64,000 nucleotides of DNA from Marsupella aquatica (Eukaryota; Plantae; Marchantiophyta). This document shows positions 1 through 64,000 of this stretch, one piece after another. Where the stretch lies: positions 28,034,210-28,098,209 of the forward strand of contig OZ316893.1 of the NCBI GenBank assembly GCA_973895155.1. The letters run 5' to 3'. A model generated the notes under the pieces. The model saw only the letters and a program-made list of their open reading frames with translations, was not told the DNA's origin and made no database searches. A program made the translations under genes and the position numbers. Numbering within the stretch: position 1 is the first letter of the stretch; the number at the start of each line of letters is the position of its first letter.

Positions 1-3000
1 CGGGAGGCCAACTACTGTCAGTTGCTTAGGCAAGCACTCGGGGAGAGAGTAGATACCGACGATCGACCTAAGGAGGGTATGAGCAACGTCAATCAAGCGG
101 CACATTTCTGGGGATGCCTGTTCGAACGGGCAACTGAGTACATCAAGACTTACGAGGACGAGGAATCAGAAAGGGCAGCTCGAGAACGGCAGGAGCTCGC
201 TCGATTGTGGGAGCTGCAGAAGACGGCTTTCTTAGGAGGCGAACTCATCAAGGACGAGTTCCTGTGGACGCCTACTTCCAATCAACTCGACGATCTTCTG
301 TTTTGCAAAGACAGCGTCGTCGGCATCCGAGAGGCCATCAAGAACTGCAACGACATACACTGGGAATTAAAGGGTAGCACGGAAAGGTGGACCCGGGCAA
401 CGGTGCTAGGAGAAACCTCCACGGCAGCAGAGATGAAGAGGAAGGGGGCCGTCAACGATGAAGCCACCCCGGCAAAAAGAACAAGGTCGGCGGCACCAAA
501 GAAGCCAGCCGAGCAGCAGAGCAAGGGGCAGGGAGAAGCCGAAGAGGAGGAGGTCGATCCCATCAAGGCCATTCCAACTAGGGATGACACCTGGAAGGGC
601 TGGGCGGCAACCCTACCGGTGGAGGTGCAACTACATTTTGCACGGGAGGAGGATGCATGCTTTACGGCCATGCAGACCAAGAAGTACCAAGGCTTCATGG
701 CCGGATCCGGCTTGGAGGCCTTTGTAAGATTACCATGGCTGAAGCCGGAGGTACCGGAGTCAGACCTATTAGAATTCGTGGGGTCATGGGAACCCGAGAC
801 CAATTGCACGAGGATATATGGGAAGGATTTCTATCTTACTCCCAAGGTGATTGCCGAAGTGTTTGGCTTGCCGATGGGCAATAAGACCAAAGTTGATACC
901 AGGAAGACCTTGCCTGACAAGGAGTTCCGGTCGTTCCCCGGGCCATCAACGAAGAATGGCTTCTTCCGGAACACCTGCACCAACCCGCACATAGGAGAGA
1001 TGATCGACTTCTTGCGGGTGACCATGCATTGTAACTTACCGAGGGCAGAGATCGGCAAGGCACAGGTCTATCTGGCAGAAAGGCCAGACCCAAGCCGGGA
1101 CTACAACGGGTACCTCCTCAACCAATTGAAGAAGATCTTAAAGGAGGAGCAGCAGGTAATCGGCATGGGGAGCGTGTCGCGGCTTGGCTATCACATGCCG
1201 CTGTTGTGCCGGTATGCCAGAGGTCAGACTTTTGCCCCGGTACTTCCCCTGCAGGTAAGGGCACCCGAGGAAGCTCCAACGCCGAGGCCGTTGGCTGAGA
1301 AGCCTCAACCACCTGTTAGTCCTACGATCGAGCAGGTGTTTAGGCCCAGGAAGGAAGACTTGCCGATGCAGCAACCAGGCATGCAGAGTCTGCTGAAACT
1401 ACTGGAGAAAGAAAAGAAATCGGCATCGGCAACAACAACGGCAACGGCAACAATGCAGGACACTACTACAGAGGTAGGCCTACACCGGCTCACAAGAGAA
1501 AACCCCTTTGCTGGAGACAAGAAGAGAATCAGGCCGGAATCCAAGCCAGGTGTTCGAATGTACGTGGGAACCTCAACCTCTGAATCTGAGGCAGAATTGC
1601 CTGAAGCTCCTACCGAGGAAGAGGAGAGGGAGAAGCCGGACGTCCAAGAGGTAGAGGAGGCAGTGGAGGACTGCAGCCATGATAATTCCGGCTATGGGTC
1701 GGACCATCACGTTCCAGGAGTAAGGACCTATGGCCGGTTTGTCCCCACACTTCCAAGGGTAGTGCGAGGGGACCCCAACCAGTAGAGTAGCCCTGAGTCT
1801 CCCCCACCAGATGTTGCTCCCCCGAGCTTTGACGGCATAAAACAGACGGTGCAGGAATTTCAGGAGCGAATCAAGCAGGAGGAAGAGGCCGCCCTGGCTA
1901 AGGAAAAGGATTTACCAGGAGGAGATTGGCCGGAGGACATCAGGCGGCTAGCCGAAAAAGGAAGCAAACCTCTAGCCACGATTGAAGAGATCCGCAGGAC
2001 GGCGTGGGAGCAGAGGCCACGATGGGCGATGCCGATCACTTCTACTTACTCCACCTACGCTAAGAATAGAGCCATGGAGTATGGTGAGATGTGTGGGGAA
2101 CTTGCGCTCGGCATCTTTGGAGAGGAGTTGGAGGTAGGACCCTTTTTTCATAGGGAGCAGTTGGAGAAGCACCAATTAGAAGAAGCGGTGGCTTTAGAGA
2201 GAAGCAAGAAGGACGAGGTCATTCGGCGGCTTAGGAGGATGGAAGCCGAGATTGAAGATCTAAGGGCGGCCAAGAAAGCCCAAGATGAACTGCGGATTAA
2301 ATGACATGAGCTGAACATCATGCAGGGGCAGTTGGACGCCGCGCAGGCTGATAATCAAAATATCAAGGATAAACTAACTCAGACGCAGGAAGAGTTGGCC
2401 GACACGATCAAAGAGAGGGAAAAGTGGAAGCAAGAGCTGAAGAATACAGAGGAGGCCCACATAACAGCCAACAGCCGGGCCATGGCGGAGACCCAAAGAA
2501 AGGAATGGGCGTTGAAAGGGGAGCTCGAGAAAATCCGCGGAGCCCTTGAGCAGAAGGAGGTCGAGTTAGGGAAATCCTATCAAGGGATTATGGCGCTGTA
2601 GCAGGAGCTTGCGTCCCTGACGGCCAGCTTCAAGGCCGACCTAAGGGAGAAGGACGAGATGCTCGAACAGACTTACGCCAAGATGAACCAGATGGAGTCT
2701 GTCATCATTGCAGAGCTCGACAAGGAGCTAAGAGCAACCCAGGAGGAGAGGGCTACCTTGAAGAAGGAATTGGAGGAAGCCCACAGGGAGCAGGAGGAGG
2801 CCAAAAACGAGCTGGAGGGGGCACGTAAGGACCTGGATGAAACCCAAGAGGAGTTGGAGGAAATCACGAGGAAGATGGAGAACCTACAGCGGCGGGCCGA
2901 CAACCAAACAGAGCGGCTGAAGAAACAAGCCGCAATATTTAAATGCTTAGCTGCAGCAGGTCCATCTCCCGTTGGGACAAACCAGTTACCAGGGGTGGTA

Positions 3001-4341
3001 ATTGCCGAAGGACAAGCCGCGTCAACTGCACCAGTGCCGGAAGTAAGTGGGAAGGGGAAGGGACCAGCTGCCGAGCCACCAACGAAGAAGAAGCGGAAAC
3101 CTTCAGGGTCAAGGAGTAATACGACTTCACAGGCCGTGGTGATCAAGGAGGTAGACCCAGCACCGACCCCAGACAGGGTCACGGCTAAGGATCCAACTAC
3201 CCTAGGGGAAGGGGAAGCCGAAGCCGTGGGAGTGGCTGAGGCCGAAGCCGTGGGTATTGCCGAGGCCGGTGTCGAGGCTGAAGCCGAAGGTGGACCCAGT
3301 CAGGCCGATGGAGAGTTGACTCGGTCAAGGGCAGGTAATCTGTCAGTAGGCGGGCCAACGGCAGTGGCTGAGGAGGAAGTGTTGGGGGCGTCCATTGAGG
3401 ATCCACCACCGGTGTCGTGACGGTGCAAGGGCGCCGTTCCTTTTAGGGAGGGCGGACGTGGAGGGAGGAGGCGTGAGTGGGCAGGGCGGGCGCGGATCTC
3501 CACGTTTAGGATTAGGATCAGAACCAGGAGCGGCCCTGACACTTAGCTTAGTGGGATTGCGGTTCCACTGGTAGGAGCAACACTTGTGCTTCTGCCTTGC
3601 TGTACATAGGTAGATTCGGGCAAGTAGATTACTGTCAGGTAGATTAGGCTTACGATGCAAAGAATGGCGGATCCACTACCAGGATAAGTACCTGGGCAGC
3701 GGGGAGCTCAGGGCCTCTTCTTTAGCAAGTTTTTAGTTTGCACCAGCCGGGCTGGGATCAAGTAGTACGAGAAGCTCTCGGTTAGTCATACAGTGACCCT
3801 TGTGTATATTCATGTTTCCTCATGCCTAAGAGCTGAATAGAGTTGGCCTCACGGCTTAGTTCGCAGAACTTGTGTATGAGATGTACTGTTTGTATGGCAA
3901 GTGCATGGTATGACTCAGTCAGAATGAGTCATTTTGCTATTTGTGTGTCGCATTAACTTGTGTGAAGAGTGCCCACATCAACAGAAGGAAGGAAAGTAAG
4001 CAGGGGAGTGATAGTTGGATGTGTCGAGCTGAGAGAGGTCTTAGCGGCTTAACCAAGCCTATTGGGGATCATTCCGGCGGCGGAATCCAAACATACCTAA
4101 CAAGACGGAGGGGAAGACAGGGGAAGACAAGGGAAGGCCTATATTAGGCCGGCTACGTATCTCATGACCCGATGAAGGATCTGTCCAGTATATGTGTGTA
4201 AAATGTTAATAGTAGTAGTAGAAGGTTAGCAGCGTCCCATGCCGCTAAGCCGCGGAAACGGCCTCGCCAAGCACGAAACCTGCGGGAATCGGCTTGAGCT
4301 GGGGGGTTTCTTGGGTTTAGGGAGCCATGGGACGCACCACA
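1..4341 (+). repeat. 5' LTR of family 1 (about 300 bp of its 5' end lies outside the window; full length about 4.6 kb)
   Basis: Ends ...GGGACGCACCACA just before the PBS. The same terminus occurs at 17683 and, inverted, at 21613. Homologous to 10564-17683, 21613-25528 and 50315-54289. Confidence 0.9.
22..3420 (+). pseudogene. LTR-embedded ORF: plant-transposon-protein/PMD-like domain, Pro/acidic linker, long coiled coil
   Basis: ORFs at 22, 1849, 2320 and 2659 share one frame. They are separated by stops at 1783, 2302 and 2599 that read CAG/CGG in the 50315-54289 copy. Contains EFVGSW...GKDFYLTPKVIAEVFGLP and a heptad-rich C-terminus. Confidence 0.8.
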
Positions 4342-4345
4342 TTTT

Positions 4346-4363
4346 TGGCGCTAGATGGAGGGG
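4346..4363 (+). promoter_or_regulatory. Primer binding site, probably tRNA-Arg
   Basis: TGGCGCTAGATGGAGGGG, 4 nt after the LTR-terminal CA; resembles PBSs of plant non-chromoviral Gypsy elements. Confidence 0.8.
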
Positions 4364-4411
4364 GGCATTTCTTAAGCCGTGAGATATGAAGTTAGAACGG
4401 AAGCGTAGGTA

Positions 4412-7402
4412 ATGACTGACCTTACGCCGAGGGAAGAAAGAGTGATTCAACGGGAGAGAGCTCGACTGCAGCAGCTCGCCGGGTGGCATGATACACAGCG
4501 ACTGAGAGGGGCAGAAAGAGCTGGTAGCTCCGAAACTGGAAGTGGCGTCGAAGAAGACATACCAGAGGAAGAGTCGGTAAGGAGAAGTGAGTCTCCAACC
4601 GACATGGGGGAACCAGAGGCACGGCCAGACGAGAGGCCAGGGACCAGATTGAGCCAGCGGTCGCGCATACATTACAAAGCATTTCATGGGAGAGGAGATG
4701 AGGATCCGGACGAATGGTTGGATGATTTCGAGGGAACCGCTGCAGCAAATGGAGAATCGGCCATCAAGATGCAGATTCTTCCCGGCCTGTTCAAGGGTGA
4801 GGCTAGGCCTTGGTACAGAGCATTAGATGTGGAAGATCAAGCCATCTGGGATATCTTCAAAACACTCTTTGTTAAGGAGTTTCGACCCATTGGAACTTCA
4901 GAACTAGCAGTGCTGAAGTTGGGACAACTTCGGTTCAAGGAGAACAAATCCTTCAGGAAGTTCTTGCAACGCTTTCAGAAACTGGTAAGACGTACAAAGA
5001 CCAATGCATCTGAAGGTATGCAACTTCAATGGTTGGTGAATGCTTTGCCACAGAAGATGAGTTTTGCAATTAGGAAGGAGAACCCGGAGACTTTAGCCGA
5101 AGCAATTAAGGATATTCAATTATACATTAATGCAGATATCACAAGCCGGAAGAAACAGCTTAAGTCTGAGAGTTCCTCATCAGAGGAGGGATCACCCCAT
5201 AAGAAAAAAGATAAGAAGAAGAAACATTCCAAGAAGTCTAGAAGTGATAAGTCAAGCTCGGATAGTGGGAGTAGCAAGAGTGAGTCATCTTCTAGTTCTG
5301 AAGAAGAAAAAACTAGGAAAAGGAAGGGCAGAAGGAGAGGGAAGACGAAAGTCAAGATGGAGGCTAAGCCACCAGATAACATCGTAGCCCTTACCGAGCA
5401 ACTTAAGGCTATCATTGCAGAGGTAAAACCAAAGAAGGTAGTACAGGAGGATAGCTCTGTATGGTGTGCCTTATGTTATAAAACCGGACACCATAAAGAT
5501 GCGTGTCCTAAGCTTAATACTAATCATGTTCGGCATGTGGCCGAGATCAGACCATGTCAGGGAGAAGTAGAGTACTTTTTGGGAGATGCCGCTGATAGTG
5601 TTTTCGGCATCAGTGAGACTGGAGCACGAGACCTATCCAACAGACCTGCATCTCTATGGTCAGGGTTAAGGAACAATCCAGGAGAGATGTATCCTCGGAT
5701 TATTCAGAACCCGTCAGTACCTCCTAGGCCGAATGTGCAAAGATTTGCGGCGTGCTATAATTGTGGTCAACCTGGCCATTTTGCTAGAGAATGCCCGAAT
5801 TCACGCAAACAGGGTGATGGACAACCAGCTCAGCTATGTATGGGATGCCGACAGGAAGGTCATATGCTAGGGCAATGTCCTACTTGGTTGGCAGGCCTGG
5901 CCGCAAATCATAAGCTTTTGCCGATCAAGATCTTACCGCCAGGTACTACCCCCGGAGGAGTTCAAATCAACCACATCGAACTAGGATGGCAAGAGGATGT
6001 CGAGGCAGAGTTCGTACCATCTGATGATGAGGCCGAAGCCCTATCAACCTTCTCAGAGGAGGATTTAGATCATGATTGCTACCGGGTCTCTACTCGATCT
6101 ACCAGAAGGAAGGAAAGGTGGGATGGGCTGGCCAAAAATAAAGGGAAGGTTACGGAGGAAAGGATCGACTCTTTGTCAACATCAACAGAAGGAGAAGGGA
6201 GGGCTCCGGCAATACAGGTAAGCCATGAGCCCACCAGTGAAACCAATCCTTCACAAGATAGCGACTTCAATCGAGATCATCCTAAGTTGTTCTACCCCTC
6301 TGTTACGGCTAGTGTTAAGGAACAACTAAGAGAATTAGAAACCCTGGAGAATACCGAAGCCATTGCCAAGGATGTAAAACGAGCAAAAGCATTGTTTGCT
6401 TCGGAAGACCCAACAGCTGTGGAGACTAGCGTGGCAAAACTGGCCGAATCCAAGACGGAAACACCACCAGAAGAGAAGCCGATTGTTCCCTATGACCTGG
6501 CTAAAGATGTACTAGAATCTAGAGTCTCGGCAACAGTAGGTCAACTATTGAAAAATAGCCCGTACTTCCGGAAGCAATTAAGGAAGGCTATTCTCGGCAA
6601 GCCGAGATTACCCAAGGTAGCAACCAGATCCGACGTACTAATGATAGAAGAAGATCAAGGAGCCCCAGCATTACCATTAATGATTCAAAGAGAATTATTA
6701 CTACGGGTACCCATCGATGGAGGATCAGGGGTATGTATTATGATTGATTCAACAGCAAAAGGGTGGGGTCTAACACCGGAGATGACTGGAAGAGTGTTGA
6801 ACATGGCCAATGGATATCAGGTCATTCCGACGGGAGTGTTAACCGGCATCAAGACAGAGATAGGAGGTATCTTCTTTAGCATTAACTATGTAGTAATGAA
6901 GCCGGTAAATCCTACGTCATTCCGGCTATTGATTGGTAGGCCATGGCTGTACCTAGCCGAGGTAATAGAAGATTGGGGTAAAAAGCAGTTCACTTTCGGG
7001 ACCCCCTCTATCACGGTATCCTGGGACACTAAGGATGACCGTGGGAAAAGCATAAGGGAAGTAGATGGGTACGATAGTGCACTGGAGTCAGCCGATGAAG
7101 TACGTTGGTTAGAATGCCTCACTAACCTAACCGAAGAAGGTGTCTTTGGACCAGAGGTACCCCCCAGCGGATTATGGCAAGAACCAATGGAAGGTGACTT
7201 GGAAGAAGAAGACGAAGAGGTCGAGGACTGCTTTACAATAGAATCCACCTTTTTAGCTGCAATTCCGGAGGAAGTAAAGGATGTAGACCAATTGGATGAA
7301 ACGGCTAAGTGGGGAGCAGTAGCAGGGACAGTGGATTTTCTGCAGGCGTTGTGGCAGAGCCGACGGGGTCCACAACGCCATCGATCATCGGCAAGGAATT
7401 AA
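4412..7402 (+). CDS. gag: Gag-protease polyprotein
   Basis: 996-aa open frame with a retrotransposon gag core (FHGRGDEDPDEWL), three CCHC knuckles (CALCYKTGHHKDAC, CYNCGQPGHFAREC, CMGCRQEGHMLGQC) and protease motifs IDGGSG...LLIGRPWL. Confidence 0.92.
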   Translation: MTDLTPREERVIQRERARLQQLAGWHDTQRLRGAERAGSSETGSGVEEDIPEEESVRRSESPTDMGEPEARPDERPGTRLSQRSRIHYKAFHGRGDEDPDEWLDDFEGTAAANGESAIKMQILPGLFKGEARPWYRALDVEDQAIWDIFKTLFVKEFRPIGTSELAVLKLGQLRFKENKSFRKFLQRFQKLVRRTKTNASEGMQLQWLVNALPQKMSFAIRKENPETLAEAIKDIQLYINADITSRKKQLKSESSSSEEGSPHKKKDKKKKHSKKSRSDKSSSDSGSSKSESSSSSEEEKTRKRKGRRRGKTKVKMEAKPPDNIVALTEQLKAIIAEVKPKKVVQEDSSVWCALCYKTGHHKDACPKLNTNHVRHVAEIRPCQGEVEYFLGDAADSVFGISETGARDLSNRPASLWSGLRNNPGEMYPRIIQNPSVPPRPNVQRFAACYNCGQPGHFARECPNSRKQGDGQPAQLCMGCRQEGHMLGQCPTWLAGLAANHKLLPIKILPPGTTPGGVQINHIELGWQEDVEAEFVPSDDEAEALSTFSEEDLDHDCYRVSTRSTRRKERWDGLAKNKGKVTEERIDSLSTSTEGEGRAPAIQVSHEPTSETNPSQDSDFNRDHPKLFYPSVTASVKEQLRELETLENTEAIAKDVKRAKALFASEDPTAVETSVAKLAESKTETPPEEKPIVPYDLAKDVLESRVSATVGQLLKNSPYFRKQLRKAILGKPRLPKVATRSDVLMIEEDQGAPALPLMIQRELLLRVPIDGGSGVCIMIDSTAKGWGLTPEMTGRVLNMANGYQVIPTGVLTGIKTEIGGIFFSINYVVMKPVNPTSFRLLIGRPWLYLAEVIEDWGKKQFTFGTPSITVSWDTKDDRGKSIREVDGYDSALESADEVRWLECLTNLTEEGVFGPEVPPSGLWQEPMEGDLEEEDEEVEDCFTIESTFLAAIPEEVKDVDQLDETAKWGAVAGTVDFLQALWQSRRGPQRHRSSARN
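7333..7392 (+). promoter_or_regulatory. Putative -1 programmed ribosomal frameshift signal
   Basis: G_GAT_TTT in the gag frame (7333-7339), 5-nt spacer, perfect 10-bp stem GGCGTTGTGG (7345-7354)/CCACAACGCC (7370-7379). Loop GCCGA can pair with TCGGC (7388-7392). Pol is in the -1 frame. Confidence 0.75.
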
Positions 7403-10400
7403 ATACCAAGGGATCGGCATACAAGCCGATTACGAGGGCAGAACAAATTGAGGCCCTATTAGAAGCCGAGAGAGCACAACGGCCTAACTCTCAGGAGCAA
7501 GAGGTGGATGAGATGGACAGACACGATCTAGAGCCAAGGCAGGAAGGGGAGCCGACCACTAATTCAAAACCAAATAGACCGGTAAGGGGACAATCTATGG
7601 ACACCAAGGAAGGGACCGACTCGGCTAGTCCAACCGAGATCCTAGTTTATGGAGGTATGAGATTAGAGAGACTGGAAGCCGAACTGGACCCGAATTTGAA
7701 GAAGCAGATTAATATGATCCAAGCACGGCAATATCGGAAGCTCGACTTAGGAGAGGGAAGAGAACTGAACTTAGGGAGAAACCTAGCACCTGAGCTCGAG
7801 AAAGAGATCAGTGACTTATTGATTGAATTTCAGGATGTGTTTGCATGGAGTCACCAAGATCTAAAGGGAGTAGATCCAACACTAGGGGAACATCGAATTG
7901 ATCTCATGTTAGGAGCCAAATCATTTCGACAACCAATTCGAAGGATGAACCCGAAGTATTCCCTGCTGGTCAAAACAGAAATCGACAAACTAGTGGAAGC
8001 TGGATTCATCACTCCAGTCCTGCATTCAGACTGGGTGTCTCCAATTGTGATAGTTCCCAAGAAAGCTGGACCCGATGGTAAACCCAAGATCCGGGTTTGT
8101 CAGGATTACAGGAAGCTGAATGAAGCAACATTAAAAGACCATTTTCCTTTACCGTTTACTGATATGGTACTAGACATGGTAGCCAGTCATGAACTATATT
8201 CATTCATGGATGGATACTCTGGTTATAACCAAATCAGGATTCGGCAGGAAGACCAAATCAAGACGGCCTTCATCACGGAATGGGGGATCTATGTCTTCAA
8301 TCGTATGCCGTTTGGACTCTGCAACGCACCAGCTATGTTCCAATGATTAATGGTGAACATTTTTCATGATTACTTGAGAAAGTTCATGGAAATCTTCATT
8401 GATGACTTTGCAGTATTCGGGAAGGCATCGAAACATGCTAAATACCTCAGGAAAACCTTCATGAGATGTAGAGAGGTGGGTCTCAAGTTACACCCAGATA
8501 AATGTTTTTTTGCAGTAACCGAGGGGGTGCTACTAGGTCACAAGGTATCAAGGAAGGGCATTGAGATTGACAAAGGTAAGCTAGCAGTATGGCTAGATAT
8601 CATGCAACCTAAGAACATAAAGGATGTAAGATCCTTCTTGGGATGCATTGGTTACTATCGCCGGTTCATCAAGGATTTTGCCAAGCTGGCTTTACCATTA
8701 ACCAATATGCTCAAGGCAGGAGCAGACTTCGAACCCACACCCAAACGAGTCACAGCGGTGGTAGAATTGAAGCAGATGTTAGTAGAGGCCCCAGTCATGA
8801 TAGCACCGGACTGGAACAAAGATTTTCATGTTTTTGTAGATGTCTCGGGCTTCTGTATTGGCTCAGTACTAAGTCAGTTGGATGAGAAAGGAAGGGACCA
8901 TCCCATATACTTCGCAAGCCGTCAGCTTGCCGATGCCGAACGGAACTACTCTACCACGGAAAGAGAAGCATTAGGAGTCATTTATTCTTGTAAAAAGTTT
9001 AGGTATTATTTACTAGGGTACAAGGTAATCTTTCATACTGATCATGAAAGTTTGAAGTACCTAGTCAATAAGCCGGACCTTACAGGCAGAGTAGCAAGAT
9101 GGATTTTGCTATTACAGGAGTTTGACTATGAGCTGAGGATCAAGCCGGGAAAGTTACATGCCAATGCCGACTTCTTTTCAAGGATCACAGGTAAACCTGC
9201 CACGGATTGCATCGATGATCGATTCCCCGACGAGGAGCTATTCGTTGTGGAGATAGCTGGTACATGGTACCCTGAGATTTTACAATTTCTCAGCACTTCC
9301 AGATTACAGCCAGGATTAAGCCGAGAGCAAGCCGCAGTCTTTGTGCGGAAGGTCAGACAGTATCAGTGCATTAAAGGCATACTGCACAAGCATGGAATCA
9401 ACGGCACGATTCAAAGGTGTTTGGAAAAGAGAGAGGTAAAACGAGTCCTACGGGCCATGCATGGAGAGGAGGCCGGAGGACATTTTGCCCCAGTAACCAC
9501 GTCTAAGAAGATATTAAATGCCGGTTACTGGTGGCCCACCTTGCACAAAGATGTCTATCAGTTTATCAAACAATGCGATCCTTGTCAACGAGCGGGAGGA
9601 CCAAGGGCGTCCACCAGGCATCCACTGCACCCTATTCTACCTCTGGCACCATTCGAGAAGTGGGGTATTGATTACATTGGACCTCTGAAACCACTGACCC
9701 ACCCTCGACGGAACAAGTACATAATCCTGGCTACGGATTATGCAACTAAATGGGTAGAGGCCAGACCAACAACGAAGGATGATGCAATTACTACGGCTAG
9801 ATTCATGTATGAGCAGATCTTCACCAGGTATGGAGCACCCCTAGAATTAGTTAGTGATAGAGGAACCCATTTTTTGAATGATATAATTAGTCGTTTAAAT
9901 GAGCAGTATTTAGTTAAACATAGGCCTACTACTCCCTACCATCCAAAGGCAAACGGGTTGACAGAACGAGCAAACGGAATCATAGGAAAGATATTGAACA
10001 AGACAGTAGCTCAGAACAAACTCGATTGGGATGATAAATTGTTTGCTGCTGTTTTTGCTTACAATCTTGCCTATAAATCCACTACCGGTCATACACCCTT
10101 CTTCTTAACCTTTGGACAAGAAGCCCTGGTACCCATGCAACTTGAGATACCGACATTTCAAGTTACAATTGAGGAAAGAGCCTCAGCGGAGGAGAGCCTA
10201 AAGGAGCGAGAATATAGGTTAGAAGCTTTAGAGGAAGCGAGAATGATTTCAGCCGAGAGAGTAGAATATAGACAGAATATCATGAAGCAGCAGTATGATA
10301 AAAGGTTAAAAGTAGTTAGTATTCATACCGGTGATCTTGTGCTACTTTATGACAGTAGGTATATTAGGTTTCCAGGAAAGCTTTACACTCGCTGGTTAGG

Positions 10401-10575
10401 ACCCTTTAGAGTAACCATGATGTTCCCCAATGGCTCCGTACAATTGGCCAACATTACGGGAGAGGTATATCCAGTTCGCATCCATTATGACCGCCTCAAG
10501 AAATACTATATGGACGAAGATGAAGTTGTTCGCGAGGACGCTTCACAATTAAGTGGGGAGCTATGTGATGCCTAG
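7340..10575 (+). pseudogene. pol: Pol (RT-RNase H-integrase) with one in-frame stop at 8344-8346
   Basis: RT motifs DGYSGYNQI, MPFGLCNAP, FIDD; RNase H NYSTTEREAL; integrase HHCC, WGIDYIGP, SDRGTHF, NGLTE, WLGPF. ORFs 7309 and 8350 are in the same frame. Confidence 0.93.
10551..10560 (+). promoter_or_regulatory. Polypurine tract
   Basis: AAGTGGGGAG, 3 nt before the TGTGATGCC start of the 3' LTR. Confidence 0.75.
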
Positions 10576-12777
10576 ACAGGAATCACTCGGCCGGTTAAGT
10601 GGGTAAAGCAGGAAGGCACCCTAGGAACACCTTAGTATAGTGACAAAACAAGGAAAATACAAACAATTAGGGGCAACCATGGAACCCGGGCAGAGGCCGG
10701 AGGTAAGGCTGAGGGTGAAAACCCGATTAGGGTTAGGGCGCGTTAAGCGTCGGCGGCTAGGAAGGATCAACGGGAAGAAGGACCGGCAGAGGAGAGGTAG
10801 TCCAAGCCGGGGAGAAGGTGGTGGAGGACTACGGCAATGACGACTTCGGCTACGGGTCGGACCATCATGTCCCAGGAGTAAGGACCTGTGGCCATTTCAT
10901 CCCCACGCTTCCTAGAGTAGTTCAAAAGGGACCCCACCCAGTAGAGCAGCCCCAAGTCTCCCCCACCAGTCAGATGTCGCTCCCCCGAGATTTGACAGGA
11001 TAAAACAGACGGCACATGAGTTTCAAGAGCGACTCAAGGAAGAAGAGGAGGCAGCCCTGGCCAAGGAGAAGGATTTACCTCGGGAAGAATGGCCAGAGGA
11101 CATCCGGCGGCTTGTAGAAGGACAAAGCAGCCCACCAATCACGATAGAAGAGATCCAAAAGGCAGCTTTGGAACAAAGGCCGCGGTGAGTGATGCCGATG
11201 ACTACTACTCACTCCACCTATGCGCAAGAAAGAGCCATGGAGTACGGGGAGATGTGTGGGGAACTTGCGCTCAGCATCTTTGGGGAGGAGTTGGAGCAAG
11301 GACCCTTTTTCTAGAGGGAGATGTTGGAAAAACGCTGATTGGAGGAAGCGGTGACTTTGGAGACTGAGGAGGAAGAAGGACAAGGTCATCCGACGGCTTA
11401 GGGAGAAGGAAGATGAGGCAGAAGACCTGAAGGCGGCCAAGAAAGCCCAAGATGAGCTACAGATTAAGCGGCATGAGCTAAACATCATGCAAGGGCAACT
11501 AGATACCGCTCAGTCTGATAATCAAATTATCAAGGATAAACTGACTCGGACCCAAGGGGAGTTGGCCGACGCGGTCAAGGAAAAGGAGAAGTGGAAGCGG
11601 GAGCTGAAGGGCACAAAGGAGGCCCACATAGCAACCAACAATCGGGCCATGGCGGAGACATAGAGGAAGGAGAGGGCGTTGAAGGGGGAGCTCGAGGATC
11701 TCCGCAGAGCCCTTGAACAGAAGGAGGCCGAGTTAGGGAGATCCTATCAAGGGATTATTGTGCTGCAGTAGGAGCTTGCATCCCTGACGGCCAGCTTCAA
11801 GGCCGACTTGCATGATAAGGACGACCAACTCGATCAGACTTACGCCAAGATGAACCAGATGGAGTCTGAGGTTGTAACGGAGCTCGACAAGGAGCTGAGA
11901 GCAACCCAAGAAGAGAGGGCTACCTTAAGAAAGGAATTGGAGGAAGCCCAGAAGGAGCTGGAGGAGGCGTGCAAGGACCTAGACAAAACGCAAGAGGAGT
12001 TGGAGGAAAGCACGAGGAAGATGGAGAACTTACAACGGCGGGCCGAAAACCAAACGGAGTGGCTGAAGAAACAAGCCGTAGTATTCAAGTGCTTAGCTTC
12101 ATCAGTTCAAACTCCAATTGTGGCAACCAAGTTGCCAGGGGTAGTGCTGGCCGAGGGACAAGCTGCTACACTCGCACCAGTGTCGGAGTGGCAAGGGGAA
12201 GGGACCAGTTGCCGAACCAGGAAAGAAGAAGAAGCGGAAACCTTTTGGGTCAGGGAGCAACGCGGCTTCTCAAGCCACTGTGACCAAGGAGAACACGGCA
12301 CCAACCTCAGGCAGGGTCACGGTAGAGGATTCAACTGTCCTGGAAGGCGGGGATGGCAAGGCCGAGGCCGGGACAATCATTGATGAAGCCGGGGTACCGG
12401 ATCCACCACTAGAGCAGGCCGAGGAGGCTGTAGCCAAAGCTTAGGCCGAAGCCGAGGGTGGACCCGGTCAGGCCGCGGGAGAGTTGACTGGGTCTGGGGC
12501 AAATAAATCTGTTAGAGGACAGACCTATGGCAGTGGCTACGGAGGAAGCGTTGGGGGCGTCCATTGAGGATCAGCCACCACTACCATGACGGTGGTGGAG
12601 GGCCGCTCCTTTTAAGGAGGGTGGACGTGGAGGGAGGAGACGTGAGTGGGCAAGGCGGGCGCAAATCTCTAAGTTTAGAAATTAGGATCAGGACCAAGAG
12701 GCGGCCTTGACACTTAGACTAGTGGGACTGCGGATCCACTGATAAGAGCAACACTTGTGCTCCTGCCTCGCTGTACA

Positions 12778-13130
12778 GGGTATAACCATTGTGACAGCAA
12801 ACAGCAAATAGTTACTTGTAACAGCAAACGGGTGGTAAAACTTTTGGAATTTGTTGGGGAATTTTTTTTTGGGGAATTTTTTTGGGGGAAAAAATATTAA
12901 AAAAAAATTGTGAGTCGATATTTTTTTGGCTAGCGCTCGGAGCTAGTAATAGTATCGCCTTATACTAGCAAAAAATTGTCATGTTTTAAATTATTTTGAA
13001 AATTGTGACTTTTAATGACACATTTTTAGATTGTCTAGTTTGCTCGTAACACTAAATTTTTGCTCGTAACAGGAATTTTTTTGCTCGTAACAGTAAATTT
13101 GTTTGCTATTTGCTGTCACGGTGAAAACCC
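12778..13130. mobile_element. MITE, 353 bp (MULE-like if the TSD is 10 bp; an 8-bp reading is also possible)
   Basis: TIRs GGGTATAACCATTGTGACAGCAAACAGCAAA / TTTGCTATTTGCTGTCACGGTGAAAACCC. TCGCTGTACA is repeated at 12768-12777 and 13131-13140. Absent from the other LTR copies. Confidence 0.9.
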
Positions 13131-13596
13131 TCGCTGTACATAGGTAGATTACAGTTAGGATAGATTAGGCTTACGCTGCAAGGAATTAGGCGGATCCACT
13201 GCTAGGATAAGTACCTGGACAGCGGGGAGTTCAGGGCCTTATTCTTTAGCAAGTTTTTAGTGCACCAGTAGGGTTGGGTTCAAGTAGTAAAAGAAGCTCT
13301 CGGTTAGTTATACAGTGACCCTTGTGTATATTCATGTTTCCTCATGCCTAAGAGCTTAATAGAGTTGGCCTCACGGCTTAGTTCGCAGATCTTGTGTATG
13401 AGAAGTACTGTTTGTATGGCAAGTGCATGGTATAACTCAGTCAGAAGGAGTCATTTTGCTATTTGTGTGTTGCATTAACTTGTTTGAAGATTGCCCACAT
13501 CAACCAAGAGAGAAGGAAAGTAAGCAAGGCAGTAAGAGTTGGATGTGTTGAGTTGAGAGAGGTCTTAGCGGCTAACCCAAGCCAATTGGGGATCAT

Positions 13597-16500
13597 TGTG
13601 ACATGGGAATGTATCACTTAACCGAATGCAGGTTCTAGATTAGGACTTATACGGTCATTAGGACCGTCGCCGTAGCGTAGAATAGCACGAATAGTCGTCT
13701 TTGCCATTATGGATAGATTAGGAGTAGGTTAGTTGATTGAATGATTACAAATTAAGGAAGAGGATTATTACGCTCGACCAACGTACGGTGGCGGTGACAG
13801 AGTAAAAATCTGTTAGAAGAATCACGCTTGGACCGAGACGCCAACTTCAGCTCATTATCAACGACCAAAACAGCCTTGCCCGCTCATGCTCGAGCTCACC
13901 CTAGCACCTCCATAAGAGCGGAGTCGATAAGTGCTGTGGGCCATTTTCTCACTTCTACCTTTTGGAATTCGCGGACGTTGCCGTTCACTCTCGCCTTTTT
14001 CTCGAATCAAGCTGACCTTTACGAGGAGATTATCGAGGGATAAGAGCGGATTGTGGTGGGATTTTGTCAGGACGAGTAAGGCCTCCACCAGCAAGCGGAC
14101 CAGCCGGGCGGGAACGTAGACTTGACAAACCAGACTACAAAGGTTAGTATGACCCTTACAACCTTGGGATTTTGGACCTTGTTTGGCGAGGTAGGTGCTA
14201 AGTTCTCCGAGACTTACTGGTACTCTTGCCCCGAGAAGCCGTTTACGAGCGAAGATACGCGAAGTTGGTGGCCAAGGTAGCACAGGTTAACTATGAGAGG
14301 ACAACCATCACCAAGGATTCCACTTACAATGAGCTATGGGATTACATCACCGAGCTATATATCAGTGAGGAAGGGTTCAGATCGGTGGCAGAGGTGATTC
14401 TTGAAGTTCCCGCGAAGTTCTTTAGGCTGAGGGGCAGCCAGAGACTGACTCCAGCGGAGTTTGACAAGATTCCGGGATACATTGACCAACAGATTGCAGC
14501 CGAGAAGCGTGAAGAAGACATCAGCAGACAACAGGGAGCGGCGCGTAACCTTACGTTCCTCGAGGAAAGCTCCAACGCCTTCAACTGGGATATGGCTACC
14601 CCGACACCATCCCCAGCCCCTCAGCCAATGACCACCGGCGTACCACCAAACCGGTCCCAAGTCCGTTCCGTAAACAACATCGAGTGTTCCTCAGGTTCCG
14701 AGCAGGTTAGTCCGCAACTTGAGTAGCGTTCGCGGAAGCGGGCAAGGACGACGCCGGCCCCCGAACCGACAAGGCAAATCAACGCCGCCCCTGCACTTGC
14801 CCCGGTGAACCCCCCGACCAACCAGACCCAACGACCCGCGGATAACCCAAAGTCTAACTTACTACAGGTAATCCGTGTCCCCGAGGTAGTCTAGATCGCG
14901 ATCAAGAAACTCGACCACGTGGACTATCTCAAGGAGCATCATTTGGAGCAATTCGCTCACTTGCTATGGAGACCGTACGCAGCTGGGCCAAAGGAGATTT
15001 GTGAGTTCATCTCTAATTTCGACACGGACGCATCGACCACCAAGGTTGCAGGGCAGACCTTATCACTCACGGAGCATCGGCTAGCACAGATTTTATGCCT
15101 ATGGTGTCGGTTGAACTCCAAATTTGGGATAAGGAGTATACACCTCGACACTTCAAACCCGAGGGTAAGACAGACAACGGATACAAGTAGGGGTCATGCA
15201 CCAACTTAATCTGTATGGAGCGGCTTAACTTCATACGGACTACCCTACACATGATTGAGCCACGATCCGAGATCTCCCTCTGCACGATCGTACAGGTAGA
15301 ACAGTACAAACAGCGGAACTGGGCCCAATTCTTTTACCGTAGGTTCTGGGGAGAGCTTAAGCGGGCTTAGGGAGGTATGGCTATCAGGGTTAAGACTTAC
15401 TTGGGAAGTCATATCGCCATTATCCTTGCCTGGTACAAGGCACGGCGGGAGGCCAAGGGAAAGAATATGGCCACCTCAGCCCTGACTAATGTCACCCCCG
15501 CTCCGGAGGAGGCTACCTCGAGCGAGCGGACTACCTCACCTCGGGCAAACCCCAAACCGGAGGCCCCGACTAATACTCCTTCACCTCCCCAGGTTGAAAT
15601 TCCGCCGCCCCCTTCCGTCGAGCCTCTGCTACCCCCGGTACAACCACCTCCAATCCCTCCACCACGTGAAGAAACCTTTCCCTCCCCATTTCAGACTACG
15701 GAGGAGCTCGCCGCCCCACCCAAGGAACCGCCGGTACCCGAGAGGATGGAGGACTACCAAGTAGCCCTGGGGACCATGGCCTACGACCTGGTCAAGAAGT
15801 TTAGTCAGACTCTGTCAGGGGAGCTGGCGACGTACATCGGACAACAAATCTCAGCGTACTTTCAACCAACCTTCTTCATGTTAGAGCACCAACCACGGAT
15901 CATAAGCCGCTTGGAGGAAGAACTCATGGCAAAGGGGAACGAGATCGGGCACCTCCAAATGTTGGTAGAACACCTCGAGGAGGAGGCCACTACCCGTCGT
16001 GAGGAGTTAGCCCGCACCGTCGAACAGCGTGATGGACTAACCCAGGAGTTGAGTAGGGCGCAAACGGATCTCAAGAAGCTGGATGACACCGTGCTTCAAT
16101 TGCGCTCAGAATCCTTGGCTCGGGTTACCAGCCTGACCAACCTCAACAAGCAATTCCTGCAGGCAGCTCAGCAGGTGGCTAGTCTCTCCGCCGAACGGGA
16201 TAAATGGCTGGCGCATGACCAGCTCAACCTGGAGGTAGCATGGCTCCAAGTAGAGGCCAATGAGGCGGCAAACAAGGCAGAGGAGGCGGTACGGGATAAC
16301 AAGGCCTTGCAAGACCGCATTACTCTGCTCGTCCTCCAGCGGGCAAGACCTGGGCCCACCTCTGAGCAAGGCGGCTCGAGGTCTCGCCCCGATAGGGGGA
16401 CAAACCCTGGTCCGACCACAACACGCATGTAAGGGGTGGTTAGCGAAGGGTGGGAGCAGGCACCGCGCAAGGCAATTGAGTCAGCGGCATCTTTTTGATT

Positions 16501-17422
16501 AGGCTTAACGACATAATAGTTGTCATTAGGCGCCAATTAATGGCACAATAGGAAGAATTAGGACAACATCAGTTAGGATCAGCCGACGTAGGATAGAGTC
16601 CATCAACGGACTAGATTTTGGTCAGTAGACTTAGCTACTGCCACCCCAGTCAGCGCCCTTGCCGCCGACGGTCAACCGATCAGAGGAGTACGGCCGGTTA
16701 GTCATAAGGTAGTTAGTCAGTAGGCATTACCCCGAAAGGTAGTATCTTCCGGTTCCTTTCCGCAACTGTAGTATTTAGGCCTCCCCTTCCACTGTGGAGA
16801 GGGGAGAGAAGGCTTAGTTATCTCAGCGCAAGAAAAGGCAAGGCATGGGGAGTCCCGGCCTGAGCAGGGTCAGAGTACACTAAGGAGTGAGAGCCAGAGT
16901 CGAGCTTGTTGGGCAAGCACGGGGCGGGGCCTCGTGGAGACTGGGCATCGACTGCCGTTGGGCCTGCTGACCCCCTTAGAAGTCGAGTCAACTATGTAAG
17001 TTGATTCTTTGCTGAGTGAATGTAGTCTTTTCCCCCTAATGTTTCCGCGAGTAACTGGTGTTGTGTGTATGCTTTGTCTGGGCAAAAGCGCCATTTCAAG
17101 GGACGTACCGGGTGTGGACTAATGGTAGGGATTGCCACCCATTGCATGTCACAAGGTTCTCTCGCGTCGATGGCTTCAAAGCCCCAAGCCGGGAGTTAGT
17201 CCGAGTCACTAACTGTGGAAATATTCCAACGGTGGAAAACAAATATACCTATGACCAGTACGAGTTGCGTAAGTATTATACCGGTCAGTATATTGACTTA
17301 GCCCGACTTAGGGCTAATCGAGGCCACTACACACCTCCTTGCCCGAACCCTCACCCCTACTGGTGGTCGAGGTTGCCCCATGGAACTAAACTGGATTTAA
17401 GGCCCGGGTTAGGGGCGCAATA
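13597..17422 (+). mobile_element. Probable solo LTR of a second family (3826 bp), ORF-bearing
   Basis: Termini TGTGAC...GCAATA (likely a mutated CA end). 5-bp TSD ATCAT at 13592-13596 and 17423-17427. The empty site GGGATCATTCCGG is visible near 4066. No gag/pol inside. Confidence 0.85.
14226..16432 (+). pseudogene. Family-2 LTR ORF, same architecture as the family-1 LTR ORF
   Basis: LEQFAHLLW...ICEFISNFD...VAGQTLSLTEHRLAQIL parallels LEAFVRLPW...LLEFVGSWE...IYGKDFYLTPKVIAEVF. Followed by a Pro-rich linker and coiled coil. Broken by stops and a frameshift. Confidence 0.75.
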
Positions 17423-17683
17423 ATCATTCCGGCTGCGCAATCCAAACATACCTAAAGGAAGACCAGGAGAGGAAGAAAAGGGAAGGCATAGAATAGGCCG
17501 GCTACTTATCTCATGACCCAATGAAGGATCTGTCCAGTATATGTGTGTAAAATGTTAGTAGAAGAGAGTTAGCAGCGTCCCATGCCGCTAAGCCGCAAAA
17601 CCGGCCTCGCCGAGAGCGAAACCTACGGGAATCGGCTTGTGCAGGGGGTTTCTTGTGTTTAGGGAGCCATGGGACGCACCATA

Positions 17684-19212
17684 GTGTATGTGGTAATTGT
17701 TAGCTCGTATATCTCGGAAACTGATCAAGTTTCTTGTGGCCTTGGGTGCATAGATTGCCGAGGCTATATTGATTATTGTGCCCCGAGGGAAACAAATAGA
17801 TGCAGGGCCATTCCCTTCCTCAATATGGGTCCTTGGGGGGTTGACTATCAAAAATCTTAGGAACCACGTGCGATCCAAAATAGGTATTTTGGCAGATTTT
17901 AACTAAATTTTTAAAAAGCGTAGGAGACAAAAGAAGGTATTATAAACTCATGTTTATAGAATATTCTTTAATATATACCCTTTATAAAGTAAAATAGGTT
18001 ATTAATATTGAAAATAGAGAATATTCCTAGAATATTTTCTTTATAAAATAGGTCTATTTATATTAGGCTAGGATCGCATGTGGTACCCTAAAATATACAC
18101 TTAGTTAACCCCCCGAGTATGGGTCTGGCCTGTGATTGTAGTTATATATGGCTCTTTTGGATGCAATAATTGTTCAAAAGAAGTGCCAGTTTCTTAGATC
18201 AAGGTGAGCAACTTGTGTTTCGGGAAGGACTGCATCTTGTGTATAGGCATTTATATTCTCTTGGATCTCCATAAAATTTCCTTGTGCCTCATATGTTTGC
18301 CTGTTAATACTTTCTTTATAGAGCTTAACTAAGTGTGCAAGAGCTCTACATTCTTTTTGTAAATGTCCTGTCATACCACATCGGAAACAAGAAGGTGTAG
18401 TGGACTTATCTCCTGGTTGTGTTGTGTAGCCTCTACCTCGATTCCATCCGCAACCTCCTCTTCTATTCCAAGTGGTGCCCCGAAGGGGTTCTTGGAATTC
18501 CGGTCGGTCTCCTCCTCTGCCTTTGTATCCTTGGTAACGTCCTCTTCAAATGGGTGTCCTCTGCTCCCCCTGAAACCTCCACGTCCTCGTCCCCTGAATC
18601 TTGAGGAGGATTCTATAAGGTGAGTTTCTGATCTGGGTGGAGGTGCCGCACTCCCTTGTGGTCTTGTCTTTGCATTATGTAGCAACAGTATTTGATGCTT
18701 CTCAGCGAGGAGCATATGAGATATTAATTGAGAGTATCTCGTGAAATTCATGTTTCGATATTGAGAGGCAAGAACTATGTTAGTTACATGAAAAGTGGAC
18801 AGAGTCTTTTTGATTTGCTCCGCATCGTCGACTGGATTTCCGCAAACTGCTAATTGGGAGGTAATGCGGAACAGTTCACTGTTATAACTTGCAATTGTGC
18901 TATAATCTTGTACTCGCAGATTTATCCAATGGTGGCAGGCAGTTGGAAGTGATGTCATCCGCATGTGATCGAATCATAATTGTAGTTCGTCCCATAGGAC
19001 CCTTGGGTTGTAATGATTTAGATATTGAGTCTTAAGCGACTCAGCAAGATGGTGCGTGATAAGAATCAAGGCCTAAGCCTTCTGTTGCAATGTAGTACCT
19101 GCATCAGTTAAGATTGTGTCCTGTAGGTTTTTAGATGCTAGATGTGCCTCCACATCTAAAGACCAAGACAAGTAATTTGCGCCATCGATCGCTTTAAAAT
19201 GTAATTTTTCCA
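17684..19212 (-). pseudogene. gag: Copia gag/protease remnant
   Basis: MEKLHFKAIDGANYLSWSLDVEAHL, WINLRVQDYSTIASYNSELFRITSQL and ATRNLISFRDIRANNYHI. Multiple stops and frameshifts. Confidence 0.85.
17832..18117. mobile_element. MITE, 286 bp, 8-bp TSD (hAT-like)
   Basis: TIRs CTTGGGGGGTTGACTA...CCACGTGCGATCC / GGATCGCATGTGG...TAGTTAACCCCCCGAG. TSD TATGGGTC at 17824-17831 and 18118-18125. Removing it restores the Copia peptide GQTHIEEG. Confidence 0.88.
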
Positions 19213-20727
19213 TGATTGGTGGCTGCAACTGGATGCTTCGATGTTGGCTTGTAATAAAATTCTTTGATAATGCAATCGTTGTGGAGATGGTATCATTCAA
19301 GTCTGGAGATAAGCTCACTGAGTTCAAATCTGGAAATCAGCTCCAATCGAGGGAGAGGAAAATAAAAATAAAATTTATGAATAGTTCTGAAGTTCAACTT
19401 CACGCCATCAACCTCTGCCTAAAAAAATTTTGTCCCATACATCAGCTCGTGCTGATAATATGTTTCGCTCTATATATTCATCAACATCCATCCTTCTTCT
19501 ATTACAAATGTAAATGTATATATGGGTTACAATTGAGGGGCAGTTGGGTAACTGTCCTAACCTCTAAGGGTTACTTAGCGTGTAATGTAATGGTCACTTA
19601 GAGTGTAATCTAGATGTTATAACAGTCTAAGAGTTTTTGAGAGCATTACAACAAAGCATTATTTAATAAGTGAGCCTTCCCATGACTATATGACCTCCAA
19701 TATGCCAACATTAATGGCTTCCAATATGACAGCATGAGTGACCCCACTTTTAGTCATTCAGATGAAGCACCATTTAATTCACAAATGACTCAATGAACTC
19801 CCTTGTACCTCCAAAGAGAACCCCCCCAATAGCCTTTGTAAAGACCACATTTCCAGTCATTTGGTACTTCTGACCTCTAGTATGACAACCAAGATGACCC
19901 TAATTTTAGGTGTTTTCATTAACGACACACCATGAGGGACCTCTCTAATGGGGGTTTGTATGGTGCGAGGAAACAGGAGAAATTGATAGCGAGGTTAATG
20001 TTTGCTAGCGAGGTAAGAGTGGCAGATTGGGAGGATAGTGAGATTTCTACAACAGAAATGAATCTTTTTCTAGAATGGGATCACTCCATTTTATGTCTAG
20101 CGAGGTCGCTAGCCTTCAATCACTACAAACCATATGAATATACACAAGCAAGTAAAACACCAGGCGGATATGAAAAGGCATAGTGAATGAATGAACTCAC
20201 ATTTCAAAAATGTTTCAAAGTCATATTTCCAAAAAAAATACTGCCTCCAATACTTTGTCAAAATTGATAGTAAGTTTGAGTAAATAGTGTAGGGATATCC
20301 TTCTATTCCCTCAAAAAATCAGAAGTCACTTGAATGACTTTCATCCGACTCTATATCATTCCTACTACTAGAATTGTTCTGGTCACTGCTGAAATCCCGA
20401 TCAGTTGACTCAGCAGACTCAGCAGACTCATCAACATATTGCTTAACAAGGCATGCCTCATCGTCAACAAAAGGCAAGCAATATAAATTTTGTCTGGCGC
20501 CACGATGTGACCTACGACCTTTGCCTTCCCAGGTGACTACAAAAGCATTATCCGACTGAATTGCCGACTTCTCTGCATAGCAAGGCAGAGTAAACGTATT
20601 TTGAGGAGAAATAATGCAAGATTCTTCAATCTTCCTTCAAAGCCAAAATCTCTCTTCAGAAAACCAGTCGACACGAGTATCTCTGAAATCAGGAAAACAA
20701 TCATAGCACTATGAATGAAATATCCAA

Positions 20728-21612
20728 TCAAAAGACAATAGAAAGCTTCACTAGCCAATTGATTAAAGCAAAGGGATCTGGTATAAGCGAGAGGATCAGT
20801 ACATTACTCCAGGTCAAATTCATCATCGCCATCTTTTGCATCAGGAACATTAGGAGCTCCATATCTTTGTTTTTTCCACTCTTTGATCCTGCAAGAGAAA
20901 ATTCATCATTTGAATCAAACTCCTCCAATGTTTCAGTGAGGTCTTCAATTTTCTTGTGTCTCTCAAGAACACTCTTCAATGCCTTCTCTGCAACACCATG
21001 GAGAATATCCCTATCCTCGACCCCAACAATGAACCTCCCAGAGAGTTCTCCAGCTGAAAATGAACTACCGTCTCCAATATTCCAATCAAGCACAATGTCT
21101 CTAGGCTTTGTGAGAAGCTCCATAACAGCCTGCATGAATCCAACAGACAACCGACAAGAACCGGAAAAAGCTAACTCTGCCCTGGTATCCCTTTTTGGAT
21201 AACAAAGACTCAACATTGTCTTATGTGATGCATCTTCAGACGTTGCCAGAGGGACATACTTTGGGTCTTTTGGGATCTTCCCATTCAATTCAACTTGACA
21301 AATTAAAAGACATCCAGGCTTAAGTTGCAAACCTGGAAAAGAACAAAAAAACCTCAATTAGTGAATCCAGGAAGGCCAGCGAGATCGCTTTCAAAACAAC
21401 ACACTAAATCCTGAAATTTTCACTCAAATCTCACCTCAATGTTCATGTCTGGCATCCACATTGGGGACCCCAATAAAACATGGTACTTCCGAAGGTGTTT
21501 AAATTTGTTCCTTTGTTCAACAACAGAAACAATTTGCTTTGTGTGGTTAAATTCTCCACTGTGGAGAATGGCCACATACCCATCATCGGACAACATGGAC
21601 CTCATCACTCCA
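20728..21612 (-). pseudogene. C-terminal exons of a beta-class N4C/N6A DNA methyltransferase-like gene
   Basis: FMQAVMELLTKPRDIVLDWNIGDGSSFSAGELSGRFIVGVE resembles the SAM-binding end of beta MTases (L.KPGDIVLDPF.GSGT...GR.FIGIE). Upstream exon MLSDDGYVAIL, GT-AG intron ~21434-21333. The 5' part is cut off by the LTR at 21613. Confidence 0.6.
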
Positions 21613-24600
21613 TGTGGTGCGTCCCATGGCTCCCTCAACCCAAGAAACCCCCCTGCACAAGCCGATTCCCACAGGTTTCGCGGCTTAGCGGCATGGGACG
21701 CTGCTAACTTCCTTCTACTAACATTTTACACACATATACTGGACAGATCCTTCATCAGGTAATGAGATACGTAGCCGGCCTCTTCTATGCCTTCCCTTGT
21801 CCTCCTCTCCTGGTATTCCTTTAGGTATGTTTGGATTCCGCCGCCGGAATGATCCCCAACTAGCTTGGGTTAGCCGCTAAGACCTCTCTCAGCTCGACAC
21901 ATCCAACTCTTACTACCTTGCTTACTCCCTTCTTGGTTGATGTGGGCAATCTTCAAACAAGTTAATGCAACACACAAATAGCAAAATGACTCCTTTTGAC
22001 TGAGTTATACCATGCACTTGCCATACAAACAGTACTTCTCATACACAAGATCTGCGAACTAAGCCGTGAGGCCAACTCTATTCATCTCTTAGGTATGAGG
22101 AAACATGAATATACACAAGGGTCACAACATAACTAATCGAGAGCTTCTTTAACTACTTGATCCCAGCCCTGTTGGTGCACTAAAAATTTGCTAAGGACGA
22201 AGGCCCTGAACCCCCCGCTGCCCAGGTACTTATCCTGGCAGTGGATCCGTCCAATTCCTTGCAGCGTAAGCCTAATCTAACCTGACCGTAATCTACCTAT
22301 GTACAGCGAGGCAGGAGCACAAGTGTTGCTCTTACCAGTGGATCCGCAATCCCACTAAGCTAAGTGTCAGGGCCGCCTCCCGGTCCTGATCCTAATTCTA
22401 AACTTGGAGATTTGAGCCCGCCCTACCCACTCACGCCTCCTCCCTCCACGTCCTCCCTCCTTAAAAGGAGCGGCCCTCCACCACCGTCATGGTAGTGGTG
22501 GCTGATCCTCAATGGATGCCCCCAACACTTCCTCCGTAGCCACTACCGTAGGTCTGTCCTCTGACAGATTACCTGCTTCGGACCAAGTCAACTCTCCATC
22601 GGCCTGATTGGGTCCACCCTCGGCTTTGGCCTCAGGATCGGCCACGGCCTATGATATGGCTACGGCTTCCCCAGCCTGCTCTAGTAGTGGATTCGGTACA
22701 CCGGCCTCATCACTGAGCATTCCGGCTTCGCCCTTACCATCCCCGCCTTGTAGGATAGTTGGATCCTCTGCCATGACCCTGCCTGAGGTTGGTGCCGGGT
22801 TTACCTCCTTGGTCACGACGGCTTGAGAAGCCGTGTTACTCCCTGACCCAGAAGGTTTTTGCTTTTTCTTCTTCCCTGTTTCGGCAGCTGGTCCCTTCCC
22901 CTTGCCACTTACCTCCGGCACCGGTGTGAGTGTCTCGGCTTGTCCTTTGGCCAATACTACTCCTGGCAACTTGGTTGCCCCAATTGGAGTTGGACCTGAG
23001 GAAGCCAAGCACTTAAATACGGCGGCCTGTTTCTTCAGCCGCTCCGTTTGGTTGTCGGCTCGCCGCTGTAAGTTCTCCATCTTCCACGTGCTTTCCTCCA
23101 ATTCCTCTTGCAATTCGTCCAGGTCCTTGCACGCCTCCTCCAGCTCCTTCTAGGCTTCCTCCAACTCTCTTTGGGCTTCCTCTAGCTCCTTTTTTAAGGT
23201 AGCCCTCTCCTCCTAGGTTGCTCTTAGCTCCTTGTCAAGCTCCATTACGACCTCAGACTCCATTTTATTCATCTTGGCATAAGTCTGGTCGAGCTGGTCG
23301 TCTTTCTCATGGAGGTTGGCCTTGAAGCTGGCCGTCAGGGATGCAAGCTCCTGTCGTAGCACAATAATTGCCTGATAGGATTTCCCTAACTCGGCCTCCT
23401 TCTGCTCAAGGGCTCCGCGGATATCCTCGAGCTCCCCCTTCAACGCCCTCTCCCTTCTCTGGGTCTCCACCATGGCCCGGTTGTTGGCTGCTATGTGGGC
23501 CTCCTCTGTGTCCCTCAGCTCTCGCTTCCACTTCTCCTTCTCCTTGATCGCATCGGCCAACTCCCCTTGGGTCCGAGTCAGTTTGTCCTTGATAATCTGA
23601 TTATCAGACTGCGCGGTATCCAATTTCCCCTGCATGATGTTTAGCTCATGCCACTTAATCCGCAACTCATCTTGGCTTTCTTGGCTACCTTTAGGTCTTC
23701 TATCTCGGCTTCCCTTGCCCTAAGCTGATGGATGACCTCGTCCTTCTTGCTTCTCTCCAAAGCCACCGCTTCTTCTAATCAGCGCTTCTCCAACATCTCC
23801 CTCTGGAAAAGGGTCCCTCCTCCAACTCCTCCCCAAAGATGCTGAGCACAAGTTCTCCACACATCTCCCCGTACTCCATGGCTCTTTCTTTAGCATAGGC
23901 GGAGTGAGTAGAAGTCATCGACATCAACCATCGCGGCCTTTGTTCCCAAGCCGCCTTGCGGATTTCTTCTATTGTGGCTGGAGGGCTGCTTCGTTTTTCT
24001 GCAAGCCGCCTGATGTGCTCTGGCCATTCTCCCCCTGGTAAATCTTTCTCCCTAGCTAGGGCTGCCTTCTCTTCCTCCCTGAGTCGCTTCTGAAACTCTT
24101 GTGCCATCTGTTTTATGCCGTCAAAGCTCGGGGGAACAACATCTGGTGGGGGAGACTCTGGGCTGCTCTGCTAGGTGGGGTCCCCTCGAACTACTCTTGG
24201 AAGAGTGGGGATGAACCTGCCACAGGTCCTTACTCCTGGAACATGATGGTCCGACCCGTAGCCAGAGTCATCATTGTCATAGCCTTCTACCGCCTCCTCC
24301 GTGGCTTGGACTACCGGCTCCCCCCGCTGCTCTCCTGGTTTTGCCGTGAACACAGCCTCACAGATCATGGGTCCTGGTTCCTCCTCCGACTTCCAGGTTG
24401 ATCTCTTCTTCTCCTTGTCGCGACTAGGAGCTTCGGGCTGCTTTTCCTCAACTTCGGGACTTGAGACTCCTACATAAATTTGGGCTCCCGGCTCGTGTTC
24501 CAGCCTCCCTCTCTCCTTGGCCTTGGTAAAGGGGTTTTCCCTGGTAAGTTGGCTTAGGCCGACTTTGGGAGCAGTATTCTGTACCGGTCCCATTGCCGTT

Positions 24601-25528
24601 GCCATTCTCCTTTCCTTCTCTAGCAATTTCAACAGATTCTGGTTGTTGCATCGGCAAGTCTTCCTTCCTTGGCCTAAACACCTGCTTGATTGTAGGATTG
24701 TCGGGCTGGGTTGGTTTCTCTGTTGCCGGCCTCTTTTCCGGAACCTCCTCTAGTGCTCTTGCCTGCAGGGGAAGTATCGGGGCAAATATCTGACTTCGGG
24801 CATACCGGCACAACAGCGGCATATGATAGCCAAGCCGGGACACGCTTCCCTTGCCGATCACTTGCTGATCCTCCTTCAAGTTTTTATTCAATTGGGTGAG
24901 GAGGTATCCGTTGTAGTCCCGGTTGGGGTCTGGCCTCTCCGCCAGGTAAACCTGTGCTTTGCCGATCTATGGCCTCGGCAAGTTGCAATGCATGGTTACC
25001 CGCAAGAAATCGATCATCTCCCCAATGTGCAGGATGGTGTAGGTGTTCCGGAAGAAGCCATTCTTTGTTGATGGCCCTGGGAACGACCGGAACTCCTTGT
25101 CAGGCAAGGTCTTCCTGGTATCAACTTTGGTCTTATTGCCCATCGGCAAGCCAAATGCTTCAGCAATCACTCGGGGAGTGAGATAGAAATCCTTCCCATA
25201 CACCCTTGTGGAATTGGACTCGGGCTCCCAGGATCCCACAAATTCTAATAAGTCTGAATCCGGCACCTCCGGCTTCAGCCATGGTAACTTCACAAAGGCT
25301 TCCAAGCCGGATCCGGCCATGAAGCCTTGGTACTTTTGAGTCTGCATAGCCGTAAAGCATGCATCCTCTTCACGTGCAAAGTGTAATTGCACTTCCTCGG
25401 GGAGGGTCGCCGCCCATCCTTTCCAGGTGTCATCTCTTGTCAGAACGACATTGATGGGGTCGACCTCCTCTTCTTTGGCTTCTTCCTGCCTCCTGCTCCC
25501 TTGCTCAGTTGCCCGTTCTAACAGGCAT
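21613..25528 (-). repeat. Family-1 LTR copy, inverted, with degenerate ORF (22487-25528); interrupted at 25529
   Basis: Begins with the reverse complement of the LTR terminus (TGTGGTGCGTCCC). Minus-strand ORF fragments match the 22-3420 protein. Internal deletion near 25505. Confidence 0.9.
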
Positions 25529-25755
25529 TGTGATGCCTAACCAGGAATCACTAGGCCAATTAAGTGGGGAAAACGGAGGTGTACCCTATAAACACATTAG
25601 TATAGTAACAAAAACAAGGAAAATATAAACAATTAAGGGTGACTATGGAACCCGGGCCGAGGCCGGAGGTAAGGACGCTGGGGGAGAGAACACGATTAGG
25701 GTTAGGGCGCGCTAAGCATCGGCGGCTAGGGGTAACCAACGGGAGGAAAGACCAG
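25529..25755 (+). repeat. Family-1 LTR copy, 5' piece containing the ORF start ATG at 25645
   Basis: TGTGATGCCTAACCAGGAATCAC matches the start at 10564. Continues at 50315. Confidence 0.9.
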
Positions 25756-26451
25756 AAACCCCAATTTAAGGAATACTGAAGTATTAGATTAATTCCAATT
25801 TTATCTAAATATTATTAGTTAATGAATGATCAACCTCTTTAACATTTGGTGGGATAGTCAAAAACTTCAAATGTTTTGTTGCAAGATCTTTATAACAATG
25901 CATCACTAAATGACATCAAGTACCTCTTGATCCATGCACAAATCCTTAATTAAACTATCATTCATTGTTTCAATTGTCTATTTAATTATTATAGGGTTGA
26001 ATACAAAAAATATTGACACGCACCAGGGTGCATGACCTACAATCATAGTAAGTACCACCCTTTAATTAATTAGTTTCTTTACAACAATTAATAGGATTGT
26101 TGTATATTACAATTATGTCTACTGGACATTCATTTGAATGTCAATAATATCATGCCTTAATATCACCAAACTAAGGGCCCACTAACTAATATTATATCTT
26201 AAATAAACTAACCAACTAACTAACTTGTCTATTTAATTACTATAGGGTTGAATACAAAAAAGATTGGCACGCACCAGGGTGCGTGACCTACAATTATAGT
26301 ATCACCCTTTAATTAGTTAGTTTCTATTGCTTTGACTCAATCAGGCATGGAACCATATAAAATCAGAAATCATTGAAAGTTGAGTTCACTTGAGGGTGTA
26401 ACTATAATTATTATTTATTAATAGGATTGTTGTATATTACAATGTCTCCTG

Positions 26452-29400
26452 TGTTGTAACTAATACTTGAGTTAAGTCTACCTTTGGGATAACTACCTAT
26501 GTAACTACCCTAACTACTTAGGCCGTAGCCACATGTACATATTCTACCAAGAGTAAAGATGGAACCAACTCTTTGTCTCATTTCTCCCACAACACGTTAT
26601 CAGCACGTAGCTATCCACGAGCAATTTTTTCTTTGAGAGAAAGGCCAGATTTTCATTGAGTGTTTATAGATTTGACATAACTGCCCCTCCCAAGAAGCTA
26701 TGGATGAGAACTTCTCGATCACATTTCTAATTTTAGGTTTAACAAGGACGTTTGTGATTCCTCCAAATGTCATTGCGGAAGCCATGGACTACCTATGCCG
26801 AACCATGACGGACCGATCTCATAAGGACATTGAAGATCACTTAAGGAGGCACGAGAGAGAGCGAGAGAAAATGATTAAGCAAGAATCGAGAAAGAGTCGG
26901 TGTGAGAGAAGCACTGGCAATGAACGTTGGTAAGGCGCTGACAAAGAGAATCGAAAGTATTAAGGATTGAGGCGAGAAACAATAAGGATTGAAGGTGAAG
27001 AAACCCCTCTGGAAACGACCTTTAAATCTGAGAAGAAACGAAACAAATTCTGATAAGGATAGCAGATAATGAAAATTACAGAGGAAGGGGGCATAAAACG
27101 ATCGAGAGAGGAGGAAAGGCACAAACAAAACAGAGGATCGAATGCAACCATTCAAAGACTGAGAGCGCATTCCATAAGGACAGCATTGGACAGAGACAAG
27201 AATTGAAAAGCAGTACCGCAGAACAGAATCCATAAGAAAAGACTGAACCTCACCCCACTGATCGAAGGCGAAAAAAAAAATTCAAGCAGCAAAAGCATCG
27301 GGAGGCACTGGCGAAGAAGCATAAGAGAAATGAATCGATCTAAAGCGAAGAAAATCAAAGCGCCAGCGCGAAACTGAAGGCAAACAGAAACCCATAAGGA
27401 CAATCGAATCAAGATTGGAAGATTGAAAACTCGGGAGAAATACAAGAGCAGAAAGAGAAAGGAAAAACAAATACTCAGGGGGAGTGGGCTATTCGCACAT
27501 CCCCTGGTCTACAACTTGAGACAACAAGAACTTGAATTGAGAGGGAAAATTCGATGAGGATGAAACAAGAATAGCATAAAGAAGCCACGCAACCGATGCA
27601 AGCGAGGGAGCGATAAGACACGTCACGGAAGGAGAAAAGAGGGAATTTCCGTGTTGCCAAAGTTGCGACTGCACCAAAGAGAATCAGAGGAAAAGCAACT
27701 AGGAAAGAAACTACCGAGCGATCGAGGGGCGCAAGAGCGCTAACAGCACAGATCAGCCCAAAGTAGAAGGAGTCTTTACCAAAAGGCGAACACAAGGATG
27801 AGGAAAGTAAGGAGGACAGCGATGACCAATGGAAGTCCCAAAGTTACGGCACCTATAGCACAGAAGGACACATAATGCCAGTTTCGGTAAATAGTTCTCG
27901 TGAGATTGGCAGTATGCATGGACGACATGGAACAATCCACGACCAGGGGTAGGGGCATTGGTGTTATGAACTTACGAGTTGACCATTGGGAGCCAGTGCC
28001 TGCAGGGTTCGCTTCCTGAGGATCACACAATGACTTCCCGGGATTCAAATTGGAGAGATGATCTACCATTAAGCTCTGAAAGCGAGAAAGGGCGAGAAAG
28101 GACCCCACAATACACCGAATAAATCACTGGAGATAGCGTAGGCAGGTCCAGCGAATTACCCTCAGTCGCCATTGCCCCTTCTGGAGAGCAACGATGGGTC
28201 TGTTCGAGAGCAACTAGTACCCTGGAGGAAGATGCTAAAGAAAAATGATCGGACCCAGATACGATTCGGCACACAATAATAAGGACAGGGGAACAAACAT
28301 CAAGGAGGCCCAAGTCATTCGAGTAAGATAGCGCACCCAAAATGATACAAGTGCCGTATCAATTTAGGCAAACAAGGATAACAAGGCACTGACGTCGATG
28401 GCATTCAACATGAAATATCGAGGAGGGCCTAGAGATAAGAACCCAAAATGTCGAAAGAAGACGGCACAATTCACGGAACATAAACAGACCACCACAGACC
28501 AAAATAGTGATGCAATGTGGAGGCGTCAAAATTTGGAAAGGAATGCAGCAGCAGAGGGACGGAATGAAGGAAGGAACCATGCCACAATAAGCGAGTGAAG
28601 CAAAAAAAAAAAGGGAGTACAACAAAAAGAAGCCATCAAACCAAAGGAAAGTCCTCCACCTTTTCTTCTAAGAAGACCATTTTACACTAAGGAATGGAGA
28701 ACTAAATAACAAAGAGACTTTCTCTTCAAAAGGCAAGAAAAACCAAACAACAAGGCATGAAGTAAGGACATAAAGAAAGAAACTAAATTACAGAACCTAC
28801 ATGGCGACAAATGATGATTACTTCCACCAATTAATTTCATAAATTCAGGGGGAGAATTGTTTTTCCCAACGTGCCTACTGCACTTAAAAGTTAAGCTCCG
28901 TGCCTACTACACATGGAAGCCAATGAGTGCCTACTGCACATGGAAGTAAATGACAAATTGAGGGGGAGACCTCAAGTAAGACTTGACATCAAGCAATGTA
29001 ACCCATGGGATGTGCCTATTGCACAAGTGCCTTTCGCACCAATGAATACCTAAAAATGGAACTCTATTCCATGCATATGGCAAATCATGAAATCTTACCA
29101 ATACTTGATGAGGTATACTGGATATTAAGGTACCATATGATAATATGAGGTACAGTACCAGGTCATAAGGTACCATAAGGTAAGACATGGCATGGTAAGG
29201 CACCATAAGAGATGGTGCGCCATACCCCAATATGATAACCCTATGTTGTGGATATGGTACGTGATGTGGTGCAAATAGGTTATGCCCACGTACACCAAAT
29301 CTAGGGTTGGACACCCAATCCAATTCCAAGGCCATGGATTACACCATATCATCTTCATTTTGTACTAATACTTTGCTTTGTCATGGCATGTAATCGGTGA

Positions 29401-29962
29401 CCATCAAGGAGTCTCCATTTCCCGATTGGAAGGAGACACGAGAAACAATCAACCAAGGAAGATCTTCAACAAGCCTATAGTGCTTATAAGCACCTTAAGA
29501 GACTTTGTAGAAATTACACATACACTATATGCTTAAACCCAAATATGTTTCACCCATGGGGATGGTAATACTCTTTCCTCCCACAAAGAAAGTAGGGGAG
29601 GTTTTAATGAGGTTACATCCCCCACTTACACTTGACCATGCAACATGAATTATAAGACATCTATTAGGAGAAGCTTGACATTCATTCATAGTAGACTTGA
29701 GATGGCTACACCATTTATAAAATAGGCTAGACATAAACAAAACCTATTGTATACCACTGAGTATACCCAAAGTAGACTCTTGATTGTAACATTTCAACCC
29801 CAATGTTACAAAGGGGGAGTGTTGTAACTAATACTTGAGTTAAGTCTACCTTTGGGATAACTACCTATGTAACTACCCTAACTACTTAGGCCGTAGCCAC
29901 ATGTACATATTCTACCAAGAGTAAAGATGGAACCAACTCTTTGTCTCATTTCTCCCACAACA
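26452..29962 (+). mobile_element. Non-autonomous LTR retroelement with Bianca-type PBS, very young
   Basis: 143-bp LTRs at 26452-26594 and 29820-29962 look identical, TG...CA. TSD TCCTG. PBS CGTTATCAGCACG, PPT AAAGGGGGAG. No recognisable gag/pol in the 3.2-kb interior. Confidence 0.92.
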
Positions 29963-30307
29963 TCCTGGACATTCATTTGAATGTCAATAATATCATGCCT
30001 TAATATCACCAAACTAAGGCCCCACTAACTAATATTATATCTTAAATAAACTAACCAACTAACTAACTTAGACGATAAGACTTGTCTAAACTTGAGTTCT
30101 CTGGCTACTACTATTCTGAGTTGCCTTTTAAACTGTATGCTAAACTACATGCTTCATTACTGTCTAGGATTTGTCACTTGCTATGCATGTCAAGAGATAG
30201 TCTCTTGCCTTGACAGCAACATTCTTTGGAATTCCTACTAGCCCTGTCACTGGTCCTTTGTGTGCTTTGAAACACTACAAGGCAGAGGAAACATCTATTG
30301 TCTCAGC

Positions 30308-33300
30308 TTACTTGTATATTGGAGATGGATCACGTTCCCATTTCTTATCCCAAGAATCTGCCCACCGCTCTCTTGGCTGCCAGTCTGATTGACCACGTTG
30401 CTTCTTTGCCATAAATGGTCTAAACCACTCAACGCCACATACATGAGTAAGAAGGTTTTGTTCATTCACTGGTCCTTCTACCACATCTGTAACAACTAAC
30501 CCCATATGGACGGGATAAACATCCAGGTCTGAGTCGTCCGGCCGTACCAACACATAACAGCCCTTCACAACATCAACCCTAGGGTTAAAACTCTCAGGAG
30601 GTTTATCTTTTGCTGGTCCCACATAATCCACTGTTGCCTCCAACTCACATGCCACATTTCGATATTCTGGTGGAACGTGCTCTCTCCATATTGATAAAGG
30701 CCAAAACCCATATTCCAAGTTGTGTGCACCTTCAGGTTCATATTGCACCTGCTCACCCTGTAGAGTATCTACAATGTCATTCCAATAATTGATGAGAGTT
30801 GTCCAACGTCGCTTTGGTTCTTCCTCTTTTGTTCGCTTTAGAATAAACTCAAAGAATGACACATGCTTCTTCAACCCTGTCAGCACTTCAGGAAGCATTT
30901 TCAACTCCATCATTGGTAGCCGTTTGGGCACCCCAATTGGGATGTGAGGACTTTTGTCATCTTTCCATGACCACATTTCAATACCTTCCTTGGGTAACCA
31001 TCCCTGATCAGTTGACTTCATTTTGTATTGGAAGCATGGCATACTATCATGACGAACATAGAACCTAAACAGCCTGGGTTTTAAATGCCCCACCAATGCC
31101 TCAGGGCCCTTCAACATGAATGGAGCTAAGTAGTTTTTGAAATCTGGGACCTCATGTAGAAAATGTGGGACTGCATTGGGTGTCCTTGCTCTCATGAACA
31201 AGGACATTAACTCAGGCAATGAGTATGTGGGGTTATGCATCATAGACTCTGAAAAATGCCCGAACATACCGTCAACGTCCTCATGAATATGCCCAACCAC
31301 CATAAAACCAAGATGAACCTCTTCAAACACCTCCCTTGCCGTCAACAATGACAAATAAGCCATCATATATCTGTTCTTGTTGTCTGAGGCACAATTCTCC
31401 AGTTGTAGCTTCAATACTCGTGGAAGGGGCCTGAACTTTGGTGCCTCAGGTGCTGCATCACAATGTAACAATCTCATAATGCTTTTAAATAAAACCCTAG
31501 TCAGACCCTAAACCCCAATTTAGGGTTTAGGGTTTAAACCCTATTAATGAAACCTTGGCTAGGAGGAGCAACAACTACACAAAGTAGAGTGTTAGTGTGT
31601 GTGAGCTTATATTATTCAATAATAATAAATTAAAGGATTGTGAGTAAAGTACCTAGGCTTGAGATGTAGGCAATGTCATCCTCAAATGCTCTAAGGACAC
31701 TTGCCTCCAAGATATCTGCTCTCCCAAAAAGGTCTTTAAAAAGACTTGCCGAGTCTGGCCCCTCCACAAGTGATTTGATCATTGGATTTGGGTTTTCCAA
31801 CATCCTTAGTATTGAATCAATTGACCCAATAGTGATGTTGACATCACCTGGCCACACTCCAACATGATATTGGGCTATGGCCTTGGGACCATGACCATGA
31901 GTATGGATACCAGTGACAGTAATTGGGAACTTTTGGGCACCATCCACATGCTTAGGATTGAAGGGCATTCTTGGGAGAGCTGTCTTTGAATGATCCATCT
32001 TATCATGAATAAGGCATAACACTTCCTTTGGACGATGGATGGACTCATATCTCCAGGTATGATAGCACATTCTTTGCTGTGTGTGGTCTTGGTGATGTTC
32101 CTCCTCGTCACGCCTTAGGCCCTCTAACTCTTCCTTAGCTCCTGTAAGGTTTGCTTTCCGTTGAAGCAACTCATTACAAGTTGTACACTTTGAAAAGTTG
32201 TTGCCCTTTTTGTGACGTGAGAACTCCCTGAAATACATCTGATGTAGATGACTCAAGGTGGGTTGGGAAATTGGAGGAAGACCAGCCTCCTGGTTGACAA
32301 CATTAACCCTGTTTCTAATATTCTCCCAAGTAAGATTTGTTGGCAATTCCCTCAAAACCATCATTGTATTATCTGCCATGGTTCTCAACTTGGCTGGATG
32401 ATGATCAGCTGCCTCCTCAATGCTCTCTTTCATTGACATGAACGCTTGAGATACTTTCTCGGACATACGCCTTTTTCCAGCATTACCATGGGTACCTATG
32501 TTCATTCTAGCCATCACAGTCTTCTTCAAGGCATAAAATTGAGTCTTTCCTCTTGAATGAATGATTCTCCATGCCTCCAAGCACAATACTTTGCCCTCCA
32601 CTGCTAGAATCCTTTCTCCAGTACCCAAGTGTATTGTATTTTTAATAGCCTTGATTTCCTCCTCCTTGCGCTCGGCAAAAGATTTTGACCACCACTTTTG
32701 CCTAATTGCCATAGCCAAGTTGCGGTCCAAATATTGGCAACAATGTTCACTACAACAGTCCTTAGTGTTTATCAACAACACATCTTGACGTGCCAAAGAT
32801 GTGTCTCTTCTAGATGTCTGGGAAGATGGACTCTTTCTTTTCCTACTTTTATGGACGTAGGACCGCTTGCCACTTGTTGGAGATGTGTTCCCTCCCACAG
32901 CTTGCCTGATGTTGTGGAAAGACAACAAGTTGCCATCCTTGGCAATGAGTTGGTCCATCGACCAAGCTTTTAAGCAATCTCTATGCTTTAGATGATCTAT
33001 GGTAGCTCCCTCGACAAAATCGTTGATCAGAATTCCCACATGTGTATTCCCAAGGGTGACATCCCCAAGCTTCACTATAGGATCTAGAACATGTATAGTT
33101 GCCACTGCAAAAATCAACTTGTTCTCATCCACCACCTTTACAAGCATGCCCATCCACAAGGCCTTTGGTAAAACTACTTCCACACCAGACCGACTCTCAT
33201 TATGGTTGTTCCCATCAAAATTTTGATTGACTGGATCTTGATCATCACCAACAGTGCCAAACACATCCTCCGATTCCATGGGAGCTCGAAAAAGCTGATT

Positions 33301-33558
33301 CCTTTCCCATACAAGGTAACCCCCAATCATGTCCTTCAAAAGTTCGCCATCTTCGCATAGAATGGTCTCGTCAAAAACTTCCTCCAATAGAAGAAGAACT
33401 CTGTCCGCCCCAAGGGGAACATTGTGACAAACCCTGGAAGGATCAAGACTTATCACGCGACCTTTTCCAACCTGTTTCTCACGTATGCCTATAATAACTT
33501 GTCCACCTTCCCTGATCCAGACTGTCGATGTCACCATAATAATTATGATCCTGCACAT
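30308..33558 (-). CDS. DDE-type transposase (DUF7869/Sola-like core) with two N-terminal Tnp1/En-Spm-like repeats; at least two exons
   Basis: FSKCTTC, LCLIHDKMDHSKT, LQLENCASDNKN and FMVVGHIHEDVDGMF motifs. Intron donor at ~31652. N-terminal VGKGRVISLDP...VPLG and VATIHVLDP...VTLG repeats. Ends of the gene model are uncertain. Confidence 0.75.
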
Positions 33559-33579
33559 CAGAGAATATCACTATAAGCG

Positions 33580-34400
33580 TATAGTCCTGTCACGTCCGTC
33601 AATTTCACTGCACTGTCCTGTCACATCGGTCAATAAGCAGAATGTAGTCAATGCACTGCGCTGCACGCGACTGGTCGCGTGACCCTAGAGGTACCACACA
33701 TACCGGCAATAGACTATGCATGGTCCATCAATCATGTCAAATGAATGAGAATGACCACAATCGATTATGATCAATCATTTCACATCCACTCAGAACAAAT
33801 GAGTGGACAGTCAGTAACTACTAAGGACAGTAGTGCTAATAAGCGCCAGTAAAACGTCCGTGAACTGCATTGTCCTGTCACAACCGTCAATAAGTAGGCA
33901 GAATGTAGTCAATGCACTGCCCTGCACGCGACTAGTCGCGTGACCTTAGTCAGAGGGTGTAGGGATAACAGGGTCTACGACGTAGAAGCTAGAAGGCTAG
34001 GCCCAAACTCTAGCTCGTACTTGGTACTTCATAAGTAAGATACGATTGCGCGTGAGACAGGAAGATACAATTATGGATCTAAAGGCATGTCGCGTGACCT
34101 TAGTCAGAGGGTACAGGGTCTACGACGTAGAATCTAGAAGGCTAGGCCCAAACTCTAGCTCGTAATTGGTACTTCATAAGTAAGATACGATTGCGCGCGA
34201 GACAGGAAGATACAATTACGGATCTAAAGGCATCACACATACCGGTAAAGATAATGCATGGTCCGTCAGTCATTTCAAGTGAATGAGAACGACTACAATC
34301 GATTACGAACAATCATTTCAACTCCACTCAAGAAAAATGAGTGGACAGTACCAGTTTACCAATGAGTGGACACCGGACAGTCAGTAACTACTGACCTTCA
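33580..34400. repeat. Locally duplicated segments upstream of the transposase, with palindromes
   Basis: Blocks repeat at ~33610/33870, ~33945/34095 and ~33700/34235. CACGCGACTGGTCGCGTG at 33664 and CACGCGACTAGTCGCGTG at 33925. Confidence 0.8.
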
Positions 34401-34709
34401 TAAGAAATCTCAGTACTTCACTAGCAATCAGTATTCCCGGGACGGTCGCCAAACATGAAATTAAAGCCATAATTAGAGGACAATTGAACTTCCCGCCAAT
34501 TCTAATACGCACCAGTCAAACGCGCACCCTCTTCTAGAAACCACTATGTACAATGACTAGTGGAGACTAAACAGTATAAAGCATTGAGATGATCCCTATT
34601 GCTCATTCCCCCACGCATTCCACTTTCTGGCTACTGGATAATCTATTCGCACATAAGCTCTCTCATTTCCAATTCTTAGTCTCGGTCAGCATCTCTTGTT
34701 TGAAGGGCG

Positions 34710-35252
34710 ATGACTACTTTGCTGAGCTCAAAGAATGAGGATGTTTCGACGGACGATTCAGAAGGTTCGACGTATCGAATTCGTGGTACTCCTTACAAAA
34801 TGTGTCAGCGATGTAATATAATGTTTATGGTGACTAAATCGGGTCAAATGTTTTGTGAGAGACGACATTGTTTGCCACATTTGTCGATGGAAGATCAGAT
34901 GGAGACCAATCCGATAGAGATGACTACAAAGATGGCATCAGGGGAGAAGTTAAAGGGCAAAGCCCTCGTGGAATCCGTTTCGAGGGGGGAGAAGTTGAAG
35001 GCCAAAGCATGCGTCGAATCCATTTCGGGGGAAGTAGCAGCAGACGCTAAGATAGTCAAGAAGGAGGCCAAGAAAGTGGACGCACCGAAGAAAAGGCAAT
35101 TAGAGATGAACGAAGATTCTGATTTGTATTACAGAAAGAGCAAGCCGAGAAAATCTATGGACGTTAGGACTTGGGCAAAGGAAGAATTTCTGGATTCAAG
35201 GGAATCCACACCAGACACCGATGAGTGGATGCCTTCATCTTGGAATGACTGA
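34710..35252 (+). CDS. Small cargo ORF with a CxxC...CxxxHC motif and charged tail
   Basis: 180-aa ATG ORF containing CQRCNIMFMVTKSGQMFCERRHC. TATAAA at ~34575, followed by a pyrimidine-rich leader. Confidence 0.5.
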   Translation: MTTLLSSKNEDVSTDDSEGSTYRIRGTPYKMCQRCNIMFMVTKSGQMFCERRHCLPHLSMEDQMETNPIEMTTKMASGEKLKGKALVESVSRGEKLKAKACVESISGEVAADAKIVKKEAKKVDAPKKRQLEMNEDSDLYYRKSKPRKSMDVRTWAKEEFLDSRESTPDTDEWMPSSWND

Positions 35253-35454
35253 CTCGATCGAAGTCAACAATATTTTGAGTAGTCGAAGATTAGAACTACA
35301 GATTCAAGAGTAGTTCAAGTTAGAACTTGTTATAGATACTGGGTAGCTTAAATTCCTGGATAGTGCTAGTGGATATGGATTCCACATTCGAAGTCCTTCG
35401 GGATCGATGTAACCATTTTTGCAATCAAGGAAAAATCAAGATTCCTCTGACTGA

Positions 35455-36420
35455 CAATTCGCTAGGCTGTCGACTACAATAAACAATATCAAAAAGACCT
35501 GCGATAAATTGGTTCACGCGACTGTGCGCGTGATGAACTACATGTGTAACCAAAAACAGGTCATCCTACTAACAAGTTGAGATCAGGCAGATCTGAGAAA
35601 TAAAGGGCGATTACGTCTAAGAGTGCAAAGCTTTCGCTGACCTCTAAAACATTAACGCGACCGGGCGCGTGATGAAACGAAGACCTCGGTTTTAAAATAT
35701 ATTTCTGGCCAATTCGCTGGGCAGTCGACTACAATAAACAATATCAAGATAAATTGGTTCACGCGACTGTGCGCGTGATGAACTACATGTGTAACCCAAA
35801 AAACAGGTCATCCTACTAACAAGTTGAGATCAGAAAGATCTGAGAAATAAAGGGCGATTACGTCTAAGAGTGCAGAGCTTTCGCTGACCTCTAAAACATT
35901 AACGCGACCGGTCGTGTGAATCAGAACTCGGTTTCAAAATAGATTTCTGGCCAATTTGCTAGGCTGTCGACTACAATAAACAATATCAAAAGACACGAGA
36001 TAAATTGGTTCATGCGACTGTGCGCGTGACGAACTACATGTGTAACCAAAAAACAGGTCATCCTACTAACAAGTTGAGATCAAGAAGATCTGAGAAATAA
36101 AGGGCGATTACGTCTAAGAGTGCAGAGCTTTCGCTGACCTCTAAAACATTAACGTGACCGTGCGCGTGATGAAACAAAGACGTTGGTTTTAAAATAGATT
36201 GCTGGCCAATTTGCTAGGCTGTCGACTACAATAAACAATATCAAAAGACACAAGATAAATTGGTTCACGCGACTGTGCGCGTGACGAACTACATGTGTAA
36301 CCAAAAAATCAGGTCATCCTACTAACAAGTTGAGATCAGTCTGATGTGAAAAATGGACCTCGATTACGTTTCGTTTTCCTAGGCCGTCGACTACAATAAA
36401 CAATAGCAAAACGTACGGAC
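35455..36420. repeat. Tandem array of ~250-bp units (about 4), each with two palindromic motifs
   Basis: GTCGACTACAATAAACAATA recurs at ~35469, 35724, 35966, 36221 and 36386. Confidence 0.9.
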
Positions 36421-37842
36421 AACTATACGCGTACGCCATACAATTTTAGACTAGAGAATTCATTCGGATCCTCTACTAGTACTTATGATACATTGCTTTT
36501 GTATTGGACTTGAAACACGGATTGATCAAAATCGGAGTGAGAAATTGGACCATAACTTCATTGACTCAATTCATGCATTGAATGCGTGATTTAAGGCAAC
36601 TACTCTCCTCATTTATTGCGGAATTAATGCCTATTGATACTTACAAGTTATTCAGTTGCGTGTGGTCTTAGCAATGTTGGCAGCAACCCTCCGATGTTGG
36701 CGGAAACCCTCCTCCCAGCCAAGCCTCTTCCTTCCAGCGTAGCCTCCTCCTCGTCCCAGCCAACTAAGCCTCCTCCTTCGAACTCCAATTTCCTTGAGTA
36801 TCGTGACCGAATCCCACCACCAGAGAATGACAACTTGTTGATCGTATCAAGATCAAAATCCTCGACCAGACAGTGATTTCAGAATAGGCGCTCTTTGTTG
36901 GTCCGCTAGAATGCTTCGATGAATGAGGCAGACTATGGAGGTTCTAAATCTTTGTCGTCTCGCTTCGTCGCAACTCTCCCGCTTGATCGGATGTGCTCTC
37001 CCCAAGATTGAAGGTGACACAACAAGAACTGCGCCAGCGTTGCTTGAATGAGCTCCGCCTTTGACTGGAATAGTCGAATGATCCAATCTGCTCCACCTCA
37101 AATGTGCCTTGGATCAGCCTCCGCTGAGAGCCCAGCTAGTATCCTGGTCAGGAGAAACTGAAAATGAAGAATGATCCGTGAGCAATGAGATCAGTCTATT
37201 GACTCCATGGAGGATGTGTTCATCTGGACTCGATTTTGATTTTGAAAATTGGTTGAGTCTCCAGTCGTGAGAATCATTGTACAGGATTGATTTTGAATAT
37301 CGGTTCTCCCCGACCGTGAGAATCGTTTTACGTTGTTTAGAGTAAGGGTTTGAATTGGCAAGATAGAGAGTGGAGTACGGATCCGGATCCGACGGTCTCC
37401 ACTACCAAAATGGAATGATTTTGAAGTTTGCCTCCACTACGTGATGGAACGATCGTGAGAAAGTTGTCGTTCGTTCACATTTTGGATTTGAATTGGCAGA
37501 TATAGTGAAGATACGGATCCGGATCCGGATCCGGGGGTCCCCACTAACAATCTTTCGGAGTTGCATAATTACCGGTTTAAATTTCAAATTGGCGATCAAA
37601 TAGAAATCTCCTTTAGTACGGCAAATCAAAAGGAATCCGGTAATCTTTTTTTCACGATTGCATAGTTTGTTCAGTCGATGGTGGAGTGTACGGAGATCAT
37701 CTGGAACCTTCCTGTCGCTAGGCTGTTATTAGGGTTATGCTAAAACAATACCCTAATTAGTCCTTCCTTAGTGTCGGCGCCCACGGTCTCGAGTTCATTG
37801 TTCATTGTTGTTGTTTCTCGCTCCCTAGACTTTCGCGCGCCT

Positions 37843-37932
37843 GCTCTCGTCGCTCTCGCTCTCACTCTCATCGCTCTCGCTCTCACTCTCGTCGCTCTCG
37901 CTCTCACTCTTGTCGCTCTCACTCTCGCTCCT
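37843..37932. repeat. (CTCGCT/CTCACT)n simple repeat
   Basis: Seen directly. Followed by dispersed GCAGCTC heptamers to ~38200. Confidence 0.85.
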
Positions 37933-39009
37933 GCCCTAGATTTCATTTTTGTCGTTGCAGCTCGTTCGTTGTGGTCAGGTGCTTGTCGGTGCGTTGCAGC
38001 TCTTAGTAGTTGTCCATCATTTCAACCAGGAGCTCGTTGGCGCATTGCAGCTCGCATTTACAGCTCGTATTCACTTCTAGTTTGCTAGTTCGTTGCAGCT
38101 AGCTTTTTGAGAGTGCTTGTATCAGCTCGTGTCAGCCAATTTTAAGCTCATATCAGCTCGATCAACGTGTTTCAGCAGCTCGAACTACTTTTTGGCAGCT
38201 TGTTTTAGCTCCTTCCATTCAGCATTCAGGTTTGTTTCACCTCTTTGAATCTTCAGGTTTAGTACGCTTTTATTCATGCTCAGTTTGCCTATCCACAGCT
38301 TTGATTGTACTTCTGAAAGAGTCTTTTTAACTCGACATAATGAGCTCCTTAGCATTAAGCACATGTTATTCAATTGGTGGCAGCGAAGCTCTATGTATAG
38401 AAGTATAGAAGCTGTGTTGTTGTTGCTTAGCATATTAATATCTTCAATCTTATATTTACTTTCTGGAATGCCGCAGCAAGGTCTTCAAGTGCTTGGACGT
38501 CAATCTCTCAGACGATTACATCAATTTTTCAGAATTCAGGTGTAATTTCTACATTTTCTGCTGGTGTTGATTGTGGTTTGCTAAAATTTCTGTTGATTGT
38601 TAAGCACAGTTTTCATAACGCGGTTTGTTTGTAAACTCAAATATGTGTGAATCATACAAACTCACTAATTAAAATACAACCTGAATCGTCTTAAGTAAGT
38701 CATTACAAACTTGCACGTTGTGAATTTAATCATATAAACTCTCATGTTATGTGAATCTCATTACACTGAATCCTTTAATTGACGAATACAACTAGTAGAC
38801 TGCTAAATTGAATCATCTTAGCTGGATCATTCTCTAAACTTTTGATATATAATAGTTTCACAATGACAGAGCTCAAACATCTGAATTATTGTAAAGTTCA
38901 TGAATGAATACAAATGAATGAAATCATGCTTACTCGGATTTCCTTGTTCGTACGGATCAGTAATCACAGTTGTATCACTTAATTCTCCTATTGTCCAAAA
39001 GTTGTTTGA

Positions 39010-39945
39010 GCTGTTGACGCGACCAGTCGCGTGAAAATACTGTGAGGTTCCTTTTAGGACCAGTTGACGCGACCAGTCGCGTGTGAGAAGAAAACTGGAT
39101 AGATTTACTGAGCGCGTACCATATCCAAATCTCCACAAGGAAGGTTCAGTGGATATAGTTGTTTAGGTTCAGTTGACGCGATCAGTCGCGTCAGGTAGCT
39201 CTCTCATTGACTGGTTCTGTTAGAGGAGGTAAGGTTCCTTTTAGGACGAGTTGACGCGACCAGTCGCGTGTGAGAAGGAAACAAGATAGATTTACTGAGC
39301 GCGTACCATATCCAAATCTCCATAAGGAAGGTTCAGTGGATATAGTTCTTTAGGTTCAGTTGACGCGACCAGTTGTGTCTGAGGTAGCTCTCTCATTGAC
39401 TGGTTCTGTTAGAGGAGATAAGGTTCCTTTTAGGACGAGTTGACGCGACCAGTCGCATGTGAGAAGGAAACTGGATAGATTTACTGAGCGCGTACCATAT
39501 CCTAATCTCCACAAGGAAGGTTCAATGGATATAGTTGTTTAGGTTCAGTTGACGTGACCGGTCACGTCTGAGGTAGCTCTCTCATTGACTGGTTCTGTTA
39601 GAGGAGGTAAGGTTCCTTTTAGGACCAGTTGACGTGACTAGTCGCGTCTGACGTAGATCTCTCATTGACTGGTTCTGTTAGAGGAGGTAAGGTTCCTTTT
39701 AGGACCAGTTGACGCGACCAGTCGCGTGTGAGAAGGAAACTGGATAGATTTACTGAGCGCGTACCATATCCAAATCTCCACAGAAGGTTCAGTGGATATA
39801 GTTGTTTAGGTTCAGTTGACGCGACCAGTCGCGTCTGAGGTTGCTCTCTCATTGACTGGTTCTGTTAGAGGACAAAGACATTTATGATCAGTCTCTCAAA
39901 GAATTGTTTATGCATTCTGATTTGTAGACGCGACCAGTCGCGTGA
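39010..39945. repeat. Tandem array of ~190-bp units built around GACGCGACCAGTCGCGT
   Basis: GGTTCCTTTTAGGAC...GATAGATTTACTGAGCGCGTACCATATCC repeats four times plus partial units; 11 motif copies counted by eye. Confidence 0.9.
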
Positions 39946-39983
39946 AAATAATCTCTGGGATATATCATTTTGCTGAAAAGAGT

Positions 39984-40536
39984 CATGGGCGAACCTGGTC
40001 TGGAGAGCTTCAGATATCTATGCCCAATATTTGACGTTTTGGACAGAAGCCAAGATGGTCTACTTGCGGGATATTCTATATTTGTTGAAACACTACTACC
40101 TGGACTTCCAGATTTCATTGTCACGGAATTGATATGGCCTCGGATCCAGGAGACTTTTAATTCCTCGGCTAATGCAGGAAATTTCTCAATAAAGGAATTG
40201 GATGAGTTTGTAGGACTATCTTCGGTGTGTCGCAGATGGCGCCACCTTGTTGGGAATACCTATCATCTGGGTGTAATCAAGTTGAGTTTATTAGATTTGG
40301 CTTTCCCAGGAAATCCTACTAAACCAGTCGGAAATGAGTCTCTCTCATCGACAGTTCAAAGTTTCTTCCAGAAATACTCAAGAATTAAATTCATGGGGTC
40401 AATGTCCAGAGATCTTAGGGAACTCTTCACGAAGACTTACGATGCTCTTCACCCTCTTGAAAAATGGAAATTTACAGTCAGATGCCACGAAGTTGGATAC
40501 CTTGAGGGTGACATCTACGCTTTTAAGGAATTCTAG
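39984..40536 (+). CDS. F-box-like cargo protein 1
   Basis: LLPGLPDFIVTELIWPRI...LSSVCRRWRHLV. Confidence 0.65.
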
Positions 40537-40601
40537 TTAACTTACGTGACCAAGTGCGTCGTATGTCTTCTAACAATGTTTTGTGATATGATAAAAGCAG
40601 G

Positions 40602-41108
40602 ATGAGCCAACTTTTGAATGAGGCTCGAGATTTCCTTTCATCTCATGAAAAGAAACAGAAAACAATATGGGATACGCTGGATGAAACCTCCTCTAGTCTC
40701 ATTGGAGGAATACCAGATGTTTTGGTCATTTCAAACATTTGGCCAATACTCTACGAACACTTTATTTCAATTGAAAGATTGTGTGGATATCGACACCTTG
40801 ATAACGATTTGGTTATCGATAGGGTCCGAGACCTTATTCGGCTTGGAGCTTGTAGCAAGAAGTGGAACTTTTTAGTTACAAATACAAGGTTATGGGCTAT
40901 CCTCAAACAAGCAAACCGGATTGTCGATGTCGCAAATGATGCTCTTTACGACATACCCGAAACTGACGAGTTGGAGTTTGACTCAGTCTGTCGAGTTATT
41001 CAACAGGATATTTCTATGCTTCCAGAAATATCTGTTCTTGGGACTACTACTTCTGACGAAATCGCATTGTTTACAAACAAATATAACAATTTAGATGAGG
41101 AAGAATGA
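40602..41108 (+). CDS. F-box-like cargo protein 2
   Basis: LIGGIPDVLVISNIWPIL...LGACSKKWNFLV; paralogous to its neighbours. Confidence 0.6.
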   Translation: MSQLLNEARDFLSSHEKKQKTIWDTLDETSSSLIGGIPDVLVISNIWPILYEHFISIERLCGYRHLDNDLVIDRVRDLIRLGACSKKWNFLVTNTRLWAILKQANRIVDVANDALYDIPETDELEFDSVCRVIQQDISMLPEISVLGTTTSDEIALFTNKYNNLDEEE

Positions 41109-41202
41109 GATGTCCTAATCGAAAGGTTTGGTAGATTTTCTCAAAATCTCGGTGGTCCCAGTTCTTAATGGATAGGTTCTTGTTCTTAATCTTTTCCATA
41201 TT

Positions 41203-41697
41203 ATGCTGCAGTCCTTTGACATGAATCGAAAATCTCATCGTCAAATGATGATGGAGCGCATTGCACGTGCAAAGGTTATGAACCGAAACATGATATGGAG
41301 TCAAGCTGAAGACCTGATACCCGGTCTTCCGGACGATATTGTCGAGAAATATATTTGGCCATTAGTCAAAGAGTTTTTCCACTGTCTTGGGAATTTGTTG
41401 GATACTACGATTAAAAATCGGGTCATGGACTTGATCGCCATTTGAACAGTCAGTAAGAAGTGGTGCCACATAGTTACTTATAGTAGTACTTGGGCGACGG
41501 TCACCTTGGTAGCTTACGACTTCACTGATAGACCAGGATATGAATCGCTTCGAAGGCATTTGACTTCACGGAGTGTAGCATTAAGATTTACAGAATCCAT
41601 CAGAACTCTCCCGCCGCTGGACATTCTGGGTGGATTTGAAGGATCTGAACTTGACACGTTTAGGAACCTTTGGTTTTGGTTAGATGAAGATGAGTGA
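41203..41697 (+). pseudogene. F-box-like cargo protein 3, in-frame TGA at 41443
   Basis: LIPGLPDDIVEKYIWPLV...I*TVSKKWCHIV. ORFs 41203 and 41506 share a frame. Confidence 0.6.
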
Positions 41698-41808
41698 GAA
41701 GATTGGGTCAGGATAAATGTTCATAAAATGTAATTCGGCACGACGCGACCATGCACGTGTTAGTATTTTATAATAAACGTTTAACTTTCAATATTTGTCT
41801 GTTTCAGA

Positions 41809-43047
41809 ATGGATCCTACCGGAACCTCAAAGCGGAAAAGAGACTCGTCTAAAGCTGCTTCTCGAAAGAAAACCAAGACAAAAATGACTCCCACGGAGAC
41901 ATCCATACTTGCATATCGAGGAAAGTCAATCAGAGAGAGAACAACGGAGACAAAGAGTATCCATCTCTTTGAATCGACTGAGATATCCGATTTTGGAATA
42001 GTCGTTCGCAATGGGGCTGTCCATCTTGTGGTGGCAAGAAATGATAAAGCAACAGTTTTGGAGAGATCAAAAATTCTCGGGTGTTTCTTTGAGAAGAACA
42101 TGAAAGTTAAAGAGTGTACAGAGGGATTGGTTCTGCTAGTCAGCGACGACCAGCAGGAAGACAAAATAAGCATTTGTTTGGATCAAACGCAATATGTAAC
42201 CTTCAATCAACCCATAATCGATGATCTTCTAGGTGCAAGGCACGCCTTGGAAAAGGTTACTAGTGTGGGATATCCTTCCGATCCAGAGGCATCAATGGGA
42301 GATTTGATTTGTCAATACATTATTGGCATACTTGAGTTCCAGAGAGTTCCTTTCAACCAGGGATTTCACTTGGGAAAGGCCCCGCCAGTGAGCAAGGTTG
42401 AAGTATACTCGGCGGAGAATCTTCCGAAAGTAATTACCTCAGCGAATGTCGGGGCTCTGTTTGATTCTTTCCTCAAAGAATATAGTGCTGTGAATATATT
42501 TAACAGCAAGTCATTTTTTGTTGAGACATCACGTTGTCATCTTGCACCAAACCACATCAAGTGCCGAGAGTGGAATCAGGATTACACATATAGGCTAAAG
42601 AATTCACTCCTCTCTAATTCGGCTATAAAGTTTGAGAAGCGATGTTGCTTTTTAGTCCCTGTGAAGTGGGTTCAGTCGGAGGCCGACAGAGATCCCGACT
42701 ACAATGGGACGCCCTACGATTCATCGCCAAAGGAGGAGGACATTATGACCAGTCATTTCTGGATACTCGGAGGCCAGCACACAATAATGGCGTACAAATT
42801 GCTGAGAGAGGACGACAAAGTCAGCCAAGTTGTACGAGACGCTTGCGGTACTGTAGAAGTTGTAATGTTTTGGGCAACGCTCAACAACGACAATAATGTT
42901 CATTTGATGGGATTATCGAAAGCTTTGAACCACTGTCATCAAACATCAATGGAAGAAGGACAGTTTCTCACCATTGTACGACAGTGTCGTAATATCTGGA
43001 ACTCATTTGGGCGGCCTGGATCACATTATCGTCATCCAAATTGGAAG
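41809..43047 (+). CDS. Exon 1 of the large cargo gene: ParB/Srx-like domain
   Basis: CREWNQDYTYRLKNSL...HFWILGGQHTIMAY...VEVVMF...LSKALN fits the ParB-like pattern. Phase-0 GT-AG intron at 43048-43146. Confidence 0.6.
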
Positions 43048-43146
43048 GTATATAAATAACCCTCTTCGATCATATTATCGTATAAACTTTTGTCACGCGA
43101 ACGGTCGCATCAAGCTTAGAATTGTCATGTTTCCATTGTTTTTCAG

Positions 43147-44872
43147 GTATTTATGAGAGCTACAAGTTTTGTTTGCCCATGGGCTCAAATGGGGAAGAAC
43201 AAAATGATGAAATTTGGAGAATTGGCTCCGTTTCTCTTTACAATGGAGGACGAAACATTCAAGAAGTGGATGGAGGTCTACGAACTATCAAGGACAGGAG
43301 AGCTTGTAATTTACAACAGAATTTTACAGAGGGACGCCGTCAAAATTGTGGATAATTCGTGTGCTTATCATCTTCTGAAGAAGACGTTCCGTTCTTGTCA
43401 AGGGTGCTCAGACTCGGTTCTTTGAAAGGCAGCGGAATATATGTTGAGCGGAAGATTGTCTATACTCAAAAACCGAAGCATCAAAGTGAAATCTGGGAAG
43501 GCGAGGAAGTCCTCTGAGGCTCCAGTGTTGTCAACGACCAGCATGAGTTTGGAGCAATTCTGTATAAAGAAGACGACGAAAGTTGAGTTTGAGATTTTAT
43601 TATTGAGTAAACTCAACGGGGAAACATCCACCCGGACGGAGCTGAAAAGTCTGACAGATTCAGCGCGGAAATTGCAGGTCAAAGGAATGATTGATCGCTT
43701 TAAGCTCGACAAGATGGTGCTGAAGCAGTTGAGAGATGCGTTGAGTGGTTATCTGAAGAAGTGCTTAAATGTAAATATTAGTAATGATAATTTGTTGAAG
43801 GAGATCGACCCTATATTCTACAGGTTGGTCGAAGGAATACAAAAATCAATTGATAGTCAAGGAAACCAACTAGTGCGGCCGGTCGATGAGAGGCTGAAAT
43901 TGCGATCCCTGCAGGATATACAAAATGTTGGGTTTGCAGACTGTATCATACGTGAAGACAAGAACCTTGCGAGCTTGATTTATTTTGATCCCTCATCAAA
44001 GGGAGATTTGCGTCCGCCAAATTGCTCATTCTATGAGGGGTTATTTCGTGCTACTAGCGAGATAGGGGCAAAACCACACCATGTGGTTATTATTGTAGCC
44101 TCTCCCGTTGAGTCTTACTTAATCAAATGGGAATTAGGGAAGTACACACACTACGTTGCTGTTGATAGCCATTATATTCAGAAGCGGCCGAAGGAGAAGA
44201 AGCTTATTGTAACCTACGCTTTTCACAGCTTGGCCTTCAGCACAATGAGTGATCCACAAGCCCTCGAGTTCCAATTGGTCTCCAAATATCAGATTGAGAA
44301 GATAGCCAATTTTGAAGAGAGCGGCGAGTTCACGACACCTTCCCCAGAAAAGATACTTCCATTCTTTGAAAGTATTGTTAGTCAATTCGTCCAATGTGGG
44401 GAATGGGCTATATGCTTCGGTGAGGGAACGAACTTGATCCAGTGCTTAATGGTAAGTTTTGAGATTTATATTTTGGGGTTTCGATTTTAAGATTATTTAC
44501 ATTATTATATTCTCAATTAATATTGTGAACTAATTTTGGCTTTTTTATAGGATGCTGGATCCAATGTAAAATATTACTGCCCTGTGGCAACGCATAGGGA
44601 GTTGTCTTGTTTCTTGCAACACACCACGGCGACAATTGATACAACGCTGTCATTGATTGACCCAGTACGGGCTAGTATAGAAAAATGTATAGATAAATTA
44701 ATGAAGTACCGTCCATCCGTAACTGCTCTCAGGGCTGATGTTTTGGATGTTCTCCACGAACAACATATCCCTGATAATCTTTGTAATCAATTATTGCAAG
44801 AGTATGCACTCTCTGAAGATTCCGATCAATTGTACATTCGACCAACGGAGTACCCTAGTGGGCCAATCCAAG
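43147..44872 (+). pseudogene. Exons 2-3: helical region and degenerate beta-class DNA MTase-like domain (in-frame TGA at 43423)
   Basis: ASLIYFDPSS (cf. DLI.TDPPY), GAKPHHVVII (cf. LKPGG) and EKILPFFESIVSQFVQCGEWAICFGEGT (cf. KP..L...I......GD.VLD.F.GSGT) appear in beta order. Frame-preserving introns at 44452-44550 and 44873-45000. Confidence 0.45.
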
Positions 44873-45000
44873 GTAAGTTACTTTTGAAACCTCTTACTTT
44901 TTATTGCGTCACGCGAACATGTGCGTGGACATTCATAACATTTCTTTTCACGCGAATATGCGCGTGAGTCATTCTTATCAAATGATTTGATTTTATTCAG

Positions 45001-46241
45001 ATCAAGTCGACTGTGGCTTCAATGTTGAGGATGCAGGGAGCAATGGTGATGCGGATGGTGAGGGGGAAGGTGATGCGGAAGGTGACGCGGATGGGGATGT
45101 CAATGACCAAGATCCAGAGTGGATGACCGATACGTAGAACGACGTCGGAGATTTCGACAATAGAGGAGATGAAGAGAGTGACGGAGAGGAGATGAAGGAC
45201 GTTGAGAACGCTGATGAAGAGGATGAGGAGATGGAGGGTTCCAAGGACGCTGAGGACTCTGATGAAGAGGCCACACAGGAGCCTTGACATGAGGTGGACT
45301 GAGAGGAGGCGGCCCGGCAGGAGGAGGCCCGGCAGGAGGCGGCCCGGCAAGAGGAGCTTCAAAAGAAGGAGGTTAAGAAGAAAAAGGCAGCAGCTAGAAA
45401 AGCAACTACCGCGAAGAAGAAGGAGAAAGCCCAGGCGGAGAAAGCCCAGGCGGAGAAAGCGGATGCCGAGAAAGCCCAGGCTGAGAAAGCCCAGGCAAAG
45501 AAAGCGGAGGCTGAGAAAGCGGAGGCTGAGAAAGCGGAGGCTGAGAAAGCCCAGGCCGAGAAAGCCCAGGCGGAGAAAGCCCAGGCGGAGAAAGCGGAGG
45601 CCGAGAACGCGGACGCTGCGAGAGTCCTTTTAGTGACAGAGGAAAATAGGGCCAAGGCGGAGAGTGTGGCGGCTAAGAGGCTGCTGGCCGAGAGGATGGC
45701 GGACGAGACCGCAAGACCGGAGAGGGTGGAGGCGGAGAAGTTGGAGGCGGAAAAGGTCAATTCCGCAAGACTGGAGAGAGAAGAAGCCGCAAGACTGGAG
45801 GCAGCGAGGAAGGAGGCCGAGAGGGCCAAGGATCTTTCGCTTATTCCTGAGGCACAACGTCTACCAAAAATAAGGCTGAATTTGAAGAAGCCGTCTTCAC
45901 CCTCAGTTGTAGTTAAGAAGAAAATATTAGACTATTTTCTTCGCCCGGAGTTTGAATTTAGCGATCCACCCTTAAGTACGGTCTCGTTGGATGATTGGAA
46001 TAAATATTCACCAGAGCAGCTCCGAGTCCAGGCAGTCCTTGCTTTGCAATATTGGAAGGGTCTTTTGATTACCGAGGAGAAGACTGCCACTGCATCCAGA
46101 ATGGAGACAATCATCAATAATGTGCGCTTTTCTGAGAATCGAGTGCAAGACCTGGGAACATTTTTGGCACCAGACTCGGCTCAAGTCGTTAAGAGACTAA
46201 CAGCTGACTTGACGCGACCGGGTTCGTGGTCTCGACCCTGA
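45001..46241 (+). pseudogene. Acidic D/E tract and (AEKAQ/AEKAE)n coiled-coil exon
   Basis: The frame set by the phase-1 intron reads DQVDCGFNVEDAGSNGDADGE..., with a 15-bp tandem repeat at ~45425-45610. In-frame TAGs at 45135 and 45630. Confidence 0.65.
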
Positions 46242-46744
46242 TATATTGCAGAGGTGACTCGCGTAGAAATTGTGGCACCTGATATTTTGGAATCGGATTC
46301 CCAGATTATGGAATATTTGAATCAAATGCCACAACCATTTGAAGGTCTTCCCACCTCATCGCTCCAACCTTCGCAAACTGGTCCGGTGGAGCGATCACTG
46401 CGGTCTTGAGGAGGGCTGAAGGATGTTGTTGCGATTGAGGCACCCAAGAGATCAGCTGCGAAAAGGCCGGATCCACCCAATCCAAAGGTCATTCGCAAGC
46501 TATAAGCTTAAAGTTTCTATTATAGATGTCATTATTTTATTATTGATCTGTTATTGTTTTTGTTTTCTGAGGCTACAACCCTTAGGCTACAACCTCAGTA
46601 CGTTATTTGAAGGCGTACTGAAATCTCTGTTTTTTGCAGTTTTTTGAAAATTTGGCTAGTCGAATAGATCAATGCCTTGATCCTTCTAAGGATATGGAAG
46701 AGCTATTGACCAAGTTCTTATAACACTCGATCAAGAGGAAACAT

Positions 46745-47428
46745 ATGATGTGTTTGAGACCGCGCGAGTTGCTCACCGATGATATAATTAATGCTTATTT
46801 GAGTTTTCTCGAACTGATTCTTGATAGAGTTGGAAAGTCAGACCTTGTCAAATTCTTCCAAACACACCATTTTGAGCTTCTCTCCATGGATCCTACCATT
46901 TTCGACGAGGAGAGGGCAGCTTGGACAAAGGAGTTTCCGCTAAAAATCAGTGAATACGACAAACTGGTCTTTCCAGTACACAATGCTGTGAAAGAACATT
47001 GGTCATTGGTAGTCTTGTATCCGAAGGAGAAACGGCTGGAGTACCTAGATTCTCTAGTTCATAATCGACAGAATCCTGGGGTGCTAGATATTGTTGGGAA
47101 GTACTACGCCGACGAAATTGGCTGGAGAACTGGTTTCAACTTGGATCTCTTAGGTTGGGAACGGATATATCGGAATGATATTCCTCACCAGAGTGACGGC
47201 CACAGTTGTGGTGTGTTTATCTTGAGATACGCCAAGTGCTTGTGTCAAGGAAACGGAATTAATTTTGCCGCGGATCAAATTGAGAAATTCCGTAGGGAGA
47301 TAGTCTTATCGTTATTTGACATGGACTTCCGCAAGCCGACGTCCGCAAGTAACCTAGTTACCGGGATCCGTGCTACTATGATTGACATTTTCGGCGGAAT
47401 TCCAGCACTGAACGACCGTCTTGTACAG
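46745..47428 (+). CDS. Ulp1/SENP-family (C48) SUMO protease domain
   Basis: LTDDIINAYL, FPVH...EHWSLVV, YLDSL, PHQSDGHSCGVF: His-Asp-Cys triad and oxyanion Gln all present. Confidence 0.9.
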
Positions 47429-47503
47429 GTAATACACTTCATTTCAGTGTCTCTCTTTGTAGTCACGCGACCGTTCGCGTTATAAACTTATTTTCATTTC
47501 TTA

Positions 47504-48412
47504 ATGTTTTACAGAAGCCTATCCCGAAACCCCCTGATCGAGTATCGAAGGCACCAGTCCGGTGATCATCCGGAGGCGGGAAACAAACAGACCGTTCTAG
47601 TACGTTCTCCAAACCCTGCGGCACAAAAATCACAGGTACAGATGGCGCCTAATCCATCGGCAAAGAAGTCACCGGTTCAGAAGAGACTTGTAATTTTCGA
47701 TCTGAATCGGGTACTTATCTGGTCAGAGAAGATCAGCCCTGGGATGCCCATTCGGTCAAGGGGTGTGAGACAGATGCACAAGGTTATCTATCCAAGGCCT
47801 GATTTAATGGAATTTCTTGAGAAGGTGGCAGATCTATACGACATTGCAATCTGGTCGTGCATGTTCAAACGGAATATTCTATCTTGTGTAAGGCTGATAC
47901 TTCGACCCAAAGTTTTGAAACGTATTAAATTTATATGGGGACAAGAATCAACTCGACTTATTGGGAAGAATAATAATGACATCCCTTTATTTGTCAAATG
48001 TCTCTCGGATATTGCCGCAGATATTAAAGATTACAACATCGAGAATGTCATTCTTATCGATGACGCTGCATATAAGATGAGCCTTAATGACTTCTATTCA
48101 TCGCTGTATCCCGATGCATATTCTGGGCTCGATGATGACCTATTTTTTAGAAAGAAACTATATCCATATCTATGCAACATGTCAATTGACAAGTTGACAT
48201 TCCGCGAGCTCCTTAGTGGATATGGGATTCCAACGTTCTCTCAAGAAAATCTTGAGAAAGATTATATTGATAAGACGAATCTTTGGAGGAGAAACGTGAT
48301 CATTCGTAATCAGGGGAATAAAGACCATTTAGAAAAGTTTGACAAATTTATGAAATACTTATCTACCGAAAAAGACCGTGCTATAGAAGCCCGGGATAAG
48401 TCCAATAAGTAA
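47504..48412 (+). CDS. FCP1/NIF-like HAD phosphatase domain 1
   Basis: KRLVIFDLNRVL, RPDLMEFL...YDIAIWS, FVKCL, NVILIDDAAYK. Confidence 0.8.
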   Translation: MFYRSLSRNPLIEYRRHQSGDHPEAGNKQTVLVRSPNPAAQKSQVQMAPNPSAKKSPVQKRLVIFDLNRVLIWSEKISPGMPIRSRGVRQMHKVIYPRPDLMEFLEKVADLYDIAIWSCMFKRNILSCVRLILRPKVLKRIKFIWGQESTRLIGKNNNDIPLFVKCLSDIAADIKDYNIENVILIDDAAYKMSLNDFYSSLYPDAYSGLDDDLFFRKKLYPYLCNMSIDKLTFRELLSGYGIPTFSQENLEKDYIDKTNLWRRNVIIRNQGNKDHLEKFDKFMKYLSTEKDRAIEARDKSNK

Positions 48413-48537
48413 ACGTTTATTATTTATTATCAATTATTATTTATAAATTGATTGAAATTGAACTTTTGGGAGTGACGCGCCCGGTCGCGTGGTTGTTTGC
48501 AATTGCATAATATGAGAATCGAATTGTTCATTTATAG

Positions 48538-50046
48538 GTGTCTAAGTGGAGCAGGTCGCATCAACTTCTAGTTTTAGGACTGGAAAACTTCCTGTGCTCT
48601 GTTTCAAAATATACTCCTTAGCTCAAGTTGACACCCGGAATTCGTATCGGATCTCTATGTGTCGTTTCGAGGCTGCATCTTCATGATCTTATAAAATTCT
48701 GTTATGATCATTTTGATGTGATGGTCTGGTCTATTCTTGACGATAAACTGGTTTATCAGATACTTTCAGAAGTGTTGTCGAGCACCGACCTGTCGCAGCT
48801 GATATATGTGTTCACACGGGATCATTGCTGGAATCTTGGTTATGTGAAGAAAAATTATAAGACTATTGTCTTCAAATCTATCGAGAGACTACGTGATATG
48901 TTTCAAGATTATCGACCAGAGAATATAATCCAGATTGATGCCTGTCCTTCCCATACATGCCAGACAGCTGTATGCGGATTATTGTTCGCTAAGTCGTTTC
49001 AAGGATTGTTGGATGATGTCTTTTTGAGGGATGACCTCATTCCATATTTACAAAAGCTATCAAATTCAGGGCTTGTCTTGCGTTCGCTAACAAGTTCGAT
49101 TATCCCATCTGGTCGATTAGAAATCTACATCGAGATTGGGATCTGAACGAGGATATATGGGAGCATCTGTACGTGCAGAGACATGCGGATCAAGTTCTTA
49201 TCAAGCACTTCAACAGACATCACTTATCAATGGCCAGAGTGTAGAGGATGTTTTCTCTGTAATATGTGACGCGACCATTCGCATGACTACATCCATACGG
49301 GCTCATGCATCTTCTTGTGTTTCTCTACAGGAGATTCATTGCAGCAGAGAAAATGGGCTCATAGTTTTAGACGTGGAGCATCTACTCTGTTACACTGCAC
49401 CGCATTCCCGACTGATGGCGGTCTCAACTGGAATTCGGATTGGGAATATATACATTTTTCCAAGGCCTCATCTTCACAAATTCTTGAGATTCTATTTTGA
49501 GAATTTCGATGTAGGGATCTGGTCCTCTCTTGGGAAGAACCTTTTAGATCAGATTTTAGCATCTATTTTTACTGCGATGGAAATGGCCTCATTTATCAGT
49601 CTCATTGTTATTTATGCGATGGGGTGACATCAAATAAGCGGATATTTTTGAAGTGTTTTGAGAAGGTTGGAATTTATACAAAGGCGTATCTGCAGCAAAA
49701 TATAATGCTTATCGAATTCGATGCATTTCATGCTTGTTTAGATCCTGTTGTTGGATCATTATTTCCGCCCAAATATTTTGGGTCGGTCGACGACAGTTTC
49801 CTAATTAACTTGCTGATTCTGTATCTTAGCAAGCTAGCAAACTCTTGTGAGCCGCTTGTCATTGCCAATGGAAGAGATTATCCAGATTGGTCAGTTAAAT
49901 CTATTTTTAGAGATTGTGATTATAATCATGCTCTATGGGAAAACCCTATGATTCAAAGGCATGGAGATAGATATCTAGTAGAGCAATTTAATAGACGCCC
50001 AATTTTGGACGCTTCCAAAATAATAGTCGGCATGAGATCAGATTAA
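48538..50046 (+). pseudogene. FCP1/NIF-like domains 2 and 3, diverged and frameshifted
   Basis: RLHLHDLIKFCYDHFDVMVWS...NIIQIDACP and IVLDVEHLL...RPHLHKFLRFYFENFDVGIWSS...NIMLIEFDA. Confidence 0.7.
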
Positions 50047-50314
50047 TTTGTATGTCGTTCTAGAAACTATTTGTAAACTCCTTATATACTGGTTATCATA
50101 TATAAAGGATCTCAAAGATTTATTTCTCTATTATTATTATTCGCGTGAGCATGTCTCTTGGTCCCGTCAAGTTGGATTGGTTAAAATGTGACGTTGCAGT
50201 CATTTTCAGGGTTTCACGCGCAGCCACGCGTCATGTCGCCCCCTTTTTATTAAAATAATAATATTTAGTGATTTTCGGAATTTCCAAAGTTCGGTTTTCC
50301 TTAAATTGGGGTTT

Positions 50315-53300
50315 AGAGGAGGAGAGGGGTAAGGACCGCTCGCAAGGAATGGTGGCTCATTTGCAAGCACGAACTGGGCAGACGACTACGGAAGGCTAAC
50401 TACTATCAGCTGCTTAGGCAAGCACTCTGGGCGGGAGCAGATACCAACGATCGAGTCAAGGAGGGTATGAGCAACGTCAATCAAGCGGCACATTTTTGGG
50501 GATGCCTGTTCGAACGGGCAACTAAGTACATTAAGACTTACAAGAATGAAGAATCGGAGAGAGCAGCTCGAGAATGGCAGGAGCTCGCTCGACTGTGGGA
50601 GCTGCAAAAGTCTGCCTTCTTAGGAGGAGAACTCATCAAGGCCGAGTTCTTGTGGACTCCTACTGCAAATCAGCTCAATGACCTTCTATTTTGCAAAGAC
50701 AAAATCGTTGGCATTTGGGAAGCCATCAACCGCTGCAACAACGCGCACTGGGAGTTGAAGGGTAGCACGGAAGGGTGGACGAAGGCAACTGTGCTAGGAG
50801 AAACATCCACGGCAGCCGAGATGAAGAGGAAAGGAAACAACAACAAAAAGGCCACCCCGGCAAAAAGAACTAGGTCGGCGGCACCAAGGAAGCCAGCAGA
50901 GCAGCAGAACAGGAGGCAGGGACAAGCCGAAGAGGAGGAGGTTGATCCCATCAATGCCATTCCAACAAAGGATGACACCTAGAAAGGCTGGGCGGCGACC
51001 CTACCAGAGGAAGTGCAATTACATTTTGCACGGGAGGAGGATGCATGCTTTACAGCCATGCAGACCAACAAGTATCAGGGCTTCATGGCCGGATCCGGCT
51101 TGGAAGCCTTTGTAAGATTACCATGGCTGAAGCCGGAGGTGCCGGACTCAGACTTATTAGAATTCGTGGGATCATGGGAACCCGAGACCAATTCCACGAG
51201 GGTGTATGGGAAGGATTTCTATCTCACTCCCCGGGTGATTGCCGAGGTGTTTGGCTTGCCGATGGGTAATAAGACCAAGGTTGATACCAGGAAGACCTTA
51301 CCTGACAAGGAGTTCCGGTCGTTCCCAGGACCATCAACGAAGAATGGCTTCTTCCGGAACACCTGCACCAACCCGCACATCGGAGAGATGATCGATTTCT
51401 TGCGGGTGACCATGTATTGTAACTTGCTGAGGGCAGAGATTGGCAAGGCTCAGGTCTACCTGGCAGAAAGGCCAGACCCAAGCCGGGATTACAACGGGTA
51501 CCTCCTCAACCAACTGAAGAAGATCTTGAAGGAGGAACAGCAGGTGATCGGCGTGGAAAGCGTGTCCCGGCTTGGCTATCACATGCCATTGTTGTGCCGG
51601 TATGCCAGAAGTCAAATCTTTGCCCCAGTACTTCCCCTATCGGCAAGGGCACTGGAGGAGGTTCCGGAGCAGAGGCCGGCAACAGAAGAGCCCAACTAGC
51701 CTGCCAGTCCTACGATCGAGCAGGTGTTTCGGCCCTGGAAAGAAGACTTGCCGATGCAACAATCAAGCATGCAGAATCTGCTGAAAATTGCTGGAGAAGG
51801 AGAGAACGGCACCTGCAATGGCACCGGCAACGGCAACGGCACCGGTACAGGACACTACCCTAGAGGCCGGCCTAAGCCAACTCAAGAGGGAAAACCCCTT
51901 TACCGGAGCCAAGGAGAGAAGGAGGCCGGAACACAAGCCGGGAGTTTGAATGTATGTGGGAGCCTCAAGCCCCGAATCGGAGGCAGAACAGCCTAAGGCT
52001 CCTTCCCGCGGAAAGTAGAGGGAGAGGACAGCCTGGAAACCAGAGGAGGAACCAGAGCCCGTGATCTGTGAGGCCGTTTTCATGACAGGACCAAGGGAAC
52101 AGAGGGGGGAGCCGGGAGTCCAAGCAATGGAGGAGGCGGTGGAGGACTACAGCAATGATAACTCCGGCTATGGGTCGGATCATCATGTTCCAGGAGTAAG
52201 GACCTGTGGCCGGTTTATCCCCACGCTTCCGAGAGTAGTTCGAGGGGACCCCACCCAACAGAGTAGCCCCGAGTCTCCCCCACCAAAGGTTGCTCCCCCG
52301 AGCTTTGATGGCATAAAGCAGACGGCACAAGATTTTCAGGAGCGACTTAGGGAGGAAGAGAAAGCAGCCCTGGCTAGGGAGAAAGATTTACCAGGAGGAG
52401 ATTGGCCGAAGGATATCAGGCGGCTTGCCGAAAATAGAAGCAACCCTCTTGCCACCGTAGAAGAAATCCGCAAGGCGGCTTGGGAACAGAGGCCGAGGTG
52501 GTTGATGCCGATGACTTCTACTTACTCCACCTATGCTAAAGATAGAGCCATGGAGTACGGGGTGATGTGTGGGGAACTTGCGCTCAGCATCTTTGGAGAG
52601 GAGTTGGAGCAGGGACCCTTTTTCCAGAGGGAGATGTTGGAGAAGCACCGATTAGAAGAAGCGGTGGCTTTGGAGAGAAGAAAGAAGGACGAGGTCATCC
52701 GACGGCTTAGGCAGATGGAAGCCAAGGTGGAAGACCTGCAGGCGGCCAAGAAAGCCCAAGATGAGCTACGGATTAAGCGGCATGAGCTAAACATCATGCA
52801 AGGAAATTGGATGCCGCTCAGTCTGGCAATCAGATTATCAAAGATAAACTAACTCGGACCCAAGGAGAGTTGGCTGGCGCGGTCAAGGACAGGGAAAAGT
52901 GGAAGCAGGAGCTGAGGGACGCAGAGGAGGCCCACATAATTGCCAACAACCGGGCCATGGTGGAGACTCAGAGAAAGGAGAGGGCGTTGAAAGGAGAGCT
53001 CGAGGATATCCGCGGAGCCCTTGAGCAGAAGGAGGCCGCGTTAGGGAAATCCTATCAAGGGATTATTGCGTTGCAGCAGGAGCTTGCGTCCCTGACGGCC
53101 AGATTCAAGGCCGACCTGCGTGAGAAGGACGACCAGCTCGACCAGACTTATGCCAAGATGAATAAGATGGAGTCTGAGGTTGTAACGGAGCTCGACAAGG
53201 AGCTAAGAGCAACCTAGGAGGAGAGGGCTACCTTAAAATTGGAATTGGAGGAAGCCAGAAAGGAGCTGCAGGAGGGACGGAAGGACCTAGAGGAAGCCCA

Positions 53301-54289
53301 GGAGGAGTTGGAGGAAACCACCAGGCAGATGGAGAACTTACAGCGGCGGGCCGACAACTAAACAAAGCGGCTGAAGAAACATGCCACAATATTTAAGTGC
53401 TTAGCTTCATCTGGTCCGATTCCAATTGTGGGAACTCCGTTACCAGGAGGGGTACTGGCCGAAGGACAAGCCGAGATACACGCCCCGGTGCCGAAGGTAG
53501 GTAGCAAGGGGAAGGGAGCAGCTACCGAAATAGGGAAGAAGAAGAAGTGGAAACCTTCTGGGTCTGGGAGTTATACGGCTTACCAAGCCGTTGTGACCCA
53601 GGAGGTCAACCCGGCACCAACCTCCGGCATGGTCACAACGGTAGATCCACCTGTTGAAGAAGGTGGGGATGGCAAGGCGGAGGTCGGGACAGCTATTGAT
53701 GAAGCCGAGGTACCGGATCCTCCACTAGACAGGGAGGCCAAAGCCGTATCGAAGGCCGATGTTGAGGCCGAAGCCGGGGGTGGACCCACTCAAGCCAATG
53801 AAAAGTTGACTCGGTCCGGGGCCGGTAATCTGTCAGAGGACGGACCGACAGCAGTGGTTGCGGGGGAAGCGTTGGGGGCGTCCATTGAGGATCCGCCACC
53901 AGTATCGTGACGGTGCAAGGGCACCGTTCCTTTTAGGAAGGGCGGACATGGAGGTAGGAGGCGTGAGTGGGTAGGGCGGGCTCAGATCTCCAAGTTTAGG
54001 ATTAGGATCAAGACCAGGAGACGGCCCTGACACTTAGATTAGTGGGATGGCGGATCCACTGGTAGGAGCAACACTTGTGCTCCTGCCTCGCTATACAGTT
54101 AGGTAGATTACAGGTAGGATAGATGAAGCTTACGCAGCAAAGTTCTGGACAGATCCGCTGCTAGGATAAATACCTGCGCAGCGGGGAGTCCAGGGCCTCT
54201 TCTTTAGCAAGTTTTTAGTTGCACCAGTAGGGCTGGGATCAAGTAGTAAGAGAAGCTCTCGGTTAGTTATACAATGACCCTTGTGTATA
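50315..54289 (+). repeat. Family-1 LTR copy, continuation of 25529-25755, with degenerate ORF to 53910; interrupted at 54290
   Basis: Colinear with 1-3808. Similarity stops at CCCTTGTGTATA. Confidence 0.9.
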
Positions 54290-55812
54290 TGTGAGATAAG
54301 GATGTTTATGAAAGAAGGGTTAATTAACCATAAATTTTAGAATTTTTACGTTTAAGATCTCAAATGAGGCTGAAGAGGGACCTGAAGACTACTTTGAAGT
54401 GGTATGAGACTTTCAAGCCCATCAGAGGTCAACCCACCCGGATTGATATTAGAGAAGGAGGATCGACCCGGAAATTTTTACTATAAGCCGTGATGAGATA
54501 TAAAAGCTTATACCGCGACTCTACTGAACAACAGCTGTCCATTGCCAAATTTTTTAAAACCATAAGTCAAACACAGGCACGACCAAAGCAGAATCCAGAT
54601 ATAAGGAAGGAGAGTCGATCCGGCCTCTCACACCTCTCAAAGCCGAACTTAGTAGGTTTTGAGCTCCCGAGCGCATTAGGCTGTTTAAACAGTAGAGTGA
54701 GGAGGCTCTACCCTTTTGGTAGAGGATCTTGGGTCCGGATTATAGGACCAATCTTGCATTGCATGATGAGAGCCTGGATATGAGGGTACTGACTGATTCA
54801 TTGTGAGGGGAATGCCTACTCCACCGCTGGAAGTGAAGGTAGGAAGTTTAAGATCTTGATTGTGGATACATCAGTTGTGAGAAGGGAGGCCAGGTCGACC
54901 TGGACATCACCGTTGCAGGCCCGATTGAGTCTAGCTTTTCCCCAAGTTAGATGCACCTGTATTTTGGTTGATGGAATCTTGATACACTTCTCCAGAAAAG
55001 CTCGTCAGTTGATCAGAAATGCTGCGGCCAGGTCGACCTGGACATTTCTACCAGTGGTCGACACCGAAGAGATTGAACATTCTGAAGCCGCATCATTGTA
55101 GAGCTCGCCGTAGAGGAGGCAGAACATTTACCAAAAATCAATTTGCTACTTCCAGAAATCCTATGGAGCAAGGGGCGGATCCAGCCGGAATATCCACTTC
55201 TCGCGTTTCTAAGGGGCATTCAACCTCAACATCACCTGCACCTACTCCGGTTAAAGCTCCTGTGAGACGATCAAAGAGAAAGGAGGTCCCCATTGCCATG
55301 CAAATTCTGAGGCCAGCTATTCATGATAGTGAAGCTGAGAAGGTCAAATTGAGGGAGTCTTTGCTCATGATGGGCTGTGAGTCTCTGATGGAGCTACCCT
55401 GGAGTTATCAGAGCTAAGATATGATCAGAGAGATCTGATCCAAGGAGTGTTTGGCTGAGTTTAAGGATACCTCCAGAGGCCGACCTGAGCGATGGACTCA
55501 GATGATGGTTGCAAGAGCTTTTGTATTGGAAGATGAAGGAGAAGGTCCAGTGGGGAGAGCTGTCAATCTAATCCTTCCTTACTTCAAAGGAGCCATCAAC
55601 AGTAAGGACGGGTTCAATGTTTCTAAGTGTTTGGATCTTGATTTGAAACGAGTCTTCAGCTTCCTGCTACCCCTGCTATATCCTGAGAAGCCACGAAGAG
55701 TTACTGTTGGAGTTGGCTCTACCATTGTTGCTGCTTACAAGGGAGAAAGAAAAGTCAACTGGGCTAAGCTTATCTTTGATTTGATAAGGAAGTTGGTATA
55801 GAACCTGTCCAA
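54290..55812 (+). mobile_element. 5' part of a probable third LTR family with an embedded ORF (55163 onward)
   Basis: Starts TGTGAG exactly where family-1 similarity ends. ORF LMELPW...MVARAFVL...KDGFNVSKC...VNWAKLI is loosely similar to the other LTR ORFs. Cut by the CACTA element, so its 3' end is not visible. Confidence 0.6.
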
Positions 55813-56210
55813 CACTAGTAGAAATACCCCCTATTTTTTACCAAACCACTATTGACTACTGTGACAAGGTTATGGAAGTTTAGGGTGTTATCACTACATA
55901 TGTCTTAAGTATCACTTCCACAAAGTTTCCACTCATTTGTTGCGACTCCTTTGCGATGTTGACTTTACCTACTCTTTTCAATCACTCATTCTTCAAGGTG
56001 CAAGGGACATTGTTCATGGTTCAAGGTTGTCCATGCACCTTTGAAGTTGGATGGGGGATACCACTTAATTACAACATCCCATCATAAGGAAAATGGCAGG
56101 TCCACTATCTAAGCTGATTGTCTTAGTTTAGGGTTCTTATGTGAGTGAGTGCTACTCACCAATTGCCAAACATTCAAGCTTTTTATGTGAGAAAGCTTCA
56201 AATAGTAGAG

Positions 56211-56340
56211 GTACCCCCTTACATGAGCCCCTTACATGTCACTGGCTGAGTACCTTAGTACTCTCCACCGTTGTGCAGTACCCCCTTACATGAGCCCCTT
56301 ACATGTCACTGGCTGAGAACCTTAGTACTCTCCACCCTTG
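56211..56340. repeat. Two tandem ~67-bp copies in the CACTA 5' region
   Basis: TACCCCCTTACATGAGCCCCTTACATGTCACTGGCTGAG..CCTTAGTACTCTCCACC occurs twice. Confidence 0.85.
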
Positions 56341-58675
56341 TGCGCGGGAGCAAATGTAGGGTCTTTGTCCGCAAAGAGGGTTTACAAAGGGGAGGGGAGG
56401 TGGAGCAAATGAGGCGACTCATTGAGAGGGGCGATCGATAGTCGATCAATCAAGGAGGGAACGAAGGTTTATGGAGAAACAATGGGATTCTTAGTGTGCA
56501 GTGAGTCAGGCTCTCTGTGATTTCAGGGAGGAGGAAGGGTTTGACACCACACTTGAAGCGACCTGACCACATTCAATCGGGTGCTGGGTGCGTTTGCAAG
56601 TGCTCCCTGAAGGCATTGCGGGGGCATTGCGGGAAATTTTAGGGTCGGACGCCAAGTTCGTGGTGCGGGGGTCTGTCTTCCTCCATTAGCTTTGTAAGTC
56701 TTTACCTCTTTGCCTTGCATAGCATTGGGAGATGAGAGGAGAGGAAGTGCTTCTTGCTCTTGCGGTCGAAGACTCTCTGTGATTGAAGGGAGGAGGAAGG
56801 GTTTAGGGCCACACTTGAAGCGCAACGTGACCACATTCACCCAGGTGCTAAGTGCGTCCATCTTCCGCCATTTGCTTGTTGGGTTGTTCTTCGGTCAAGA
56901 GGAGAACGAGCTAGAACAAAAACGCGCTGCGACATTGGAGCGGGCGACATTGGAAGTGCCGGGTTTAGGGTGTCAACTTGTATTCAAGACCGCTGATCTC
57001 TGGTGTGGTGTTGGGTGCGGCTGGTGTTCAGGCAGAGGTGAGAGGTCCCGTGCGACGCACTGTGGTGCTTCATTGTGCTCTGTTTGTACTCTGTTTGTTC
57101 ATCTTAACTCTGGAAAATTAATGACAGCAAAAACTATGGTTCATATATAGAAGGTTGTCCCTATTCGAGACCTCTCTTGCTGAATTCTCACCTCACTCTC
57201 TCTCGCCCTCTCTCTCGGTCTTGCTCTTCCATCGTGTCTCGCTCTTCCATTGTGTCCACTCTCTGTTGCAAATTTCTCTCTCTCGCGATCCTCAAGTACG
57301 TGTCATCATCTCTCCCTCTCTTATGCATGCCCATCACTATAGCAATCTCATGTCGGGGTCGGCGTCGAACTTGGATTTCACTATGGAAATGTAGATGGGA
57401 TCACAATATATTGTTGGCACTTTCATTCTGCTTCGGCTTGAATTGCTCTAATCTTATACACTAGTATTCTAGTGTGCAGAAGTGTTGTGCAGAACTAAGG
57501 TGGGGTGCGGGGGGTTTTTCTTTGCCTTTGCTGAGCTGTGATTTCAACTCAACGGTCCTGTCCTTAGTCGCTTAGTGCTTATTTGTGTCTTGCAACAACT
57601 TTTCAGACCTGCGCGCCTGCAATGCTTGTACTTTCAGAATCGCAGACTTTAGAGTATACTCTTGTACTGTCAATGACTAAATTAGAAGTTATTACGCGCG
57701 CCTACATGCTTCACTTGTGTCTTTGGAGGCTTTCGGATTAGAGGTTGCACAAAGCATGGATGTCATAGCCCTAAACTTCAAATTTTCCTGCATGCAATTC
57801 TACCTCTACATTCATGTTTCGGCAACAGGAAGAACGCAAAGGGAGCAGGTCACTCTTCCATTGACTACTTTGCCACTGTATGTATTCAATGTACAGGACA
57901 TTAGTCAAATGTGATACTCTATAATGTACTCCTCCACGAACAACTAATGAGCCACAGAACTGATGAGCCACACTCTGTTTGTGGCACTTGCAGATCATTT
58001 TTCCACCCGTTCGAGAGCTTTCTCTTTTGCCAAGCTAGGCACAAAGAAATCATTCCAGGGTTTTGTCAACTCCTGAGGTCTGTAATCACTCAGAGCCCTC
58101 TACATTGTCATTGCTTTGTCTTCACTGGTGGTCTCAGGGTCGAGCGTTTGTGCTGCTTATCCTCAAGTATGTACAGAAATCTCTCCCTCTCTTATGCATG
58201 CCCATCACTATAGCAATCTCAGGTCGGGGCCAGGGTCAAGCCAGGATTTCACTATGGAAGTGTAGACTAGATTTGGGTTATTTGATTGGATTTTATGTAT
58301 GGGGTGTCGATTGTATTCTACTGGCCTTCTTGCTGTGCTGAGCAATGTCCTGCTGTGGACTTTTGAATTCTTCTACTGGTTCCCCTTATTTTTGTGGCCC
58401 CCAAAATTTATAAAAATTAATGTGTGAAAATGCTAGCCCAACAATTGCCCACCTTTAATGGCAGAAATCGTTCAGTAATTGCCTGTGTACAATCTCAGAG
58501 TCCTAAACTTAAAATTTCCTCCATGCACACAACCCGTCTTGAATTTAGAACTTGAAATTACAGTTTCTCAAATCTTTGGTATTAATTCATAGTTTTAGTT
58601 TCTCATTCTTTGCATGCTTCACTACGTCACTGACTCTGGCCATATATTGTGTTGTTTTCTATCGGGGTAGAAGTC

Positions 58676-59398
58676 ATGGCTCGTCCAAAACGGTCAGCAC
58701 ACAGAGGCGGATCACAGGTGAGGCACGATTCCATGAGTAGACATCATCATTGGTCCAATGCACAAATTCATCAGAAAGCCGCTCATGTCTGTGCCATTTG
58801 TGACGATGGAGGTGACCTGGTCATGTGTGATGGCCCCTGCCTGAGACAATTCCATGTCAATTCCTGGTCCACTTATGCACCACAAAATGCATGCCCTGGG
58901 GTTGGGCTCCGGGGGGACCATCGGGGTGCTTGGACTTGCTTTGATTGTGCCACTAATATCAGCAAGTGTGCTCAATGTGGCACAAACGGCACTGTTGAGG
59001 GGGATCAACCAGAGCTGCGGAAATGTCCTGACAGGTTTTGTGTTCGTTTTTTTTGTTTGACATGCCTGCCCCATGATAACTCCCTTTGCCCACTACATAT
59101 TTGTCCTGCTTGTGGGGAGCCTGATGATGACTACTGGATAGACATGGTCCATTGTCCCAGATGTCCCACAGCCTGGCACCATGAGTGTTTACTAGCCCTT
59201 CAAGCAGAAGGGTATGCATGTGACCGCCAAATTTATTCCCACTCTGCACACGGGGTTGATAGGTGGTTTTTGTATTGCCACCTCCATACGATTGACCCTC
59301 ATTTGTAGACCCCTGCGAGAGACCACTTGACTTGGCTATTGCTGGATGACACCTCCAGCGCCAGCAACAAAACAAGTGGATCAGCACCAACAGGCTGA
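58676..59398 (+). pseudogene. EDM2/NSD-like composite PHD-finger cargo, premature TAG at 59306
   Basis: CAICDDGGDLVMCDGPCLRQFH, WTCFDC, CPLHICPAC, CPRCPTAWHHECL and LYCHLHTIDPHL*TPARDHL follow the EDM2 PHD layout. Confidence 0.75.
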
Positions 59399-60301
59399 GC
59401 TAAATGAATCCAACATTGCACATCTCACATTTTGGACTTTTTAATGAAGTGGGCACCTCACTGCGCTGTCAACCATAGCTCAGACACACCCCGCTATAGT
59501 GAGCTATCGATCGACTTTGTGACTGCATAGTAAATTTGGATCTTGCTTTTTCAGTTCAGCCATACATGGTTCTGTCCTTATACTTTCGTACACGATGACA
59601 CCTCCAAAACTAACTAAGTTAACTTATTTTTTGAAGACTGATTAAGTTAATTGCAATTTCAAAGTTAGGGCCTGCACAAGGATGTCTGTGTTTTTTCCAC
59701 TTTGAGTGAATCATGTGTATGGCAAGAGACCATAACTGTGAAAGACTAAAGATTCCAAGCAGACTGTTGCCTGGAGTAAAACAACATGCATGCATTGGAG
59801 TATGAAAATACATATATAGCTCAAATTATGTATTTGTTTCTGCTCTTAACAAAGGTCATCTTAAGTCGTGTGCCTGACCCATACATTTGTACAATTACAG
59901 ATGTGACTGGAAATTGGGCAGTTGAATGATATCATTCTCAGTCCCCACCACTGTCACGTAAGATACAGGTATTCGAATGTGAATTCAGGCTATATGCAGA
60001 CAAGACAATATAAAGGGCCACATGTATGCTATGTGTATACTGAAGTAGGCTGTCGCTCTACTTTCATCAATGTAATTACATGAACACATGGTGAAAATAA
60101 TTTGACTGAAGAGTATATGGTTTGTCCTATAACTCCGTGCTGGGATTTACTGCATGTATTGACTTTCGATCTTGTCATGTGTGCCACAATCAGGGAGCTA
60201 GAGTGCACTTTGTGTCATCAGAGAGCATTGGGCTGAAGCATTGAGGGACAGGCAACGCGGGCACTGGTATTTCTCTATTGGCTTTTATTACAGGAGGCAT
60301 C

Positions 60302-61228
60302 ATGCCTTCCAAACGGAAGCGTGAACTTGTCCCCCTTCCAACTTCCCAGTGTGCTCCCATCTTCCAAGGGGTCAGAGTCTTTTTTGTCCCAGGTATTCAG
60401 AGTGCAAGATTGGATATCCTTAGGAGAAAACTCATTGAGTGTCACGGTACAGAGACACAATCTCAACTACAGGACACTGAAGTCACCCATATTATTGCAG
60501 AAACATGAGAACATTGTCTGAAAATGGCATCTTGGTCGGTTTTCTATGACAAAGTCTTCTTGAGGCATGTCAAAATACTTTTAGCAGAATGGATGTCTGA
60601 CTCCCTTAGAAAAGGGAGTGTCCAAGATCCTGATGATTACAATTTGTTTGAGAGCAAGTACAATAGCGTCCAAATGATGAAAGACAGTCGAGATTGGCAC
60701 AAGGCTCATAGAATTGCAGGGAGAGGTGGGAGTAGGGTTCCGTCTATTGACCAGATCACAAAAGTATACAACAACATTATCCCATACGAGACAGAACCCA
60801 TCCCAGACTGTACCATGTTCAGAGGTGTGAGGGCTGTTATACTTGACAAGTCTATCAAGCCATATAGGGTCTGTCGTTTCAAGAGGGAGATCAGTAGAAG
60901 AGGTGGTACAGTGATTGAGAAGCTCACTAATGAGACCACCCATCTCATTGCTCATTCATATTCTAAGGCATGCCGAGAGTATGGAAAGTCCACAGTACGA
61001 TGGCTCATCACACATGGGCTGCGTGTGGTCTGCCCTGAATGGGTCAGGCAGTCACTTTCAACAAATATGCGATTAGATGAGCATAAATATGATTTATATG
61101 AAATATGGCCAGCAAAGCCATTCATTCCCTATGACGACCCAAAATATGTTACTTCTGAGTTCCAGACCACGGATGAAGAGTTTTCTGATAGTGCGTATGA
61201 TTCTGTTAGCCCTAAGATTATGAATAAG
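60302..61228 (+). pseudogene. Tandem BRCT-domain cargo, in-frame TGA at 60506
   Basis: IFQGVRVFFV...VTHIIAE...LLAEWMSDSL and MFRGVRAVIL...GGTVIEKLTNETTHLIA...VVCPEWVRQSL. Confidence 0.75.
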
Positions 61229-61635
61229 GTCTCAACTATCTGTATGCTAGACGGTTACATTTTTGAAATAAACTTTTGTGTGTTATTTTTTGTCTACAAG
61301 ACATTACTCCTTTTCATCCTCCAAATGTCTTGGTTTTGCATGTGGAGATGTATGGCAGTGTATGATGTACGTTGTACCATTGACTGGTCAACGACCAAGC
61401 ACTTCACTGATTATAGCAAGTCTATTATGATGTTGCTGCCTGCAGTGAGCAGATGATACGTGAGCAGGTCGGGCGCCAGCACAGAGCGAACTTGATAGTG
61501 AGTGTGTTTAGCGTCTATGATATTTCCTTCATGAAACTTGCATGTGTCCCCTCCATGTACTTAGAATATGCAATTGTATAAGCCTGTCTAGTGCAAAGGG
61601 TACATAGCCAAGGGGTGCCTACGACAGCTGAAGGT

Positions 61636-64000
61636 ATGGATCAGGCAAATGAGGATGGACAGTTGGGGCAAAGGAATCAGAGACATACCAATGAAGTGCG
61701 ACTCCCTTTGCATCACCCACTGAGGATTACACGTCATGACTCCAAGTTGTGGAATAGAGAGGTGCTTAGAGCAAGCCGGGGCAGAAATGCCCGGATGAGA
61801 TGCCCCTGCATGCAATGTCAAGGATACCACTCGATGACCCTGAACCAAGTGCATTCTCATCTTCAAAGGCATGGAAGACATCCAATCCGCAGGGTGTGGA
61901 ATGTGCCAGAGGAAGAGGATTCATCGGATGATGAATGGAGAGCAGATTTTGAAAATGTGAATACAGCAAGACACTCTGCATTCTTTCATAACGTCACTGG
62001 TCATGCAGGCAACAATGCCAAAGATGAGTATGTTCCACAGGGAGGTCCCAAGACTTCTAATGAGGACGGGGCAGATGTTCCTAGGATGGTTTCTGACATT
62101 TTTCAAGACCTGGATGCACTTTATGAAGATGCAGAGGCACAGGGGGACGAAGAACCAGACATGCATGGTGCAGATCCATCGGACCAAGAAGAGTTTGACA
62201 TTGGAGAAGGAGCTGGAGATGATGGTCAATTCTTGGGAACTGGGGCCTACTTGGAGGAAGCTACGTCCCCATTGTATGGTGGTGCAAATTGCTCCAAACT
62301 AGGGTTCATAGTGATGTTCCTCAATATATGTGGATGTCACCGTGTGCCCAACATATGTGTAACAGAGTTGTTGATGTTCCTATAGAGGACAGTACTACCC
62401 GCTGGAAACATTGCTCCTAAGAACATGTATGAGGCAAAGAAGGTGATGAGCAAACTTGGTTTGAATTATGTGTCCATCCATGCATGCCCAGATGGCCATG
62501 TACTTTTCAGAAAAGAATATGCTGATTGCCTATCCTGCCCTATCTGCGGAAAGCACAGATATAAGAACGTGGGGAAGTCAACTCAACCTGCTAAGGTCCT
62601 ACGGCATTTCCCTCTCATTCCAAGATTGCAGCGCCTCTATAGGTGTCCATCCATTTCTAAGATGATGACTTGGACCTCTGATCAGAAGAGTATAGATGGT
62701 TTGCAACGTCACGTTGGAGATTCCAACCACTGGAAGTACATAGATGAGAAGTGGCCGGACTTTGCAGCATAGAGCAGAAATGTGAGGTTTGGTCTAAGCC
62801 TTGACGGTGCTAATCCTTTTGGAGACAAGAACAACGTGTATTCTTGCTGGCCAGTGACTTTGATAAATTATAATCTCCCGCCTTGGATATCCACCAAGCG
62901 TTTTTTTGTGATCTTGTGTCTTATGATTCCCGGCCCAAACTCTGCTATAAGTGCAAACATAGATGTTTGGTTGGCCCCTGCGGTGGAGGAATGGGTTACT
63001 CTATGGACACATGGAGTTATGACAGTCGATGCACTTTGTGGACCTGGTAGACCGAGGACATTCAACCTACGTGCAATGTGTGTTAATTCAATAGCAGACT
63101 ACCCTGGACATAGCATGATATCTGGGCAGGTAGGGAAGGGATATCTGGGTTGCACACGATGTGGCCCACATGTTACATCTGAACGGTCCGTTTCCTTGGG
63201 CAGTATCAAATTCCAGGGCCACAGGCGATATCTTCCTGCCGACCACCCTTTCAGGCACAGGCAATCCCACATAGCCCACTTCAACAACCAGAGGGAGCTT
63301 CGAGAGTCTCCTGTGTTGGTTAGTAGAGACCAACTTCTGCAGTGGGGACTGAACAAGGTGTCTTATGATGAATATGGTGCTTGTAGAGACGTGCCAGATG
63401 ACCCAGCAAAGACTCATGGCATCGAAAGGCAGACAATGATGGACACATCATTGGAGTATTGGAAGGTAACATTTGCATATTCACTTGTACTCAGTGAACC
63501 TCTTCAGATCCTATGCACAACAGTTTTTAGTTCTTGTGTCTGAACCTAATTGTGGCAATCATGCGTACTTCATGGGTGCAGGATTTTGAGCCAAGCAAAC
63601 ATAACATTGATGTTATGCACATTGAGAAGAATGTATGCGAAAGTCTTTTGAAGTTTCTATCGGGGGACAACGATACTGCAGCAGTACGAAAGGACCTTCA
63701 GGAGAAGGGCATTCGTCCTCAACTTTGGCTGCAAGAATCCCAGAATAGGCCGGGTGTGGTTTTCAAGTACCAAGCTCCATATGTTTGCACCCAGAACGAG
63801 TGGAACACAATTTTGTCTAGGCTGAGTTCGTTCAGAGTACCCTCTGGGTATGCTGGAGCCTTTGCAAAGCATATAAGGAAGAAGAAGTTGGGAAGCATGA
63901 AAACTCATGACTTCCATGTTATGATGCAAGACATTCTACCAGTATGTCTGAGGGGATTGATGCAAAAACCAGTTTGCAATGTCATTTTGAGACTATGTCA
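61636..64000 (+). pseudogene. CACTA Tnp2/TnpD transposase
   Basis: CPCMQC, IHACPDGHVLFR...CPIC, VLRHFPLIPRLQRLY, LSLDGANPF, YNLPPW, DYPG, then HNIDVMHIEKNVCES and GSMKTHDFH after intron 63466-63581. In-frame TAGs at 62383 and 62770. Confidence 0.93.

What the first reader, a model, noticed from the sequence alone, without database searches (positions are those of the whole stretch)
26268..50232. About 30 copies of a CG-rich palindrome (ACGCG-N6-CGCGT) in the element's non-coding DNA: parS-like or VANC-like sites
Seen by eye at 33664, 33925, ~7 copies in 35515-36283, 11 in 39016-39944, between cargo genes (40544, 41742), in predicted introns (43094, 44910, 44949, 46211, 47464, 48474, 49268) and near the ends (variant CACGCACCAGGGTGCGTG at 26268; 50215). 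Arms are conserved while the spacer varies. I did not notice it in clear coding exons or outside the element. Established: ParB dimers load on ~16-bp palindromic parS sites and spread, and VANC binds short motifs enriched in VANDAL introns and tandem repeats. Inference: these are cis targets of an element-encoded dimeric protein. Retention of CGCG amid many C-to-T changes suggests protection from 5mC or selection.
Basis: partly seen in the sequence, partly recalled or inferred. Interest (0 to 1): 0.9.

Follow-up and report, generated by a model that had tools for sequence, protein, structure and literature searches.

The report
Plant transposon with ParB-like binding sites
A 21-kb jumping gene, likely from a liverwort- or moss-like plant, carries about 30 copies of one short palindrome, nearly all in spacers and predicted introns, and a gene predicted to fold like the bacterial DNA clamp ParB; distant relatives carry different palindromes in the same intron, so the element likely recognises its own DNA with its own protein.

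Summary
There are 17 exact and 30 accepted copies of ACGCG-N6-CGCGT (11 exact after collapsing tandem arrays), none outside the element, and shuffles give none. The site is really a ~20-bp palindrome, T[CG]ACGCGAC-NN-GTCGCGT[GC]A. It lies in a multi-copy, Sola-1-like DNA transposon (25757-50313; AACCC/GGGTT ends, 4-bp target duplication, DUF7869 transposase). On the opposite strand is a spliced gene whose first exon is predicted to fold as PH-like plus ParB. Two of three distant relatives carry their own, different repeated palindromes in the same intron, which suggests protein and site co-evolve. The ParB arginine patch is altered, and the methyltransferase-like part is unconfirmed. The motif-bearing arm keeps more CpG than the transposase gene, but no more than a nearby Gypsy at third codon positions. 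The design is in print, untested, for algae (Ectocarpus Sola1-1, Bostrychia PAG3), and this scan noted it before in animal, fungal and protist DNA. New here: a likely land-plant case, a defined site and lineage-specific site turnover. Binding is untested.

The parts
25757..50313 (.). Sola-1-like DNA transposon, 24,557 bp (about 21.0 kb without the nested LTR element), inserted in the 3' region of a Gypsy-type repeat
   Evidence: Termini AACCC...GGGTT; contigs of other copies leave the window at 25754-25757 with unlike flanks in 3 of 4 runs shown; empty-site homologue at about 10770-10800
25753..25756 (+). Target duplication CAGA (right copy TAGA at 50314-50317, one C>T); a 2-bp AG reading with ends one base further out gives the same empty site
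25757..25820 (+). Left terminal inverted repeat, about 64 bp, 78% identical to 50253-50313
26018..26284 (.). Two variant sites ACGCA-CCAGGG-TGCRT (26018, 26269) in a subterminal duplication
26452..29962 (.). Nested LTR element with identical ~143-bp LTRs and a 5-bp duplication TCCTG; holds no site
30308..33537 (-). Two-exon DDE/DDD transposase gene; DUF7869 in exon 2; strongly CpG-depleted; holds no site
   Evidence: Pfam PF25273 E 6.8e-34; CpG o/e 0.32
33665..33941 (.). Two exact sites (33665, 33926) upstream of the transposase start, in a local duplication
35455..36339 (.). Tandem array 1, 255 bp x3.5, two sites per unit, 7 sites (35516-36267)
39017..39943 (.). Tandem array 2 region (189-bp and 80-bp units), 11 sites, just upstream of the cargo genes
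39952..41697 (+). Three F-box-like open frames (third broken by a stop); site 40544 in the first spacer, site 41743 just after the third
   Evidence: weak Pfam F-box hits below cut-off
41809..43047 (+). Exon 1 of the accessory gene: PH-like domain (about residues 36-188) and ParB/Srx-fold domain (about residues 231-380) with motif GGQHT
   Evidence: AF2 mean pLDDT 83.5; Foldseek top hits ParB/Noc/PadC/Srx, best E 8.3e-3; VIA Z 7.6 PadC, 7.5 KorB
43048..43146 (+). Intron 1 (GT-AG, 99 nt) with site 43095; relatives' first-exon frames end at the same place, and L001 and L002 carry different palindromes in this intron
43147..44451 (+). Exon 2: helical region conserved in relatives, in-frame stop at 43423, then a region with beta-class methyltransferase-like words (YFDPSS at 43981, ICFGEGT at 44410), not confirmed
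44873..45000 (+). Intron 3 with two sites (44911, 44950)
45001..46493 (+). Acidic and coiled-coil repeat region with stops and a frame break; site 46212 (2 mismatches), possibly in a short intron
46724..47429 (+). Ulp1-type protease exon; the following intron (about 47430-47514) holds site 47465
   Evidence: Pfam PF02902 E 7.1e-18
47515..50046 (+). Three NIF/CTD-phosphatase-like domains; site 48475 in a non-coding gap; site 49269 in a probable 72-nt intron (49259-49330)
   Evidence: Pfam PF03031
50216..50231 (.). Last exact site, 22 bp inside the right terminal repeat
50253..50313 (-). Right terminal inverted repeat

Best explanation
The ~20-bp palindrome is likely the recognition site of the element's own predicted ParB-fold accessory protein, which would bind it as a dimer and mark the transposon as 'self'. 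Shown: the sites are confined to the non-transposase arm of a Sola-1-like element, mostly in spacers, predicted introns and tandem arrays; they have one spacing; and they sit in and around a gene whose first exon is predicted to fold as PH-like plus ParB. Two distant relatives have different repeated palindromes in the same intron. Inferred: the protein binds the site as a dimer, and new sites spread by tandem duplication and change together with the protein, as VANC and its motifs do. The likely job (about 0.4 on its own) is local anti-silencing of the accessory genes and of the divergent promoter region shared with the transposase. It would work through occupancy and the attached domains (a degenerate methyltransferase-like part, an acidic region and possibly Ulp1), not through CTP-driven partition. 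This copy is dead (in-frame stop, frame breaks, nested LTR element) and its sites now decay like other CpGs.
For: Site statistics. In the cargo block, 8 of 10 sites fall in the 1,244 non-coding bp out of 10,326 (binomial P 1.6e-6, exon model drawn by eye), and one of the other two is in a probable intron. ParB fold. In relatives, L002 intron 1 has 3 near-perfect 18-bp palindromes of the type ATGGGGCGATCGCCCCAT (shuffle mean 0.054; 0 of 2000 reach 3). L001 has 2 of the type TCATCG-N10-CGATGA (mean 0.019; 0 of 2000 reach 2). Neither motif occurs in the window, nor the window's motif in L001-L003 at <=2 mismatches. The transposase has a separate candidate site: a copy of the terminal repeat lies in its own intron at 31511. 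CpG retention differs within the element: C at third codon positions before G is 97/294 in cargo exons and 17/133 in the transposase (Fisher P 6e-6), with no difference before non-G. Published precedent: a ParB plus methyltransferase gene opposite the transposase in the 21.5-kb Sola1-1_Ec32 (PMC12477816), and inverted-repeat arrays beside the ParB-like PAG3 (10.1101/2025.02.11.637652).
Against: No binding data. The structural match is moderate: Foldseek best E 8.3e-3, none at E<=1e-3; VIA Z 7.6 is within the range the tool calls common. No Pfam, PHROGs, NCBIfam or PADLOC ParB hit was found. No DNA-binding helix-turn-helix was shown, because exon 2 folded badly without an alignment (pLDDT 32.6). 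The arginine patch reads GQHT. The methyltransferase-like part scored below shuffles. Motif CpGs decay like neighbours. The Gypsy element in the window keeps C3-before-G equally well (69/212 = 0.33), so cargo CpG retention is not unique to the motif-bearing arm. L001 and L002 are 1.4-kb contigs, so no transposase link is shown there; the third locus, L003, is degraded and has no palindrome. No genome was held, so genome-wide specificity is untested.
Confidence: 0.6

Rival explanations
1. The ParB-fold protein binds the sites but works in transposition, not chromatin: it would coat or loop the 21-kb element and help the transposase pair the distant ends or tether the excised element.
For: ParB/KorB/Noc are the top structural matches. 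Sites or variants lie near both ends (26018, 26269, 50216). The element is very long for a cut-and-paste transposon.
Against: Sites are absent from about 7 kb on the transposase side and cluster around cargo genes and the divergent promoter region. The CTP patch is altered. This rival shares the binder with the best explanation and differs only in the job; its odds overlap with it.
Confidence: 0.2
2. The sites are bound by the transposase (TnpA-style subterminal or autoregulatory sites).
For: There is an exact site 22 bp inside the right terminal repeat and two upstream of the transposase start. The transposase has cysteine-rich N-terminal stretches. The relatives' different palindromes could equally track a diverged transposase.
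Against: Most independent sites are deep inside the element, in introns of another gene. The terminal repeat has an unrelated sequence, which recurs in the transposase intron.
Confidence: 0.15
3. The sites recruit a host transcription factor that reads CGCG boxes (CAMTA- or E2F-like; consensus recalled) to drive or license expression.
For: Each arm holds a CGCG core, and the arrays sit upstream of genes.
Against: Only one spacing is found among the eight tested. The relatives carry palindromes of unrelated sequence in the same intron, which a conserved host factor would not explain. Lone half-sites are few (8 in the whole window).
Confidence: 0.12
4. The palindromes act as RNA hairpins or are neutral debris spread by tandem duplication.
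For: 18 of 30 sites lie in or beside two tandem arrays. C>T changes, tolerated as G-U pairs on the + strand, outnumber G>A 11 to 5.
Against: 11 exact sites remain after collapsing arrays, in unrelated flanks. No compensatory change is seen in the arms. There is no Rfam match. Sites occur in spacers as well as introns.
Confidence: 0.08

Closest known systems
Sola1-1_Ec32 of Ectocarpus (PMC12477816; passages and supplement rows read)
   Same: About 21 kb; AACC termini (AACCG-CGGTT there, AACCC-GGGTT here); 4-bp duplication ending in A; ParB-like accessory gene on the strand opposite to the transposase; proposed there to bind and modify its own element.
   Different: There the methyltransferase domain is recognisable; here it is unconfirmed and its catalytic word would be DPSS. 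Here there is an N-terminal PH-like domain plus Ulp1, NIF and F-box-like cargo, and a likely land-plant host. The word 'palindrom' does not occur in that paper's main text; its FASTA supplements could not be read.
PAG3 of red-algal Plavaka/EnSpm elements (10.1101/2025.02.11.637652; passages read; supplements closed)
   Same: ParB-like accessory protein with tandem arrays of inverted repeats beside its gene; same hypothesis of self-binding.
   Different: Different transposase superfamily, and a 2OG-oxygenase partner domain. The passages describe arrays adjacent to the gene, not single sites spread through introns and spacers.
VANDAL/VANC anti-silencing system of Arabidopsis (PMC5735166; passages read)
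   Same: Short family-specific motifs in non-coding regions, introns and tandem repeats; motifs differ between families. VANDALs also carry Ulp1 genes (recalled).
   Different: VANC motifs are 8-9-nt non-palindromes arrayed in one orientation, on Mutator elements, and are bound by an unrelated protein. Binding and demethylation are shown there and not here.
Bacterial ParB/parS, Noc/NBS, KorB/operator (structures 7bm8, 7ol9, 8qa8; biology recalled)
   Same: ParB N-terminal fold; many copies of one 16-20-bp palindrome in cis.
   Different: The arginine patch is replaced by GQHT; no helix-turn-helix was shown; no ParA ATPase was found among the frames scanned; the context is a eukaryotic, intron-bearing transposon.

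Membership tests
Sola (Sola-1) DNA transposon | 4-bp target duplication | tested here: met
   CAGA/TAGA, one mismatch; other copies' contigs end at 25756-25757. A 2-bp reading is not fully excluded. Feature from PMC10741241.
Sola (Sola-1) DNA transposon | Terminal inverted repeats, AACC-type ends as in Sola1-1_Ec32 | tested here: met
   About 64-bp repeat, 78% identical; AACCC...GGGTT against AACCG-CGGTT.
Sola (Sola-1) DNA transposon | Transposase that groups with Sola1 references | tested here: inconclusive
   DUF7869 hit, E 6.8e-34. No Sola reference sequence was available, no held paper names DUF7869, and Bao 2009 is not held.
Sola (Sola-1) DNA transposon | Dispersed copies with different flanks | tested here: met
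   Loose ends with low agreement at the left end; all 30 bins of 33000-51000 covered in 4 of 4 runs.
Algal ParB-methyltransferase accessory class | ParB-like domain on the strand opposite to the transposase | tested here: met
   transposase on -, accessory gene on +.
Algal ParB-methyltransferase accessory class | N4C/N6A methyltransferase domain | tested here: inconclusive
   No HMM hit. Own profile of 41 phage methyltransferases gave -2.1 bits. hhalign places the motif-I stretch correctly but scores 15.5 against up to 19.6 for 60 shuffles. The fold failed.
ParB/parS | ParB N-terminal fold | tested here: met
   Top 7 VIA rows (Z 5.8-7.6, 84-104 residues aligned) and top 14 Foldseek rows are all ParB/Srx-fold proteins; scores are moderate.
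ParB/parS | CTP-binding GxxR arginine patch (recalled) | tested here: not met
   Reads GGQHT at residues 321-325; T nearly invariant among 14 aligned sequences. Mapping is by eye.
ParB/parS | Helix-turn-helix DNA-binding domain after the ParB domain | tested here: inconclusive
   Helices follow, but exon 2 modelled at pLDDT 32.6.
ParB/parS | Repeated ~16-bp palindromic cis sites | tested here: met
ParB/parS | ParA ATPase partner | tested here: not met
   No ATPase family among the element's frames scanned in Pfam; frames under about 100 aa mostly not scanned.
ParB/parS | Specific binding and spreading from the site | not testable with these tools
   Needs EMSA, ChIP or DAP-seq.
VANDAL/VANC | Mutator transposase and VANC (DUF1985) protein | tested here: not met
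   Neither family was hit among the frames scanned.
VANDAL/VANC | Family-specific motif in non-coding DNA, introns and tandem repeats | tested here: met
   feature
VANDAL/VANC | Protein-induced loss of methylation at the element | not testable with these tools
   Indirect signs are mixed.

The most novel reading that the evidence does not exclude
Land-plant Sola transposons use a domesticated bacterial ParB-type protein and a lineage-specific palindrome, planted in their own introns and spacers, as a private self-recognition code that loads an anti-silencing or DNA-marking activity on the element. This would be a second, independently invented VANC-like system, with protein and site co-evolving across lineages.
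Probability: 0.35. Interest if true: 0.85.

Novelty: new variant of a known kind. Interest (0 to 1): 0.62.

Why it matters
One of the papers read calls VANDAL the only transposon known to bind and modify its own sequence, and two recent algal papers only propose the same for ParB-like accessory genes. This element gives a sharp, testable pair in a likely land plant: a 20-bp site and a candidate reader. It also gives two relatives with different sites for swap experiments. If the pairing holds, a bacterial segregation fold has been reused for transposon self-recognition across eukaryotes, and each family would supply an orthogonal protein-site pair.

Tried and rejected
No host genome is held, so there was no genome-wide motif count. 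No RNA holder was listed; this says nothing on expression. Homology searches for exon 2 and for long full-length relatives (weak by the tool's own note) found nothing. No relative of the ParB exon was found in annotated phages, viral contigs or prokaryotic genomes (one exact peptide pattern only), and a profile search of PDB sequences was blank. The 18-nt motif scan of viral contigs gave 11 stretches with one exact match each, taken as chance. The ESM Atlas gave no usable hit for two exon-2 queries and was not obtained for the ParB domain. The single-sequence fold of exon 2 failed. The methyltransferase profile tests were not significant. There was no Rfam match. P0015 (3247 aa) was set aside as a spurious hit with bacterial surface-protein domains. 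Rejected: a 'free' spacer, motif-level protection from CpG decay in this copy, and CACTA or Mutator identity (termini and duplication length; the CACTA transposase at 62773 belongs to a neighbouring element). Literature: 9 searches found no description of a ParB-bearing transposon or of this palindrome in land plants. Repbase reports, Bao 2009, Iyer 2011 and most subscription journals are not held, so this is weak.


Full report
OBSERVATION. The motif is real. ACGCG-N6-CGCGT occurs exactly 17 times, all between 33665 and 50216, and not once with spacers of 3-5 or 7-10. In 33601-50316 there are 17, 26 and 32 sites at 0, up to 1 and up to 2 arm mismatches. Sixty dinucleotide shuffles give means of 0, 0.12 and 1.87, and the 39,434 bp outside the element give 0, 0 and 2. 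I dropped two of the 32 (37835, 50226) as chance or overlap. Eighteen of the 30 lie in or beside two tandem arrays. With the arrays collapsed to one unit, 11 exact and 15 near-exact sites remain, and this is still the most frequent of all spaced 5-mer palindromes (11; best outside the element 5). The spacer is partly fixed, and the site is better written T[CG]ACGCGAC-NN-GTCGCGT[GC]A.

THE ELEMENT. A 64-bp imperfect inverted repeat (78%) bounds the region. Contigs from public runs leave the window at 25754-25757 with unlike flanks. A homologous empty site in the neighbouring Gypsy repeat fits an insertion at 25757-50313 with a CAGA/TAGA duplication; a 2-bp reading gives the same empty site and is not fully excluded. 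The family is multi-copy: thousands of contigs lie on it in three runs, most at 90% or more, and 209 in a fourth. A 3.5-kb LTR element is nested at 26452-29962, leaving about 21.0 kb. The transposase (minus strand, 33537-30308) hits DUF7869. The plus strand carries three F-box-like frames, a long spliced gene, a Ulp1 protease exon and three NIF-phosphatase-like domains. Ends, duplication length, size and layout match Sola1-1_Ec32 of Ectocarpus: AACCG-CGGTT termini, 4-bp duplication biased to end in A, 21,549 bp (supplement row), with a ParB-like plus methyltransferase gene opposite the transposase (passage). The host is not given. GT-AG introns, plant-type telomere words in the transposase intron, CG and CHG decay and a relative annotated in the liverwort Calypogeia fissa (1 of 10 clusters looked up) suggest a bryophyte-like plant. 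This is inference.

THE CANDIDATE READER. Exon 1 (41809-43047) has 29 hits among 1.84 billion representatives, one of which I set aside as spurious. Folded on a 27-sequence alignment it gives mean pLDDT 83.5. The top 14 Foldseek rows are all ParB, Noc, PadC or sulfiredoxin (best E 8.3e-3, none at 1e-3). The independent aligner ranks PadC (Z 7.6, 99 aligned, rmsd 3.0) and KorB (Z 7.5, 94, 2.7) first, and matches residues 36-188 to PH domains at Z 4-5. The scores are moderate but the two methods agree. The conserved word is GGQHT where ParB has its GxxR patch (recalled), so CTP clamp behaviour is doubtful. Exon 2 begins with a helical region conserved in relatives and has an in-frame stop at 43423. 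It then has two words in the order of a beta-class amino-methyltransferase (YFDPSS, ICFGEGT). Tests did not confirm the domain: no HMM hit, -2.1 bits against a profile of 41 phage enzymes, and an hhalign match at the expected stretch that scores 15.5, below the best of 60 shuffles (19.6). The single-sequence fold failed.

WHERE THE SITES SIT. None lies in the transposase gene, its intron or the nested LTR element. In the 10,326-bp cargo block, 8 of 10 sites fall in the 1,244 non-coding bases (P 1.6e-6; exon model drawn by eye). Of the other two, 49269 lies in a probable 72-nt intron and 46212 is unresolved. Introns 2 and 4 of my model have no site.

RELATIVES. One metagenome scan gave 3 loci from 7 pattern matches, at 28-32% identity to the ParB domain. 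L001 and L002 keep the intron right after the ParB exon. L002 has three near-perfect copies of an 18-bp palindrome in it (type ATGGGGCGATCGCCCCAT), and L001 has two of type TCATCG-N10-CGATGA. None of 2000 shuffles of either intron reaches the observed count, and neither motif is in the window. L003 is degraded and has none. So the habit of repeating a palindrome in this intron is kept while its sequence changes. This is the strongest evidence for an element-encoded reader over a host factor. It does not by itself tell the ParB protein from the transposase, and the two contigs are too short to show a transposase. A copy of the terminal repeat in the transposase's own intron (31511) suggests that the transposase reads a different word.

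METHYLATION. Sixteen of 17 arm mismatches are CpG transitions, and in the arrays motif CpGs decayed in 8 of 61 cells against 5 of 41 elsewhere. Among the 26 transitions that I took from the 40 best-supported difference rows (965 rows not shown), 21 have C or G in the reads: 11 in CG, 6 in CHG and 4 in CHH context. This copy was therefore likely methylated after insertion. At arm scale there is a contrast: CpG o/e is 0.84 with motifs masked, against 0.32 in the transposase, and third-position C before G is 97/294 against 17/133 (P 6e-6). But the Gypsy genes in the window give 69/212, as high as the cargo, so this is compatible with long-term protection and does not show it.

MECHANISM. Most likely (0.6) the ParB-fold accessory protein binds the palindrome as a dimer. 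Sites multiply by tandem duplication and turn over with the protein, as shown for VANC motifs (PMC5735166, passages). The likeliest job is local anti-silencing (about 0.4 on its own); help in pairing the ends of a very long element is the next. Transposase binding (0.15), a host CGCG factor (0.12) and hairpin or neutral explanations (0.08) are less likely. Shown: sites, their placement, element anatomy and the relatives' palindromes. Predicted: the fold and the splice model. Inferred: binding, dimer and function.

WHAT IS KNOWN. The idea is in print for brown algae and red algae, where inverted-repeat arrays lie beside the ParB-like PAG3; the passages read report no test. I reached both papers through earlier notes of this scan (the Ectocarpus paper had also been listed), which record similar designs in animal, fungal and protist windows; these are unchecked AI notes. 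A note on a plant repeat with a ParB-methyltransferase relic and palindromes also exists. Nine literature searches gave no land-plant case. Papers seen as passages: PMC12477816 (plus supplement rows; its FASTA files unreadable), 10.1101/2025.02.11.637652 (supplements closed), PMC5735166, PMC10741241, PMC4738411, PMC5751038, 10.1101/2021.02.12.428880. PMC7466625 had no match for Sola. Bao 2009 and Iyer 2011 were not seen. The unread supplements may already show such sites in the algal elements.

VERDICT. A real, non-random feature of a dead copy of a Sola-1-like element. It works like a VANC-type self-recognition system built on a ParB fold, but it is a member of neither VANDAL/VANC nor ParABS. 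New variant of a recently described, untested kind; interest 0.62.

Noticed in passing
window 31492-31545: The transposase intron holds a near-copy of the element's terminal repeat (AACCCCAATTTAGGG at 31511) among plant telomere-type words, a possible autoregulatory transposase site; the terminal repeat itself resembles a telomere-type word.
   Followed up: partly
window 26452-29962: Nested LTR element with identical ~143-bp LTRs and a TCCTG duplication, but no recognisable gag or pol in Pfam: a young non-autonomous element. Whether other copies share it was not settled.
   Followed up: partly
window 1-25755 and 50314-54300: Several copies of a Gypsy-type repeat with gag-pol at 4409-10575 and a ~4-kb repeated segment that holds coiled-coil open frames (copies at about 1-4340, 10800-13600, 21600-25500 inverted, 50320-54290); very high depth in public runs.
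   Followed up: no
window 58600-64000: Start of a CACTA-type element (Transposase_21 at 62773) preceded by PHD-finger (58634-59308) and BRCT (60509-61456) frames: chromatin-reader cargo on a second DNA transposon; strongly CpG-depleted.
   Followed up: no
window 47515-50046: Three tandem NIF/CTD-phosphatase-like domains behind a Ulp1 protease on a transposon; with the F-box-like triplet, a possible toolkit acting on RNA polymerase II, SUMO and ubiquitin.
   Followed up: partly
window 34704-35252: 182-aa open frame between the transposase promoter region and array 1, with a CxxC...C..H stretch and no Pfam family at cut-off.
   Followed up: partly
P0025, P0030: Two relatives run from the ParB exon into exon 2 without the intron, so they may come from spliced transcripts or intron-less copies; P0025 reads through the place of this copy's stop.
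   Followed up: partly
L001:1238-1312, L002:362-548: Both relatives' palindromes are centred on GATC, unlike the window's site.
   Followed up: partly
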